Part shown: piece by piece, positions 1-64,000 of the stretch | Numbering within the stretch: position 1 is the first letter of the stretch | How the letters are laid out: every line of letters starts with the position of its first letter | Origin: Planctomycetota bacterium | GTDB lineage: Bacteria; Planctomycetota; UBA1135; UBA2386 | Assembly (NCBI GenBank): GCA_965223545.1 | Contig: OZ245006.1 | Location: 5,440,001-5,504,000, forward strand | Direction of reading: 5' to 3' | Length of the DNA: 64,000 nucleotides | Position numbers and translations under genes: made by a program | Notes under the pieces: model-generated | What the model saw: only the letters and a program-made list of their open reading frames with translations | Databases searched by the model: none | Told to the model about the DNA's origin: nothing

Positions 1-2
1 AG

Positions 3-590
3 CTGCTACTGCTCGCCGACCTCGGGGACAGCAGCGACCTGCCGGCGTTTCCGCGGCTCGTGGACTCGGTCGGGCGGCGGGATGCGAGCGTGGTCTCGTG
101 GTTTCTTCAGAAGCGCATGGCCCAGTTCTCGCGGTTGCCGCTCATGATGTTCGCGGTGCGCGGCGCTTCGGGCGCGACGGCGCAGCGCTGGCGGCAAATC
201 GACCGCGAGGCCGCGCAGAGTCCGTTCGGCAAAGCGCGCTGCTTGTTCTCGCCGGAGCTGGACCGCGCGCTCGGTGTCGCCGACCTCGGCGACGCCTTCC
301 GTCAGCCGGTGACCAGCGACGTGCCGGCGCTCTTCGTCAGCGGCACGCTCGACGCCCACACGCCACCGGAACAAGCCGAGGCGGTGCGCGCCGGATTCCC
401 GAACTCGGGTCATCTGATCGTCGAGAACGGTGGACACGAAGACCTGATCCCCGACCCCCAGGTGCAGGCGAGGATCCTCGCGTTCCTCGGTGGTGATGCG
501 CCCAGCGACGACCGCGTCGCGCGACCGCCGCTGCGGTTTGCCCCGCTCGACGGCAGCCGCAGCGAGGTTTCGCACCCCGCTCTGCGTTAG
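3..590 (+). CDS. alpha/beta hydrolase (TAP-like peptidase), 5'-truncated by the window edge
   Basis: Frame is open from position 3. C-terminal LFVSGTLDAHTP...HLIVENGGHEDL carries the catalytic Asp/His. Similar to the C-terminus of 12575..14065 (LGDAFRxPxxSDVP). Confidence 0.8.
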   Translation: MLLLADLGDSSDLPAFPRLVDSVGRRDASVVSWFLQKRMAQFSRLPLMMFAVRGASGATAQRWRQIDREAAQSPFGKARCLFSPELDRALGVADLGDAFRQPVTSDVPALFVSGTLDAHTPPEQAEAVRAGFPNSGHLIVENGGHEDLIPDPQVQARILAFLGGDAPSDDRVARPPLRFAPLDGSRSEVSHPALR

Positions 591-2947
591 TCGCGTCGCA
601 CCGCCACCGTGATGCGCGCGGGTCGCCGGTTTGCCGTGTCGGCGACCGTGATGAAGCCGGTGGAAGGCACTGCGCCGTCGCCGCGCACGGTGTAGCAGTA
701 CCGCCCGGCTCGGATGCTCTGCAGCGCGACGGTTCCATCTTGGATCAGGGCGCGATGGCAACCGGACAAGCCATCCCACTCCGATGCGGGCACGCCGTCC
801 GCGGTGCTGGCGTCGATCAGGAGCAGAACTCCATGCGCGATGGGCGTTCCGTCGTCGTCGTCGATCCGCAGCTCGAGACTGTCGTTGTGGAGCTCGAGCT
901 CCTTCTGCAGCGGTGGACCGCTGCGCACCTCGATGCTCTCGGTGTGCAGGACGCCTCGCGGTGTGCCCACCGTCAGGGTGTACTCGCCCAACGCAAGCGG
1001 TCCGAGGTGGAAGTTGCCGTCTGCGTCGGGGACCGCCCGGACGGGATACGGCGCCCGACGGGGGTCGTGCACCGAGACCTCGATTCCATCGGGCGATGTG
1101 CCGCCGATGCGGACGCGGCCGATGATCGCGCCAGTGGCTGCGTTGTTGGTGGCGTCGCGCGCCCGTCCGATGGCGTCGGTCTCGAGGTCGAAGTCGCGCT
1201 CTTGCTCCGCCGCGAGTGCCAGAAGCACGTTGTCGTCGACCGACGATGCGTAACCGTCGGCGGTGACCACGATCGTGCAGCGCCCGGCATGGGCAGTGCT
1301 GAGCTCGAAGTGGCCGTTGCGATCGGTGTGGGTGCGCGCGATGCGCGCTCCGCGATGATCCAGTGCGTCGTCTTCGATGAACCCGCGGCGGAAGTCGCGC
1401 TGGCCCGGCCGATCGGAGGGACGCGGCTGATACACGTCGAGCCGCGCGTGCGAGATCGGTGTGCCGGAGTGGCGGTTGACGACGCGCCCGCGAAGGACGG
1501 CGCCGCGCTGCAACGCGACGGTGATCGGTCGCGGATGCATGCCGGGTCGGACCTCGACGGGGCCAAATGCGAGCGGGATGTATCCCGGTGCGTTGACGTC
1601 GAGAACGTGCGGTCCCGCGGCCAGTCCCTTTGCGGTGAAGCGTCCGGCCTCGCGGCGACGAGGAGCGGGCAGCGATCGAGGCACCGCGTTGGCATCGATG
1701 GTCGCGGCGCGGCGTGCGTGCAGGCCAAAGCTCTCGATCGGCGCGCCGGTGTGGGCATCGACCACTGTGCCGGTCAGGGGCTGGCGGGCGGTGAGTGCAA
1801 TTCGGAGTCCCGATGGGTGGGGTAGCCGGACCGGGTCGATCGTCGCCGGTGAGTGTTCGGCATGGTTTGCGTCCAGACGCAGAGTGCCGTGCGGCAGTCC
1901 GTCGAAGCGAAAGTTGCCCTCCGCGTCCGTGAGTGCGACGACCGTGCCGAGTGCCGTGCTGCGGTCCGATCGAGTGCCGGGTGCGTGTGAGGGGTCGTGT
2001 GCGCTTGCGGCGCGCGCCAGAGTGTCGTGGTGCGAGGTCGTCACCTCGATCGAGGCCCCCGCCACCGGCTTCCCGTGGTCGTCCACGACCACGCCGGTGA
2101 GGGGCAAGCCCGGGCTCAGGGCGATGCGGCCGCACTCGACGACGGTGCTCGGCGCCATCTTCAGGGCGTCGCTTCGACCCGGGAGATGGCTGGCGGCCAC
2201 GGCGACGATCCGAAAGACGCCGCGGGGAATGCCGGCCAGCGCGAACCGACCGGATGCGTCCGTTGTGGTCTCGAGCGCGTGCCCAGCGGTTCCGTCCATC
2301 GACCCCGCCGGTCCGAGGCTGGTCTCGGCGCGGACGGTTGCACCCGCGAGCGGCGCGCCGCCTCTGCCGACGACGCGACCACTTGCCAGGCCGCCCGCGG
2401 TGACGACCAGGTCGGGGAGGTGGAGGGTGGCAGCCGACCCATTGCGATGGTGGCGCAACAGCGCCAGTCCGTGCTGGGGGTGGCGGGCGGTGACCGTCAG
2501 CAAGTCGCCCTCGGCCAACCGCATCGAACCTGCCCAATCTCCGTCGAGGCCGCTCGTCGCGGTTGCGGCTGCGCCGCGGTGGCGCGCTCCCGCCGACACG
2601 GTGAAGGTCAGGGCCGCGCCCGGCACCGGGTCGCCGGTTTGGTCGACGACCCGCCCGCGCAACGCGACCGCGGTCGGCTCCGGCGCCGGAGCTGCGACGC
2701 CGGTTTCGGCTGGCTCCGCGGTGGCGAGCCACCGGCGGTGGCCCGCCTCGGGGGCGGCGCTACGGCTGGCGTCCTGCGCCGAGGGCGTCGAGCGCATGGC
2801 GTGTCCATCGCCGGCGCGAACCCCGGTGGGCTCGAACGCTGACCCCGCGGGCGCCGTCCGGTCGTCGAGGCGGAGCACCAGCACGGCGGCGAGCGCCAGT
2901 GAAAGCGCGGCGATCGACAACAGCACGGACCGCGGGTGGGTGATCAT
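587..2947 (-). CDS. membrane-anchored carboxypeptidase-regulatory-like (beta-sandwich) repeat protein
   Basis: N-terminal hydrophobic anchor followed by repeated GRVVD..GxPVxGA...TDAxGxF modules. Confidence 0.75.
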   Translation of the reverse strand: MITHPRSVLLSIAALSLALAAVLVLRLDDRTAPAGSAFEPTGVRAGDGHAMRSTPSAQDASRSAAPEAGHRRWLATAEPAETGVAAPAPEPTAVALRGRVVDQTGDPVPGAALTFTVSAGARHRGAAATATSGLDGDWAGSMRLAEGDLLTVTARHPQHGLALLRHHRNGSAATLHLPDLVVTAGGLASGRVVGRGGAPLAGATVRAETSLGPAGSMDGTAGHALETTTDASGRFALAGIPRGVFRIVAVAASHLPGRSDALKMAPSTVVECGRIALSPGLPLTGVVVDDHGKPVAGASIEVTTSHHDTLARAASAHDPSHAPGTRSDRSTALGTVVALTDAEGNFRFDGLPHGTLRLDANHAEHSPATIDPVRLPHPSGLRIALTARQPLTGTVVDAHTGAPIESFGLHARRAATIDANAVPRSLPAPRRREAGRFTAKGLAAGPHVLDVNAPGYIPLAFGPVEVRPGMHPRPITVALQRGAVLRGRVVNRHSGTPISHARLDVYQPRPSDRPGQRDFRRGFIEDDALDHRGARIARTHTDRNGHFELSTAHAGRCTIVVTADGYASSVDDNVLLALAAEQERDFDLETDAIGRARDATNNAATGAIIGRVRIGGTSPDGIEVSVHDPRRAPYPVRAVPDADGNFHLGPLALGEYTLTVGTPRGVLHTESIEVRSGPPLQKELELHNDSLELRIDDDDGTPIAHGVLLLIDASTADGVPASEWDGLSGCHRALIQDGTVALQSIRAGRYCYTVRGDGAVPSTGFITVADTANRRPARITVAVRRD

Positions 2948-2995
2948 CGATGGTGTCCAGGAAGAGGGGGTGGGAGCGCAAGGAGGCCGAGCCGA

Positions 2996-5155
2996 CTACG
3001 GCACGTTGATGACTTGCTCGCAGGCCATCGCCCGGTCGCGGCCAGCGCCTCCGTCGGCGGTGTCTTGGCCGCGGCCGCCGTGCATGGAGTCGTTGCCATC
3101 GCCACCGCTCAGGTTGTCGTCGCCGGTGCCGGCGCGCAGCGAATCGTTGCCACCTCCGCCGTCCAGCAGATCGTCGCCCGCGCCGCCGAGGACCAGGTCG
3201 TTGTCCTCGCCACCGAGCAGGATGTCGTTGCCATCGCCGCCGACCAGGATGTCGTCACCGTCGCCACCTCTGCAGACGTCGATGCCTTCGGCACCGACCA
3301 GCAGGTCGTCGCCATCGCCGCCGTCCAGATCCAGATCGATCAGGCCGAGGAGCCCGGTCGATGCCCAGATCCAGTCGTTGCCGCCACGTCCGTTGACGTC
3401 CAGGTCTTCGATCGTGCCGAGGTCGAGAGTGAAGGGGGTCACGTTGCTGCGCTGCACGCGGACCCGTGCGCCGTTGGGCGCCACGTTGATGGAATCGCCT
3501 TCCTGATCGGAACCGTTGACCTGGGCGGTGTCGTTGTCGGCGCCGCCCTCCATCAGGTCGTCACCGTCGCCGTCGTTCCACACCATGAGGTCGTCGCCGG
3601 CCTCGCCCAGCACGATGTCGTTGGCACCGCCGCCGATCAGGGTGTCGTTGCCGGCACCGCCGCGCAGCACGTCGATGCCGTCGCCGCCGATGAGCAGGTC
3701 GTTGTCCTCGCCGCCGTCGAGGTCGAGGGCGATCAGCGCCGCGAGGCCGACCGAGCCGATCATGACGTCGCCGCCGCCCTGGCCATTGACGTCGAGGTTC
3801 TCGACCGTGCCGATGTCGAGGGTGAACAGACTCAGGTTGTTACGCCGCAACCGCACGCGCGCGCCGTTGGGATCGATTCTGAAGTCGTCGCCGGCGGAGT
3901 CGCTGCCGTTGACCTGCACAGTGTCGATCTCCGCGCCGCCCTCCATGAAGTCGCTGCCGTCGCCGTCGTTCCAGACCAACAGATCGTGGCCGGTCTCGCC
4001 GAGCACGATGTCGTCGCCGCGGTTGCCGATCAGGGTGTCGTTGTCCGCGCCGCCCCGCAGCACGTCGACGCCGTCGCCGCCGATGAGCAGGTCGCTGCCG
4101 TCGCCGCCGTCGAGATCGAGATCGACCAACGCGGCGAGGCCCGCGCTGCCGGCGATGACGTCGTTGCCGCCCTGGCCGTTGACGTCGAGGTTCTCGACCG
4201 TGCCGATGTCGAGGGTGAACAGGCTCAAGTTGTTGCGGCGGAATCGCACGCGCGCGCCGTTGGGGTCGATTCTGAAGTCGTCGCCGGCGGAGTCGCTGCC
4301 GTTGACTTGCTGCGTGTCCTGATCGCTGCCGCCTTCGACGAAGTCGTTGCCGTCGCCGTTGTTCCAGACAATGAGATCGTGGCCGGCCTCGCCGAGCACG
4401 ACATCGTCACCGCGGTTGCCGATCAGCGTGTCGTTGTCGGCTCCGCCGCGGAGCACATCGACGCCGTCGCCACCGATGAGCAGGTCGTTGCCGTCGTCGC
4501 CGTCCAGATCGAGGTCGATCAAGCCGGCGAGGCCGATCGATCCAACGATGACATCGCTGCCGCCGCGGCCGTTGACGTCGAGGTCCTCGACCGTGCCGAT
4601 GTCGAGGGTGAACAGGCTCAAGTTGTTGCGGCGGAACCGGACGCGCGCGCCGTTGGGATCGATGCTGAAGTCGTCGCCGGCGGAGTTGCTGCCGTTGACT
4701 TGCACTGTATCTTGGTCTGCTCCACCCTCGATCGTGTCGCTGCCGTCGCCGTCATTCCAGACGATCAGGTCGTGCCCGGCTCCTCCGCGCAACATGTCGT
4801 CGCCGCGGCCGCCGATCAGGGTGTCGTTGTCGTCACCGCCATCGAGAACGCCGCGTGGCAGATCGCCGGAGCTCGTGTCGAAGTGCAGGACGTCGTTGCC
4901 GGCTTCGCCGAACAGCTCGATGGTGTCGGTGTTGGCGACGGTCGGGATGCCGCCTGTGGGAATCACCGTCCCGTTGTTGATCTCGATGGCGCCGGTCGCG
5001 GTCCGACGGACGACGATCGCGTTCCCACTGGCGTCCCCGCGCGCGACCAGCTTGCGCGCAACGGGGTCGAACGTGGCCGTGATCTGAGCATGCGCCGCGG
5101 CGCCGGAGAGGAGCACTGCCGCCAGCGTGCTGGCGATTCTCGAGTCGATGGTCAT
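2996..5155 (-). CDS. secreted Ca-binding RTX (hemolysin-type) repeat protein
   Basis: Start reassigned to ATG at 5155 (MTIDSRIASTLAAVLLSGAAAHA|Q signal peptide). Many GGxGxDxL nonapeptides. Confidence 0.88.
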   Translation of the reverse strand: MTIDSRIASTLAAVLLSGAAAHAQITATFDPVARKLVARGDASGNAIVVRRTATGAIEINNGTVIPTGGIPTVANTDTIELFGEAGNDVLHFDTSSGDLPRGVLDGGDDNDTLIGGRGDDMLRGGAGHDLIVWNDGDGSDTIEGGADQDTVQVNGSNSAGDDFSIDPNGARVRFRRNNLSLFTLDIGTVEDLDVNGRGGSDVIVGSIGLAGLIDLDLDGDDGNDLLIGGDGVDVLRGGADNDTLIGNRGDDVVLGEAGHDLIVWNNGDGNDFVEGGSDQDTQQVNGSDSAGDDFRIDPNGARVRFRRNNLSLFTLDIGTVENLDVNGQGGNDVIAGSAGLAALVDLDLDGGDGSDLLIGGDGVDVLRGGADNDTLIGNRGDDIVLGETGHDLLVWNDGDGSDFMEGGAEIDTVQVNGSDSAGDDFRIDPNGARVRLRRNNLSLFTLDIGTVENLDVNGQGGGDVMIGSVGLAALIALDLDGGEDNDLLIGGDGIDVLRGGAGNDTLIGGGANDIVLGEAGDDLMVWNDGDGDDLMEGGADNDTAQVNGSDQEGDSINVAPNGARVRVQRSNVTPFTLDLGTIEDLDVNGRGGNDWIWASTGLLGLIDLDLDGGDGDDLLVGAEGIDVCRGGDGDDILVGGDGNDILLGGEDNDLVLGGAGDDLLDGGGGNDSLRAGTGDDNLSGGDGNDSMHGGRGQDTADGGAGRDRAMACEQVINVP
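3300..4850 (-). repeat. about four tandem 393-bp (131-aa) intragenic repeats in the RTX gene
   Basis: The motif gatcag(g/c)gtgtcgttg recurs at 3635, 4028, 4421 and 4814, exactly 393 bp apart. Outer boundaries are approximate. Confidence 0.9.
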
Positions 5156-5278
5156 GGTTTTGGTCTTCGCCGGATGTGGGTGACTCCAGTCGCGCAGAAC
5201 GAGGGTGTTGCCGGCCAAGTCGACGGAGAAAACTGCCGTGGTCAGGCTCTGTCGGGAGGTGGGTAGAATGGCGGGCGG

Positions 5279-7963
5279 ATGCTGGTGCGGACCGTCGTCG
5301 CCGTTGCCGTTCTCGGGCTTGCCGGCGCAGCCCTGTGGCTGGTCTACGGTGGGCCGGCGAATCGGCCGATCCTGCCCCCGGCCGAGGCCGGGCGAGTGCC
5401 GCGGCCCGCAAGCGCGGCCGACGTCCGGCTGAACGAAGCCGCAGCGCGAGTCGACCCGACGCCCCCGGCGGCTGCCGCCAGCGGCCAGCTGCTCGCGGTC
5501 AGCATCACCTGTGTAGACGCCGAGACGCGGCTGCCATTGCCGCGCGCCAGGGTGTTTCTCGGGCGCTTGGAAGAAGCAGGGGCGGACGGTGGTGAGCTGG
5601 TCGGGGAGTGGGCCCCCGCCTTGACGCGTCGGGATCCGGCGGGAGTCTCGGGTGCGGACGGACGCCTGCGCGTTCTGTTGCCCGCGGGTCGCGTGCGCGC
5701 GGTGGCGACGGCCCCCGATCGGATCGGCTTGTTGGTCATCGATGCGCGCGTGAGGCGAGACTATGTCTTGCCGCTCGGTGTCGATCGTTCGGTCTCGGCA
5801 CGCGTTGTCGATGAGCGAGGCGTGCCCTGCCCCGGCGTGCCGGTTGCGCTGTGCGTCGACCGCAGCAGTGCGCTCGATCTCGCTGCCGTGGTCACCACCG
5901 ATGAGAGTGGTGTCGCCCACTTTGCGCACGTGCACTTGCACCGGCAGCGCCGGCTGCCCCCACAGCAGCGCCAGTCGGATGCGCTGGCCGCGTTGCGACG
6001 GCAGATCGCGCGCGCCGATGATGCGCCGGCGCGCCGCGCCGAACTCCTGCGCGCGCGGGACGCGCTGGCGGCGCGTGCCCTGCCGGCCGCGGGGGGCGGG
6101 CCGCGCCCATGGGCGGACTTCGTCCTGGCCATCGCTCTGCCGCTGCGCCGCCCCGTGCTCTCGCGGTGCAACTTGGCCGCGCTGCCCGAGGCTCCGATCC
6201 CCCTGCGACTTCCCGCGGTGCACGGGATCGAGGTGGCGGTGCGCGCCGCCGACGGAGCCCCGCTGCGCGCTCCCTGTTCGGTGCAGCTGACGTCGGCAGA
6301 TCCGGCGTTGCCACCGGGGCTCCTCGCGGATCAGGCCGAAGCGCTGGCCGCCCACTGTGGGCTCCGCGCAGACAAGCCGGCGGGCGTGGAGCGCGTGCGG
6401 TTTGCTCGGGTGGGTGCCGATCTCCCCGTCCGCGTCGAGGTGCGGCTCGCCCAGCGGGGCGCGGCGTTTGCGGCAGTGGTGCAGACGGGCCCGACCGAAG
6501 GCGAGGTCGTCGTCCGGGCGCCGGCGCGTTTGGCGTGGCTCGGTGGCCGGTTGTGCGATGCCCAGGGCACGCCGGTCGCCCGCCTGCCGTGCACCGCTGC
6601 GGTCATCGGTGCCGGCGGTGATGTCGAGGTGGTTTCGCTGGAGCTCGATGCCGACGGTGCGTTCGAGTTCGCGTTGCCGGGGTCCCTCGACCGGCCAGCG
6701 CGCCTGGAGATCCGCGATGACCGCGGCCATCGCGGGGTCGAGCGAGACCTGCCGCCACTGCGCGCCGGCCGGCGGCTCGCTCTCGGTGATCTCCTCCTGG
6801 CCGATCTCCCGGTGCTGGCCAGTGGCGTGGTGCGCGATGATCGCCATCTGCCCGTCGCCGACGCCGCCGTGCTGGTCGAGCACACGGCCTCGATCGGTGC
6901 CGGCGCCCGTTGGCGGCCGTTGCCGATGGGCGCGGTGCGCGCGGATGGAGAGGGGCGCTACACGGTCCGTTGCCGAGCCGGGTCCGGCCACCTACGTGCC
7001 GCGGCGCGCGCCACCGGGCACGCGAGCCCGGGACCGATCGCCGTGCGTGTCGGCGGCACGCACGACCTGCGGCTCGACCGCCATGGAGGAGTCGCGGTGT
7101 CCGGTCTCGTGCCGGAGTGGTTGCGCGGTCCGCGGCTGCACGCCGAGCTCTCGCACCCGGGAGGGCGTGCGCGGCGCGTGAGCATCTCGGCCGACGCCGA
7201 GTTCGCGTTCGAGGAGCGTTGGTCGGGCGTGCCACCGGGGACGGTCGACCTCTCGTTCTGGCACGATGCCATGCCCTTCCCGCTGGTGACCATCAGCGGC
7301 ATCGAGGTGGCTCCCGGCGGCCTGGCCGCCGATCCGCGTCTGCGCGCGGTCGATCTGCGCGACGACATCGGTCGTGTCCGGCTGCGCGCGGTCGATGCCG
7401 GTGGAACACCCGTGACCCTGAGCACGGTGCTCGCGGTGGTGCTCGGGCCGACCGGCGCACGCGCCACCGCGGCGGTTGCTACTTCCGGCGATCGCTGCGA
7501 GCTCGTGTTGCCAAGCGGGCCAACCGAGCTGCACGTGATCGCGGCCGGGTTCGCGCCGCACCGAGCGGTGCTTGGGCCCGGCGACCACACCGTGACGATG
7601 GATGCGCTGGCGCCGACCCGCGTGCGCGTGCACGGCCTCGAGGCGCTGGGCGTGCCGGGCTACCCACCCCTGGTGACGATGCGTTTGCGGGATGTGCCCG
7701 CCCTGCTCACCGACGTGCGCGAAGTCGGCGCGCGTTCTCGACCCACTTCGGTGGCGATCGATGCTCTGCGAGTGAAGGTCGTCGGTCGCGTCGGTGATGG
7801 TGGCGTCGCCGAGCTGCCACTGGTGTGGCCGGGACACTACGGGATCCACGTGCGGTGGCGTCTCGCCGGCGGGCGGTGGGCGGGCGTCGATCTCGGGAGC
7901 GCGACCGTGCGGCCCGCCGCGGCGCCGGGTGGTTTGATCGAGCGCAGCCTAGAAGGCCGTTGA
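5279..7963 (+). CDS. membrane-anchored carboxypeptidase-regulatory-like domain protein
   Basis: N-terminal TM helix, then repeated (G/A)RVVDxxGxP-type modules. Divergent from the RTX gene. Confidence 0.65.
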   Translation: MLVRTVVAVAVLGLAGAALWLVYGGPANRPILPPAEAGRVPRPASAADVRLNEAAARVDPTPPAAAASGQLLAVSITCVDAETRLPLPRARVFLGRLEEAGADGGELVGEWAPALTRRDPAGVSGADGRLRVLLPAGRVRAVATAPDRIGLLVIDARVRRDYVLPLGVDRSVSARVVDERGVPCPGVPVALCVDRSSALDLAAVVTTDESGVAHFAHVHLHRQRRLPPQQRQSDALAALRRQIARADDAPARRAELLRARDALAARALPAAGGGPRPWADFVLAIALPLRRPVLSRCNLAALPEAPIPLRLPAVHGIEVAVRAADGAPLRAPCSVQLTSADPALPPGLLADQAEALAAHCGLRADKPAGVERVRFARVGADLPVRVEVRLAQRGAAFAAVVQTGPTEGEVVVRAPARLAWLGGRLCDAQGTPVARLPCTAAVIGAGGDVEVVSLELDADGAFEFALPGSLDRPARLEIRDDRGHRGVERDLPPLRAGRRLALGDLLLADLPVLASGVVRDDRHLPVADAAVLVEHTASIGAGARWRPLPMGAVRADGEGRYTVRCRAGSGHLRAAARATGHASPGPIAVRVGGTHDLRLDRHGGVAVSGLVPEWLRGPRLHAELSHPGGRARRVSISADAEFAFEERWSGVPPGTVDLSFWHDAMPFPLVTISGIEVAPGGLAADPRLRAVDLRDDIGRVRLRAVDAGGTPVTLSTVLAVVLGPTGARATAAVATSGDRCELVLPSGPTELHVIAAGFAPHRAVLGPGDHTVTMDALAPTRVRVHGLEALGVPGYPPLVTMRLRDVPALLTDVREVGARSRPTSVAIDALRVKVVGRVGDGGVAELPLVWPGHYGIHVRWRLAGGRWAGVDLGSATVRPAAAPGGLIERSLEGR

Positions 7964-7972
7964 GACAGTGGA

Positions 7973-8003
7973 TTCGGCGAGGCGTTCGCGTGCCGCCGCC
8001 GAA
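7973..8003. terminator. possible hairpin between convergent genes
   Basis: TTCGGCG...CGCCGAA arms with an inner GGCG/TGCC stem. No U-tract. Confidence 0.3.
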
Positions 8004-8007
8004 GGGG

Positions 8008-8493
8008 TCAGCCGCTCCGCTTGCCGGTCAGATCCAAAGTGAGGGCGACGTCACAGGTGGCGCTGCGCCGTGCGGCCGCAGTCCGGCGGAAGCCGGCGGC
8101 TTCGTAGAGCGAGAGCGCGGCTCGCAGCCGGCTGTGGGTCTCGACGTGGATCCGCGCGCAACCCGTCTGCGACGCGAACGCGATCGCGCGCTGCAACAGC
8201 GCGCGGCCGCGGCCCGCGCCGCGAGCCCGGCGCGCGAGGTACAGCTTGCGCAGCTCGAGAGCGCGGTCTTCGAGCGTCACCATGCCGAGCACTCCGGCGA
8301 TGGCGCCGTCCCCACCGGACAACACTTCGAGTCGCCCGCCCGGAGAGAAGTAGTGGCATGCCTCGTCGTGGAGGTCGGCGTCGGCCCCGGTCGGCTCGTA
8401 GGAGAAGCCGAACTCCTCGAGCACGGTGCGCACCAGGGTGCGAATCGCCGGCAGGTCGGCGGCCGTCGCCGCGCGCACGGCGGGCGATTTCAT
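8008..8493 (-). CDS. GNAT family N-acetyltransferase
   Basis: ELRKLYL..RARGAGRGRALL acetyl-CoA motif and ALSLYEAAGF. ATG at 8493 overlaps the MarR stop. Confidence 0.88.
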   Translation of the reverse strand: MKSPAVRAATAADLPAIRTLVRTVLEEFGFSYEPTGADADLHDEACHYFSPGGRLEVLSGGDGAIAGVLGMVTLEDRALELRKLYLARRARGAGRGRALLQRAIAFASQTGCARIHVETHSRLRAALSLYEAAGFRRTAAARRSATCDVALTLDLTGKRSG

Positions 8494-8963
8494 GCGCGGT
8501 CGGTGGCCGCAGCGTCGGCGGCTTCGCGCGCTTGGAACTGCTCCCAGAGCAGCTCGATGGCGTGCACGACTCCGCGCCGCGCACCGGGATCGATGTGGTC
8601 GAGGATGCCGCGGAACTCGGCGGTCAGCGTGGCTTGAATCTCGCGGACGAGGCGTTCGCCGGAGCGGGTCGCGGTGACGAACCAGACGCGCCGGTCTTCG
8701 GTGCCTCGCTCGCGACTCGCGTGACCGGCGGTCACCAAGCGATCGACGACCCGCGTCACGCTGCTCTGGTCGAGATGGAGGCTTCGGGCCAACGCGGTCA
8801 TCGTCAGCGGCCCATCTTCGACCAGCAGCTCGAGCGGATACCAATCCGCCGCGGAGATGCCGAACGAGCCCGCCCGACTGCGGTCGCGATACTGGTAGCC
8901 GCGCACCAGCCGCGAGAACGCTGCGTAGAACTTGTCGGCCTGGGAGCGAGTCGTGCGCGGCAT
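8490..8963 (-). CDS. MarR family transcriptional regulator
   Basis: LTMTALARSLHLDQSSVTRVVDRLV...EDRRVWFVTATRSG winged HTH. Alternative start at 8972. Confidence 0.9.
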   Translation of the reverse strand: MPRTTRSQADKFYAAFSRLVRGYQYRDRSRAGSFGISAADWYPLELLVEDGPLTMTALARSLHLDQSSVTRVVDRLVTAGHASRERGTEDRRVWFVTATRSGERLVREIQATLTAEFRGILDHIDPGARRGVVHAIELLWEQFQAREAADAAATDRA

Positions 8964-9025
8964 CGACGACATGCTCGACGGCCGCGCGGTGGACGGCAAG
9001 ACCGTGCGTGACGGGCCGCACGAGC

Positions 9026-11371
9026 CTAGCGAGAAAATCGAGTCTGACACCGTACGAGCCAGCAGAGGATGGGGAGGCCGGCGGTGCCGGCGAGGAGCTC
9101 GCCGAACGGCAGGACCAGCTCCGGGGCGTCGAGGGCGCGCAGGAGGCCGGGGATGGGCAGGAGGCCGGCCGGAATGGCGAGCACGCAGCCGAGCGTTGCC
9201 AGGTAGGTCGCCTGGGCGGCCGCGAGGCGGCGCTGGGTGCGCGGGGAGGCGCCGATCTCGTGCAGGATCGCGCGGGTGCGTCGAGCCTCGGCCGCGTGCA
9301 GGGCGGTGGCGACGCCGATGACCAGGAGACCGACGAACAGGGACAGCAGCCACGTCGCCCGAGCCAGGCGGCGCGGTTGTTGGGCGAGCGCGCGTTGGAC
9401 GTCGATGGCGGTCCCCGGCCGGCGCTGGGCGAGCGCGCGGGCGAGAGTCACGTCGGCGTCGCTCACCGGGCGGGGTAGACGGATCAGCCACGCGGCGCCG
9501 TCCTCGTCGTCGCGCGGGCCGGGTTCGATGCCGAGGGTCCGGGCGGTCGCGCGGTCGAGGATCCACGCCGGCGCGCGCGCGGCGCCTTGCGGCCGCAGGT
9601 CGATGGTCGGCAGCTTCGCGATCTGCCGGTTGGAGTGCGCCTCGTGTAGCGTCGCGTGCGCGCCAACCGGGTCGCCGGCGATGGCGAGCAAAGCGCGCGT
9701 GCCGGCCGGCGGCGAGTTCTCCACGCCGACGGCGCGCAGTAGCGCGGCATCGCCGATCGCGATCGGCCGGCCGCGCGCCGGTGTGCCGGAGATCGCGTGC
9801 ACCGCGGCGCCGCCGGTGTGCGCCCATTCGAGCTTGGCCCGCGCGAGCCCGCCGAGGGCGCGTTCGATCTCCATCGCGACGCCCGAGGCCGCCGGCCCGC
9901 GGACTCGGATCTGGTCGGCGCGCAGTGCGGCCCACGTCTCGAGCGGGCTGGCCTGCAGGCTCGCCATCGCGGTGGCGACGGTGACGCTCATCGCGGTGCC
10001 GGCCAAGACCGCGGTCACCACGGGGCCGTCGCGGTGGCGCCAGCGGCTGCTGTCGCGCACCGCCAACCGCCAGGCCAGCGGCAGCCCACCAGCTCGTCGC
10101 GCCAGCTGCTCGAGCACCCATGGGCAGAACGCGCCGAGGCCGAGCGCACCGGCGATCGAGCCGGCGATCGTCAGGGATGCGGAGCTCGACTCGGGCCCCC
10201 ACGCCCCGGCCGCGATCGCGGCGGCAGCGAGCAACAGCAGCGCCACTCCGCCGCCGAGCCAGCGGTGCGCCGGCTCGCGCGGTGGCCGCCGGCTGGCCAG
10301 CGCGGTGCGGATCGGCACCGCCGCGGCCGCGCGCGCCGGCAGCGCCGCGGCGAGTGCCGCCGTCGCCACCCCCATGACGCAGGCGACCCACAGCTGACCC
10401 ACGGGCACTTCGAAGGAGCCGTTGAGCCGCCCGTTGAGGGAGTCCAGATGCGGATGGACTAGTGCGGCGGAGCCGATCCCGGCGCCGACTCCAGCGATGC
10501 TGCCGGCCGTGGCGAGCGCGGCGGTCGAAAGCAGGATCGACCACAGAATCGCGCCCCGCTCGGCGCCGGCTGCGCCCAGCAGGCCGATCTCGCGCCGGCG
10601 TCGGTGCAGCCCGACCGCGATGGCGCCGGCGATCACCAAGCCGGCTTGCAGATAGCCCAACGAGCCGAGCACGAAGACGACGGCGGCGTCGACCGCGGGC
10701 TGCGCGCGCACCTCGGCGGCGGTGCGCACGCGAGCGCCCGCCCGGCGCAGCTCGTTGGCGACCGCGGTGGCATCGGTCCCGGCGGCGAGGTCCACGAACC
10801 ACGTCGCGCGGTGCGACGCCGGGACCGGGGCCGCAGCGGGAACCACGACGATGCCGCGCGTGGTCGCTTCGCGGTCCACGACCCGGCCGACCACCGTGGC
10901 GTACGCGTCACCGCCGACCCTGTCGCTGCGATCGCCGAGGCCGGCGCCCGCCGCTTGCGCGACCGAGGCGGAGATGGCGACTTCGCGGGGATTGGTCGGG
11001 AGACGCCCTTCGATCACGGCGATCTGCGCTGCCGCGGGACTCGCCGCGGGTGCGTGCCAGGCCATGGCCTGGATGCGGAGGCCGCGGATGTCGATCTTCA
11101 GCGGCCACTGGCGCAGCGCCGTCGTCGTCGCGGTCGCCGGTAGACGTGCCAACGCGGTCGCCGCGGCCGCGGTCTCGAAGCAGAGGTCGGCATCGCCCAC
11201 CGCGCGGCGCACGCGTTCGTCGGGGGTGGGTACCACGATGTGCAGCAGGATCGCGCCGGCGGTCATCACCGCGACGGGGACCGCCACGGCCGCGCCGATC
11301 AGCAACGCGCGCAGCGGGGCGCGGCGCAGGCCGCGCAGCTCGATGCGCGCCAGGGCGCGGGCGGCGCTCAC
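9026..11371 (-). CDS. ABC transporter permease, FtsX/MacB-like
   Basis: RRREIGLLGAAGA and a second ILHEIGAS FtsX-type motif, multiple TM segments. GTG start overlaps the ATPase stop (GTGA). Confidence 0.85.
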   Translation of the reverse strand: MSAARALARIELRGLRRAPLRALLIGAAVAVPVAVMTAGAILLHIVVPTPDERVRRAVGDADLCFETAAAATALARLPATATTTALRQWPLKIDIRGLRIQAMAWHAPAASPAAAQIAVIEGRLPTNPREVAISASVAQAAGAGLGDRSDRVGGDAYATVVGRVVDREATTRGIVVVPAAAPVPASHRATWFVDLAAGTDATAVANELRRAGARVRTAAEVRAQPAVDAAVVFVLGSLGYLQAGLVIAGAIAVGLHRRRREIGLLGAAGAERGAILWSILLSTAALATAGSIAGVGAGIGSAALVHPHLDSLNGRLNGSFEVPVGQLWVACVMGVATAALAAALPARAAAAVPIRTALASRRPPREPAHRWLGGGVALLLLAAAAIAAGAWGPESSSASLTIAGSIAGALGLGAFCPWVLEQLARRAGGLPLAWRLAVRDSSRWRHRDGPVVTAVLAGTAMSVTVATAMASLQASPLETWAALRADQIRVRGPAASGVAMEIERALGGLARAKLEWAHTGGAAVHAISGTPARGRPIAIGDAALLRAVGVENSPPAGTRALLAIAGDPVGAHATLHEAHSNRQIAKLPTIDLRPQGAARAPAWILDRATARTLGIEPGPRDDEDGAAWLIRLPRPVSDADVTLARALAQRRPGTAIDVQRALAQQPRRLARATWLLSLFVGLLVIGVATALHAAEARRTRAILHEIGASPRTQRRLAAAQATYLATLGCVLAIPAGLLPIPGLLRALDAPELVLPFGELLAGTAGLPILCWLVRCQTRFSR

Positions 11372-12057
11372 GACTCCCCCGCGGTGGCGGTGATGCGGCC
11401 GTCGCGGAGAAAGAGCACGCGGTCGGCCCACGCCGCGTGTGCACCGTCGTGGGTGACCAGCACCGCCGCTCCGCCCCGGTCGCAGTGCGCTCGGAGCAGG
11501 CGCAGGACGCGCTCGCCGGTGAGTGAATCGAGGGCGCCGGTCGGCTCGTCGGCCAACAGTAGCTGTCGCGGCCCCACCGTGGCGCGGGCGATCGCGACCC
11601 GCTGCTGCTCTCCGCCGGACAAGTCGTCGGGAAACCGATCGCCAAGAGTCGCCAGACCTACGCCCTCCAGAGCAGCGCCGGCGGTGCGGCGCGCCTCCCG
11701 CCAGCCGATGCCGTCGAGCTCGAGCGGCAGCGCGACGTTCTCCAGCGCGGTGAGGCCGGCCAGCAAGTTGAGCTCTTGGAAGACGTAGCCGACGACCCGC
11801 CGGCGCAGAGCGGCCAACGCCTCCGCCGACATCGGTGCCAGATCGCGGCCCAGCACCAAGACCCGGCCGCTGGTCGGCTGGTCGAGGGCTCCGGCGAGTG
11901 ACAGCAGGGTCGACTTGCCCGAGCCCGAGGGGCCCATGATCGCCACCAGCTCGCCGCCGGACACGGTCAGGTCGGTGGCAGCCAGTGCCGTCACCGCATG
12001 CGGGCCGCGGCCGTGGATCCGGCCGGCGCCATCCAGCTCCAGGACCGGTGCGCTCAC
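11368..12057 (-). CDS. ABC transporter ATP-binding protein (LolD/MacB type)
   Basis: GPSGSGKST, LSGGEQQRVAIARA, LLADEPTGALD, VTHD. Confidence 0.95.
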   Translation of the reverse strand: MSAPVLELDGAGRIHGRGPHAVTALAATDLTVSGGELVAIMGPSGSGKSTLLSLAGALDQPTSGRVLVLGRDLAPMSAEALAALRRRVVGYVFQELNLLAGLTALENVALPLELDGIGWREARRTAGAALEGVGLATLGDRFPDDLSGGEQQRVAIARATVGPRQLLLADEPTGALDSLTGERVLRLLRAHCDRGGAAVLVTHDGAHAAWADRVLFLRDGRITATAGES

Positions 12058-12578
12058 GACCCGGCGTCGCGTGCCGCGAGGCGCGCCGCGCAGAGATCGA
12101 GCCAGCGCAGCTCCGCCTCGGCGTGCACGATCAGTGCATCCAAGAGCAGCACCCAACTCAGCTCGCGTTCCGGGTCGGCGCGGCGCTTGTGGCGCGTGTA
12201 GCTCTGCAGGCGGTGCATCGTCGCCACCCGCTGCGCGCTCAGGATGTGGTCGACTTCTTCGTGATCGGTGCTCACGGCGAGCAGCACCTTGATCGCCAGC
12301 TCGTCGCGCGCCGGCGGCTCGGCGGACACGGGAGAGGCGAACCACTCGGCCAGGGTGGCGCGTCCGGGTGCCGTGATGCGCCACGATTGCCGCGCGTTGT
12401 CGCCGTCACCGACCGGCTCGACGAGGCCGTCGCGCTGCAGCCGGCGCAGCGTGGTGTAGACCTGGCCGACGTTGAGCGGCCACGCGTTCGCGGTGCTGGC
12501 TTCGAAGTCGGTCTTCAGGCCGTAGCCGTGCGCCGGCCCCTCGGCCAGCAGCGCCAGCAGACTGTGGCGCACACTCAT
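12054..12578 (-). CDS. PadR family transcriptional regulator
   Basis: MSVRHSLLALLAEGPAHGYGLK...GQVYTTLRRL and C-terminal EAELRWLD. Confidence 0.92.
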   Translation of the reverse strand: MSVRHSLLALLAEGPAHGYGLKTDFEASTANAWPLNVGQVYTTLRRLQRDGLVEPVGDGDNARQSWRITAPGRATLAEWFASPVSAEPPARDELAIKVLLAVSTDHEEVDHILSAQRVATMHRLQSYTRHKRRADPERELSWVLLLDALIVHAEAELRWLDLCAARLAARDAGS

Positions 12579-14065
12579 TCGCGTTCCTCGGGAAGGGGGG
12601 CCAGGGGGCGCAACGGAGCGGTGACGTGCGTGCCGTGTACCGGTCGCCCAAGCAGAAAGTCGTGCCAGACGGTGCGGATCTCGGGCTGGATCCAGTTGAG
12701 ATCGTGGCTGGCGTTCTCGACCACCAGCAGGTGAGCGTTGGTCAAGTCCGGCAGCAGCGCGCGGGCGTTGTCCACCGGCGTACGGGCGTCGAGATCGCCG
12801 ACGATGAGGAGCACCGGGACGTCGCTGCGCAGCGGGCCGCGGAAGGCGTCGCCGAGGTCCGGTGCGCCCCACGCCGCCGCCATCCGGGCGCCGAACGGAA
12901 AGTTGATGGCATCACCCAGCAGCGTGGCGGTGGCCTCCTCGGCAATGCGCTCCGCGCGCGCCGCGGAGACACCCGACGCGCAGTCCATCATCCACAGCAT
13001 GGCGGTGCCGACGCCGCCTTCGCGCCGGTCGTGCAGGCGGCGTCGAGCGATCTCGCTGAAGTCGCCGTTCGCCATGGCGAGGACCGCGGCCGGCACCTGC
13101 GCCATTCCCCGGCTCGAACCGAGGGCGTTGGCCAGCTCCAGGCGTACGTCGAAGGCGCTGACGCCGACCTCGGTGCCGTCGATGTCGACCGTCACCGGAG
13201 CGCGCTCGAGTCGGTGCAGCACACCGCGCGTCATCTCGATGAGATCCGGAATGCGCGCCTCGTAGGCCGGGTCGCCGGCGACTCGGGCGGCGACCTGCTG
13301 CAGGGCGCGCTCGCCGAAGCGCGGCAGCTTGAACGTGTGGTCGGGTCCTTCGGGTCCGATCAACACGGCGCGCGCGATGTGTTCGCCATGCCGGCGCAGC
13401 GTTGCCATCGCCAGGTGCGAGCCGTAGCTCTGACCCCAGAGCACGATCTGCTGGTAGCCCAGGGCGCGCCGCACCGCGTCGAGGTCGTCCGCGCTCTCCA
13501 CCGTGGTGTAGCCATCGAGGTCGACGCCCTGCTTCCGCCAGCGCTCGGCTTCGCCGCGCGCGACCTCGGTCATCCTGGCCAGCATCGCGCCCCGTTCTCC
13601 CGGCGTAGCCGGCGGCAGATCCCAGCGGACGTCGGAGTCGAGCAGAGGCCGGCTCTCGCCGACGCCGCGCTGGTCGACGGCGATCAGGTCACCGCCGAGC
13701 TGGTCGACGAACCAGCGGCCGCCGCCCTGCAGATGCCGCTCCACCATGGCGATGCTGGCGCCTCCCGGGCCTCCTGCGAGCATGAACACCGGCGGTCCGA
13801 CGGACTCGAGGGTCGAACGCACCCGCAGCACCGCGAGCCGCACCGTGCCGCTGTCGGCGGCGGATCGTCGCTCCGGCACCTCGACCACGAAGCGCTCGGT
13901 CTCGATCGCGCTGCCGTCGCGCCCTTGCACCGTCCCGCGCTCCGTCGGGGTTGGCCGGCCTTCCTGGCAAACGCCGGAAGTGCTTTGAATAATTACGGAT
14001 AGGGCAATCAGGGTGGGGATCGGTGCGCGCGTGGAGTGGAGGATCATCGCAGACCAGGTGGACAT
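12575..14065 (-). CDS. secreted alpha/beta hydrolase (TAP-like, peptidase S33-like)
   Basis: GGPGG oxyanion motif, DQRGVG, GQSYG nucleophile, GDLDARTP, NASH. Start is at 14065 or 14047. Confidence 0.88.
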   Translation of the reverse strand: MSTWSAMILHSTRAPIPTLIALSVIIQSTSGVCQEGRPTPTERGTVQGRDGSAIETERFVVEVPERRSAADSGTVRLAVLRVRSTLESVGPPVFMLAGGPGGASIAMVERHLQGGGRWFVDQLGGDLIAVDQRGVGESRPLLDSDVRWDLPPATPGERGAMLARMTEVARGEAERWRKQGVDLDGYTTVESADDLDAVRRALGYQQIVLWGQSYGSHLAMATLRRHGEHIARAVLIGPEGPDHTFKLPRFGERALQQVAARVAGDPAYEARIPDLIEMTRGVLHRLERAPVTVDIDGTEVGVSAFDVRLELANALGSSRGMAQVPAAVLAMANGDFSEIARRRLHDRREGGVGTAMLWMMDCASGVSAARAERIAEEATATLLGDAINFPFGARMAAAWGAPDLGDAFRGPLRSDVPVLLIVGDLDARTPVDNARALLPDLTNAHLLVVENASHDLNWIQPEIRTVWHDFLLGRPVHGTHVTAPLRPLAPLPEERE

Positions 14066-14075
14066 ACTCAGTATG
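14063..14075. promoter_or_regulatory. palindrome CATAC-TCA-GTATG, candidate PadR operator
   Basis: AT-rich 5-bp inverted repeat at the 5' end of the hydrolase-padR-ABC operon. Confidence 0.5.
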
Positions 14076-14191
14076 CATCTTTCGCCGGTGTCGACAAAAA
14101 GCGGCCCCTCGCGCCCGGATCCGGTGCGGTCGAAACGGGACGCGCGGGGAACCGGAGTCGTGGCTTCCCTCTTCCGACCTGGACCTGGCCG

Positions 14192-16846
14192 ATGATCGTT
14201 TCCCTCTCGCGCGTCGTCACCGCCGCCTCGCTCGTCCTCGCCTCGGTGTCACCCGTGGCGCAAACTCCGGGGTGGTTCGATGCCTCTGGCCGCGTCTACC
14301 CGTGCGGTAGTCAGGGGCGCGCCACGCATCGGCCCTCGGATCACGCGGTCGCCGACGTCGACGGCGACGGCGACCTCGACGTCATCCACAGCACGTGGGA
14401 CGGCTTCTTTCCCGTCGGCGTGCCGCGGGCGGCCCTGCTGCGCAACCGCGGCGACGGTACCTACGAAGCGCCCGTTTGGCTCTCGACCGGTGGCAACACC
14501 GCTTCCGTCACCGCCGCCGACGTCAATGGTGACGGTGCGGTCGACTTGGCGTTCGGCGTATCCAACACGCTCGGCAGCGGCAACCGCGTGTTGGTCCTCC
14601 TCGGCAACGGCGACGGCACGTTCGCCAACGGCGGCCGTCATGCGTGCGGCTCCGGTCCGCTCGACCTGGCGGCGGGCGACATGGACGGCGACGGCGATGT
14701 CGACCTGGTGAGCGCCAACCTCGGCGCCGACTCCGTCACCGTGCTGCTGAACGACGGTAGCGGGCAGTTCGGCGCGCGGCGCGACGCCGGTGCGGGCGGG
14801 CGGCCGCAGTCGCTCCGGTTGGGCGACCTCGATGGCGATGGCGATCTCGACGTCGCGGTCAGTGGTGGTAGCGGCGCGCCGGTGCGGGTGTTGTTCAACG
14901 AAGGCGGCGGCCAGCTGACGCTGCGCAGCACGCCGCCCGCGGCGGTGAGCGCGCTTGCCGGCATCGCCATGGGCGACGTCGATCGCGACGGAGACCTGGA
15001 TTTGGTCTGGGGTGCGGGGGCCGCGCAGGGGCTGGTGTCTTCGTTCACCCTCTGGCGCAACGACGGTGCCGGTGGGTTCGGCGCCGGCGAGCGGCTGGCG
15101 ACCGGCCTCAGCTTTCGGGGGGCCGCGGTCGACATCGCCGACATCGATGGTGATGGGTGGCCGGACATCGCTGGCTGCGCGCTGGGCAACTTCAACGACT
15201 GGTGCTACCTGCCCGGTGACGGTGCGGGTGGGTTCCTCTCGGCGCGGATGAAGGGCAGCGCCGGCGAATACAGCACGGCCTTGGTCATTGCGGACGTCGA
15301 CCGCGATGGCGACGGCGACGTGCTGATCGGCAACGAGGGCAGCAACACGCTCTCGGTGCACGAGTTCGATTCCGGTGCATTCCGCGATCCCCCGCCGACG
15401 ACGGTGGCGCAGCTGACCGTCGACTTCGACATCGCCGACCTCGACCTCGATGGCGACCTCGACATCGTGTGTGCCGATTCGACCCTGCACCGGCTCATCA
15501 ACCGCGGCGACGGCACCTTCGAGAACTTCTCGGTGGCGCTGCGCCTCGGCCGGTTTCGCTTCGTTCGGCTCCGCGACCTCGACGGCGACGGCTATCCGGA
15601 CCTGCTCATGGTGAAGAGCTCTGCCAGTCCGCCGTACGACCTCTACACCGCGATCAACGATGGCACCGGCCGCTTCGGCGCCGTCGTGCAGTGGCAGATC
15701 CGAACGTGTGGGGGGAACGACCTCGAGACCCTCGACTGGGACGGCGATGGCGACCTCGACGTGATCGTCTCGGAGACGCTGGGTTGTCTTTCGGTGCCGT
15801 TCCAGCGGCTGTTCTACCTCGAGAACAAGGGCGATGGGACGTTCGAGCCGCCGGTGACGGAAGACAACGTGCTGTATCCGATCCGCGACCGGATGGCGGC
15901 GGCCGACTTCGATCGCGACGGGAACATGGACTTTGCCACGACGGCCAGTGGTCCCGGGCTCGCCGTACACCTGGGGCGGGGTGATGGCACCTTCGTCGGT
16001 CCGACGGCGATCGCCGTGACCAAGGCGCCGGGACCGAGTTGGCTGACCACCGCCGACATGAACCGGGATGGCGACATGGACCTGGTGTTCACCTCCGCCA
16101 TGGAGGGGACCTTCGGCTTCGATTGCGAGGTCGGGGTCTTCTTGGGCAACGGCGACGGCACCTTCGTCGAGATGGAGCCGCAGTACGGGCCCTGGTCGTT
16201 GCAGTTCCTCGCCGAGTTCAGTGTCAACACCATGGACGCGGACGGCGACGGCGTTCTGGACGTGATCGCCAGTGGCATCAGCTCCTCCGAGGTGCTGGTG
16301 TTTCGGGGAACGGGCGACGGCAACTTGCAGCCGGCGCAGCGCTACGCGATGCCTGGCGATGCGTGGCGGTCGCGTGGCGCCGACATGGACGGTGACGGCC
16401 GGGACGACCTCGTCGTTCTGGTCCACGCGTTTCCTCCGATCGGCAACGGGCAGATCGTCGTCTTGTTCGGTGGCGACGGCGAGATCTGCCAGCCCGATCT
16501 CGGCTTTGCCGGGCCGGGATCGACCCGGCTCACGGTGTGTGGCCCCGCGCTGCACCCAGGCAATGCCGCCGAGTTGCTGCTGCGCGGCGCGCCGGCCAGC
16601 GCGCCGTGTGCGCTGGGGTTCGGCTTCACCGCGACACCGACTCCGATCCTCGGCGGGACCCTGGTGCCGCTTCCGCTGGCTGTGGTGCTTCCCTCGTCGA
16701 CCGATCCAGGCGGCGCGTTGCGGCTCGCCCCGATTGCGTCCGGCGCCGGGCCGTTGGACGTGTTCGTCCAAGCGGTCGTGCTCGATGCGGGTCAGCCACG
16801 AGGACTGCAGTTCTCCAACGCGGTCCGGGTCGAGTTCCTGCCCTGA
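14192..16846 (+). CDS. secreted FG-GAP/VCBS repeat protein with the shared C-terminal domain
   Basis: Signal peptide ...SVSPVA|Q and more than ten DxDGDGDLD repeats. Ends VQAVVLD...FSNAVRVEFLP. Confidence 0.88.
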   Translation: MIVSLSRVVTAASLVLASVSPVAQTPGWFDASGRVYPCGSQGRATHRPSDHAVADVDGDGDLDVIHSTWDGFFPVGVPRAALLRNRGDGTYEAPVWLSTGGNTASVTAADVNGDGAVDLAFGVSNTLGSGNRVLVLLGNGDGTFANGGRHACGSGPLDLAAGDMDGDGDVDLVSANLGADSVTVLLNDGSGQFGARRDAGAGGRPQSLRLGDLDGDGDLDVAVSGGSGAPVRVLFNEGGGQLTLRSTPPAAVSALAGIAMGDVDRDGDLDLVWGAGAAQGLVSSFTLWRNDGAGGFGAGERLATGLSFRGAAVDIADIDGDGWPDIAGCALGNFNDWCYLPGDGAGGFLSARMKGSAGEYSTALVIADVDRDGDGDVLIGNEGSNTLSVHEFDSGAFRDPPPTTVAQLTVDFDIADLDLDGDLDIVCADSTLHRLINRGDGTFENFSVALRLGRFRFVRLRDLDGDGYPDLLMVKSSASPPYDLYTAINDGTGRFGAVVQWQIRTCGGNDLETLDWDGDGDLDVIVSETLGCLSVPFQRLFYLENKGDGTFEPPVTEDNVLYPIRDRMAAADFDRDGNMDFATTASGPGLAVHLGRGDGTFVGPTAIAVTKAPGPSWLTTADMNRDGDMDLVFTSAMEGTFGFDCEVGVFLGNGDGTFVEMEPQYGPWSLQFLAEFSVNTMDADGDGVLDVIASGISSSEVLVFRGTGDGNLQPAQRYAMPGDAWRSRGADMDGDGRDDLVVLVHAFPPIGNGQIVVLFGGDGEICQPDLGFAGPGSTRLTVCGPALHPGNAAELLLRGAPASAPCALGFGFTATPTPILGGTLVPLPLAVVLPSSTDPGGALRLAPIASGAGPLDVFVQAVVLDAGQPRGLQFSNAVRVEFLP

Positions 16847-16865
16847 CCGCGACCGCGGGGCCGAG

Positions 16866-18527
16866 TCAGTCGGATGCCGCCGGCGGAGTGCCGTAGCGGC
16901 CGAGCAGGCTGCGCAAGTGCGCGATGCGGACCGGCTTGGTGACGACCTCGTTCATGCCGGCGGCCAGGCACTCGCGCACTTGCTCGTCGACGGCGCTGGC
17001 CGTGACCGCGATCACCGGTATCGCGGCCAGGCATCGGTCGGCGAGTGAACGGATCCGGCGGGTGGCCTCCAAGCCATCCATGCCGGGCATGTGCACGTCC
17101 ATCAGCACGACGTCGAAGGCGCCGTTCTCCAGCGCGCGCAGCGCCGCGCCGCCCTCGTCGACGATCTGCCATTCCGTCTTCAACGACGTGAGCAGGTGTT
17201 GCATCACGCGTTGGTTGACGGCGTTGTCCTCGGCCACCAGCACGCGCAGCCCCGCCGTCGGCGCGGCGGGCATGGCGCCGTCGGCAAGGGGTGGAGATGC
17301 CACCGGTAGACTCAGGTCGAACCAGAAGCGGGACCCCGCTCCCAGGGAACTGTCGACCGAGATCGTGCCGCCCATCAGCTCGACCAGGCGGCGGGTGATC
17401 GACAGCCCGAGTCCGGTGCCGCCGAAACGGCGGGTCGTCGAGTTGTCGGCTTGTCGGAAGCTCTCGAAGATCTCGTGCAGCTTGTCGGCATCGATGCCGA
17501 TGCCCTCGTCCTCGACCTCGAAGCGCACCTCGCAGCGGCTGGTGGTGCCACCGAGATGCATGGCGCGGACCAGGATCGCCCCGGCGGGAGTGAACTTGAC
17601 CGCGTTGCCGACGAGATTGGTGAGCACTTGGCGGAGTCGCGTCGGATCGCCCTTCAGCCAGTCCGGGATCCTCGGATCGACCTCGGCGCCGATGCGCGTG
17701 CCGCCGTGCAGCTGTGGGCTGAAGGACGCGACGAGAGCGCGGATCAAGCCGCTCGGCTCGAACGGCACGCTTTCCAGCTCGAGCTGGCCGGCCTCGATCT
17801 TCGAGAAGTCGAGCACATCGCCGATCACGCGCTGCAAGAGCTCGGCACTCTGCACCAGATGGTCGGTCAGCTCGCGCTGGTGTTCCCCGAGGTCGGTCTG
17901 CTGCAGGAGCTGCGCCATGCCGGCGACGCCGTTCAGCGGCGTGCGGATCTCGTGACTCATGTTGGCCAAGAACTCGCTCTTGGCCTGGCTCGCGGCTTGC
18001 GCGACGTCGACGGCCGCTTGGAGCTGCGCGGTCCGTTCGGCGACCCGCTCCTCGAGATCGTCGTTGCTTGCCTTCAGTCGCTCGGCCAGCTCGCTCGATT
18101 CGCGCAACAGGTGGTTCTTGGCCTGCAGGGCCAAGAGGTAGTCGGGCATCACGTCGTGCAGCGCGTAGCACTGCACCGTGATGCCGTTCTTGATCATCGA
18201 GGTCGCATCCCGGGCGCGCGGCGAACCGACCAGGCAGGCGATTCCGCCGTCGGCGACGTAGACCTGGTAGCGCAGGTCGATGCCCGTGGCGATCGCCCGC
18301 AGCACGACCGCCGGTTGGCTGCGCCGGGTGATGTCGTGCACCGTGCGCAGGCCGAGTGGGCGATAGATCGACAGGTGCTCGGTCAGCAGGTCGCCGCGCT
18401 CGAGGCCGGGGGCGACGAGCTGTGCCGACGTGCCGAGGTCGACCACGCGCTGCCCTTCGTCCACGCAGACGTGGAACGGAAAGGCCGCGTGCAGAAAGGC
18501 GCGGAGCTCAGGTTCGAGTGCGCCCAT
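16866..18527 (-). CDS. hybrid sensor histidine kinase (HNOBA-like input, HisKA, HATPase, REC)
   Basis: N-terminal AFPFH (sGC HNOBA-like), FLANMSHEIRTPLN, NAVKFT, GGTGLGL, VLVAEDN...MDVHMP receiver. Confidence 0.92.
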   Translation of the reverse strand: MGALEPELRAFLHAAFPFHVCVDEGQRVVDLGTSAQLVAPGLERGDLLTEHLSIYRPLGLRTVHDITRRSQPAVVLRAIATGIDLRYQVYVADGGIACLVGSPRARDATSMIKNGITVQCYALHDVMPDYLLALQAKNHLLRESSELAERLKASNDDLEERVAERTAQLQAAVDVAQAASQAKSEFLANMSHEIRTPLNGVAGMAQLLQQTDLGEHQRELTDHLVQSAELLQRVIGDVLDFSKIEAGQLELESVPFEPSGLIRALVASFSPQLHGGTRIGAEVDPRIPDWLKGDPTRLRQVLTNLVGNAVKFTPAGAILVRAMHLGGTTSRCEVRFEVEDEGIGIDADKLHEIFESFRQADNSTTRRFGGTGLGLSITRRLVELMGGTISVDSSLGAGSRFWFDLSLPVASPPLADGAMPAAPTAGLRVLVAEDNAVNQRVMQHLLTSLKTEWQIVDEGGAALRALENGAFDVVLMDVHMPGMDGLEATRRIRSLADRCLAAIPVIAVTASAVDEQVRECLAAGMNEVVTKPVRIAHLRSLLGRYGTPPAASD

Positions 18528-18564
18528 GGCTGCAGCACACCGCGAGGAAGCCGCCGGCCGCCGC

Positions 18565-19119
18565 TCAGCTCTGGCTGCCGCTCGGCAGCATCCGGATACG
18601 GAAACGGGTCTCGCCGCTGCCGTCGTCGGGCAGGTCGGTGATCTCGACTTCGGTCTCCGTCATCTTTGCAAGCCCGCGCACCATTCCCTTGGCGAGTGGG
18701 CCGAGGCCGTCGCGCTCGGACACGTAGTGCAGCGTCATCTCGTCGCCCTCGGCATCCGAGACCCAGAACGACGGCGGCTTGTAGCCGACGAACGCCTGCG
18801 ACAGCCGCACGTGCATGTCGTCCAGGCCATGCAGGATCTCGGGCAGGGTCGAGCCCGACATGCGCAGGTGGTCGGCGAACTCGGACCGCAGCGCGAAGTC
18901 GATCCAGTACTCGCCGACTTCCTCGAGGATCTGTCCCGCCTCGACGCCGGCGCGCTCGGCGGTGGCGACCACCAGCCCGACCGAATCGGAGTCGGGATAC
19001 TGCTCCATGGCCAAGAACTCGGCCGGGCTACCGGCGGCGGAGCGCACGGCGGCAGCGCCGTCGGCGCCGAACTTGTTGGTGATGTAGTCGACGATGGCTT
19101 GGTTGACGGTTCCGTACAT
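18565..19119 (-). CDS. H-NOX heme NO-binding protein
   Basis: MYG start, YPD, proximal His (LDDMH), PPSF and the YxSxR motif (YVSER). Confidence 0.92.
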   Translation of the reverse strand: MYGTVNQAIVDYITNKFGADGAAAVRSAAGSPAEFLAMEQYPDSDSVGLVVATAERAGVEAGQILEEVGEYWIDFALRSEFADHLRMSGSTLPEILHGLDDMHVRLSQAFVGYKPPSFWVSDAEGDEMTLHYVSERDGLGPLAKGMVRGLAKMTETEVEITDLPDDGSGETRFRIRMLPSGSQS

Positions 19120-19280
19120 GGGCGAGCCTCGATGGGTGCGGGCCGGCCCATTCCGGCCCGGCGTCTTCATCGGCGTGAGGCGCTCGTGAGCTGGAGGGCG
19201 GCGGCCCACGTCTGGGGGGTTCTCCGCAGGCGGCCCTGCTGAGGTAGCCTGTCGGTGTCGCGTTTCGCGGCAGTGCGGTC

Positions 19281-20183
19281 ATGCCCGAGCTTCCCGATGT
19301 CGCGGTCTATCTCGAACGGATCGAAGCCATGCTCGGTGGTCGGACCCTGCTTGGGATCGACGTGCGCACCCCGTTTCTGCTGCGCAGCGTCGAGCCGACG
19401 CCGCGGGCCTACGCCGGCGCTCGGTTGCAGGGCACCGCTCGCCTGGGCAAGCAGCTCGTCCTCGACTTCGGCGATGACCTCTTCGCCGTGCTGCACCTGA
19501 TGATCGCCGGCCGGTTGCGCTGGCGGCCGCCCGGGCGGCGTGGTCCGGGGGTCCACACGGCCGCCGCGTTCTTGTTCGAGCACGGCACCCTGTTCCTGAC
19601 CGAGGCCTCGGCGAAGAAGCGCGCGAAGCTGCATCTCGTCCGCGGCCGGCCGGGGTTGGCGCCGTTCGATCGGGGCGGGTTGGAGGTCCTGCAGGCGTCC
19701 GCGGAGGAGTTCGCCGCCGCGTTGCGCCGCGAGAACCGGACCGTCAAGCGCGCCCTGACCGACCCGCGCTTGTGCAGCGGCATCGGCAACGCCTACTCCG
19801 ACGAGATCCTGCACCGGGCGCGCTTGTCACCCCTGCGCTGGACCCGGCGGCTGACCGAGGAAGAAGTCGCCCGACTGCACATCGCGACCCGTACCACGCT
19901 CGAGCATTGGACTGATGTGTTGCGGGAGGAAGTCGGCGATGGCTTCCCTGAAAAGGTCACCGCGTTTCGGCCCGGGATGGCCGTCCATGGTCGCTACCGG
20001 CAGCCGTGTCCCGACTGCGGTCAGCCGGTCCAGCGGATCCGCTACGCCAGCAACGAGTGCAACTACTGTGCGCAGTGTCAGAACGGCGGCGTGTTGCTCG
20101 CCGACCGCGGCCTGTCGCAGCTGTTGAAGGGGGATTGGCCGCGCACGCTGGAGGAGCTCGAGGAGCGGCGCGGATCGCCCTGA
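19281..20183 (+). CDS. Fpg/Nei family DNA glycosylase
   Basis: N-terminal PELPDV, HLMIAG, H2TH SGIGNAYSDEIL and CPDC...CAQC zinc finger. Confidence 0.93.
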   Translation: MPELPDVAVYLERIEAMLGGRTLLGIDVRTPFLLRSVEPTPRAYAGARLQGTARLGKQLVLDFGDDLFAVLHLMIAGRLRWRPPGRRGPGVHTAAAFLFEHGTLFLTEASAKKRAKLHLVRGRPGLAPFDRGGLEVLQASAEEFAAALRRENRTVKRALTDPRLCSGIGNAYSDEILHRARLSPLRWTRRLTEEEVARLHIATRTTLEHWTDVLREEVGDGFPEKVTAFRPGMAVHGRYRQPCPDCGQPVQRIRYASNECNYCAQCQNGGVLLADRGLSQLLKGDWPRTLEELEERRGSP

Positions 20184-20449
20184 GGGTGTTCTGTCGTACT
20201 GCCACAGCGCAAACGATCCACGATCACAATCCTGCCTCCAGCCGTCATCCGGCGACGCAAGCGACTGAAGTGCAGAAAGGCTCCGAATAGCGCATTCGAC
20301 AGCATCACGGCGGCGGCCGGGACTGCGGTTCAAAACCGCCCCTGCGCACCATGTTGGGGAGGTGTGCCGACCCCCTCCGGGAACAGCGTCGTTCGGAAGG
20401 TTGAATCTCGAGACTCGAGTTCGGCCCCGCCTCCGGGCATCATCGGATC

Positions 20450-21385
20450 GTGGACTTCACCTTGGAGAACGAGGTACGCGCCACCGCCATGGCTTGGCTC
20501 GACGAGACCATCGCCACACACGGCGACGTCCTCGACCAAGCACTACTCAAGCGTGGATTCGAGTGTCGAGGCGAACGCGTGCAGCTTTGGGTGCAGCAGG
20601 GCATTCACAAGCCCAAGCTCCTGGACGCGGCGCTCAGCCTCCGCACCTCGTTGCAGTCGAAGTACTCAGACTTCTTCGTCGACGAAACGACCCTGATCTA
20701 CCGCTATCGGGGCACCGATCCGGCTGCCTGGGACAACCGGGCGGCGAGGCTCGCGTTCGAGAACAAGCTCCCGTTGATCTACCTGCACGCTGTCGCCAAG
20801 GCACGGTATGCCGTCGTCCATCCGGTCTTCATCGTGGCGGACGACCCAACGAGTCTTGCGTTCCGCTTGAAGGCTGATCTGGCAGAGCGACCAGGCGCTT
20901 CCGAGACCGATACGGAAGCTCTCTCCGTGGCCGAGGACCGACCCGAATATGACATGCGGGTGATTCGTCGCGACTACGGCACCCGGCTCGTCCTCACGCG
21001 CCTTCACCAGCGGGCTTTCCGAGAGCGAGTTCTCGAGGCCTACCGTCAGCAGTGCTCGATGTGCCGCCTTCGTCATCCCAGGCTTCTCGATGCCGCTCAC
21101 ATCGTCTCGGACACACACCCGGTGGGCGAGCCTGTGGTGAGCAACGGTTTGAGCCTTTGTCGCATCCACCACGCGGCGTTCGACCTCCACTACCTCGGCG
21201 TAGAGCCCGACACATGCCGCGTGCGCGTGCGGCGTGACCTCCTCGACGAGGAGGATGGCCCAATGCTCAAGCACGGGCTCCAAGCGCTCGAAGGCGTCCG
21301 GATCCAGGTCCCGCACCGGGTCGGAGATCGGCCGGATCCTCAGCTACTGGCCGTGCACTGGAGGGAGTTTTGTGACGCTGGTTGA
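20450..21385 (+). CDS. HNH endonuclease, putative restriction nuclease with SRA-like N-terminal domain
   Basis: CSMC...LDAAHI...NGLSLCRIHHAAFD HNH motif. The N-terminal QGIHKP...YRYRGTDP..DN region resembles SRA-like domains (inference). Confidence 0.82.
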   Translation: MDFTLENEVRATAMAWLDETIATHGDVLDQALLKRGFECRGERVQLWVQQGIHKPKLLDAALSLRTSLQSKYSDFFVDETTLIYRYRGTDPAAWDNRAARLAFENKLPLIYLHAVAKARYAVVHPVFIVADDPTSLAFRLKADLAERPGASETDTEALSVAEDRPEYDMRVIRRDYGTRLVLTRLHQRAFRERVLEAYRQQCSMCRLRHPRLLDAAHIVSDTHPVGEPVVSNGLSLCRIHHAAFDLHYLGVEPDTCRVRVRRDLLDEEDGPMLKHGLQALEGVRIQVPHRVGDRPDPQLLAVHWREFCDAG

Positions 21386-21874
21386 GGCGACAAGGTTTTG
21401 AGCACTCCTGACTCAGCGCGGCCACGGCCGCAACCAAACTCGGATGCCGCTCTTGCTGGCACGGCTTGGAAGGTCCGACCCATCCGCCGCCGCGCTGAGC
21501 GCAGACGCCAGTGGTGCTTTCGAGCGTCCGGGAGTTACGGCATCGAAGTCCTGACGACAACCGGCCTTTGGAGATGTTGTCGCCGCGCGAAGATTTGCGG
21601 ACCCTGAGGCTCAGGTGTGGGTGCCAATTGTTTGCTTTCGCGGCTCCCTCGGCTTCGCGCTCTGACTCGTACCAGGGTTCTCGGAGGCTCCAAGCGTTGA
21701 GAAGATGGAGCGATGGGACGTCCGAGCAGGTATTCACCGAGGCCGGAGCTAAAGAGAGCGCGCTGTGCTCATCGTTGCGGAGTGCAGTGGGGGAGCATGA
21801 CTCGAATCCCTGCCCGCTGAAGCAACTTGTGGCGCGACTGGCGCGTCAGATATACGTCAGGAACAGTGAGGACG

Positions 21875-22519
21875 ATGGTCAGTAGCCGATACAGTCGCGA
21901 AGTGTTCGACAGCATCGTTAAGCGATCTGTCAAGAGACGCGCTGTTAGTGAAGAGGACTGGATAGTCATATTGCGGGCCATCGAAGAGGATGGTGACGCT
22001 GGATGGAACGCAAGCGAGTGCTTGGCGTGGCTTTGTGTTAGCATGAAACGGGGAAAGGGGAGGGAAGACCTCTTAGGGAGGTTGTTCGAGATGGGTGAGA
22101 ACGGTACCTTTGAGGAAAGATTTGCTGTGTGCTCTGTTGCCTTGTCTCTAGATGTTCCTCGGGAAGTGGCGGTGCCAATTATTCGAACAGCGATAGCGGA
22201 TAAAAGAAAAGAGGTGCGTGAGAGAGCTGTAAGCGGCGTATTCATGCATTGGATAACCACGTTGGATCCCGCGTGGGAAGAAGCGCTGCTCCCGGCGCTA
22301 GAGAAGGCGCACGCGAAAGAACGGGACAAACGGGTCCATCGACGAATCCTGGACCTAATGAAGAACGGTCATCACATTTACGAGCGCAACGGAGCGCACT
22401 ACATCATTGTGAGATCGGCGAGTGCGGTTGCCTACAAGATGCTCGAGAACGGCGAGCAGGATTGGCCGGAGAACAAGCTGAAGCGGTTTGTGGCACGGAT
22501 AGCGCGTCAGATGGGGTGA
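21875..22519 (+). CDS. hypothetical protein, HEAT-like helical, low GC
   Basis: GAGGA RBS before ATG 21875. Charged helical protein with a HEAT-like IADKRKEVRERAV segment. Atypical codon usage. Confidence 0.6.
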   Translation: MVSSRYSREVFDSIVKRSVKRRAVSEEDWIVILRAIEEDGDAGWNASECLAWLCVSMKRGKGREDLLGRLFEMGENGTFEERFAVCSVALSLDVPREVAVPIIRTAIADKRKEVRERAVSGVFMHWITTLDPAWEEALLPALEKAHAKERDKRVHRRILDLMKNGHHIYERNGAHYIIVRSASAVAYKMLENGEQDWPENKLKRFVARIARQMG

Positions 22520-22887
22520 GGCGACTGCACCTCGCGGACGGTCGCGTATGCCGCGGGCGAGTGGGCAGCTTCTCAGGTAGCTCATCGCTGGTCAGTCGGC
22601 CAACAGTCCCGGCCAAGCAGGGAGAGAGTTTCTGCCAGGCGGGGAATGCAGCGCAGTCAGGAACAGCGGCTACGGCTCGAACATGTGTCCGCGCTGTTCG
22701 GCGCGGCCCGCAGGAGCGCCGTAGTTCGGTAGGAGGAACTCACGTGGTCACGTGGTTCCGAGAAACCACCTTCCCGCGGCAACCGACCGCCGTCGAAAGC
22801 GTGGATGAGGCTGGGTCAGCGCACGTTGCAGCCCGCTGTCCGACCTGAGCTCAGAGAGGAGAGAAGCACTGGGCCCAACAGCAAGAA

Positions 22888-22929
22888 AATAGACCACACT
22901 TGTAGTCAAGACTACAAGTGTGGTCTATT
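22888..22929. promoter_or_regulatory. perfect 20-bp inverted repeat made of two BlaI/MecI/CopY-type boxes
   Basis: AATAGACCACACTTGTAGTC-AA-GACTACAAGTGTGGTCTATT, 8 bp upstream of the repressor ATG. Each arm resembles TACA-NN-TGTA. Confidence 0.88.
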
Positions 22930-22937
22930 AGGGGGCG

Positions 22938-23315
22938 ATGGCCACCCTACCGAAGATCTCGGACGCCGAGTGGGACGTCATGCACGTGCTGTGGGAGGAG
23001 GGGCCGGTCACGGCCCAGCGCGTGCACGATGCCCTGAGCACGACGAAGTCGTGGTCGGTGCGCACGGTCAAGACGCTGCTGGCGCGCCTGGTCAAGAAGC
23101 GCGCGGCCATCTTCGAGGTCGAGGGCCGGCGCTACCTGTACTCGGCGCGGGTCAGTCGCGCGGCCTGCGTGCGCGCGGAGAGCGCGTCGTTCTTGTCGCG
23201 TGTGTTCGGGGGGGACGCCAGTCCGGCGTTGGCGCATTTCGTCCGTGAGGGCAAGCTGACGCCGGCGGAGATCGAGCGGCTGCGGGCCTTGCTCGATGCG
23301 GAGGACCCGTCGTGA
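22938..23315 (+). CDS. BlaI/MecI/CopY family repressor
   Basis: ISDAEWDVMHVLW...WSVRTVKTLLARLVKK...YLYSA. Confidence 0.95.
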   Translation: MATLPKISDAEWDVMHVLWEEGPVTAQRVHDALSTTKSWSVRTVKTLLARLVKKRAAIFEVEGRRYLYSARVSRAACVRAESASFLSRVFGGDASPALAHFVREGKLTPAEIERLRALLDAEDPS

Positions 23316-25585
23316 GTCCGGTTCTCGAGTGGCTGGTCGCCGCGTCGTTGCACGTCGCGTGGTTGGTCGCGGTCTTGGTTGTCGTGGAGCGATTCACGGG
23401 CCGTTGGCTGACCCCGGGCTGGCGTTACGGGCTGTGGCTCTTGGTGTTCGCGCGCCTGGTGCTGCCCGGCGTGCTTCCCTTGACCGCGGGCGGCCCAGGG
23501 TCGCGGCTGGCGTCGCTTTGGGCGACGGACCCGTCGCCGCCGGTGGCTGTGCGAAGGTCCTCTCCTGCGTCCATGCCCCCCAGCTCTCGTCCGCCGGCAC
23601 GCTCGGCGCCGCGGCGAGTGCCTTCGCCCGTTCTCGAGCCGATGCGGGACGAAGCGGTCGCGGCAGCGCCGGGCCGCGCGGTCGCCGCGCCGGCGCCGCC
23701 CTCGGCAGCGCCCTCGGCACTGGTCTCCTCCCCGCCGGACCGAGCCGCACCAGTGCCAGCCCTCACCGCCACCGGTGCGTGGCTCGGCGTCGCCTGGCTG
23801 CTGGGTGCCGGCTTGCTGATGGCGCGCGCGCTGCTGCGCACGCGGCGGCTCACCGTCCGCCTGACCGGAGCCCGGCCGATCCGGGAGCCGGCGGTGCTCG
23901 CGGCGCTCGCCGATGCCCGCGCCGCGCTCGGCGTGCGCCGGTCGGTCGCCGTGCTCGAGACCGATGCGGTCGACGCTCCGGCGGTCACCGGCTGGCGGAG
24001 GCCGCGCGTGCTGATGCCGCCGGGCCTGGCGCAGCGGTTGACTCCGGCCGAGCTGCGGCACGTGCTGGCGCACGAGCTGGCGCATGTGCGCCACGGCGAT
24101 GTCGCCACTGGGCTGATGCTGCACCTGCTCGCGTGCGTCTACTGGTTCCACCCGCTGGTGTGGCTGGCGCTGCGCCGGATCACCGCAGCGCGCGAATCGC
24201 TCCGCGATTGGAACGCGCTGGCACACGCCGGCCGCCGCGCGGCCGTCCCCTACGCGAACACTTTGTTGAAGCTCTGCGACCGCCGCACCGGTGCCGCCGC
24301 CCCCGCGCTCGGCATGGCGGGATTGCCCCGCGGAGCACGCGACGTGAGATGGAGAATCGTGATGATCAAACAGTTCGGAAACGGCGCCGCTCCCCGGCGT
24401 GGTGCGCTCCTCGGCATCGGCCTGCTCGGCGGCTTGGGTTGGCTCGGGTTCACCGAGCGTGCTGCCACGGCACAAACCGGCCCGGAGCTCGCGCTGACCC
24501 AGGACCCCGCCGCGCCGCTGCGGCGACTGACGGTCGAGCGACCGGAGCCCGAGCCCGAGTGGCGCGCACAGCTGCGTCAGCAGCTGCAGCAGTCGTGCAC
24601 GCTGGACGTCGAGGACGCCCTCGTCCCCGACGTCCTGGCCGCGCTGCAAGCACAGACCGGCATCAACGTCGTGTTGGTCCCCGCCAGCTTGAGCGAGGAC
24701 CATGGCGATCCGAGGGTCAGCATGCGCGTCGACGGGATGTCGGTGGGGGCTGTCCTCGAGGTCTTGGGCACCGAGCTCGGTGGCGCGCGCGTCTCCCTGT
24801 CGCGCGAGTCCGTCTGCCTGCGCGACGGCTTCGGTGCGGACGAATACGGGGTGTGCTTCTACAAGGTCGCCCCGTTGCTCGACGGCGAGAGCTTCGGCGG
24901 CGAGGAGCTGATCGAGGCGATCCGCGAGTTCGTCGAACCGCAACGTGAATGGACGTGGGACAACGGACAGATCTACCTCTGGAACGAGGTGTTGATCGTC
25001 TCCCAGACGCCGGAGATGCACGAGGCGATCGGCGCGTTCTTGAATCGGCTGCTCAACCGCGGCGCCGAGCCACCAAGGCCCGCCGATCCGTGGCGCGCGC
25101 GCGTCGAAGAGGTGTTGGCCGCGGAGACCGGCGTCAACGCCGAGTCGACTCCGGCGCGCCAACTGGTGGGCGAGCTCGGCGCGCGGCACGGTTTGGCGAT
25201 CACCATCGACCCCGACTTCGAGGACGCCGAGATCACGCTGCAAATGGCCGGCGTGCGGCTCCGGTCGGCGTTGGAGTTGATCGCCGATCAGCTCGACTGC
25301 GGCGTCGCCGTGCGCGGAGGTGCGGTCTATCTCGGACATTGCGCGGGCGACACCGAGCTCGAGTTCTACGACGTCAGCACGCTGCTGGCGCGCGGCGACC
25401 AGGACGAGGCCGAGACCCATGAGATGATCGGTTCGCTGATCGAGAGCCAGGTCGTGCCGGAGGCGTGGGGCGACTGGTCGAGTCACCGTTTGTGGCGCGA
25501 CCTGCTGCTGGTGCGCACGGCGCCCGAGGCACACGCCAAGATCGACAAGCTGCTCGGCGCGCTGCGCCGGGCGTTCGGCGAATAG
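23312..25585 (+). CDS. BlaR1-like M56 metallopeptidase with C-terminal STN/secretin-N-like repeats
   Basis: HELAH zinc motif, WFHPLVW, RESLRD. GTG overlaps the repressor stop. Two C-terminal repeats end LIVSQTPEMH and LLVRTAPEAH. Confidence 0.88.
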   Translation: MSPVLEWLVAASLHVAWLVAVLVVVERFTGRWLTPGWRYGLWLLVFARLVLPGVLPLTAGGPGSRLASLWATDPSPPVAVRRSSPASMPPSSRPPARSAPRRVPSPVLEPMRDEAVAAAPGRAVAAPAPPSAAPSALVSSPPDRAAPVPALTATGAWLGVAWLLGAGLLMARALLRTRRLTVRLTGARPIREPAVLAALADARAALGVRRSVAVLETDAVDAPAVTGWRRPRVLMPPGLAQRLTPAELRHVLAHELAHVRHGDVATGLMLHLLACVYWFHPLVWLALRRITAARESLRDWNALAHAGRRAAVPYANTLLKLCDRRTGAAAPALGMAGLPRGARDVRWRIVMIKQFGNGAAPRRGALLGIGLLGGLGWLGFTERAATAQTGPELALTQDPAAPLRRLTVERPEPEPEWRAQLRQQLQQSCTLDVEDALVPDVLAALQAQTGINVVLVPASLSEDHGDPRVSMRVDGMSVGAVLEVLGTELGGARVSLSRESVCLRDGFGADEYGVCFYKVAPLLDGESFGGEELIEAIREFVEPQREWTWDNGQIYLWNEVLIVSQTPEMHEAIGAFLNRLLNRGAEPPRPADPWRARVEEVLAAETGVNAESTPARQLVGELGARHGLAITIDPDFEDAEITLQMAGVRLRSALELIADQLDCGVAVRGGAVYLGHCAGDTELEFYDVSTLLARGDQDEAETHEMIGSLIESQVVPEAWGDWSSHRLWRDLLLVRTAPEAHAKIDKLLGALRRAFGE

Positions 25586-25623
25586 GGCGACGTCACCGGC
25601 GCGGATTGTGGTCGAATGGCCGC

Positions 25624-26634
25624 GTGCCCGAGCCGATCACCGACGAGGCGCAGCTCGACGAGCTGCTCTCCCGACCGGACGACGTCGTGCGGAAAGCGCT
25701 GGCCGACATCGACGGGCCGCTGCTGGTGCTCGGCGCCGGCGGCAAGATGGGGCCGACGCTGGCCCGGATGGCGCGGCGAGCCGGTGCCGAGGTGGTCGCA
25801 GTATCGCGATTCACCGACCCCGCAGTCGCCGCCGGGCTGAGCGCACACGGCGTTCGCGTACACCGCGCCGATCTGCTTCGGCGCGACGCGGTGTGGCAGT
25901 TGCCCGACGCGGGCGCAGTGATCTTCATGGCCGGTGCCAAGTTCGGCACGCGGTCGGCGCCGCACCGGACCTGGGCGTGCAACGCGTGGCTTCCAGGCCT
26001 GGTGGCCGAGCGCTACGAAGGGGTTCCGACCGTGGTGTTCTCCAGCGGCAACGTTTATCCGCTGATGCCGCGTGGCGGACCCGGGGCTGACGAGGCCACC
26101 TCGCCGGCGCCGACCGGCGAGTACGCCTGGTCGGTGTTGGCGCGCGAGCGCATGTTCGAGCGCGCCGCCGCCGAGCGCGCTACCCCGGTGCTGTTGTTTC
26201 GGCTCAACTACGCCGTCGAGCTGCGCTACGGCGTCCTGGTCGACATCGCCGACGCCGTGCGCGGGCGGCGCCCGGTCGACGTTCGCATGGGGGCGGTCAA
26301 CGTGCTGTGGCAGGGTGATGCCAACCGCTACGCGCTCGCGGCGTTGGCGCAGTGCGCGGCGCCGGCGGCGGTGCTCAACGCGACCGGTGCGGAGGTGTTG
26401 TCCGTGCGCCAGCTGGCCAGCGCCCTGGGGGATCGGTTGGGCGAGACGCCCGTGCTGGAGGGGGTCGAGGAGCAGTCCGCCCTGCTCGCCGATGCGCGGC
26501 GGGCCATCGCGCTGTTCGGGTCGCCCTCGGTGGCGATCGACACCTTGCTCGATTGGACCGCCGACTGGATCGCCCGGGGCGGTGTGACCTGGGGCAAGCC
26601 GACGCACTTCGAGGTGCGCGATGGGAGCTACTGA
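25624..26634 (+). CDS. NAD-dependent epimerase/dehydratase family protein
   Basis: GAGGKMG Rossmann motif, FSSGNVY, RLNYA. GTG start inferred. Confidence 0.85.
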   Translation: MPEPITDEAQLDELLSRPDDVVRKALADIDGPLLVLGAGGKMGPTLARMARRAGAEVVAVSRFTDPAVAAGLSAHGVRVHRADLLRRDAVWQLPDAGAVIFMAGAKFGTRSAPHRTWACNAWLPGLVAERYEGVPTVVFSSGNVYPLMPRGGPGADEATSPAPTGEYAWSVLARERMFERAAAERATPVLLFRLNYAVELRYGVLVDIADAVRGRRPVDVRMGAVNVLWQGDANRYALAALAQCAAPAAVLNATGAEVLSVRQLASALGDRLGETPVLEGVEEQSALLADARRAIALFGSPSVAIDTLLDWTADWIARGGVTWGKPTHFEVRDGSY

Positions 26635-27694
26635 GGTGGCTGCCGCGCAGCTGCGCCGAGAGACCGCGGCCCGGCTCCGCGCCGGCTTGGCGATCCCCGC
26701 GCACCCACTCGCGCTGGACGCCGAGCGCCGGTTCGACGAGACCGCCCAGCGGGCGCTCACGCGCTACTACTTGGCGGCCGGCGCCGGTGGGTTGGCGGTG
26801 GCGGTGCACACCACGCAGTTTGCGCTGCGTCGACACGGCCTGTTGCGGCCGGTGCTGGAGCTCGCGGCCGAGACCGCGCGCGCGCACGGTGCGGTGGCGC
26901 CGCCGGTGATGATCGCCGGGGTGTGCGGCGACACCACGACGGCGGTGGCCGAGGCGGCGTTGGCCCGCGACCTCGGCTACGATCTCGCGTTGCTCGGGAT
27001 GCAGGAGCTCGGCGATGCGCCGCAGGACGTCCTGCTCGCGCACGCCGCCGCGGTCGGTGAGGTGCTGCCCCTGTGCGGCTTCTACCTGCAGCCGGCGGTC
27101 GGCGGTCGCGACTTGGACCGCGCGTTCTGGCGCGCCTTCGCCGCGTTGCCGGCGGTGGTCGCCGTCAAGCTGGCGCCGTTCGATCGGTATCGGACTCTGG
27201 CCGCGGTGCACGGCATCGCCGAGTCGGGGCGCGCGGCCGAGATCGCGCTCTACACCGGCAACGACGATCACATCGTCCACGATTTGCTGGCGCGCTACCG
27301 CACCGTGGTCGGCGGCGGGGTTGTGGAGCAGCGCTTCGCCGGTGGGCTGTTGGGCCACTGGGCGGTGTGGACCGAGCGCGCCGCCGCGCTGCGCGCCCGC
27401 TTGGCCGCGCACGCGCGGCAGCCGGACGCCGGCATGGACGTCGCGCGCCTGGCCGTCGAGGTCACCGACTGCAACGCCGCCCTGTTCGATGCCGCCAACG
27501 GGTTCGACGGCTGTATCGCCGGTCTGCACTACGTGTTGCACGGTCAAGGCCTGCTGACCGCTCCGCACACGTTGGATCCCGCCGAGGGCCTGTCCCCCGG
27601 CCAGGCAGCCGAGATCGAGCGCGTCCGGCGCGACCATCCCCACCTGGTCGACGACGCCTTCGTCGCCGCGCACCGCGACGAATGGCTGCGCTGA
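26621..27694 (+). CDS. dihydrodipicolinate synthase (class I aldolase) family protein
   Basis: IPAHPLAL, VHTTQF, FYLQPAVGG, Schiff-base Lys in VKLAPF, LYTGNDD. Confidence 0.85.
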   Translation: MGATEVAAAQLRRETAARLRAGLAIPAHPLALDAERRFDETAQRALTRYYLAAGAGGLAVAVHTTQFALRRHGLLRPVLELAAETARAHGAVAPPVMIAGVCGDTTTAVAEAALARDLGYDLALLGMQELGDAPQDVLLAHAAAVGEVLPLCGFYLQPAVGGRDLDRAFWRAFAALPAVVAVKLAPFDRYRTLAAVHGIAESGRAAEIALYTGNDDHIVHDLLARYRTVVGGGVVEQRFAGGLLGHWAVWTERAAALRARLAAHARQPDAGMDVARLAVEVTDCNAALFDAANGFDGCIAGLHYVLHGQGLLTAPHTLDPAEGLSPGQAAEIERVRRDHPHLVDDAFVAAHRDEWLR

Positions 27695-27759
27695 CGCCTG
27701 GCCCGGTAGAATCGTGCATCCAGTGCGGCGGTGGTGGCGAATCCTCCCTCACCTCGATC

Positions 27760-29856
27760 ATGCTCAGCCCCTCTGCTCTGTCGCGGTTGGCACCGCTTGC
27801 CCTCCCCGCTCTTCTCGCCGGACTCTTCAGGGCGCAAGACCCCCCGCCCCCTCCGGGCGGTTTTCCGGTGCTCGAGCAGCTCGACCAGCTGCTGACCTAT
27901 GCCGATGGCTACCGCACGCGCTACGACCTTCGGCTGCCGGACCCGGCGCAGATCGCGCCGCCGGCGGGTGGTTGGCCGTGCATCGCGCTGGTGCACGGCT
28001 TCAGCGGGGCACGCAGCCTGTTTGCCTTGACCGGCGAGGGCCGCCGCCATGCCGAGCGCGGCTACATCACCGTGGCCTACGACGTGCGCGGGCAGGGCCA
28101 GGCCCGGGGCCTCAACCCCAACCGCGGCACGCTGGTCACGGGCGCGTTCGAGCGCGCCGATTTGGCCGAGTTGTTCCACCAGATCGAGGCGCGGCTCGGA
28201 TCGGTCATGGACTTCGGCCGCTTGGTGGTGATGGGGACCTCGCAGGGGGGTGACCACGCGTGGGCGGCAGCGGCGATGAGCGGCCGGCTGATGCCGCAGC
28301 CGCGCGGGTCGATCACGACCTTTCCGGTGATCGCCGCAGTGTGCCCGCGCGCCGGCTCGCCCGACCTCGCCGAGGTGTGGAATCCCGATGGCGCCGCCTT
28401 TGCCGGCAACTTCACGCGCGGTTGGTTCCAGTCGAACGCGATCTACGAGCCCTCGTTTCAGGCTCAGCTGCAGCAGCAGTTCCTGGCGCAGGACTTCGCC
28501 GGCCTCGCCAACCTGATGCGCAACGACCCGTGGCGTCAGGACGTTGCCCTGTTGCCGCAGAGCCGCGTGCCGGTGTTCGTCAACTACTCGTGGGATGATG
28601 CCTTCGTGCCGGAGAACATCGCCCTCGACGGTCTCGCGCTACTGCCGCCGAGCACGCCGCGGCTCGCGTACCTGAGCACCGGAATCCACGGCACCGCGAC
28701 CAACCAGCTCGAAGCGGCGACCACCGACCGGCTGACCGAGCGCTGGCTCGACCGCATGGTCAAGGGCTTCGCCGACGAGATCGATCGCCAGCCGCCGTAC
28801 CGCGCGGCGGTGATCCCCGCCAACCCGGCGGCCGCGGTTGCCGCCAACAGCGTGTGGCAGCTGCGCGACATGGATGCGTTTCCCGGCACCGGCGTCGCTC
28901 CGACAGTGCTCTACCTGCGCGCGGGCGGAAGACTGTTGGCGACTCCGCCGGCTGCTGCCGAGGCGCCCGACCGCGTCCGGCACCAGGTCGCCGCGGGCTT
29001 CGACCCGCAGGCGTGGGTGCAGACGAGCAATCAAACGGCGGCGGTCTTCGGCGGCGTGCCCTTCGACTCGGTGAGCTATCGTGGCGACCCGCTACCGGCG
29101 CCGGTGGAGCTCTTGGGGCGGGGGCGGATCCGGCTGCACGTCACCTCGAACGCGGCCAACCTCCAGCTCCACGTCGCGCTGTTCGACGAGACCCCTGCTG
29201 GCGAGCGTCGCTACATCACCGGCGGCTACCGCTGCATTCGCGGCCGCGCGCCGGGCACCGCCGCCTACGACTTGGAGACGCGCGGCACCGCTTACGTGAT
29301 TCCGGCGGGTCACCGGTGGGTGGTGGCGGTCGAGAACCACACCTGGCATCGGCCGGTCGGGATCGACGAGCTGCGCACCGTGCCCTACTTCGAGAGCTAC
29401 GTGTTCGACTGCGAGCACACCAACCTGCTGCCGTCGTCGGTTGCGCTGCCGCTCACCGCGCCACGGCTGGGTGCGCGCAGCGCCTCGGTCGCGCTGTCGG
29501 CGGCGGCTGGCGGGACCATCGACGTGCCCCTCGACGGCTCGGTGAGCCGCGCCGCCGACCCCTATGTCGTCCTCGTCGGTCTGTCGGGGACCGTGCCGGG
29601 CTTCGGTTTTGCCGGCCAGTCGGTCCCGCTCAACGTGGACGCCCTCACGCAGCTGGCGTTGACGGCGCCGACCACTCCGCCGTTCGCCGGCTTCGTCGGC
29701 GTGCTGGATGGCGCTGGGAGGGCGACGGCGCGACTGGCGGCTGCGCCGGGCCTTCTCGTGCCCGTCGCTGGCGGCAGACTGTCGTTCTGTGCTGGAGTGT
29801 TCGGCGGCTCGGGATTGGCGCTGTCGGCGGCGAGCCAAGTCGACGTCACGCCGTAA
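27760..29856 (+). CDS. secreted CocE/NonD (peptidase S15-like) serine hydrolase with C-terminal extension
   Basis: Signal ...GLFRA|Q, YDVRGQG, GTSQGG nucleophile, and a PepX-C-like beta domain (ELLGRGRIRL). Confidence 0.82.
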   Translation: MLSPSALSRLAPLALPALLAGLFRAQDPPPPPGGFPVLEQLDQLLTYADGYRTRYDLRLPDPAQIAPPAGGWPCIALVHGFSGARSLFALTGEGRRHAERGYITVAYDVRGQGQARGLNPNRGTLVTGAFERADLAELFHQIEARLGSVMDFGRLVVMGTSQGGDHAWAAAAMSGRLMPQPRGSITTFPVIAAVCPRAGSPDLAEVWNPDGAAFAGNFTRGWFQSNAIYEPSFQAQLQQQFLAQDFAGLANLMRNDPWRQDVALLPQSRVPVFVNYSWDDAFVPENIALDGLALLPPSTPRLAYLSTGIHGTATNQLEAATTDRLTERWLDRMVKGFADEIDRQPPYRAAVIPANPAAAVAANSVWQLRDMDAFPGTGVAPTVLYLRAGGRLLATPPAAAEAPDRVRHQVAAGFDPQAWVQTSNQTAAVFGGVPFDSVSYRGDPLPAPVELLGRGRIRLHVTSNAANLQLHVALFDETPAGERRYITGGYRCIRGRAPGTAAYDLETRGTAYVIPAGHRWVVAVENHTWHRPVGIDELRTVPYFESYVFDCEHTNLLPSSVALPLTAPRLGARSASVALSAAAGGTIDVPLDGSVSRAADPYVVLVGLSGTVPGFGFAGQSVPLNVDALTQLALTAPTTPPFAGFVGVLDGAGRATARLAAAPGLLVPVAGGRLSFCAGVFGGSGLALSAASQVDVTP

Positions 29857-29944
29857 GCGGACCGCGCGCACCACGCGTCTGCGTTCGGTCGGTGCAGCGC
29901 ATTTGGCGTGCCGATCACGTCCGCTCGCGGCGGGAGTCGCTACA

Positions 29945-30772
29945 TTGACGACGGTGGTCGAGCCGGTTGAGTCCGTCGGTAGTGCATCGAGATTGGCCGT
30001 GGGTGCGGATGCGCAGCTGCCTCAACCCCACCACCTGCTGGCTTCCGCCAGCGGCACCCGACACCTCCACTTCGGCCTGTTTGCCACTGGCGCCGAGCCC
30101 TTGCCGGGCGCGATGGAGTCGACGGCACTGGTCGCCGCGCGCAGGATCGGGCCGGGGACCCGCGTCCTCGACTTGGGTTGTGGCTTGGGCGGCACCACCA
30201 TGGCGTTGCTCCGGCGTGGATTGGATGCGTGGGGCATCGATCCATCACCGGCGCTGATCGAGGCGGCCCGTCGACATCCCGCCGCCGCAGGTACGCCGCT
30301 TGGGCAACGCATCGCGACGGGAACCCTGTTCGACGGCGCACTGCGCGGCAGGTTTGGCGCCTTGGTGCAGATCGAAGTGCTGCAGTTCTTTCCCGACCTG
30401 CGGGCGCTCGTGCGTGGCTGGGCCGAGTGTCTCGCGGGCGACAGCGCCTCGGTGGTCATCGTGGACGTGTTCGCCGCGGTCGCAAGGGATTGGCGGCGCG
30501 TGCCGTTCCATCCCGTGGACCGGTTGCGCGCCGCAGCCCGCCCGTTCTTCGAGCTCGTGGAGCAGGTCGATTTGACGAAATCGGCGTTGCCGACCATGCC
30601 ACGCCTCAACTCCGTGCTCAGCGCGAATCGAGCCGCTTTCTGCTCGGCGTTCGCGCCGCGGAACGGTGTCGCGGAGGACATCGCGGAGTTGCAGTCGCAG
30701 TTGACCAATCTGCATTGCGCGCTGCGCAACGGTGACCTGAGCTACCGACTCATCGTGCTGAGGAAGCGATGA
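29945..30772 (+). CDS. class I SAM-dependent methyltransferase
   Basis: HLHFGLF and VLDLGCGLGG motif I. Start is uncertain. Confidence 0.8.
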   Translation: MTTVVEPVESVGSASRLAVGADAQLPQPHHLLASASGTRHLHFGLFATGAEPLPGAMESTALVAARRIGPGTRVLDLGCGLGGTTMALLRRGLDAWGIDPSPALIEAARRHPAAAGTPLGQRIATGTLFDGALRGRFGALVQIEVLQFFPDLRALVRGWAECLAGDSASVVIVDVFAAVARDWRRVPFHPVDRLRAAARPFFELVEQVDLTKSALPTMPRLNSVLSANRAAFCSAFAPRNGVAEDIAELQSQLTNLHCALRNGDLSYRLIVLRKR

Positions 30773-31749
30773 AGCTCGAGGTCCGCGCGTGGAGACCCGG
30801 GGACCACTCCGCGTTCTTGGACCTGCACAACCGCTGCTTCGATGTGCGTCGCAGCGCCGATCACTGGCGCTGGCTACACGCGGCTCCGGGACAGACGGCG
30901 CCGATGCTGACCGGCGCGTTCGCGGCGGACGGGCGCTGCCTCGCGGCGCATGCGGGCGTCGAGCTGCGGATGGCGGTCGGCGGCACGACCGTTCGGTCGG
31001 TGCTTTGCGGCGATGTCGCGGTCGCGCCCGAGCTGCGCGATCGAGGCTTGCGCAGCGGGCGTTTGTTGCTCTCCGTCTGCCGTGAGTTCTTCGCGGCCCA
31101 TGGCGGTGCCGGCACGGCATTGCTGTGGGGCTTCGCGGCACCGCCGCTGCAACGCGTGCTCACGCGCCACTTGGCCATGGAGGTCGTCAACGACGTCGTC
31201 TTCGCGGTGCGCGATTTCGCTCAACAGGCTGCCGAGTCGAGGCCGGCAGCGGTGACGGACGCGCTCCCGCCTGCCGAGCAGATCGACGCGCTGTGGGAGC
31301 GGTGCCGTCCCGCGGACGGGGCGAGTGTCGTGCGGGATGCCGCGTACCTCGATTGGCGCTATCAGCGCCATCCGCAGGTCCGGAATCACTGGTTGGTGTT
31401 GCCGGCGCACGGTGGGGATCGGCTGCGAGGGCTCTGCATATGGCGGCGAGGCGGCTGGCGGGATGACCTCGCCCAGCTGCAGGAGTGGGTGGTGGCCGAG
31501 GACGACCTCGAAGCCGAGAAGCTGCTGCTCGCCGCCCTGGCCGCCGCCGCATCCGCGGCGGGGAGTCGAGGAGTCGCCACCTGGGTGCCCACGACCAGCG
31601 CATTGTTCCATAGGCTGCAGTGCGAGCACGGCTACTTCGCGCAGCCGACGCCATACCAGCTGTTGGCGCGGAGCTGGTCACCCCGCCTGCCGCGCGCTTG
31701 GTTGCACCAGCACTGGTGGCGCACGTTCGGCGACATGGACTTCATGTGA
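30769..31749 (+). CDS. GNAT family N-acetyltransferase (tandem GNAT fold)
   Basis: DVAVAPELR, VRDAAYLDWRY, C-terminal GDMDF. ATGA overlap with the methyltransferase. Confidence 0.75.
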   Translation: MKLEVRAWRPGDHSAFLDLHNRCFDVRRSADHWRWLHAAPGQTAPMLTGAFAADGRCLAAHAGVELRMAVGGTTVRSVLCGDVAVAPELRDRGLRSGRLLLSVCREFFAAHGGAGTALLWGFAAPPLQRVLTRHLAMEVVNDVVFAVRDFAQQAAESRPAAVTDALPPAEQIDALWERCRPADGASVVRDAAYLDWRYQRHPQVRNHWLVLPAHGGDRLRGLCIWRRGGWRDDLAQLQEWVVAEDDLEAEKLLLAALAAAASAAGSRGVATWVPTTSALFHRLQCEHGYFAQPTPYQLLARSWSPRLPRAWLHQHWWRTFGDMDFM

Positions 31750-31762
31750 CACAGCGCTTGGG

Positions 31763-33004
31763 TCAGCCCAACGCCAGTCGGGTCGCCGTCCGCGCGGCGA
31801 GCACGACGGTGACCGCGAGCCCCACCGTGGCGACCGCGACCAGCGGCTTGGATCCGCCGGTACGCAGGGTGAGCCACAAGAGGATCGCGGCGAGCAGCGG
31901 GTTGCCGAGCACGGTGAGGGCCTGGGCGACGGTGATGAGCTCGACCGGTGAGCGGCCGCTGCCTTCCACCCAGAGCGCGACCAGCATGCCGGTGATCAGC
32001 GCCGCGGCGGTGCAGACCTTGACCGGCTTCTGGTCCATGCGGCTGCCGAGGCCGAGGCCGTCGGCGAGCGCGGTGCCGCCGATCATCGCGTTGACGACGA
32101 ACGAGCTGAACGCGCCGGCGAACAAGCCGGCACAGAACAGCGCCGCCGCCGCGCGGCCGAACAAGGGCTCGAGCTGGCGGGCGACGTCGGCGGCACTGTG
32201 CAGCGCCACGCCGCGCACCGAGCCGTGCAGCACGGCCGCGGCGGTACAGAGGACGGTCGCCGACAGCGCGGCGAGCACGGCGATGCCGGTCAGTGAGTCG
32301 CGGAAGCCGACGCCGAGGTCGGCCGCGCTCCAACCCTTCTCCCGCACGAGATAGGCCTGGTAGAACGCGCCGGCGACCGAGAAGGTCGTGCCGATGAGGC
32401 CGACGACGGGCAACAGCGGGTCGACGACGGTGTCGCCCTCGCGGTGCGGCCACAGCGCTCCGCGCGCTTCGTCGGGCAGCGATGGCCACAGCCCGGCCGC
32501 GGCGGCGCCGAGGTCGGGCCGTGCCAGCAGCAGGTTGGCGAGAAAGCCGATGGCCATCGCGACCACCAGCAGCTTCATGGTCCGCTCCAACGGCACGTAC
32601 AGGCGCCGCACGCCGAACACGGCCAGCAAGCAGACGAGATTGACCCCGGCGACCGCGGCCACGGACCACCGGCCGCCGCCGACCAACGGCTGCAGCGCGG
32701 CGATCACGCCGAGGTTGTTGCTGAACTGAAAGCAGGCGACGATCGCGAACAGCACGACGCCGGTGAGCGCCGCCAGCGGCCGCCCGGCGTGGGTCGCCAC
32801 CGCCTCGCACGGCGAGGTCGTGAGCTGCACGCCGAGTCGCGCCGCGATCCAGGTAGTGCCGGCCATCAGGGCCGCGGCGAGCAGCGGAACCCAGAGCAGG
32901 GAGTAGCCGAAGTCGCTGCCGACCCGGGACGCCAGCAGGATGCTGCCCGGACCGAGCACCACCGAGGCGACGATCAGAGCCGGGCCGAAGCGCGCCCGCG
33001 TCAC
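31763..33004 (-). CDS. Nramp-like (divalent cation/solute) transporter
   Basis: GPALIVASVVLGPGS, GTTFS...FYQAYLV and about 11 TM segments. Confidence 0.8.
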   Translation of the reverse strand: MTRARFGPALIVASVVLGPGSILLASRVGSDFGYSLLWVPLLAAALMAGTTWIAARLGVQLTTSPCEAVATHAGRPLAALTGVVLFAIVACFQFSNNLGVIAALQPLVGGGRWSVAAVAGVNLVCLLAVFGVRRLYVPLERTMKLLVVAMAIGFLANLLLARPDLGAAAAGLWPSLPDEARGALWPHREGDTVVDPLLPVVGLIGTTFSVAGAFYQAYLVREKGWSAADLGVGFRDSLTGIAVLAALSATVLCTAAAVLHGSVRGVALHSAADVARQLEPLFGRAAAALFCAGLFAGAFSSFVVNAMIGGTALADGLGLGSRMDQKPVKVCTAAALITGMLVALWVEGSGRSPVELITVAQALTVLGNPLLAAILLWLTLRTGGSKPLVAVATVGLAVTVVLAARTATRLALG

Positions 33005-34377
33005 GGCTCGATGCTCTGCATGGTGGACCAGTCGGGCAGCGGGCAGGCGCCATATCCCGTCGCGTTGAGGTCGCGCACGTCGATTGCGCCGGCGTCGATG
33101 CGCAGCGAGATCGTGCCGTCGGGCAGCGGGCCGTACAGCCGCGGCGCCGCGTCGGTGATCGCGCGCTGCTCGTCGCGATCGAGGAACCCGATCCCGCGCA
33201 CGTAGTGGTGCGCGTTGCGCTCGGTGTGCTCGATGCCGAGGGCGGCGGCGACCGCACAGTCCTGCTGCAGCGCGACGGCAGGTGGATTGGTCAGGTCTTC
33301 GCTGCTGAGGATCGCCCTCTGTCCGGCGGCGTGTGCGTTCTGCACCGCCGAGAAGCTGTGCAGCGTGCGGTAGAACCCCTTGCAGTTCTTGGCCGAGATT
33401 CCGTCGTAGCCGCTCTGCAGGGCGCGGACCACCGCGTCGTCGTCGTCGTCCGCCTCGTCGAGGATCACCGGCGTGCCGCCGAACGCTGCGCGCAGGCGGC
33501 CGCCGTCGATGGCGTCGGCGTGGCGGTCGAGGGGCTGCTCGACCCAGGCGACGCGCTCCCACAACGCGGCGGTCAGCGGGTCCTTCTGCACGGCGGTCCA
33601 CAGCGCCGCGCAGTGCTCGACGTCGGGCAGCTGCTCGTTGCCATCGACGGTGAGCCGGCAGTCCGGCGCGGCGCGTTCGAGCACGGTGGCGATGTCCCGC
33701 AACCGCGCGCACGCCGCATCGGGGTCGCCACCGATCTTCAGCTTGAACCAGCGGTGGCCGTAGGTGGCGCAGACGTCGGCCAGCGCGTGCGGCAGGCCGT
33801 CGTCGAGCGTGCCGCCATTCAGCGGGTCGCCGAGGCCGACCGTGTGGCGCACGTGCAGCCGGGGCAACGGCGCGGGCGGCAAGCCGGGCAGTGGCCCGCA
33901 GCCGAGCACGTCGTCGCGCAGCGCTTGGTGCAGGGTGCAGTCGAGCAGGCGGCAGAGCGCGTCGGTCACCGCGCTGTCGAGCAAGGCGACGCCGAAGCCG
34001 GCGGTCAGCCGCGGCAGCGCGGCGCCGGTGGGGGTGGCGAGGACCGCGGCCTCGATGGCGCGGTGCAGGCCGGCGCCGGAGTCGGGCTCTGCGTCGAGCG
34101 CGGCGGTGCGCGCCAGCCGGACCGAAGTGAGCAGGTCGTCGCGGCGTTCGTCGAGGCCGCGGTCGCGCTTGTCGAACCACATCGGCGACAGCACCGAAGC
34201 GCTGACGCCGAGCGCCGCCCGGCCGCCGGTCGCCTCGATGCGAACCCGCACGTACAGCAGCTCGAAGTCCGCCATCACGGCGTTGCCGAAGCGGAACGGG
34301 AAGCGTGTCGGCACGCGGCGCAAGAACGCGTCCACTGTGCGGACGCGCACTCCGGTCGCCGGCGAGGGCAAGGGCAT
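33001..34377 (-). CDS. enolase superfamily (mandelate racemase-like) protein
   Basis: PFRFG, KxK motif (FKLKIGG), DGNE, EQP, DE, KNCKG, SSEDL. Confidence 0.85.
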   Translation of the reverse strand: MPLPSPATGVRVRTVDAFLRRVPTRFPFRFGNAVMADFELLYVRVRIEATGGRAALGVSASVLSPMWFDKRDRGLDERRDDLLTSVRLARTAALDAEPDSGAGLHRAIEAAVLATPTGAALPRLTAGFGVALLDSAVTDALCRLLDCTLHQALRDDVLGCGPLPGLPPAPLPRLHVRHTVGLGDPLNGGTLDDGLPHALADVCATYGHRWFKLKIGGDPDAACARLRDIATVLERAAPDCRLTVDGNEQLPDVEHCAALWTAVQKDPLTAALWERVAWVEQPLDRHADAIDGGRLRAAFGGTPVILDEADDDDDAVVRALQSGYDGISAKNCKGFYRTLHSFSAVQNAHAAGQRAILSSEDLTNPPAVALQQDCAVAAALGIEHTERNAHHYVRGIGFLDRDEQRAITDAAPRLYGPLPDGTISLRIDAGAIDVRDLNATGYGACPLPDWSTMQSIEP

Positions 34378-34405
34378 CACGCGGCGATGATAGGGCCCGA
34401 GCCGC

Positions 34406-35719
34406 TCAGCCCGAGGCGACGTTCTGCTGCGCGGTGTCGAACTGTGGGAACACGGTCGGGTCACGCAGTGCTGCCTGCAGCACGATCGTCGCCGCGCCGC
34501 GGGCGATGCACTCGATGCCGAGTCCGCTGATCACCAGCCGGGAGCGCCGCACCGAGTCCGAGGGAGTGCGTTCGCCGAGGTTCTCGCGCAGCGGGCGCAG
34601 CAGCATTTCGCCGGCGCGGGTCAGGCTGCCGCCGAACACCACGGTGGCCGGGTTGAGCAAATTGAGCAGTGCGGCGACGCCGGTGGCCAGATGGCGGCCG
34701 GCCTGCTCGACGATGCCGCGGGCGAGCGGGTCGCCATCGAAGGCGGTTTCCACGATGCGGCTGACGGTGAGACCGCGCAGCGGCAGCGCGCTGTCGCCGT
34801 CTTGCTTGGCTCGGCTGCGCGCGCTCTCGATCAGGTGGCCGGTGCCGACGACGAGGTTGAGGCAGCCGTGCAGCCCGCACACGCACTTGCCGGCGGAGGG
34901 GTCGACGGGAATGTGACCGATCTCTCCGGCGATGCCGGCGGTGCCGCGGTAGATGTCACCCTGGATGATCAGGCCCGCGCCGACGCCGGTGGCGACCTTG
35001 ACGAAGGCGAGGTCCTCACCGTCTTGGCCGGCACCCCACCACTGCTCCGCGAGGGCGCCCAGGTTGGCGTCGTTCTCCATCACGACCGGAACGCCGTACC
35101 AATCCTCCAGCGAACGCACCGGGCTGTGGCCGCGCCAGCGCGGCACCAGGACGGGCGACAGGTGGTCGGGGTCGTCGGGCTCGATCGGGCTCGGCACCGC
35201 GACGCCGATGCCGACCAGTCGCTGTCGCTCGACGTGCGCCTCGGCCAGCGCTGTGTCGATCAGCGCGCGCATGGTGGTCAGCGCGCCCGCCGGATCGCCA
35301 CGCACGTCGTGCGGCGTCGTGCGCCACGCTTTGACGTTCGCCCGCAGGTCGGTCACCGCGACCGCGACGTAGGTGGCTCCCATGTCGACGCCGACGATGG
35401 CAAACGCATCGTCGTCGAAGCCGAGCAGAATCGGCCGCCGGCCGCCGCACGAGTCGCCGGACCCGGTCTCGCGCACCAGGCCGGTGGTGAGCAGATCGGT
35501 GACGATGGCCGAGATCGACGACCGGCTCAGGCCGGTGCGCCGCGCCAGATCGGCCCGCGAGATCAGGCGTTCGCGCCAGATGAGCCGGAGGAGAAGGCCG
35601 CGGTGCTGTGCGCGCACCTGGGATGCGCCCAAGACTTGGCCGACGACGTCCTCGTCGCCGGCGCCACGCCCGTTCTGCGCGCTCCGCTTCAGCGCGTCCC
35701 GTAACCGCCGATCTACCAC
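34406..35719 (-). CDS. ROK family transcriptional regulator
   Basis: HTH SRADLARRTGLSRSSIS, GGRRP, ENDANLGALAE, GEIGH and CVCGLHGCL. Start is approximate. Confidence 0.92.
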   Translation of the reverse strand: MVDRRLRDALKRSAQNGRGAGDEDVVGQVLGASQVRAQHRGLLLRLIWRERLISRADLARRTGLSRSSISAIVTDLLTTGLVRETGSGDSCGGRRPILLGFDDDAFAIVGVDMGATYVAVAVTDLRANVKAWRTTPHDVRGDPAGALTTMRALIDTALAEAHVERQRLVGIGVAVPSPIEPDDPDHLSPVLVPRWRGHSPVRSLEDWYGVPVVMENDANLGALAEQWWGAGQDGEDLAFVKVATGVGAGLIIQGDIYRGTAGIAGEIGHIPVDPSAGKCVCGLHGCLNLVVGTGHLIESARSRAKQDGDSALPLRGLTVSRIVETAFDGDPLARGIVEQAGRHLATGVAALLNLLNPATVVFGGSLTRAGEMLLRPLRENLGERTPSDSVRRSRLVISGLGIECIARGAATIVLQAALRDPTVFPQFDTAQQNVASG

Positions 35720-35908
35720 TGACTTACTCTGTTGTGTGAACAAACGAGAAGGGGCCACAGCGCAGTCCGGCTGGCGCCCAGACCGCCCCGGTTGTCGTTG
35801 AGTGTGACCCAACATACTGCAAGAACGGTAGATATGCAATAGATGCAGGGGCGGTGCGCTGCCGTGTCGTGGTCCCGAGCCGCAGAAGAAAAAACTGAAA
35901 CTGAGGGC

Positions 35909-35952
35909 TTGACGAGCATCAAAGAACTCTGTTCGTTCTGTGGCCGAACGAA
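35909..35952 (+). promoter_or_regulatory. TTGACG -35 element followed by a ROK-type operator palindrome TTCGTTC-N7-GAACGAA
   Basis: TTGACG at 35909-35914. Perfect 7-bp arms at 35932-35938 and 35946-35952, upstream of the glucan operon. Confidence 0.7.
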
Positions 35953-36046
35953 GTCGGCGCCGCGAGGGCGGGGCCGCCAAACTCTCTGAGCCTCTCGTTT
36001 CGCATGCCGCCGTGCAGGCGGCGCCCAACCCCCTTTTGGAACGCAG

Positions 36047-37069
36047 ATGATGTCCATGCCCCGCACCGCCCTGCTCGCCGCCGCGCTCCTCGCGGTGCCG
36101 TGTCAGGCGCAGACGAACTTCTTGACCAACCCCGGCTTCGAGAGCGGCTTCTCGGGCTGGGGGATGTTCGGCAACGTCGCTTCGCAGACCGCCAACCCGC
36201 CGCAGTTCACGCCGCGCACCGGCAATGGCCTGGCCTCGCTGGCCGGCCAGGGCGGTGCCTTCAACGTCAGCGGCATCTTCCAGAGCTTCCCGGCGAGCCC
36301 CGGCGATCAGTTCACCCTGGATGCCTACTCGCGGCATTGGGCCGGCGATCCGCTGATCGGCGCCGGTCCGCCCAACGACAACTGGGCGATCATGAAGATG
36401 GCGTTCTTCGACGTCTCCAACAACGAGATCGGCGGCGTCGAGGCGACGATCCTGGACGGCAACTCGCCGGTGGACGTCTGGATCGACAACCCCGCGATCA
36501 TGGGTACCGCGCCCGCCGGGACCGTCACCGTGCAGGCGTTCGTCATGTTCTTGCAGCCCGCGGCCGAGCTCGGGACCGCGCTCGTCGACGACCTGTTCTT
36601 CACCGGCCCTGCGCGCAACGCGCCGTATCCCGGCACCAACGAGGACCTGCTGCTGACCACCGGCGTCGGCCCCGGGCCGACCACGGGCGGTACCGGCAAC
36701 TACATCAAGACCGCCAACGCAGGTGACCTGCTCACCTGCAACGTGCTGTCGCCGGGCAACACCTACGACATGGCGCCGTACTTCCTGCTCGGCCAGGGAT
36801 TCGCGACCGGCAACCCGCCGCAGCCCAGCATCTTCTTCCCGGCCCTGCACTTCGACATTCGCCTGCCGGTCCTCGTGCTGGTCAACGGCGGTCTCGGTGG
36901 TCCACTCGGACCGCCGCGCATCGGCCCGCTGCAGGGCACCTCGACCTACTACACCGCGCCGGCCGGCTTCGGAGGCTCCAGCATCATGCTGCAGGCCGTG
37001 GTCATCGACCCCAACGCCGCCAACGGGATCTTCGCCGCCAGTGACGGCTACGAGATCCAGTTCAACTAG
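36047..37069 (+). CDS. secreted CBM-like (NPGFE jelly-roll) protein, paralog 1
   Basis: Signal ...VPCQA|Q and NFLTNPGFESG. C-terminal domain ends LQAVVIDP...SDGYEIQF. Confidence 0.7.
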   Translation: MMSMPRTALLAAALLAVPCQAQTNFLTNPGFESGFSGWGMFGNVASQTANPPQFTPRTGNGLASLAGQGGAFNVSGIFQSFPASPGDQFTLDAYSRHWAGDPLIGAGPPNDNWAIMKMAFFDVSNNEIGGVEATILDGNSPVDVWIDNPAIMGTAPAGTVTVQAFVMFLQPAAELGTALVDDLFFTGPARNAPYPGTNEDLLLTTGVGPGPTTGGTGNYIKTANAGDLLTCNVLSPGNTYDMAPYFLLGQGFATGNPPQPSIFFPALHFDIRLPVLVLVNGGLGGPLGPPRIGPLQGTSTYYTAPAGFGGSSIMLQAVVIDPNAANGIFAASDGYEIQFN

Positions 37070-37104
37070 CCGTTGCCCATCGAACAACACACAGAGAATT
37101 CATC

Positions 37105-38124
37105 ATGCAGCTCACGATTCGTACCGCGTTCCTCACGGCCGCCCTGCTGGCGCTGCCGTGCCACGCGCAGACCAACATTCTCCGCAACAGTAGCTTCGAG
37201 GGCGGCGGCCTCGCCGGCTGGAACGTCTTCGGCAACGTCTTCGCCGAGAGCGGCAAGCCCGGCATCGTGCCGCGCACCGGCTCCACGCTGGCCAAGATGT
37301 TCGGTCAGTTCACCGGCTCCTTCAACGTCGGCGGCATCTTCCAGAGCTTCCCCGCCGCACCGGGTGACACCTTCACCATGGACTGCTGGTCGCGCCACTA
37401 CAGCGGCGATCCGCTGATCGGTGCCGGTCCGCCCAACGACAACTGGATGGTGATGAAGATCGCCTTCTTCGATGCGACCGGGGCCGAGATCACCGGCACC
37501 GAGGCGACGATCTTGGACGGCACGTCTCCGACCGATGTCTGGATCAACAACGCGCCGATCATGGCGACCGCGCCGGCGGCGACGGTTTCGGTGCAAGCGT
37601 TGATCCTCTTCCTGCAGCCGGCCGTGGATGGTGGCGCTGGTCAGGTCGACGACATCTTCTTCACCGGCGGCCCCGACAACCCTCCCTATCCCGGCACCAG
37701 CGAAGACCTGGTGTTGACCACCGGTGTGGGGCCGGGTGGCACGTCGGGCGGCAACGGCAACTACATCAAGCAAGCGTTCGCCGGCGACCTGATCGAGTGC
37801 AACGTCGCGTCGCCCAACGGCACCTACGCGCTGGCGCCGTACATCATGTTCGCGCAGGGTTTCGTCACCGGCAACCCACCGCAGCCGCTCGTGCTGCCGT
37901 CGCTGTATCTCGACCTCAGCAAGCCGATCATCCTGCTGGTGACCGGCAGTGGGCTGCCGCCGCTGGGTGCGGCGCTGATCGGCCCGAACGGCTCGTCGAC
38001 CTTCTATGCCGTGCCCGCTGGGTTGACTGGCAACAGTGTCATCGTGCAAGCGCTGGTCTCGGACATGAGCGCCGCCAACGGTCGCTACGCGGCGACCGAC
38101 GCCTACGAGTTCGAGTTCAAGTAA
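37105..38124 (+). CDS. secreted CBM-like protein, paralog 2 (tandem duplicate)
   Basis: Collinear with 36047..37069, with shared blocks GIFQSFPA, GDPLIGAGPPNDNW and YPGT.EDL. Confidence 0.75.
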   Translation: MQLTIRTAFLTAALLALPCHAQTNILRNSSFEGGGLAGWNVFGNVFAESGKPGIVPRTGSTLAKMFGQFTGSFNVGGIFQSFPAAPGDTFTMDCWSRHYSGDPLIGAGPPNDNWMVMKIAFFDATGAEITGTEATILDGTSPTDVWINNAPIMATAPAATVSVQALILFLQPAVDGGAGQVDDIFFTGGPDNPPYPGTSEDLVLTTGVGPGGTSGGNGNYIKQAFAGDLIECNVASPNGTYALAPYIMFAQGFVTGNPPQPLVLPSLYLDLSKPIILLVTGSGLPPLGAALIGPNGSSTFYAVPAGLTGNSVIVQALVSDMSAANGRYAATDAYEFEFK

Positions 38125-38142
38125 GCCGGCAATTCCGGCCCA

Positions 38143-38164
38143 CGCCCCGCGCGGATGCGGGGCG
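38143..38164 (+). terminator. GC-rich hairpin after the CBM-like pair
   Basis: CGCCCCGC-GCGGAT-GCGGGGCG with an 8-bp stem. No U-tract, so it may be a stabiliser or attenuator. Confidence 0.5.
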
Positions 38165-38223
38165 CTGACGCAACCCGCGGTTCCCCGCCCGGGGTCCGCT
38201 GCCACCTGATCCGGATCTTCGTC

Positions 38224-39786
38224 GTGCCCGCCCGTCCCCGGTCCGCTCACCCCACGTTGCTCGCCCTGGTGGTCGCCCTCGGCGGCTTCCTGATGGGGTT
38301 CGACACCGCGGTGATCTCGGGCGCGATCGACCCCATCAGCGGGGCGTTCACGCTCGACGCCGAGCAGACCGGCTGGGCGGTCAGCTGCTTGACCCTCGGC
38401 GCGACCGTGGCGATGGCGTTGGCCGGCAAGCTGGCCGATCGCATCGGTCGCCGGTCGGTGCTGATGCTCACCGCCGCGCTGTTCACCGGCTCGGCGATCG
38501 GCTGCGCGCTCGCCGATGAGTTTTGGATTCTCGTCGTCGCGCGCATCATCGGCGGCTTCGGGGTCGGCGGCGCGCTGCTGATCGCGCCGGTCTACATCGC
38601 CGAGATCGCGCCCGCGGAGCGCCGCGGCCAGCTGGTGTCCTTCAACCAGCTCAACATCGTGCTGGGGATCTCGGCCGCGTTCTTCTCCAACTACTTCCTC
38701 GGCGAAGCCGGCCTGTCGTGGCGCTGGATGCTGGGTGTCGAGGCGATCCCGGCGGCGCTGTACTTCCTGGCACTGCCGGCCGTGCCGCGCAGTCCGCGCT
38801 GGCTCGCCGCGCAGGGGAGGCTCGAGGAGGCGCGCGACGTCTTGGCGCGTATCCACGGCGCTGCGGCGGCCGACGCCGCGTTGAACGAAGTGCGCGCCGG
38901 GCTGGCGTCTGACGCAGCGCGACCGGCGGCGCGGGTGGGCGAGCTGCTCGACCGCCGCATGCGCCGGGTCATGGTGGTCGGGCTGGGGCTCGGCTTCTTC
39001 CAGCAGATCACCGGCATCAACGCGATCTTCTACTACTCGACGACGATCTTCTCGATGGCGGGCCTCGAGCGGGACACCGCGCTGTGGCACGCGGTCGTCG
39101 TCGGCCTCGTCAACGTCGTCTTCACTCTCTACGCCATGTGGCTCATCGACCGCGTCGGGCGCCGGCCGCTGCTCTTGGTCGGCACCGCGGTGATGACGCT
39201 CGCGCTGCTCGCCAGCGGTGCGGCCTTCGCCTCGGCCACCTACGCGGTGACGCCGGCCGCCGTGGCGACCACCACCAAGAAGTTGTCGGCCGATGCCGCC
39301 AGCGCCCTGCGCGCACTCGAGGGGCAGACCTACGATAGTCAGCTCGCGTTGGCTGCAGCGGTGCGCGACCGGCCCGCGTCGCTGGATGCCGATGCCGCCA
39401 CCGCGCTCTCCGGCGCGATCGAGGCGCTGGCCAAGAACAGCCTGCAGCTCGACGAGTGGGTGGTGCTGGTGGCGATCCTCGCCTACATCGCCGCGTTCGC
39501 GATCTCGCTCGGCCCGGTGATGTGGGCGATGTTCTCGGAGATCTTCCCGCAGCGCTTGCGCGGACTGGCGATCTCCGCCGCCGGCTTCTTCAACTCGGCG
39601 GTGTCGTTCACCGTCGTGCAGCTGTTCCCCACCGGCATCGACCGTCTGGGGCCGGCGGTGGTGTACTTCGTTTTCGCCGGTTTTGCCGCGATGGCGTTCG
39701 CCTTCTCGCTGTGGGTCGTGCCCGAGACCAAGGGCAAGAGTCTCGAAGAGCTCGAGGCGCAGTTGATCGGAGCGGGCGAAGCATGA
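38224..39786 (+). CDS. MFS sugar porter family transporter
   Basis: GFDTAVISGA, DRIGRR, YIAEIAP..RRG, QQITGINAIFYY, PETKGKSLEE. Start is uncertain. Confidence 0.93.
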   Translation: MPARPRSAHPTLLALVVALGGFLMGFDTAVISGAIDPISGAFTLDAEQTGWAVSCLTLGATVAMALAGKLADRIGRRSVLMLTAALFTGSAIGCALADEFWILVVARIIGGFGVGGALLIAPVYIAEIAPAERRGQLVSFNQLNIVLGISAAFFSNYFLGEAGLSWRWMLGVEAIPAALYFLALPAVPRSPRWLAAQGRLEEARDVLARIHGAAAADAALNEVRAGLASDAARPAARVGELLDRRMRRVMVVGLGLGFFQQITGINAIFYYSTTIFSMAGLERDTALWHAVVVGLVNVVFTLYAMWLIDRVGRRPLLLVGTAVMTLALLASGAAFASATYAVTPAAVATTTKKLSADAASALRALEGQTYDSQLALAAAVRDRPASLDADAATALSGAIEALAKNSLQLDEWVVLVAILAYIAAFAISLGPVMWAMFSEIFPQRLRGLAISAAGFFNSAVSFTVVQLFPTGIDRLGPAVVYFVFAGFAAMAFAFSLWVVPETKGKSLEELEAQLIGAGEA

Positions 39787-40967
39787 TGCGGTTGGCGATT
39801 CGGCTGTCGGGGTTCGCGGTGTCGGCGGCGCTGGGACCCTGCGCTGCGGCGATGGCCCAACAAGAGCTGACGGTGGCGCTGCCGAAGGTCGAAGCGCCCG
39901 CGGCAGAGGGCTTCGTCGACTTCGGGCTCGAGGTCGCGGTCGGCGGCCGTTATCGGTGTGTGGTGCAGGTTGCACCGAGCCAAGGCGGCACCGCCGTGGT
40001 GTGGGTGGAGGACTACGTCGGCAATCCCGACGGCCGCACCTACGACATCACCGGTCCGCTGCCGGTGGCGGCGAGTGTCGATGCGGTCGAGTGCAGCGGC
40101 AGCCCCCTGGACCGGGGCCCCCGTCGCATGCGCGTGCACTGGAGTGGTGGGCCGCTGCAGCTGCGCGCGGTGCGCTTCTCACTGATGCGTCGGCATGCCC
40201 ACACCCCGACCGCGATGGTGCAGCGCACCCAGGGCGAGCAGTGGGTGCTGGTCTGGTCGGACGAGTTCGACGGCGAGGGAGCACCGGACCCGGCGAAGTG
40301 GACCCATGACCTCGGCAACTGGGGATGGGGCAACCGCGAGCTGCAGTACTACACGGATGCGTCGAAGGACAACGCGCGGCGCGAAGGGGGCCACCTGATC
40401 ATCGAGGCGCGCCGGGACGGCGCCGGCGCGTGGACCTCGGCGCGGCTGACGACGCGGGGCAAAGTCAGCTTCCTCTACGGTCGGGTCGAGATCCGCGCCA
40501 TGGTCCCGGCCGGCGACGGCATGTGGGCCGCGGGCTGGCTTCTGGGCGATGCCTATCGCGACGAGAAGTCCTGGCCCTACTGCGGCGAGATCGACGTGCT
40601 CGAGGGCGTCGGCAAGGAGATCGACGACACGACCGGCGACGGCACCAATCACGCGTCGTGCCATACGCGGGCCTACTACTTCAAGCAGGGCAACCACATC
40701 TCTTCTCGGACGCAGGTGGCGGGCATGGGCACGTCGTTTCACGACTACGTGCTCGAGTGGTGGCCGGACCGGATCACGGTCGCTGTCGACGGTGAGCAGT
40801 ACTACGTCTACGACAAGACCGACGGCCCGTTGGAGTGGCCGTTCGACACGCCGCAGAATCTGATCCTCAATCTGGCGGTCGGGGGCGGCATGGGGGGACC
40901 GGTTGCCGAGGGGTTGCAGCGGCAGCGCTACGTCATCGACCACGTCAGGGTGTACGGCCGGCAATGA
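39783..40967 (+). CDS. GH16 endo-beta-1,3-glucanase (laminarinase-like)
   Basis: WSDEF, WGNRELQYY, SARL, WPYCGEIDVLE catalytic motif, NLAVGG. Confidence 0.92.
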   Translation: MMRLAIRLSGFAVSAALGPCAAAMAQQELTVALPKVEAPAAEGFVDFGLEVAVGGRYRCVVQVAPSQGGTAVVWVEDYVGNPDGRTYDITGPLPVAASVDAVECSGSPLDRGPRRMRVHWSGGPLQLRAVRFSLMRRHAHTPTAMVQRTQGEQWVLVWSDEFDGEGAPDPAKWTHDLGNWGWGNRELQYYTDASKDNARREGGHLIIEARRDGAGAWTSARLTTRGKVSFLYGRVEIRAMVPAGDGMWAAGWLLGDAYRDEKSWPYCGEIDVLEGVGKEIDDTTGDGTNHASCHTRAYYFKQGNHISSRTQVAGMGTSFHDYVLEWWPDRITVAVDGEQYYVYDKTDGPLEWPFDTPQNLILNLAVGGGMGGPVAEGLQRQRYVIDHVRVYGRQ

Positions 40968-43900
40968 AGTTTTCGCTCGGGCAGCAGCCGTACGCGGGCA
41001 ACGACTCGGTCGCGCCGACGAACTCGATCGTCGACGTCGACGGGCAGCGCTTCCATCGCATCGACGGTGTCGATGCGATGCCGCCGTTCTTCCTCACCGT
41101 GGTCAGCGGCGGTGACCGGTGGCTGTACGCGACCAGTCGCGGCGTGTTGACGGCTGGCCGCCGCAGCCCGACGGCGGCGTTGTTCCCGTATGAGACCGAC
41201 GGCAGGTTGCTGGCCGGCGACGCCAGCGCGGGACCGCGCACGGTCGTGTTCGCCACCGCTGCCGACGGCGCGACGCGCCGCTGGGAACCGCAGCGCTACG
41301 CCGGCGACGGGGTCTACCGGCTGCGTCGCTCGTTGGCGAAGAGCACGCTGGGTGACGAGCTGCGGCTCGAAGAGCGCAATCTCGACTTGGGCCTCACCAT
41401 GCGTCAGAGCTGGCGCAGCGGCCGGCGTTTCGGTTTCGTGCGCTCGGCGGAGATCCACAACGAGGGCGACGCGCCGGTCCGGCTGCGCCTGCTCGATGGC
41501 TTGGTCTCGGTGATGGCCGCCGACATCGATCGCGGCATGCAAGCCCACCTGAGCACGTTGGTCGACGCGTATCGGCTGACCGAGTGGGTGGCGGACGGCG
41601 GCGTCGCCCTGTTCCGCCTGAACTCGATTCCGGTCGATCGCGCAACGCCCAACGAAGCGTTGCGCGCGCACGCTGCGTGGTTGCGTGGCCTGCCGGCACC
41701 GACGGTGCTGCTGTCCGCACGGCAGCTCGACGCCTTCCGCCGCGGTGGTGACGTGATGCCGGAGCGCACCGCGCGCGGCGTGCCCGGCGCACTCCTGGTG
41801 GTCAGCGAGTTCGAGCTGCGGCCCGGCGAGCGCCGGCAGTGGTTGTGCGGGGTCGACGGCGCGCTCGACGCCGCGGGCGTAGTCGCGCTGTGCGACGCGC
41901 TTGGACCCGCACCGGAGCTCGGGCAGGATCTGCGGCGTGCGATCGCGGAGGATCTCGACGAGGATCGGCAGCGCCTGGTCGCGCACTTGGTCGGCGCCGA
42001 CGGCGTGCAGCACAGCGGCGACGGAATCGAGGACGCGCGGCACTGCGCCAACACGCTCAACAACATCCTGCGTGGTGGCACATTCGTGGACCGCGGCGAT
42101 GTCTGCGCGGAGGACTTCGCTCGCTACCTCCGCGAGGTGGCTCCGCAGATCGCCGCGCGGGTCTCGCTGGCCAGCCTGCCGGCGCGTCTGGCTCGCAGTG
42201 AGCTCGTCGCCGCGGCTGCAGCCAGCGGCGACGTCGACTACGAGCGGCTTGCGGTGGAATACCTGCCGCTCACCTTCAGCCGCCGCCACGGCGATCCCAG
42301 CAGGCCGTGGAACGACTTCTGCATCGACACCCACGACGACGATGGCGGTCCTCGGTTTCGATACGAGGGCAACTGGCGCGACATCTTCCAGAACTGGGAA
42401 GCGCTGCTGCACAGCTATCCCGCCTACGTCGAGGCGGCGATCGTCAAGTTCGCCAACGCCTCCACCGCCGACGGCTACAACCCCTACCGGATCAGCCGCG
42501 AAGGCGTCGACTGGGAGGTACCGGACGCCGACGACCCGTGGGCGCACATCGGCTACTGGGGTGATCATCAGATCGTCTATCTGCAGCGCTTGCTGCGGCT
42601 CGCCGAAGAGGTGGCGCCCGGGCGGCTGGCTGCGTTGCTGCGCCGGCCAGTGTTCGTGTTCGTCGACGTGCCGTACCGAATCGCCGACTACGACGCGCTG
42701 CTGCGCAACCCGTTCGAGACGATCGCGTTCGACGCCGATCGGGATCGAGAGATCCGCGCCGCGGTGGCGGTCCTCGGCAACGAGGCTCGGCTGGTCCGCG
42801 GGGGGGCGGGTCCGGAGGGCGAGGCAGTGCCGCGGCGCGCCACGCTGGCCGAGAAGCTGCTGATCCCGGTGCTGGCCAAGCTCGGCAACTTCGTCGCCGG
42901 CGGCGGCATCTGGCTGAACACCCAGCGCCCCGAATGGAACGACGCCAACAACGCGCTGGTCGGCCGCGGTGTCTCGGTCGTCACGGCGGCGCACTTGTCG
43001 TGCCACGTCGGTGCGCTGCGGCGGTTGGTCGCGAGCGCCGGCGACACCCCCGTGGGGATCGCGCGCGCCGTGGTCGTTCACCTGCGCGCCGTGCGCTCCG
43101 CGTTCGCCGAGCATCACGACGTGCTTTCGGCGGCGACGCCCGCTGGCCGCCGTGCGCTGCTGGATGCGCTCGGCCGCGCCGCATCGGAATACCGCGCCGC
43201 GACCTACCGGGGAGACGTGGGCGCGAGGCTCGACCTCGATGTCGCCGAGGTGCACGGTTTCTTGGAGGAGGCGCAGGCGTGGTTGACCGCGACCGTGCGC
43301 GCCAACCGCCGCGCCGACGGGCTGTTGCACGCCTACAACCGGCTGAGTCTGCAGGCGGATGGCGGCATCGCGATCGAGAGGCTGCCAGTGATGCTCGAGG
43401 GCCAAGTCGCGGCACTGGCGTCGGGTGCGCTGACGCCAATCGAGGCGGCGGACCTCCTCGACGCGCTGCGCGCCAGCCCGCTGTGGCGCGACGATCTCGG
43501 CACCTACATGCTCTACCCCGACCGCCCGACGGTCTCCCTGCTCGACCGCGGCGTCATCCCGCCGGCAGCGCTCGATCGGCTGTCGCTGCTGCGCGCTCTG
43601 CTCGATGCCGGCGATCGGCGGATCCTGCGGCGGGACGCCCGCGGCGTGGTTCGCTTTGCGCCCGCCCACCGCAACCGCGGTTGTTTGCAGCGCGCGCTGG
43701 CCGAGCTGGCGGCGACGGCGCCGGCCATGGCCGAGCTGATCGGCGAGCAGGGCGACGCGCTGCTCGAGCTCTACGACGACGTGTTCGAGCACGCGGCGTT
43801 CACCGGGCGCTCATGCACGTTCTTCGGCTACGAGGGCCTGGGCAGCGTGTACTGGCACATGGTCTCCAAGCTGCGGCTGGCCGTGCTCGAAACTCTGGCG

Positions 43901-44341
43901 GCGACCGATCCGGCCTCACCCGCCGTGCCGCGGCTCCAAGCACACGCGCGCGCCTTGCGCGAGGGCTTGGGCGTCGGCCGCTCGCCGGCCGAGTACGGCG
44001 CTCTGCCGTCCGATCCGTACTCGCACACGCCGGCGCACGGCGGTGCGCGGCAGCCGGGGATGACCGGTCAGGTTAAAGAAGACCTGGTCGCCCGCCGGCT
44101 GGAGCTGGGGGTGCGCTTCGAGGAGGGGGCGGTCCGCTTTGTCGCCAGCGACCAGGGGCCGGTGCGCTTCTCGGTGTGTGGCGTGCCGGTCGAGCGCACA
44201 GGCGGCGACGGGCCGCCGGAGGTGGTCGTCACCCTCGCCGATGGCGCGGTGGTGCGGTTCGAGGACGGCCGTCTGGACCCGCAGCTGTCCGCGTCGCTGT
44301 TGGCGCGCGACGGCCGCATCGCGCGCATCGACGTGCGCTGA
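40964..44341 (+). CDS. GH149-like beta-1,3-glucan phosphorylase
   Basis: Family blocks FSRRHGDPSRPWN, YEGNWRDIFQNWEAL, GYWGDHQI, NTQRPEWNDANNALVG, YEGLGSVYWHMVSKL, QPGMTGQVKED. Confidence 0.88.
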   Translation: MKFSLGQQPYAGNDSVAPTNSIVDVDGQRFHRIDGVDAMPPFFLTVVSGGDRWLYATSRGVLTAGRRSPTAALFPYETDGRLLAGDASAGPRTVVFATAADGATRRWEPQRYAGDGVYRLRRSLAKSTLGDELRLEERNLDLGLTMRQSWRSGRRFGFVRSAEIHNEGDAPVRLRLLDGLVSVMAADIDRGMQAHLSTLVDAYRLTEWVADGGVALFRLNSIPVDRATPNEALRAHAAWLRGLPAPTVLLSARQLDAFRRGGDVMPERTARGVPGALLVVSEFELRPGERRQWLCGVDGALDAAGVVALCDALGPAPELGQDLRRAIAEDLDEDRQRLVAHLVGADGVQHSGDGIEDARHCANTLNNILRGGTFVDRGDVCAEDFARYLREVAPQIAARVSLASLPARLARSELVAAAAASGDVDYERLAVEYLPLTFSRRHGDPSRPWNDFCIDTHDDDGGPRFRYEGNWRDIFQNWEALLHSYPAYVEAAIVKFANASTADGYNPYRISREGVDWEVPDADDPWAHIGYWGDHQIVYLQRLLRLAEEVAPGRLAALLRRPVFVFVDVPYRIADYDALLRNPFETIAFDADRDREIRAAVAVLGNEARLVRGGAGPEGEAVPRRATLAEKLLIPVLAKLGNFVAGGGIWLNTQRPEWNDANNALVGRGVSVVTAAHLSCHVGALRRLVASAGDTPVGIARAVVVHLRAVRSAFAEHHDVLSAATPAGRRALLDALGRAASEYRAATYRGDVGARLDLDVAEVHGFLEEAQAWLTATVRANRRADGLLHAYNRLSLQADGGIAIERLPVMLEGQVAALASGALTPIEAADLLDALRASPLWRDDLGTYMLYPDRPTVSLLDRGVIPPAALDRLSLLRALLDAGDRRILRRDARGVVRFAPAHRNRGCLQRALAELAATAPAMAELIGEQGDALLELYDDVFEHAAFTGRSCTFFGYEGLGSVYWHMVSKLRLAVLETLAATDPASPAVPRLQAHARALREGLGVGRSPAEYGALPSDPYSHTPAHGGARQPGMTGQVKEDLVARRLELGVRFEEGAVRFVASDQGPVRFSVCGVPVERTGGDGPPEVVVTLADGAVVRFEDGRLDPQLSASLLARDGRIARIDVR

Positions 44342-44398
44342 TGCGCGCGCAAGCGCAGAGGTGTGGCGTGGCGAGCGCCTTCGCGCTGTGATGCAGCA

Positions 44399-46192
44399 AT
44401 GCTCCGTGCCACCGCCGTCGCGTGTGTCCTCGCTGCTCTGCCGGCGCAAAAGGGTCTGGTGATCGTCGCCGTCGGCGATGCCAGCGCGCGCGCCGGGGAA
44501 GGCGCAAGCGCCGCGTGGCCGCAGCGCGTCGAGCAACTCTGCCGGGGAAAGCCCGCCGTGATCGGTCCGGTCTTGCTCGATCGGACGGCAGCGGGGCGCA
44601 CGTCGCGTGATGTGGTCGAGCTGTTGGCCGACGGCGGCACCGGCGACGTCCTGGCCCTGCAGCTGGGGGGTGCCGATGCGCTGGTCGAGGTCGATGCCGG
44701 CGCCAGCGAGCCGCGCGTCGCGCGCGCGGCCTTCGCCGCCAACCTCAGCGGCATCGTCGCCGGCTATGGCCAGCGCTGTGCACCGTTGTTGATCACGCCG
44801 TCGCCCCTGCGGTGGACGCCGGAGCTGCGCGCGCGCTACGGCCGCGCACCGTACGATGCCGGTGACGAACGTGGACTCGACGTCGTGCTCAGCACCTACG
44901 CCGCCGAAGTGCGCGATCTCGCCGCGCGCACCGGCACGCCGCTGGTGGACGTGCACCGGGCGTTCTCGCGCCGCGACCGCTTTGCCGGCCACGCTGCCGC
45001 CGACTGGCTGCGCGATGGGTTGCACCCCAACGACACCGGTCAGCAAGTGATCGCCCACCTCGTCGCGCATGGCGTGTTCGCGCAGCGAAAGCTCGGGCTG
45101 CAGCCACGGCCGCGGCCGGACTACTCGATCCCGGTGCTCGACCTGAGTCGGCAGCGCCACCGGCAGGTGATCGTCGACCGCGAGGCCGGGCAATACCTCG
45201 GTCATCCGACGACGGTGTTGCTCGAGGACGGCTCGACGATGCTGGCGGTCTATCCCAAGGGCCACGGCCGTGGCGCGATCCAGCTCAAGCGCTCGACCGA
45301 CGGTGGCCGGACGTGGAGCGAGCGGCTGTCGACGCCGGCGAGTTGGGCGACGTCGAAGGAGACGCCGACGATCCACCGCGTCGTCGATGCGGAGGGGACG
45401 CGCCGGCTAGTGCTGTTCTCCGGGCTGTACCCGATCCGCATGGCGGTGTCGGAGGACGATGGCGAGAGCTGGTCGGAGCTCGCGCCGATCGGCGACTACG
45501 GCGGCATCGTCGCGATGGGCTGCGTGATCCCGACCACGACCGCGGGGCGCTACCTCGCCCTGTTCCACGATGATGGCCGCTTCATCGCCAACGCCGGGCG
45601 CGACGCCGGCCCGGCGCGGTTCGCGGTCTACCAGGTGGAGAGCGTGGACGGGGGGCTGACGTGGAGTGCGCCGCGGTCGATCGCCAGCGGTGCGCCGCAC
45701 CACTGCGAGCCCGGCTTCGTGCGCTCGCCCGATGGCAAGACGCTGGCCGTGCTGCTGCGCGAGAACAGCCGCCGTTGGAACAGCCACGTGATCTTCTCCA
45801 CCGACGAGGGCGCGACGTGGAGTGCGCCGCGCGAGCTGCCGGGCGCGTTGACCGGCGACCGGCACGTCGCGCGCTACGCACCCGACGGCCGTCTGTTCGT
45901 CACCTTCCGCGACCGCACTCTGGTCAGCCCGACGTGGGGCGACTGGGTTGCGTGGGTCGGGACTTGGGACGATCTGGTCGCGGGCGGCGAGGGCCAGTAC
46001 CGCGTGCGGCTGATGGACAACCACAAGAGCGCGGACTGCGCTTACCCGGGGCTCGAGCTCTTGCCGGACGGGACCTTCGTGACCACGACGTACGGACACT
46101 GGCGCCGCGGCGAGGAACCGTACGTGGCCAGCGTCCGGCTGCGTATGGAGGAACTCGACGCGTTGGCGAGCGACCCGCGCGAGCTGCGCTGA
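44399..46192 (+). CDS. secreted SGNH-like domain fused to a sialidase-like (BNR/Asp-box) domain
   Basis: DGLHP motif, four Asp-boxes (STDGGRTWS, SEDDGESWS, SVDGGLTWS, STDEGATWS) and DCAYP. Confidence 0.82.
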   Translation: MLRATAVACVLAALPAQKGLVIVAVGDASARAGEGASAAWPQRVEQLCRGKPAVIGPVLLDRTAAGRTSRDVVELLADGGTGDVLALQLGGADALVEVDAGASEPRVARAAFAANLSGIVAGYGQRCAPLLITPSPLRWTPELRARYGRAPYDAGDERGLDVVLSTYAAEVRDLAARTGTPLVDVHRAFSRRDRFAGHAAADWLRDGLHPNDTGQQVIAHLVAHGVFAQRKLGLQPRPRPDYSIPVLDLSRQRHRQVIVDREAGQYLGHPTTVLLEDGSTMLAVYPKGHGRGAIQLKRSTDGGRTWSERLSTPASWATSKETPTIHRVVDAEGTRRLVLFSGLYPIRMAVSEDDGESWSELAPIGDYGGIVAMGCVIPTTTAGRYLALFHDDGRFIANAGRDAGPARFAVYQVESVDGGLTWSAPRSIASGAPHHCEPGFVRSPDGKTLAVLLRENSRRWNSHVIFSTDEGATWSAPRELPGALTGDRHVARYAPDGRLFVTFRDRTLVSPTWGDWVAWVGTWDDLVAGGEGQYRVRLMDNHKSADCAYPGLELLPDGTFVTTTYGHWRRGEEPYVASVRLRMEELDALASDPRELR

Positions 46193-46204
46193 CGAGCGGT
46201 CGCC

Positions 46205-47755
46205 TCAGCGCAGCTGCAACTGCAGTGCGTTGGCAAGGCCGATCGGCTGGGTCGCGCTCGGCTGGCCATCGAGCAGCAGCCCCTGCACGTAGAACACGGC
46301 GCCGGTGAGGGCCGGTGAGTTGGGGATCGCGAGCACCGCGCTGGCGGGGTTGCCGGGGCCGCCGAACGGCGTCGTGCCGGCGACGATCGCCGGCGGAGGC
46401 GCCAACGACAGCAGCAGCTCGCCCGCCGGCCCCTGCATGCCGAGCCCCTGGACGGCGACGCCGCAGGGGAACGCCGGTGTCGGCTGGCCGCCCACCGCCA
46501 AGAACGGTTGCGCCCCGGCGGTTTGGCTGCCGGTGGGGTTGTCGATCGCGAAGGTCAGCGCGGCGCCGGGCTGCGGCGTGCCGGCCGCCAGCTGCATGCT
46601 GCCGTCGGGGTTGATGCCGCAGCCTCCGGGAAACGCGCCGACCGGCGCGAAGCGGAAGTCCGAGATGATGACTTCGGCGGTCTGGCCGTTGCTCGGGCCG
46701 CCGCCGCCGTTGATCCACAGGTTGAAGCGGAACTGCTCGCGGCCGGCCGGGGGCACCGACAGGAAGCGCAGCGGCTGGTGCCGGAACGTCCAGCGATGGA
46801 CTTCGCTGCCCGCCGGGATCGAATACGGAGCGTGCCGGCCGCGGGCGACGGCGAACTCGATCTGGGAAGGCTCCCAGGTGAAGAAGCGGGTCAGCGTCGG
46901 CGCACCGGCGAGGTCGGGCGTCACGTAGCGGGAGAGCGCGCCGGCGTTGGTGAACGGCTGCACCACGCACTGCGAGTTGGTCAAGCTGGCGGGGTTGCCC
47001 CAGCGCGAGTCCTCGAAGTCGATTTCGCGGTAGGGCCACTCCGGGATCGTCGTGTCATCGCCGTACGGGTCCCAAGTGAAGGCACCGAAGGTGAGGAAGT
47101 GGTCGAGGTCCTCGACCTCCGACTCGGTCGTGAACCAGTACGTGCCGTAGCCGAGCGACTCCTGCAGCACCACTTCCGTGCATGTCCAGCCGCTGCGGGT
47201 GCGGCGCACGGTCAGGTGCAGCCGGCCTTGCGCATCGACCCAAACGTCGCCGGGTTGGCTCGAGAACAGATTGCCGCCGGGGCCGACCGGCAGGTTGGCT
47301 TGCTTGACGTGCCACGTGCGGCCGGCGAAGTCCACCGTGCGCCCGGTGCGCGTGCGATAGGTCAAAGCGAGGCTCTGCAGCGACGCGGGCACCTGACCGC
47401 TGCCGGCGGCGAGTGGTGCGATGACGCCGGGCCCGAGCAGCGCGGCGCAGTAGATCGTCGCGAATGCGTCGACGCCGCCGGTGACCACGTTGGTCGAGAA
47501 CGTGCCGTTGGCCTGGATCGGGATGTTGGGATTGGCGCCGCCGGGCTTGCTCCACCAGCCGGCGCCGTCGATGTAGATGTAGACGGCGACGGCATGCGTC
47601 GCGGGATTGACACCGCTGACCGAGCCGAACAATCCTCCCGGTGAGCCGAAGGCGGGCACGCCGGTGATCGAGATGGACGGCTGCGCGGCCGCGGTGGCCG
47701 CGAGGACGGCGGTCGCGAAGAATGGTGTTCGGAGACGAGGCACGCAGGGAATCAT
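46205..47755 (-). CDS. secreted GH16-like protein with the shared C-terminal domain
   Basis: VWVDAQGRLHL, SLGYGTY and an ExDxE motif (REIDFEDSRWG). Confidence 0.72.
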   Translation of the reverse strand: MIPCVPRLRTPFFATAVLAATAAAQPSISITGVPAFGSPGGLFGSVSGVNPATHAVAVYIYIDGAGWWSKPGGANPNIPIQANGTFSTNVVTGGVDAFATIYCAALLGPGVIAPLAAGSGQVPASLQSLALTYRTRTGRTVDFAGRTWHVKQANLPVGPGGNLFSSQPGDVWVDAQGRLHLTVRRTRSGWTCTEVVLQESLGYGTYWFTTESEVEDLDHFLTFGAFTWDPYGDDTTIPEWPYREIDFEDSRWGNPASLTNSQCVVQPFTNAGALSRYVTPDLAGAPTLTRFFTWEPSQIEFAVARGRHAPYSIPAGSEVHRWTFRHQPLRFLSVPPAGREQFRFNLWINGGGGPSNGQTAEVIISDFRFAPVGAFPGGCGINPDGSMQLAAGTPQPGAALTFAIDNPTGSQTAGAQPFLAVGGQPTPAFPCGVAVQGLGMQGPAGELLLSLAPPPAIVAGTTPFGGPGNPASAVLAIPNSPALTGAVFYVQGLLLDGQPSATQPIGLANALQLQLR

Positions 47756-47768
47756 AGCGCCGGCCGCG

Positions 47769-49040
47769 TCACCGCATGCCGATGGTCACGTCGAGCGCGT
47801 TGGTCAGCTGCACGCCGGCGATGTCGACCGCGAACGCCTGCGCGCACAGGGTGCCGCCGGCCAGTGCGCAGCGCGGCGGGATCGGCAGCGCGAAGGGGTT
47901 GCCCGCCGGCACGGCGACGATCAGGGCCGGCGTCGGGCTGCACAGCAGCGTGCCCCACGGCGTCGGTGCGTTGGTCGTGCCCGGCGACAGCAAGAGCCAG
48001 TCGGTGGCCGCGGTCGGGGCGAACGCCGCGTGATCGACCCACGGATTCCAGACCGCGCCGATCTCGGGCGGCGTCGTCCCCGGGCGCAGCGCGGTCGGGT
48101 TGGGTGGTGTCCCGGCGCGCACCAGCTGGGCTGCGGCGAACGGCCCCCCAAAGAGGCAGTCGGCCCAGGCCGGCTGGTCGACGAAGGGGTTGCGGTTGCG
48201 CTGGAATCCGAACACCACGTCGTTGCGCCGCCGCTCGAACGCATCGACCGGATCGGCGCGGTGCCAAGCCAGCAGTGTGCTGCGCAACCCGAAGTAGGCG
48301 GTGGTCAAGTTCTGGCCGGTCTGCGAGGCGGCGATCGCGACCTTGTCGTCGCTGACGATGAGATCGGGCTCGACCGCGCCGGTGCTGCCGTGGCGGCCGC
48401 CCTCGTAGCGCACGTCCATGTAGAACACCGCGCGGGCGACGTCGCCGCGCCGGTCGCGCCACTGCTGCCAGACCCCGCCGACCGAGGAGCCGGAGTACCA
48501 GTTGCTGTTGCCGGGGTAGACGCCCGCGCCGCCGCCCTGGCCGTTGTTGTTCAGCGTCGGTCGCTCGCTGCACGCCGCGGTGCACTGCTCGTACAGCCGG
48601 CTGCCGCGGGTGCCGTTGTAGCCGATGTCGCTCAGCATCAGCGCGTGGCAATCGGTGAACGGGTAGTTGTTGGTGACCAGGTTGGGGAAGCCGTAGCTGC
48701 GCGGCCAGATGTGATCGCGGTCGTAGAACGTGTTGCCGCCGCGCTGCTTGGGGTAGCTGGCGTTGCGGTTCACGTCGATGATGTTGAGCGCGTTGCCGGG
48801 GTCTTGCTGCGCGGAGGCCAGGATGTCCCAGGTGTCCGTGCTGCCCGCGGTGTACGGAAACCAGGTGTGGTCGTCGATCGCCGCGTGCAGCGAGGCGCGC
48901 AGCGCGGCGATGCTCGACTCGTCGATCCCCGCGTAGTAGCCCGCGGGCTGGGCGACGAGAGGACTTGCGGCGAGCACGGCGAAGAGCGCGGCGTTGGCGC
49001 GGCGGGCGATGAGGGCGGAGTTCGCTCTTGGGCGCGGCAT
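47769..49040 (-). CDS. secreted endonuclease I / extracellular nuclease family protein with the shared C-terminal domain
   Basis: RDHIWPRSYG, RGDVARAVFYMDVRY, WHRADPVDAFERRRN, QRNRNPFVD. Confidence 0.9.
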   Translation of the reverse strand: MPRPRANSALIARRANAALFAVLAASPLVAQPAGYYAGIDESSIAALRASLHAAIDDHTWFPYTAGSTDTWDILASAQQDPGNALNIIDVNRNASYPKQRGGNTFYDRDHIWPRSYGFPNLVTNNYPFTDCHALMLSDIGYNGTRGSRLYEQCTAACSERPTLNNNGQGGGAGVYPGNSNWYSGSSVGGVWQQWRDRRGDVARAVFYMDVRYEGGRHGSTGAVEPDLIVSDDKVAIAASQTGQNLTTAYFGLRSTLLAWHRADPVDAFERRRNDVVFGFQRNRNPFVDQPAWADCLFGGPFAAAQLVRAGTPPNPTALRPGTTPPEIGAVWNPWVDHAAFAPTAATDWLLLSPGTTNAPTPWGTLLCSPTPALIVAVPAGNPFALPIPPRCALAGGTLCAQAFAVDIAGVQLTNALDVTIGMR

Positions 49041-49120
49041 GGGGCGGCGATCTTCGCGGGTCCGCGCGCGCTTGCAAAGGGGGCCGTGGTAGCGTGGAGG
49101 CCCGGCCACAGGCCTTCGCC

Positions 49121-50218
49121 ATGCAGATCGGCACGATCCAAGTCGACGCCCCGTTCTTCCAAGCCGCCCTCAGCGGCTACAGCGACTACGCCATGCGCGC
49201 GGTGGCTCGGGCCCACGGCGCGCCGCTCGCGCTGCACGAGGTGATCGTCGACCGGCTGGTGCTGCAGGCCGGGGTCGAGCGCCGGCGCGCGCTGGCCGTG
49301 CGCGACGACGACCACCCGGTCGGCGGTCAGCTCATGGGCGCCGAGCCCGCCGCCTTCGGCAAGGCTGCCGCGGCGATGGTCGAGGCCGGCTACGACTTCG
49401 TCGACGTCAACTTCGGCTGCCCCGTGCCCAAAGTGCTCGGCCGCTGCCGCGGCGGCTTCCTGCTGGGCGAGCCGCCGACCGCGCTGCGCATCGTCGATGC
49501 CGTGCTGGACGCCGCGGCCGGTCGCGTGCCGGTGACGCTGAAGATGCGCCGCGGCATGGACGCTTCGCCTGGGGCCGAAGCCGCCTTCTTTGAGATCCTC
49601 GATGGCGCGTTCGCGCGAGGCGTCGCGGCGATCACCGTGCACGGCCGCAGCGTGCGCCAGCGCTACCGGGGGCCGAGCGATTGGGGTTTTCTCACGCGCG
49701 CCGTGCGCCACGCCGGCAGCCATCCGGTCTTCGGCAGTGGCGACGTGTTCGGACCGTTCGCCGTGCAGCGCATGCTGGCAGAGACCGGGGTCGCCGGGGT
49801 CTCGGTGGCGCGCGGGTGCATCGGCAATCCGTTCGTGTTTGGGCAGGCGCGGGCGCTGCTGGGTGGCGGCGCGCCGCAGAAGCCGACGCTCGCGCAACAG
49901 CGCGCGGCGATCGAGCAGCACTGGCGCGTCGTGCAGGCGATTTACGCCGAGCGGCGGCGCGTGGGTGCGCTGCGCCGGCACGGGATCAAGTACGCGCGCC
50001 TGCACCCCGAGCCGGTGTGGGCGCGGGATCGGTGGGTGAGTGTGCGGGGTGGCGATGCGCTCGGTCCGGTGTTGAGGGAGTGCTACGACGAGTCGCGGTT
50101 TGGCAGGGGTGGGGGTCCGTTGTCCGTGGACATGGCGGGGGACCATGCTGGGTACTGCGGTGGAGAGGCGCCGGCCGTGCGGTCCGCAGGCGGTTCGGTT
50201 CGTGCAGAATTCAGTTGA
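49121..50218 (+). CDS. dus: tRNA-dihydrouridine synthase (DusB-like)
   Basis: GGQLMG, DVNFGCP, VTLKMRRG, TVHGR, SGDV, VARGCIGNP. Confidence 0.92.
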   Translation: MQIGTIQVDAPFFQAALSGYSDYAMRAVARAHGAPLALHEVIVDRLVLQAGVERRRALAVRDDDHPVGGQLMGAEPAAFGKAAAAMVEAGYDFVDVNFGCPVPKVLGRCRGGFLLGEPPTALRIVDAVLDAAAGRVPVTLKMRRGMDASPGAEAAFFEILDGAFARGVAAITVHGRSVRQRYRGPSDWGFLTRAVRHAGSHPVFGSGDVFGPFAVQRMLAETGVAGVSVARGCIGNPFVFGQARALLGGGAPQKPTLAQQRAAIEQHWRVVQAIYAERRRVGALRRHGIKYARLHPEPVWARDRWVSVRGGDALGPVLRECYDESRFGRGGGPLSVDMAGDHAGYCGGEAPAVRSAGGSVRAEFS

Positions 50219-50276
50219 GCACGGTGGTGGAGCGTTGCGTTGTGCTTTCCCTGCTCGTTCGTGACACGCGCCCGGT

Positions 50277-53200
50277 TCAGAGCCCGAGGGTGGTCCAGAG
50301 GGTCGGTGACAGATCGAGGGCCGCGGTGCCGGGGCTGCGGCCGTGAACCGTTTGCCAAGCCAAGGTGACGCCCTGCAGCGACGGCGCCGCGGGCACGCGG
50401 GCCGACAAACTCCAAGCCGATCCACTCAGCGTCAGCGGGACCGGCACGATCGTCTTGGACAAGTCAATGTACGTGATGCAACCGTTGCCTAGGTGGCGGC
50501 TCGCGCCGCGTAGCCCGAGGACCAGGGCAGAAGGCACGCGCGCGGCTCCGCTGTCTCCGCTCAGCGTCATAGCGGTGCCCAGAACCGCATCCGTCGCGTG
50601 GAGTTCGGGGAACGCGGCCGTTCCGCTGCATCCTTGGCCCATCGAGCGCGAACTCGCGCCGGGGGCTAGCCGGAACGGCTCGACTCCGTGTATGGAACCC
50701 GCGGCTGGAAAGACCAGCTGGTCGCCGGCCAGGTGAAAGCCGGGGGCGTAGCTCGGTGACCCCAGGGCTGCCACCTCCACGGTCCCCATCGTGGTTCCGT
50801 CGGTGCGCCAGACGCGTCCGGCGGCGAAGAAGAACACGAACCGCGAGCCGGTTGCCGCGAACCCGTGCGGCAGCGAGCTTCCTGGTCCGGGGACCAGGTC
50901 GGCGAGCCTGCGGGTGCCGGCTGTGGTGCCGTCCGTAATCCAGGGTTCGACGCCGGTCTGGCCGTCACCGGCGTTGAAGACGGCGCCTCGGTCGATCGTG
51001 GCATGGGCGACCACTGGCCTGGCAACGAAAGCGCTGGCACCCTGCAGCGCGAACGTGCCGGCGACGGTGCCGTCCGACCGCCAGAGTTTGTCGTCGACGC
51101 TGAAGTAAGCGAGGCCGTGGCTCACGAACAACGACCTGAACGACGGCGTCGACTGTTGGCTTGTCAGGTCCGCGAGACTGAACGTGCTTCCCGCGGTGCC
51201 ACCGGTGACCCAGGGTTCGAGGCCGGTCATACCGTCATCGGCGAAGAACACAACGCGGTCGCCCAGCGACAAGGGCGTACTCCGTCTCTTCATGCTACTG
51301 GTGGCGCCCGGGTTCAGGTCCAAGAGCCGAGCGGTTCCCCCTGTGGTGCCGTCGGAGATCCAGGGTTCACGGCCGCCTGTGTCGATGGCTGAAAAGAACA
51401 CGCGTTTGCCGAGTCGCACGCCGTCCCGCGGATCGCTCGAGGCGATCCCGGGAAACAGGTCCGCGAGCAACCGCGTCCCGGTGGGGGTGCCGTCCGTGGC
51501 CCACAGCTCCCGGCCGAGATTGCCGGTGGACGGGGACACAGTCAGTGCTGTGTAGAGTAGTCGTGGCCCGACCCGGGCGAGTTCGACCGGAATACTGCCG
51601 GTGGGGCCGGCCGCCGCGTCGGCCAGAAGCCGGGTGCCGGCCGGTGTGCCGTCGGTGGAATAGAGTTCGATCCCGAGCCCGGTCGCGTTGGCGCGGAACA
51701 GGGCGCGGTTGCCCAGGGCCATAGCGAACATTTCCACGTAGGACGATGCGCTGCCCGGATTGATATCCGCTAGCTGCAGCGTCCCCTGCGTTGTACCGTC
51801 CGTAACCCAGGGTTCCGTTCCGCTTTGGCGGGTGGAGAGGCCCATCACCACCCGGTCGCCGAGAACTGTTCCGCTACTGACGGAAATGTTGGCGGTACCG
51901 GGTTCCAAGTCGGCGATCTTTCGGGTCCCCGAGGTCGTGCCATCGGTGGTCCAGAGTTCGTGACCGCTCCCGTCATCGGCGACGAACACCGGTTCTGGGG
52001 CGGCAAAGAACCGGTGTGGCAATGAGTCTCGGGTGGCGCCCGGAATGTTCGGGGTTACGTCGGCGAGCAGTGTTGGGCCCGGCTGGGTGCCGTCGGAGCA
52101 CCAGAGCTCCCGGCCAATAGTCGGATCCAGCGCACCGAAAGCGACCTTGCCGCTGGCCAAGGCAATAATGTCCGCCGGGTCACTGCTGAGTGGCCCAGGA
52201 GCTAGGTCGGTCACGCGGCGGGCGTTGCCTGGCTGACCGTTGGTCGTCCAGAGCTCGACGCCGCTTACGCCGTCGTCGGCGGCGACAAACAGTTGGCCGG
52301 CAGCGACCGTCATCGGTCCAACCGTCATCGGTCCAATCGGCAGCGATAGGGCCAGTGTCTCCAGCTGCTGCGTTCCCGCCGCGGTGCCGTCGCTGGCCCA
52401 GAGCCGATAGGTGCCTGGCAGGCCTACGGCGAACAACAACGTTGTGCCGAACGGAGTCAGACGCTCCGGAACTCCTCCTGAGAGTGGGGCGACCATCCGC
52501 GTGCCCTGTGTCGTTCCGTCGCTGGTCCAAAGGTCGAAGCGGCTCGACACAGTGGTGCCGGCAAAGTAGAGCTGGGAACCGGCCAGCACGAGTTCCGCGG
52601 GGAACCTCGTGGTGTTGGCAGAGAACACCGAGACGACGCCTGTTCCGGATGAAGTGCCGTCGGTGCTCCAAAGTGAGCGCACATAGCCCCCGTCGGCTAA
52701 GAAGAACACTGTGCTCCCACGGCGGACGAGTGCGTACGATCGATTGGTCGGCTGGATAGTGTTCGGAACCGCGATGCGCACGGTCCCGCCGGCGGTGCCG
52801 TCCGTGCGCCAAAGCTCGAGTTGGCTCCCGCCCGTGGTGGTAAACACTGCGAAAGACCCGAGCGACGTAATGTCGGCGCTGGGGAGAGTGTTGCTGAAAC
52901 CGATCTGCCGCACCATCGTCGATCCGGCCGCGGTGCCGTCAGAGAACCAGAGCTGCCGTCCGGTTTGCACCAACTCACCAAAGAACAAGACGCCCGTCCC
53001 AAACGGGGTGAGGTACATCCCGGAGACTGCGCTGTTCCGATCCAGATCGGCGACCCGTAGCGTGCCCGGGCCGGTGCCGTCCGTGACCCAGAGATCCCGG
53101 CTGTTGTTGGCCTCTCTTGCCGAGAAGAACACGCGCCCGTTGGCGATCGTGAACTCGGCCGGGTCGGAATCTGCGGATCCTGGATTCAGATCCAGCACAA

Positions 53201-53450
53201 GCCGGGCGGCTCCTCCCGTCGCCGGGACTGCGAACAGCTCGCGTCCGGTGCTCGGCGTCGTTCCGGTGAAGAGGATCGTGTTGCCGAACTCGATCCCTGC
53301 GCTCGCGCGGGAGCTGGGGATCGGGGGTGGCGTCGTGTTGATGTCGAGTAGAAGACCCGGGGGCGCTGTGCTCTGCGCACCGATCGCGTCGGAAGACGCG
53401 ATCAGCGCGGCCCACGTCATGATGAAAGCCGGTGACACTACTCCTCGCAT
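50277..53450 (-). CDS. secreted ELWxxDGT repeat protein with the shared C-terminal domain
   Basis: More than 15 E(L/P)WxxDGT-type repeats and signal ...DAIGA|Q. Codon usage is less GC-biased than the flanks. Confidence 0.9.
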   Translation of the reverse strand: MRGVVSPAFIMTWAALIASSDAIGAQSTAPPGLLLDINTTPPPIPSSRASAGIEFGNTILFTGTTPSTGRELFAVPATGGAARLVLDLNPGSADSDPAEFTIANGRVFFSAREANNSRDLWVTDGTGPGTLRVADLDRNSAVSGMYLTPFGTGVLFFGELVQTGRQLWFSDGTAAGSTMVRQIGFSNTLPSADITSLGSFAVFTTTGGSQLELWRTDGTAGGTVRIAVPNTIQPTNRSYALVRRGSTVFFLADGGYVRSLWSTDGTSSGTGVVSVFSANTTRFPAELVLAGSQLYFAGTTVSSRFDLWTSDGTTQGTRMVAPLSGGVPERLTPFGTTLLFAVGLPGTYRLWASDGTAAGTQQLETLALSLPIGPMTVGPMTVAAGQLFVAADDGVSGVELWTTNGQPGNARRVTDLAPGPLSSDPADIIALASGKVAFGALDPTIGRELWCSDGTQPGPTLLADVTPNIPGATRDSLPHRFFAAPEPVFVADDGSGHELWTTDGTTSGTRKIADLEPGTANISVSSGTVLGDRVVMGLSTRQSGTEPWVTDGTTQGTLQLADINPGSASSYVEMFAMALGNRALFRANATGLGIELYSTDGTPAGTRLLADAAAGPTGSIPVELARVGPRLLYTALTVSPSTGNLGRELWATDGTPTGTRLLADLFPGIASSDPRDGVRLGKRVFFSAIDTGGREPWISDGTTGGTARLLDLNPGATSSMKRRSTPLSLGDRVVFFADDGMTGLEPWVTGGTAGSTFSLADLTSQQSTPSFRSLFVSHGLAYFSVDDKLWRSDGTVAGTFALQGASAFVARPVVAHATIDRGAVFNAGDGQTGVEPWITDGTTAGTRRLADLVPGPGSSLPHGFAATGSRFVFFFAAGRVWRTDGTTMGTVEVAALGSPSYAPGFHLAGDQLVFPAAGSIHGVEPFRLAPGASSRSMGQGCSGTAAFPELHATDAVLGTAMTLSGDSGAARVPSALVLGLRGASRHLGNGCITYIDLSKTIVPVPLTLSGSAWSLSARVPAAPSLQGVTLAWQTVHGRSPGTAALDLSPTLWTTLGL

Positions 53451-53528
53451 GCCGTGCGAGTATAGCGGGCATCCCGCGCAAACTGTTGGGGCACATGCTG
53501 CGGACCGGCCCTCCAGTGGGTGTCGGGG

Positions 53529-53638
53529 GCCGCGGTAGCTTCTTGCTGAGCGAGCCGCAGAACGCGCTGCGAATCGTCGACGCCGTGCTCGACGCCGCAG
53601 CCGGCAGCGTGCCGGTGACGCTGAAGATGCGCCGCGGC
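53529..53638 (+). pseudogene. 110-bp internal fragment of dus (copy of 49446..49555)
   Basis: 98/110 nt identical by manual alignment. Encodes RGSFLLSEPQNALRIVDAVLDAAAGSVPVTLKMRRG. Confidence 0.9.
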
Positions 53639-53641
53639 GTG

Positions 53642-54163
53642 GGGTGCTCCTCCGACTTGACGGGGAATAACTCTCGAGTACAAAGCGGCGGCCCCATCCC
53701 GTAACCTACTGCCATCAAACAACCAAGCGAGCCACGGGAGGGGCCTCGCGATGCAGATGATAGCGGACGCCATCGGGCGGTGCAGGCAAGTTCTCGAGGA
53801 CTTGGTCAATACGAGCGGCGAGCTCGATGCGACGACCTTCCGGACGTCGGTCGAGGCGATCAAGGACGCGGTCAACGACCTCGGGCGCGAGGCGCTGAAG
53901 GCCGTGGTCGCGCGGGCCGAATGCTCGGCGGACATCATCGTCCGCGATGGCGAGCCGTATCGCTTCAAGCAGACGGTCGCGAAGGGGTGGCTGACCCCGT
54001 GCGGATTGACGGACGTAGCGCGACGGTTCTACCAGCGAGACTCCGGCGGTCGAGGGTTCGCGCCGATCGACGTTGCCTGCGGCATGGTCGGTCGGTTCAT
54101 GACGGCCGATGTCGAGGAGCTGTCTGCAATCTCCGCCGCACTCGGGACGCCAGCAGAGGCATC
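53642..54163 (+). mobile_element. truncated IS remnant (ISKra4/ISLre2-like transposase N-terminus)
   Basis: ORF from 53751 with WLTPCGLTDVARRFYQ...FAPID, resembling the T.FG...R..Y...PLD pattern. Possible left end GGGTG at about 53642. No DDE core remains. Confidence 0.6.
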
Positions 54164-54686
54164 CGTCACCGTACTGCAGCGTGGACGCGGCTGACAGCTT
54201 CGCCGGACCGGCAGGAGTGCCGGCGGGAACGCCTGGCTGGTCCCACTCGAGCGAGGCAATGACGCCGCGGTGGGAGAGCACGTAGATCGGCTTGAGGAAC
54301 GGTCCGCCGGTGCTGCGCATGCGGGGTTGGACCGACAACGATGTCGATGATGCCGGTCTCCTGGTGGTAGGCGAGCGGGTTCAGGTTGCCGTCCAGCACG
54401 ACGATCATGCCGTGGACGGTGGCGAACACGATCTCCGCGGCCACGTCGTTGTCGAGGTTGTCGACCGCGATGCGCGGGTTGGCTGTGGCTGCGGCGATGA
54501 TCTCGTCGCCGGGGCCGTTGGGGTGGGGGTCGCCGGCGGCCAGCCCCGAGACGCCATGACCCGGGGATTGGCTCTGCACGACGTCGGAGCGGGTGATCAG
54601 GCCCTGCGCGCTTCCGACGTAGATCGAAGCCTTGCCGTCGCCGTCGCAGTCCGTGACCACCATGGACTCATCGTAGCCGAACCACG
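54164..54686 (-). pseudogene. degenerate orphan copy of an internal segment (57879..58547) of the large downstream-coordinate gene
   Basis: Near-identical blocks with deletions of 105, 39 and 2 bp (523 vs 669 bp). Confidence 0.92.
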
Positions 54687-54802
54687 CGGCCTCGGGGGAT
54701 CGGGGTTGCGCCTGTCCCTGCGGCTCTACGCTGCAGTTCAGCCTTTTGAACTCGCGCAGCCGCGAGATCGGAGGGGCTTGTAGCGTTGCGTAAGCGGCCT
54801 CG

Positions 54803-55978
54803 TCAAAGCGAGATCGTGTAGTTCAGCATCGCGACCGTCGGCGCGGTGATCTGCATCGGCCCAGTTGGCGGCAGCACGACGGATTGAAAGGACAGCAGGA
54901 CATTGCTGAAGCTGGGCGGCAGGAAGCTCGACGTCGGCATCACGGCGCTGGACTGGAACCAGAGCCCCGGCGACGGCACGGTCGCGGTGTGAATCAGGAC
55001 GAGAAGTCTGGGGTCAAGCCAGATCTCATCCCAGCCGGCGAACGAGGGGATCGGCGTGGGATAGCTGGGTGGAGGCAGGCTGGCAAAGGTCATGGCCACT
55101 GACCCGTTCGGTGCCCAGACCGTTGAGCGGAGGGAGTAGACTCCGCTCGCCCATGACGGCTCCACGATGGTTGCGGCCAAGGGCTTCTCTACGATCCGCA
55201 TGGTACCCTGCACGCGGTTGGGCGGGAACAGGGGGTCGTATGTCAGAGTCCCGCCGGAGCCGGTGATGTCCGTGGAGGTGGCGCAGGAGCCGGTACTACC
55301 CCGAACGTAGGAGCCGGAAGTGGCGAGGATGATGTCTGAGTTGGTTGCCTGGATTCCGGGCCGCGGGTTGGGGCAGATGTTCGCAGTCACGACCGGTGTA
55401 CTGATCAGTGCCACTCGCGACCCGACAGCAGTCAGTGGAATTCGAGGATGTTTGTACCTGGCGACCATTTGTCCCTGAACGTGAAGTACGTTGCTTTGCT
55501 CGACGTGCATCACCTGCGTGAGACAGTCGACGAGCGAGACGTTCTGAGATCGTCTGATGTCCAGGACGCCGACCGCGGCCTCGAATGGAAACCAGCGAAG
55601 GCTGTTCGTCCTCAACCGCTGTAGATGCACCGGACCCGCGCAGTCGTACACCTGGATGACATGGTCTTGCCAAGTACCGTTCGAGAGTCCCCATGCGACG
55701 AAGCGTTCGTTCGATGGGATGTTCTGAATCGTGACCGGCGACAGTGTTTGGAGTGGACCGACCATGGTCACGCCCTTGTCAACCGTGAACGCTGAGTAAG
55801 GAGTCGGACTGGGCCGGGCGAAGATGGTATCGCCAGCGCTCGCTGCGGCGATAGCCTGAGGGATGTCGGTAAAGTGACTGCCCGGGCGTGCCTGGCTGTC
55901 GACGATCCAAGTAGCTTGGGCACCTAGCGGCGCCGCACACGCGAGCAGAACTAATGGTCTCAAAAGTGCATGGAGCAT
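54803..55978 (-). CDS. secreted hypothetical protein (beta-helix-like N-terminus) with a divergent shared C-terminal domain
   Basis: Signal ...APLGA|Q and WIVD...FTDIPQAIAAASAGDTI. Ends LSFQSVVL...ITAPTVAML. Confidence 0.7.
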   Translation of the reverse strand: MLHALLRPLVLLACAAPLGAQATWIVDSQARPGSHFTDIPQAIAAASAGDTIFARPSPTPYSAFTVDKGVTMVGPLQTLSPVTIQNIPSNERFVAWGLSNGTWQDHVIQVYDCAGPVHLQRLRTNSLRWFPFEAAVGVLDIRRSQNVSLVDCLTQVMHVEQSNVLHVQGQMVARYKHPRIPLTAVGSRVALISTPVVTANICPNPRPGIQATNSDIILATSGSYVRGSTGSCATSTDITGSGGTLTYDPLFPPNRVQGTMRIVEKPLAATIVEPSWASGVYSLRSTVWAPNGSVAMTFASLPPPSYPTPIPSFAGWDEIWLDPRLLVLIHTATVPSPGLWFQSSAVMPTSSFLPPSFSNVLLSFQSVVLPPTGPMQITAPTVAMLNYTISL

Positions 55979-55980
55979 GG

Positions 55981-58900
55981 CTAAGGACTCGCGGCATAGG
56001 AAGGGTCCAGTCGCTGGACACCGGTAGTGCCGGCGATGTACACCTCGGGTGCCGGGTGCGATTGGTCGAGATTCTCGATCAGTATCGACTGGAATGCGCC
56101 AATGGAGCCGTCCAAAACCATGCGAAAAACAGGGTCGGGACTGGCCAGTTGACGCTGCACCACATCCCAGCGAAATACGCTCAACTCACCGATGTGCGTG
56201 CAGACCAGAATCTCTAGCCCATCTGGATCCTGGTCGAGGTCGGCGACCGCGATCGCGCAGGCGCCGTATCCGGGGAAGTCCGGCAACAAGGCCGTTCCCC
56301 CGATGTTGGCTTCCCCAAGATGTTGGAGCGTGGTTTGCCCCGGGACGTAATCGAGAACGTGAAGGCTCGCGCGCGCAGGATTGCCTGTGTGGTCGATGGA
56401 GTCGTAGAAGGTCGCGAACAGGATTTCTTCCTCTGCATCTCCTGGCTCATACGCGCCATCCAGGTCGTGTACCGCAAGGGCCTGTCCACCGAGGCCGAGG
56501 TCGGCGCTCTGCGCGACGATCGGATTGTGGTGGGACGTGAAGGTGTCGAGAACGACGACTCTGCCCCCGAACCCAGCGACGACTACTTCGGGCTTTGCAG
56601 TGATGGGTCGCGTGACATGCGCCAATCTGAGGCTCTGCTGCTCCCAGACCTGGTGGAGGGAGAACTCCTGTCGCAGCGTGATACCCGACGATAGCTGAGT
56701 CGGTGTCGGCCCCGGGGGGTGGTGGTTCCCGGAGTTTCCGAACGGCGGCCCCGTCGAGTTCCAGACGTCGCTGAAGCTCGTGTTCGCGGGAAAGCCGACA
56801 GGCGTGTATTCCACGACCTGAACGATGTTCGGGTAGAATCCTCCACCGTACGGAACAGCGTTCCACCAACCCGCGTAATGGACGGACCCCACCGCCCGAA
56901 CATCTCCCGGGAGTGGCACGATCCAGAAGTCGGATTGCGCAGTTGCGGCTGCGGTTTGAAGGATTGCCCAATCCCTCAAGTTCGCGTTTGGTTGGTAGAG
57001 ATCCAGAGTTAGACGTTGGTGAGTCGGAAGCGACGCAACGCTCCACGCAGTGTGTCCCGATCCACCCGACCCCGTCATCGTACTCAACCCACTCCCACCA
57101 TGCCGCAACATGAATCCCGGGGCTGGTGCCTGATCCGGAATGCCCCCGGCCGGAACCACAGGCGCCCCCGTCACCGGATCCAACTTCCACCAACTCTGAT
57201 CCGGGCCAAGTGCGTGCAGCACCCCATTCCCCGCCCCAACCCCAGGCACGCCCTCGATCGCCCAGGTGCACGAGATCGAGGGATTCGTCCGGTGATCCCG
57301 CAACCCCCATGCGCCGCCGCCAGGCGGGTTGGTGACCACGCTGACGTTGCGCTGGATCGGGATCGGCGACTGCGACGTGTCCATCAGCTCGGCGAGCTCG
57401 AACCACACGACGCGGCCGGTGGCGGTCGATACGACGATCTCGTCGTTGCCGTCGCCGTCGATGTCGCCGGACTGGACGTCGGCGGCTTTGGCCGCGGGGG
57501 CGAAGGTGTCCAGCTTGCGCAGGCCGAGCCAGGTCTTGAATTCGTTCCAAATGAGCAGATGGCCACTGAAGAGCGCGACGAGATAGCGGACGCGATTCTC
57601 TCCCGCGGTGTGCGTGGCGCCGGTGACGGCGACGCCGTTGCCGCGCACTGGCTTGCCGAGTCCGATGAACGGAGTCGTGGCCGGGTGGGCGGGCGTGTCC
57701 AGTCGACCGAAGGAGTCTTGCATGTCCAGCGTGTCCGGGGTGAAGAATCGGAAGCTGTCGTGCTGGACGACCGGCGGCCCTCCGCCGAGTGTGGGGAACA
57801 ACGAGCTCTTGAACTGGTTGCGGTGCATGGACAGCAAGTACGGCTGCTCGGTCCACATCACGTACTCGAGGTCCGCCGCGTCGCCGTACTGCAGCGTGGA
57901 TGCGGCCGACAGCTTCGCCGGACCGGCGGGAGTGCCGGCGGGAATGCCTGGCTGGTCCCACTCGAGCGAGGCGACGACACCGCGGTACGAGAGCACGTAG
58001 ATCGGCTTGTGGAACGGTCCGCCGGTGCTGCGCATCTGCGGCGTCGGACCGACGACGATGTCGATGATGCCGGTCTCCTGGTGGTAGGCGAGCGGGTTCA
58101 GGTTGCCGTCCAGCACGACGATCATGCCGTGGACGGTGGCGAACACGATCTCCGCGGCCACGTCGTTGTCGAGGTTGTCGACCGCGATGCGGCGCGGCTT
58201 GGTGTAGAGCCACGGATCGGTGAGGCCTTGGACCGTGATGCCGAAGGGGGCTTCGGCGGACCGCAGCAAGGCCAAGGTGGTGCCGTCGTAGACGGCGATC
58301 CGCCGGTAGGCTGCGGCGATGATTTCGTCGCCGGGGCTGTTGGGGTCGACGTCGCCGGCGGCCAATCCCCAGACGCCATGGCCCAGGGGTTGGCTCTGGG
58401 CGACCACGACGAGCGGCTGCATGCTCGGGCTGATCTGCTCGACCTCGAAGCGGGTGATCAAGCCCTGCGCGCTGCCGACGTAGATCGAAGCCTTGCCGTC
58501 GCCGTCGCAGTCCGCGACCACCATGGACTCATCGTAGCCGAACCACGTCCCCTGACCGACGGGCTGGAAGGTCGGGCTCTCGACCAGCAAGGTCTCGGGC
58601 GAGGGAAAGTTCTGGCGGACCCCGGCGCGGTTGAGGACGTGATCGTGGGGATCCAGCGTGGTGATGCCGGCGGCCAAGCCGGGACGGAGCTCGGTCGGTG
58701 TCGGTGGTGGGACGCCGACTCCGACCTGTCCGGGGGCTTCTTGGTCGATGAACCACGCGGCCGCGTCGATCACCTGTGGAAAGGTGATGGTGCCACCGGA
58801 GGTGTCGCGCACGGTCAAGGGTTCAGCCCACGTGATATCGAAGTGGCAGCCCTTGCCGACCCTCGACCAATAGATGTTGGGTGCGTTGGCGTGCGCGCTG

Positions 58901-60117
58901 ACGACGTGACCGGCTGTCGCCGTGTTGGTGTTGCCGGGCGCCGACAGGTCGTCCATCAGGCCGATCCAGTCGGTGCCGTTGGTGACCGTGTCCTCGTCGC
59001 TGCACAACAGCATGGCGGGGCGGGCGACCGTGCCGTGGCGCAGGCGGTTGGTGAACGACATGCCGAGGTAGTCGGTGCCCTCTTGGGCACAGAACACGGT
59101 CCAATCCAGCGCGTCGGGGAGCTGGTAGTCGGCGCCGGACCCGACGTCGCCGGTGGCGCTGGTGAAGAGGTCGTAGGCGTCGTGCTCGTTGGGCACGGCG
59201 CGATGGGAGGGGTTGTAGGCCGAGGAGATCGCGCCGTCGAACTCGTGCGGGTAGCGCAGGACGCCGACCTGCGCCGCCAGGCCGCCGAACGACCCTCCCG
59301 CGAGGATGAAGACGACGTCCTCGTACTGGCTGAGCATCTGCTCGATCACCGTGCGGAGTTGGCGCGCGCGCTGCATCAAGAACGTCAGCGGCCGCCCCGC
59401 AGTGCGCGGCACGATGTGGGCCACGAATACGTCGTAGTTGCGCCCGGTGTAACTGCGCGAGCGGTGGATCAGCTGGTCGGGGTGCGGCTATTTGCGTTCG
59501 CCCCATCGCTCGGGGGAGGTCGTCGTCAGCTGGGTGGCGAGGAGCCCGAATCCGTCGTGGTGGCCGGGATAGCCGAACGGCGCCTGCTCTTGCGGCGCAC
59601 TTGCCTTTGGCGGTTGCGTTGCCGGCATCGCGATCACGGCGACGGCGAAGCGGCCGGGGCTGGGGTCCCACTCTGTCGGGCGCACGATCTCGAACGACGC
59701 AGCCAGCGGCGGAGGCTCGCCAGGCGAAGACGACACGCCGCGGAGTTCGCCGATGTACTGCTCGAGGTTGCCGATCACGGTGGTTCCGTCGAAGTCGTAG
59801 CCCTCGATCGGCGTCCAGTTCCGGATCTCCTTCACGGCGCCCGCTTGCACCACTGTGCTCGGGTCCGGATCCGGTCCGTGGTAGCCGCCGACATCCGGTG
59901 CCGCCGGGTCGGGCAACGCCTCGCCGAAGTTCCACATCAAGTCGGCCTTGTTGAGGAACGGCGAGTACGGCGTGTTGATGACCGCGGTCGGCAGCGGGTC
60001 CGCGATCATTGGATTGCCTCCGACCTGAGCGGTCGGCGCCCCCGCAAATGCCGCGGTGGCGCAGGCCATCGCGATCAGGTGACGGGCGCGATCACCGCGT
60101 GTTCTCTCTCTCTGCAT
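55981..60117 (-). pseudogene. large secreted alpha/beta-hydrolase + FG-GAP-like repeat protein (about 1378 aa) interrupted by an in-frame TAG at 59488..59490
   Basis: The two ORFs are in one frame (...WGERK*PHPDQLIHRSRSYTGRNYDVFVAHIV...). Signal ...GAPTA|Q, GGSFGG nucleophile elbow, DxDGDG repeats. Confidence 0.78.
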
Positions 60118-60224
60118 CGCTCGCTCCATGATGGTCCCGATGACCACCACACTGGCAAGCCGCGACGCGCCCGTCAATCCCCCTACGGCACCCCCCGCCC
60201 GATCGTGAAGCCCGACCCCCGACC

Positions 60225-62417
60225 TCAAGTCGGCCGGTTGCCGCGCCGCCAGTCCTTGAAGCGCCCGTGCACCCGAAACCCCGCGCCGATCGCGCGCGAC
60301 GCAAGATCCGGCAATCCCGGCACCGAATGCGCGAACCGCGCAATCGCGTCCGCCAGTCGGTGGCGCATGCGCACGCCGCGCAGGTCTTTGACCACTTCGA
60401 CCGGCTGCTCGTAGTAGTCGGGTTTGCCGCCCCAGGCGCCGAGGATGGCGCCGATGCCCCAGCCGTGGATCAGTGTGGTCAGCAGCTGCTGATCGTCCTC
60501 GAAGTCGCCGGGCGGGAGGTGGCGCTCGACCAGGAGGCCCAAGAGCTGCAGGTGGTAGTCCCAGACGTGGGCATTGGTCATCGAGTCGGCGTGCGTGCGG
60601 TAGTCGTAGAGCACGCGCGGCACCGGTTGCACGCGCAGGCCGGCGCGCGCGCAGTCCATCCACATCGCCCAGTCCGAGTAGCAGTCGACGAGCGGGTCGT
60701 AGCGCAGGCCGTGCTCTTTGTACACCGCGGCGCGGAACATCGAGCCGGCGTCACCGGAGTCATTGCGGAAGAGGCACAGGCCTCGATCGAACGGCAGAGG
60801 ATTGACGATGACGTGCCGGTTCTGGATCTGGTCGTTGAAGATCTGGTAATGGGGCGTGATCGCGGCGATGTCGTCGAAGCGGGAGAACACCTCGAGGCCG
60901 GTGGCGGCGTACTCGGGGCGGGCGACGTTGTCGGCGTCCAGCCATAGGATGAAGTCGCCGGTGGCCAGCTCGATCGCTGCGTTGCGGGTGTGGGCGAGTC
61001 CCGTGTTCTCTTTGTGGTGCACCTCGACGCGCGGGTCGCGGCGTTGCATGTCGGCGACGATGTCTTGGGCGTCGTCGCGCGGCGAGCCGTCGTTGAGGAT
61101 CGCGATCTGCAGATCGCCGTGCGTCTGGGCGATGGCGGAGTCGATCGCTTGGCCGAGCACCGCCCGGCTCTCGCGGTAGTAGGGGACCAGCACCGAGACG
61201 CGCGCGCTGCCAAGGCGCGCGGCTCGCGGCCGGCGGGCGCGGCGGGTGTCGTCGATCAACCCCGCGACCCGGTCGGCGAAGTGAGAAGGAGAGGTCAGCG
61301 CGCGGATGCGCGCGGCGCCGGCGGCGGCGATGCGGTCGATGCCGGGCGCTGCGGCGGCGAGGTCCTTGCGCAGGGCCGTGACGATGGCCTGGCGGTCCCC
61401 GCCGTCGACCAGCAGCCCCGAGGTGCCGTGCTCGATCATCTCGGCGATGCCGCTGTCGCGACCACCGATCACGAGGCGGGCCGCGGCCAGCCCGTCCTGC
61501 GCGCACTGCGGCCAGCTGCGGCCGGTGGCGGGCAGCACGCAGACGTCGGCATTGCGCAGCCGCTCGCGCACCTCATCGCGTGTCGTGCTGACCGACAGCC
61601 GTACGTTGGCCGGCAGCTGCCGGCGGAGCCAGTCGGCGCAGCTGGTGCCGAGCGGGGAGCGGTCGCTATCGATGCCGGCGACGTCGAGCGACAGCTCTGG
61701 CAGCGCGTGGAAGGCGAGGATCAGCTCTTCGATCCCGCTGCTCGGCTCGAGCGAGCCGCAGAAGAACAGCGACAGCTCCGCCGCGTCGCGGCCCGGCGCG
61801 GGCGGTGTGGGTGCATCGCCCAGGCGCGCCGCCGGGTGGACCACGTGGGCGTGCGCCGACGCCGCGGGCTCGGGCGCCCCGCGCAGCGCGCGGGCCGAGG
61901 TCGCCAGCACGAGCTCGGCGTGCTGCAGCGTGTGCTCCTCCATCACGCACGTCTCGCGCAACGACGGCGTCAGCGCGTGACTGCGCCGGTTCTGTTGCAG
62001 GTCGGCGCGCGTCGTCGTGTGCAGCCGCACGCCGAGCACGGCGTCGCCGAAGGTCGAGAACAGTCGCTGCTCGAGCACGCTGCAGTAGCCGGTCGCTTCC
62101 CGGTCCTGGAACTCGATGTAGTCGAAGGGCGCCAGGTCGCGCAAGCTCGCGCACGCCAGCGCGGAGAACCACGAGGCGCCGCGCGCCAAGCCGAAGCGAA
62201 ACGCCTTCGGGTCACGGGACACGTCCTCGACGTAGTGAATGCGCGCAAACGCCTCCGTCCGCACCAGCCGCTCGCGATCCTCCGCTCGAGGCGCGTGCGT
62301 CAGCAGGCTGACGTCGTGACCCGCGACGCGCCACGCGGCGGCCGCTTCCACGACCTGGGTGCCGAGGTCGCCGTGCGGCTCGGTGGCGACGGCGGTGTTG
62401 ACCAGGCAGATCTTCAA
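60225..62417 (-). CDS. bifunctional glycosyltransferase (GT4-like + GT2)
   Basis: N-terminal GT-B-like half, then VSVLVPYY...ILNDGS...ENTGLAHTRN...WLDADN (GT2 DxD). TTG start overlaps the upstream TGA. Confidence 0.85.
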   Translation of the reverse strand: MKICLVNTAVATEPHGDLGTQVVEAAAAWRVAGHDVSLLTHAPRAEDRERLVRTEAFARIHYVEDVSRDPKAFRFGLARGASWFSALACASLRDLAPFDYIEFQDREATGYCSVLEQRLFSTFGDAVLGVRLHTTTRADLQQNRRSHALTPSLRETCVMEEHTLQHAELVLATSARALRGAPEPAASAHAHVVHPAARLGDAPTPPAPGRDAAELSLFFCGSLEPSSGIEELILAFHALPELSLDVAGIDSDRSPLGTSCADWLRRQLPANVRLSVSTTRDEVRERLRNADVCVLPATGRSWPQCAQDGLAAARLVIGGRDSGIAEMIEHGTSGLLVDGGDRQAIVTALRKDLAAAAPGIDRIAAAGAARIRALTSPSHFADRVAGLIDDTRRARRPRAARLGSARVSVLVPYYRESRAVLGQAIDSAIAQTHGDLQIAILNDGSPRDDAQDIVADMQRRDPRVEVHHKENTGLAHTRNAAIELATGDFILWLDADNVARPEYAATGLEVFSRFDDIAAITPHYQIFNDQIQNRHVIVNPLPFDRGLCLFRNDSGDAGSMFRAAVYKEHGLRYDPLVDCYSDWAMWMDCARAGLRVQPVPRVLYDYRTHADSMTNAHVWDYHLQLLGLLVERHLPPGDFEDDQQLLTTLIHGWGIGAILGAWGGKPDYYEQPVEVVKDLRGVRMRHRLADAIARFAHSVPGLPDLASRAIGAGFRVHGRFKDWRRGNRPT

Positions 62418-63190
62418 GGCTGCTCCGCGGCAACGAAGACGCCGTCGGCCGACCATTCGCGGAACCAGCGGCCAGCGTCGACACCTTCGTCCTCGGCCAG
62501 CTGGACCGCGTCGCCGAACGCCGTGCCCGCAATCAGCGCCCCCAGCAGCCGCCCGACGGCGCCGTTGGTCGAGGTGCGCCAGACGCGGCCTTCCTTGCGG
62601 TTGACCAGGACCCAGCTCGGCTCGGCGGGCGGGATCGTCGGCTCGTCGCCGTCGAAGAATGCCTGCAAGTAGCGGTTGGTCGGGTGCCGGAACTCCAGCA
62701 CGCGGACCGACGGGTTGGTGCGCAGCACGATTTGGGCCCACTCGTCGGGGCCGAGGTGCGCCAGCGTGGTCGCGTCGAGCGGCGTGAATTCGGGTGCGTC
62801 GAACGACTCCTGCACCGTCCATTGCAGGCGCGCGAGCTCGACGAGAAAGCCGCGGCGCTCGAGGTCGGGCTGGGCGTCGACGAACGCCGGCAGGTCGCGG
62901 CCGAAGACGTTGAGGCTCGGTCCGCGGCTCGGGTGGTTGGCGACGTAGTCGCGGGCGAGACGGTCCCAGCGTTCGTCCCCGAGGGCAAACGCGACGGCGT
63001 CGTAGTCGGCCAGCAAGACCTCGATCAGGCGGGAGGCATAGGCGCAGCGATACACGTCGAGGCGCTCGGCCGGTGTTTGCTTCGGCGAGGGCCGCACGAC
63101 CTGTGACGCTACGGGCGCCGTTGGATCGGCCGAGTCGCGGATCACGCTCGACATCCAGCGCTGCAGCGTCGTCAGGTCAGGTCTTGGCAT
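62414..63190 (-). CDS. DUF2063 (HvfC/BufC-like) partner protein of DUF692
   Basis: ERLDVYRCAYASRLIEVL...Y...HPS...FG...ELARLQW, directly downstream of DUF692. Confidence 0.85.
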   Translation of the reverse strand: MPRPDLTTLQRWMSSVIRDSADPTAPVASQVVRPSPKQTPAERLDVYRCAYASRLIEVLLADYDAVAFALGDERWDRLARDYVANHPSRGPSLNVFGRDLPAFVDAQPDLERRGFLVELARLQWTVQESFDAPEFTPLDATTLAHLGPDEWAQIVLRTNPSVRVLEFRHPTNRYLQAFFDGDEPTIPPAEPSWVLVNRKEGRVWRTSTNGAVGRLLGALIAGTAFGDAVQLAEDEGVDAGRWFREWSADGVFVAAEQP

Positions 63191-63999
63191 TCCTTCGCCC
63201 CGCTCTCGTCGCGGTGCGCGTGCGCCTTCCACGCCTCGGCGCGCACCTCTTCGAAAGAAGGGATCCTAGCATCCCACTCGAGCAGCGTGGAGCGGCCGCC
63301 GCTCGCGCGATGGGCGGAAGCGTACAGCTCCCACACCGCATCGCAAACACGATCGTCGTGGGTATCGAGCAGATGCGTCTCGAACCGCGTGTGCCCGGCC
63401 AGGTGGAAGTAGACCACGCGTTCCCACGGCACGCCTTCGAGATAGGCGTGGGCGTCCCAACCGTGGTTTTGGCAGGACACGTAGACGTTGTTGAGGTCGA
63501 GCAGCAGGCCGCAGCCGGATTGTCGAGACAGCTCCTCGAGGAACTCCCACTCGGTCAGATCGGCATCATTAAACTCGACATAGGTGCTCGGATTTTCGAG
63601 GATCAGCGGTGCCTGCAAGGCATCTTGCACTTGTTGCACGCGCGGCACCAGGTGGCGCAGGGCCTCCCCGGTATAGGGGACCGGCAGCAGGTCGTGCAGG
63701 TTGACGCCGTCGACGCCGGTCCAGCACAGGTGGTCGGAGACCACGCGTGCGCCGCACCGGTCGCGCAGCGCCACCAGATCGCGGAGGTAGTCGCGGTCCA
63801 GGGGGTCGGCCGAGCCGATGTTGAGGGAGACCCCGTGCATCACCACGGGGTAGCGTTCGGCGATGCGGTCGAGCACTTGCACCGGGCGTCCGCCGGTGCG
63901 CATGAAGTTCTCCGACAGGATCTCGAACCAGTCGAGCTCCGGCCAGTGTTCGGTGATGTGGGCGAAATGCGCGGTCCGCAGCCCGATCCCGACGCCCAT
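63172..63999 (-). CDS. DUF692 multinuclear non-heme iron oxidative enzyme (MNIO, MbnB/BufB family); may start beyond the window
   Basis: GIGLR, EILSENF, HGVSL, SDHL, HDLLP, ENPS, LLLDLNNVY, HLAGH, DTH, LEWD. Confidence 0.95.
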   Translation of the reverse strand: MGVGIGLRTAHFAHITEHWPELDWFEILSENFMRTGGRPVQVLDRIAERYPVVMHGVSLNIGSADPLDRDYLRDLVALRDRCGARVVSDHLCWTGVDGVNLHDLLPVPYTGEALRHLVPRVQQVQDALQAPLILENPSTYVEFNDADLTEWEFLEELSRQSGCGLLLDLNNVYVSCQNHGWDAHAYLEGVPWERVVYFHLAGHTRFETHLLDTHDDRVCDAVWELYASAHRASGGRSTLLEWDARIPSFEEVRAEAWKAHAHRDESGAKECQDLT

Positions 64000-64000
64000 G

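Follow-up and report, generated by a model that had tools for sequence, protein, structure and literature searches.

Tail-bearing proteins in the window

The locus analysed here, a 64,000-nucleotide stretch of a planctomycete genome (the window), raises the question of why functionally unrelated secreted proteins should end in similar tails, and what these tails do for the proteins that carry them. All 12 motifs quoted for the tails in the first-pass annotation lie in the frames it had named, 1-23 residues before the stop codons of eight open reading frames, and all eight products start with a signal peptide, as judged by eye.

Four of these proteins carry the main type of the domain. Its significance was assessed with a leave-one-out profile, from which the four main-type window members were excluded before they were scored. 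An FG-GAP repeat protein of 884 aa with a signal peptide is encoded on the plus strand (14192..16846; PF13517, E 1.6e-84) and has its domain at about 16496-16843 (plus strand; leave-one-out E 1.6e-10). The remaining three genes and their domains are on the minus strand. They encode a secreted-type protein of 516 aa (46205..47755) without a Pfam or PDB match for its cargo part, whose domain contains two cysteines (about 46208-46648; E 8.4e-7), an Endonuclease I family protein of 423 aa (47769..49040; PF04231, E 6e-27; domain at about 47772-48107, E 2.3e-10), and an ELWxxDGT repeat protein of 1057 aa (50277..53450; TIGR04534, E 1.5e-160), the domain of which (about 50280-50669; E 5.8e-13) was the copy used for folding.

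The other four tails are divergent. A CocE/NonD-like hydrolase of about 698 aa (27760..29856, plus strand; TIGR00976, E 4e-12, below cut-off), the start of which was inferred from its signal peptide, carries its domain at about 29431-29853 (plus strand). This copy had been described as a divergent case without the glutamine, and it indeed belongs to a small no-Gln subtype of 30 matches. Two secreted-type proteins of 340 and 339 aa are encoded by a tandem pair of paralogues on the plus strand (36047..37069 and 37105..38124), and both domains (about 36620-37066 and 37684-38121, plus strand) are of the same small subtype; the cargo parts of the pair have only a sub-cut-off NTTRR-F1 match. Finally, a secreted-type protein of 391 aa with an unassigned cargo part (54803..55978, minus strand) carries a third divergent subtype at about 54806-55252 (minus strand). 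Of the cargo labels given initially, these matches confirm FG-GAP, CocE/NonD, endonuclease I and ELWxxDGT, whereas "GH16-like" for the 46205 product and "CBM-like" for the tandem pair have no Pfam or PDB sequence support.

Profile searches unite the tails in one family

In a BLASTP comparison of the eight window tails, only the tandem pair gave a significant match (58% identity). The tails by themselves therefore leave their kinship unproven; it is the genome-wide profiles that establish it at the level of sequence. Searches started independently from three of the window tails retrieved 309, 293 and 349 proteins from the genome with overlaps of 264-305, and no reversed decoy was matched. The tails of the CocE-like hydrolase, the tandem pair and the 54803 product did not match the main profile at E<10, but scored leave-one-out E values of 3e-25, 2e-29/6e-25 and 2e-39, respectively, within their own subtypes. 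In profile-profile comparisons with the main profile, the three subtypes scored 36.9 (no-Gln subtype; shuffled maximum 14.4), 38.6 and 44.6 (54803 subtype; shuffled maximum 12.9) over 56-102 columns, whereas 25 column shuffles each reached at most 15.3 and reversed alignments at most 13.7. The shared tail on unrelated secreted proteins is thus real: profiles built from window tails converge and decoys remain silent.

The genome contains 404 carriers in four subtypes and 16 weaker ones, about 420 in total, which corresponds to roughly 7% of the genes of this planctomycete. Most copies are terminal, and most carriers have signal-peptide-like N-termini.

Composition, predicted fold and position of the domain

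The domain comprises 125 residues, and its copies are only about 26% identical to each other. It is proline-rich and weakly charged, with 8.7% charged residues compared to 16.8% in the cargo (294 proteins). A near-invariant glutamine is kept in 345 of 363 proteins. Both cysteines of a pair are present in 197 proteins, neither in 77 and a single one in 9. Two main-type copies were never found in the same protein (363 proteins).

The model of the ELWxxDGT copy (pLDDT 92.7) is an all-beta, Ig/Fn3-like sandwich with edge strands, and the domain is therefore predicted to be an immunoglobulin-like sandwich. Foldseek searches with this model gave no match at E<=0.001; the best rows include lipid-binding ML-type proteins, which are weak (E 0.007-0.013, TM 0.4 or less). 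The best Z score in structure comparisons was 8.3, and no specific fold relative stands out. As far as the model goes, the fold is generic and uninformative on function. Two domain copies folded together scored 0.01 against a mark of 0.42, a value that speaks neither for nor against their association.

The expectation that the domain would always be C-terminal did not hold. While 363 of 404 copies end within 15 residues of the protein end, 41 do not (26 at a distance of 16-80 residues, 15 beyond 80), and the latter 15 are internal or N-terminal, some directly behind the signal peptide. Five proteins consist of the domain alone. Moreover, for a family of 24 paralogues the prediction, based on the model of one member, places the domain within a jelly-roll domain: jelly-roll chains align over residues 1-345 of this protein, Ig chains only over residues 178-312. 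A profile of the two extra strands, compared with three paralogues whose tails are terminal, gave no significant match (best E 0.2).

The domain-only proteins, the large number of carriers and the edge strands of the model would suit a domain that assembles with itself into a surface coat or a filament and so displays its fused cargo. One of 63 members each also matched the fimbrial families PF00419 (E 0.085) and StfE (E 0.12). However, these matches are far below the cut-offs and at chance level, the domain-only genes are scattered singletons for which no usher-like or operon context was seen, and the identity between copies would be low for co-assembling subunits. We regard such a coat or filament as very unlikely.

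Carriers, distribution and catalogue status

Clustering of the cargo parts of 376 proteins gave 130 clusters, six of which mix subtypes on the same cargo. According to a simple and permissive home-made rule, 343 of 398 carriers have signal-peptide-like N-termini, compared to 1851 of 4019 other genes (46%). The claim that the carriers are unrelated proteins with signal peptides is thereby borne out. None of the 398 carriers has at least two membrane helices (405 of 4019 other genes), and any predicted helix past residue 45 was found in only ten. A strict lipobox is present in 3/398 carriers and 150/4019 other genes. Therefore, most carriers are without a known tether.

The domain is lineage-specific, as had been proposed: all 121 genomes of this class that were searched and 32 of 151 Planctomycetota have it, and its presence is nearly all-or-none. 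It matches 35,943 protein clusters. No sequence match was found in Pfam and NCBIfam (63 members tested) or in the PDB, so that the domain is uncatalogued. Searches of freely accessible papers and preprint main texts returned no description of it, and word look-ups in 10.1101/817700 and 10.64898/2026.10.26.761892 found neither "secretion" nor "C-terminal".

With a beta-sandwich fold, low charge, free placement in the chain and weak ML-type Foldseek rows, the domain could act in the way of a carbohydrate-binding module, with for example a polysaccharide, a lipid, a particle or the surface of prey as its outside substrate, and not as an envelope anchor. Binding modules are often repeated, but this domain never occurs in tandem in 363 proteins. 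Furthermore, nucleases, peroxidases, deiminases and propellers, all found among the carriers, share no common substrate, and a substrate-binding module would hardly be expected on 7% of the genes and in every tested genome of the class. We consider substrate binding unlikely.

Comparison with T9SS and short sorting tags

The T9SS C-terminal domains (CTDs) of Bacteroidota resemble the domain in combining a Sec signal peptide with one shared terminal beta-sandwich (a predicted one in the present case) on many unrelated proteins, with hundreds of carriers and a restriction to certain lineages. In contrast, the domain described here is longer and weakly charged, has a cysteine pair and a near-invariant glutamine, and also occurs in N-terminal, internal, inserted and stand-alone positions. 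It had been judged not to be a typical T9SS CTD, and none of 63 members matched any Pfam or NCBIfam model of these CTDs at E<=1. Models for SprA, PorN/GldN, PorP and PorU (C25) (TIGR04189, TIGR03523, PF11751, PF01364) found no match in this genome, which is 91% complete, but 14 control genomes were equally silent. The best PorV match, at 24 bits, stayed below the cut-off of 90; here the control was positive in Bacteroides.

These results bear on the possibility that the domain acts as a sorting signal that is cut off by a sortase-like enzyme, which would couple the cargo covalently to the envelope in the manner of PorU and type A T9SS cargo. The mostly terminal position would agree with this, as would the overlap of cargo types with those of T9SS and an Ig-like fold as in the CTD of PorU (residues 1054-1157; Z 7.2, rmsd 2.9, 91 aligned), although dozens of unrelated Ig folds score equally well. 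Against it stand the missing matches for C25 peptidase, SprA, PorP and GldN and the sub-cut-off PorV, with controls silent for four of these five, as well as the lack of an exosortase match. Cutting at N-terminal, internal or inserted copies would also lose or split the cargo. The internal, N-terminal, domain-only and inserted copies thus argue against a cleaved T9SS-type signal, which we find highly improbable; the inserted and N-terminal ones also speak against the cleavage and attachment to LPS that characterize type A. Type B T9SS cargo, held by binding to a PorP-like protein independently of PorU, provides the closest working analogy.

GlyGly-CTERM, associated with rhombosortase, is a many-to-one terminal tag on unrelated Sec cargo. 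The same has been described for PEP-CTERM and exosortase, with many tags per genome if the system is present (PMC1569441, accessible part). The domain is comparable to both in these respects, and one endonuclease homologue has a GlyGly-CTERM in the place of the domain. However, both are short tags of a motif, a helix and a basic cluster, whereas the domain is a folded unit of 125 residues without a membrane helix. Its exclusion from PEP-CTERM stands: the tail is a predicted folded sandwich, no PEP-CTERM or GlyGly-CTERM model matched, and exosortase (PF09721) had no match in the genome, with a positive control in one genome.

Dockerin-like ends on endonuclease I homologues

Among 14 endonuclease I homologues, the main-type tail was found on one, an internal copy of the no-Gln type on another (weak match) and a related variant on two more (one weak match, one recognized by eye). 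Three have dockerin-like ends (by eye, without a Pfam match) and one ends in a GlyGly-CTERM that scores above cut-off; the ends of the remaining six are different or short. The dockerin-like tails in the slot of the domain point, on the basis of sequence, to attachment.

Dockerins are helical calcium-binding repeats that are not cleaved. The domain resembles them as a single, mostly terminal module per secreted protein, and in other Planctomycetota dockerin-like ends take its place on endonuclease I homologues (by eye); it differs in being all-beta in the model, and no cohesin-like partner was identified for it. PF00404 had no match in this genome. Dockerin expansions (11-57 matches) were found in 3/42 tail-negative and 0/31 tail-positive genomes, a complementarity that rests on three genomes. 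Dockerin-rich giant proteins have been reported from Omnitrophota (10.1101/2023.11.21.568195, accessible part).

Type II secretion and the search for partners

As had been noted, no machinery is encoded within the window. Elsewhere in the genome, gspD, E, F and G are clustered with three further pseudopilin-like genes. A close match to the GspD N-terminus was found in 29/30 tail-positive and 2/42 tail-negative genomes, with a threshold set after seeing the data. GspD separated the two groups with an AUC of 0.95 compared to 0.70 for GyrB, which leans the same way, and the GspD split may therefore reflect kinship. An unrelated TPR protein from a twin-secretin ExbBD locus also matched only tail-positive genomes (7/30 vs 0/42); this locus was dropped as a candidate, and its TPR gene decays too fast in sequence for such a comparison. 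In one 96% complete genome, the GspD type is present and the tail is absent.

GspK was rejected as a partner, since its Pfam profile fails to separate the groups (17/30 vs 29/42). Two short secretins beside gspK were likewise discarded: they were found in 7/30 tail-positive genomes (two strong matches) and 0/42 negatives, and the query used did not find them in most positives. Among five genomes with a minimal repertoire (30 loci), no common tail-bearing protein resembled a processing enzyme, and none of the candidates examined qualified as a docking partner.

The domain might mainly be an export address, a folded recognition module read by the type II system or another outer-membrane machine, with the cargo then released or otherwise held. 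One copy per protein, 363/404 terminal copies, unrelated cargo, the nearly all-or-none distribution and a GspD type that tracks the domain would all fit, and T9SS CTDs act in this way according to the accessible part of PMC9143113. Yet in the five domain-only proteins there would be nothing to deliver, the exchange with dockerin-like tails suggests attachment, and the GspD pattern may be kinship. Moreover, type II systems are not known to use a shared appended domain. A mainly addressing role therefore appears rather unlikely to us.

A proposed uncleaved docking handle

Our best explanation, to which we give about an even chance, is that the domain serves as an uncleaved docking handle at the cell surface, for cargo likely exported by type II secretion. 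The carriers combine a putative signal peptide in front with at most one, mostly terminal main-type domain, and lipid anchors and membrane helices are rare. After Sec export, the protein would fold in the periplasm with one predicted disulfide and could pass in folded form through the type II secretin encoded in the genome; the domain would then retain it by binding non-covalently to a lineage-specific partner, which may be an outer-membrane protein, a lipid or a polymer. By analogy, its mode of action would be that of a dockerin or of a type B T9SS CTD, although it is a member of neither family. Of the "export or anchoring signal" initially proposed, the anchoring part is retained, because docking fits the non-terminal, inserted and domain-only copies better than a cleaved sorting signal does; the domain may also address export. 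The 363 terminal copies, in the place a signal would take, speak against docking. Judged from sequence features, a surface location is likely, but the proteins could also stay in the periplasm.

A more far-reaching version seems possible, if doubtful: an insertable Ig-like handle, present on up to 7% of the genes of deep-branching Planctomycetota, might both route folded proteins via a dedicated type II secretin and dock uncleaved on a new envelope receptor. This would be an undescribed display system, a counterpart of T9SS made of other parts.

The domain, which comprises about 36,000 sequence clusters and has no catalogue entry, labels what is likely the surface proteome of entire classes of largely uncultured Planctomycetota. 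Should it address or anchor the cargo of type II secretion, this system, for which no shared appended signal is known, would have one, and the domain would show how these cells equip their surface in the absence of T9SS, sortases and lipid anchors. Whatever the mechanism, a profile of the domain can be used in annotation to predict which proteins of these genomes are exported. One domain match was found in Engelhardtia mirabilis, a species in culture from the shape-shifting Saltatorellus clade, which makes the idea testable at the bench.

A large family of shared C-terminal domains

The tail shared by the secreted proteins of the window belongs to a real, uncatalogued and very large family. 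All of the tail motifs quoted in the first-pass annotation (12/12) were found, 1-23 residues ahead of stop codons in eight ORFs, and each of these starts, by eye, with a signal-peptide-like segment. Four of the cargo labels were confirmed by Pfam or NCBIfam, but "GH16-like" and "CBM-like" remained unconfirmed. The proposed kinship held: taken alone, the eight tails do not align significantly except for the tandem pair (36047/37105), but genome-wide profiles link the tails of the main type (FG-GAP protein at 14192, the protein at 46205, endonuclease at 47769, ELWxxDGT protein at 50277).

Our searches covered every six-frame ORF of the genome (69,420) and an equal number of reversed decoys. The endonuclease, FG-GAP and ELWxxDGT tails independently recovered 309, 293 and 349 proteins, with overlaps of 264-305 and no reversed decoy included in these three-seed profile searches. 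Their union comprises 357 proteins, 316 of which carry the domain at most 15 residues from the end. The four main-type window members were still recognized (E 6e-13 to 8e-7) when left out of the profile. The remaining four window tails (those of the CocE hydrolase, the tandem pair and the protein at 54803) seed three small subtypes, which reach profile-profile scores of 37-45 against the main profile, a comparison in which shuffled and reversed controls do not exceed 15. Overall, we count 404 carriers, 365 of the main type and 24, 9 and 6 in the subtypes; the round that added 16 weaker matches (E<0.05) gave no decoy at E<=0.1. Among the 5,851 genes called by our own script, 398 are carriers (~7% of genes, 9.5% of coding residues). 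As anticipated, the search from the window tails thus gave hundreds of mostly C-terminal matches. No match to an already characterised family was found for 63 members in Pfam, NCBIfam or PDB sequences, and literature searches including preprints returned no description of the domain.

Position and predicted fold

The domain is terminal in 363 of the 404 copies; 26 are followed by 16-80 residues and 15 by more, so that the expectation of an invariably C-terminal position fails for 41/404. Among the best 150 of 35,943 library matches, many of them fragments, 148 are terminal. In three paralogues of ~800 residues the domain directly follows the signal peptide, as it does in an orthologue from another family of the order (47-50% identical). 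Three paralogues (L130-L132; contig positions G000:C1:6484799, 5008654 and 7601490) combine the N-terminal domain with a PETase-like hydrolase region, and a conserved gene of ~215 residues follows each. By eye, five genes encode a signal peptide and the domain alone.

One paralogous family has 30-45 extra residues after the domain (26 were flagged, but by eye two of them have ordinary terminal tails). We aligned 19 paralogues and folded one (pLDDT 89.2). Jelly-roll chains 3no8_B (Z 7.7, rmsd 3.3, 130 aligned, range 3-345) and 7tok_B (Z 7.6, rmsd 2.9, 116 aligned, range 27-345) span its first to last residues and Ig chains align only to 178-312; therefore, the extra strands would complete the N-terminal domain, into which the shared domain is predicted to be inserted. 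A sequence test of the insertion in three paralogues was not significant.

Copies share ~26% identity. The model built from 63 tails (pLDDT 92.7) has ten strands and predicts an Ig-like fold. Its likeness to Ig and fibronectin type III sandwiches is generic (best Z 8.3), the PorU C-terminal domain (Z 7.2) ranks level with dozens of other matches, and Foldseek returned nothing at E<=0.001. Among 283 copies covering both positions of a cysteine pair, which as paralogues are not independent, 197 have both, 77 neither and 9 one alone. This joint presence or absence fits the disulfide that we predict. Nearly all copies (345/363) keep a Gln in their second-last strand, and the domain is poorer in charged residues than the cargo (8.7% versus 16.8%, 294 proteins). 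No protein carries two copies (0/363). That the domain forms a self-assembling coat seems to us quite improbable.

Carriers and their cargo

Clustering the 376 cargo regions by BLAST gives 130 groups, of which 89 are singletons and six mix domain subtypes on the same cargo. A role as substrate-binding module is unlikely. One carrier (L147, G000:C1:243622-246390) is a cytochrome with five haems and a weak match of the MtrC/MtrF type. It bears a small-subtype domain, and homologues of this carrier from another family bear the main type instead.

By a permissive rule of our own making, 343/398 carriers have a signal-peptide-like start, compared to 1,851/4,019 other genes. Of the 55 carriers missed, many look, by eye, like wrong start calls. 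Two or more membrane helices occur in 0/398 carriers (405/4,019 other genes) and a strict lipobox in 3/398 (150/4,019). Most carriers are therefore without a known tether.

Lineage restriction and exchange of ends

The domain is restricted by lineage. Its atlas neighbours are unnamed Planctomycetota clusters, and the number of clusters matched by the profile is 35,943 at E<=0.001, falling to 14,896 at 1e-10. It is present in 121/121 genomes of its own class and in 32/151 of the phylum, 31 with 9 to at least 27 matches each and the last with just one. Of 101 genomes in the phylum to which an Acidobacteriota record belongs, 3 have 1-3 copies; two of these genomes (L161, L162) have it at an internal position in a di-haem peroxidase, in one case with DUF4214 behind it, as if the host might have appended its own end.

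The end of 14 endonuclease I homologues of other genomes varies by lineage: four from Planctomycetota have the shared domain or variants (one match is strong, two are weak and the fourth was judged by eye), three have dockerin-like ends (by eye; no Pfam match), one has GlyGly-CTERM above cut-off, and six have other or short ends. Of five source genomes checked, four, with other ends, have 0 domain copies and the fifth has 22. Dockerin expansions occur in 3/42 tail-negative genomes (41 of the 119 negatives of the phylum survey plus the single-match genome) and 0/31 tail-positive ones.

Candidate export route

In our preferred reading, to which we give about an even chance, the folded protein would be exported by a type II system and then retained by non-covalent docking. 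The domain would then act most like a type B T9SS CTD or a dockerin. Type B CTDs attach to PorP-like proteins without the help of PorU (PMC9143113). The shared domain nevertheless departs from T9SS CTDs in sequence and position, and in motif and fold it matches neither dockerin nor PEP-CTERM (PMC1569441); the first-pass annotation had likewise set it apart from PEP-CTERM and typical T9SS CTDs. Models for SprA, GldN, PorP and C25 had no match in the 91% complete genome, with controls equally silent. PorV reached 24 bits in the genome against a cut-off of 90, and exosortase had no match there, with a positive control genome. A cleaved covalent signal is hard to credit.

Of the six secretins encoded in the genome, one stands at the head of a gspD-E-F-G cluster that also contains three additional pseudopilin-like genes; GspK is matched only weakly, at another site. 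By a threshold set after viewing the data, 29/30 tail-positive and 2/42 tail-negative genomes contain a close counterpart to the N-terminal part of this GspD. Outside the own class, the AUC is 0.95 for GspD compared to 0.70 for GyrB (on 49 full-length matches). This split may reflect kinship, since a TPR control matches solely in tail-positive genomes, the tail-negative genome G044 has this GspD type, and a GspK model does not separate the two groups. No docking partner of the domain was found. That the domain serves as an export address only is conceivable, if rather doubtful.

Two further secretin loci were observed. At G000:C1:7078860-7090901, two secretins flank two TPR-like and ExbB-ExbD-ExbD-like genes (by eye), adjoined by an actin-like gene. 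At G000:C1:1170056-1174644 (L143), two short tandem secretins (~470 residues) without Secretin_N repeats lie beside a weak GspK match and have strong matches only inside the family.

Setting in the window

The genome (8.1 Mb, two contigs, ~70% G+C) averages 3.2 carriers per 64 kb, compared to 8 in the window (bases 5,440,001-5,504,000). No Rfam families were found in the window, and where its proteins have named relatives, these belong to Planctomycetota, including Engelhardtia mirabilis. The stretch 34406-46192 is likely a sugar-use locus: a ROK-type regulator (by eye) lies opposite the tandem tail-bearing pair, and after these come genes for a sugar transporter and for a GH16 protein (39783-40967, PF00722), plus two further secreted-type genes. 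An RTX calcium-binding repeat protein (2996-6883, minus strand; PF00353, 10 stretches) lacks the shared domain and is likely exported by another route. The domain is also absent from a protein of 1147 residues (55981-59424, minus strand) that has propeller-like repeats and a start weakly resembling a hydrolase. Three pieces of its gene, 88-95% identical (54164-54686 and 57879-58547), form a decayed partial duplicate, and G+C is lower (0.65-0.66) at 52-60 kb. The dus gene (49094-50218, PF01207) is partly repeated 4 kb downstream, past the ELWxxDGT gene, as a 114-base copy (53529-53642 versus 49446-49559, 89% identical), which may be a scar left when something inserted at dus.
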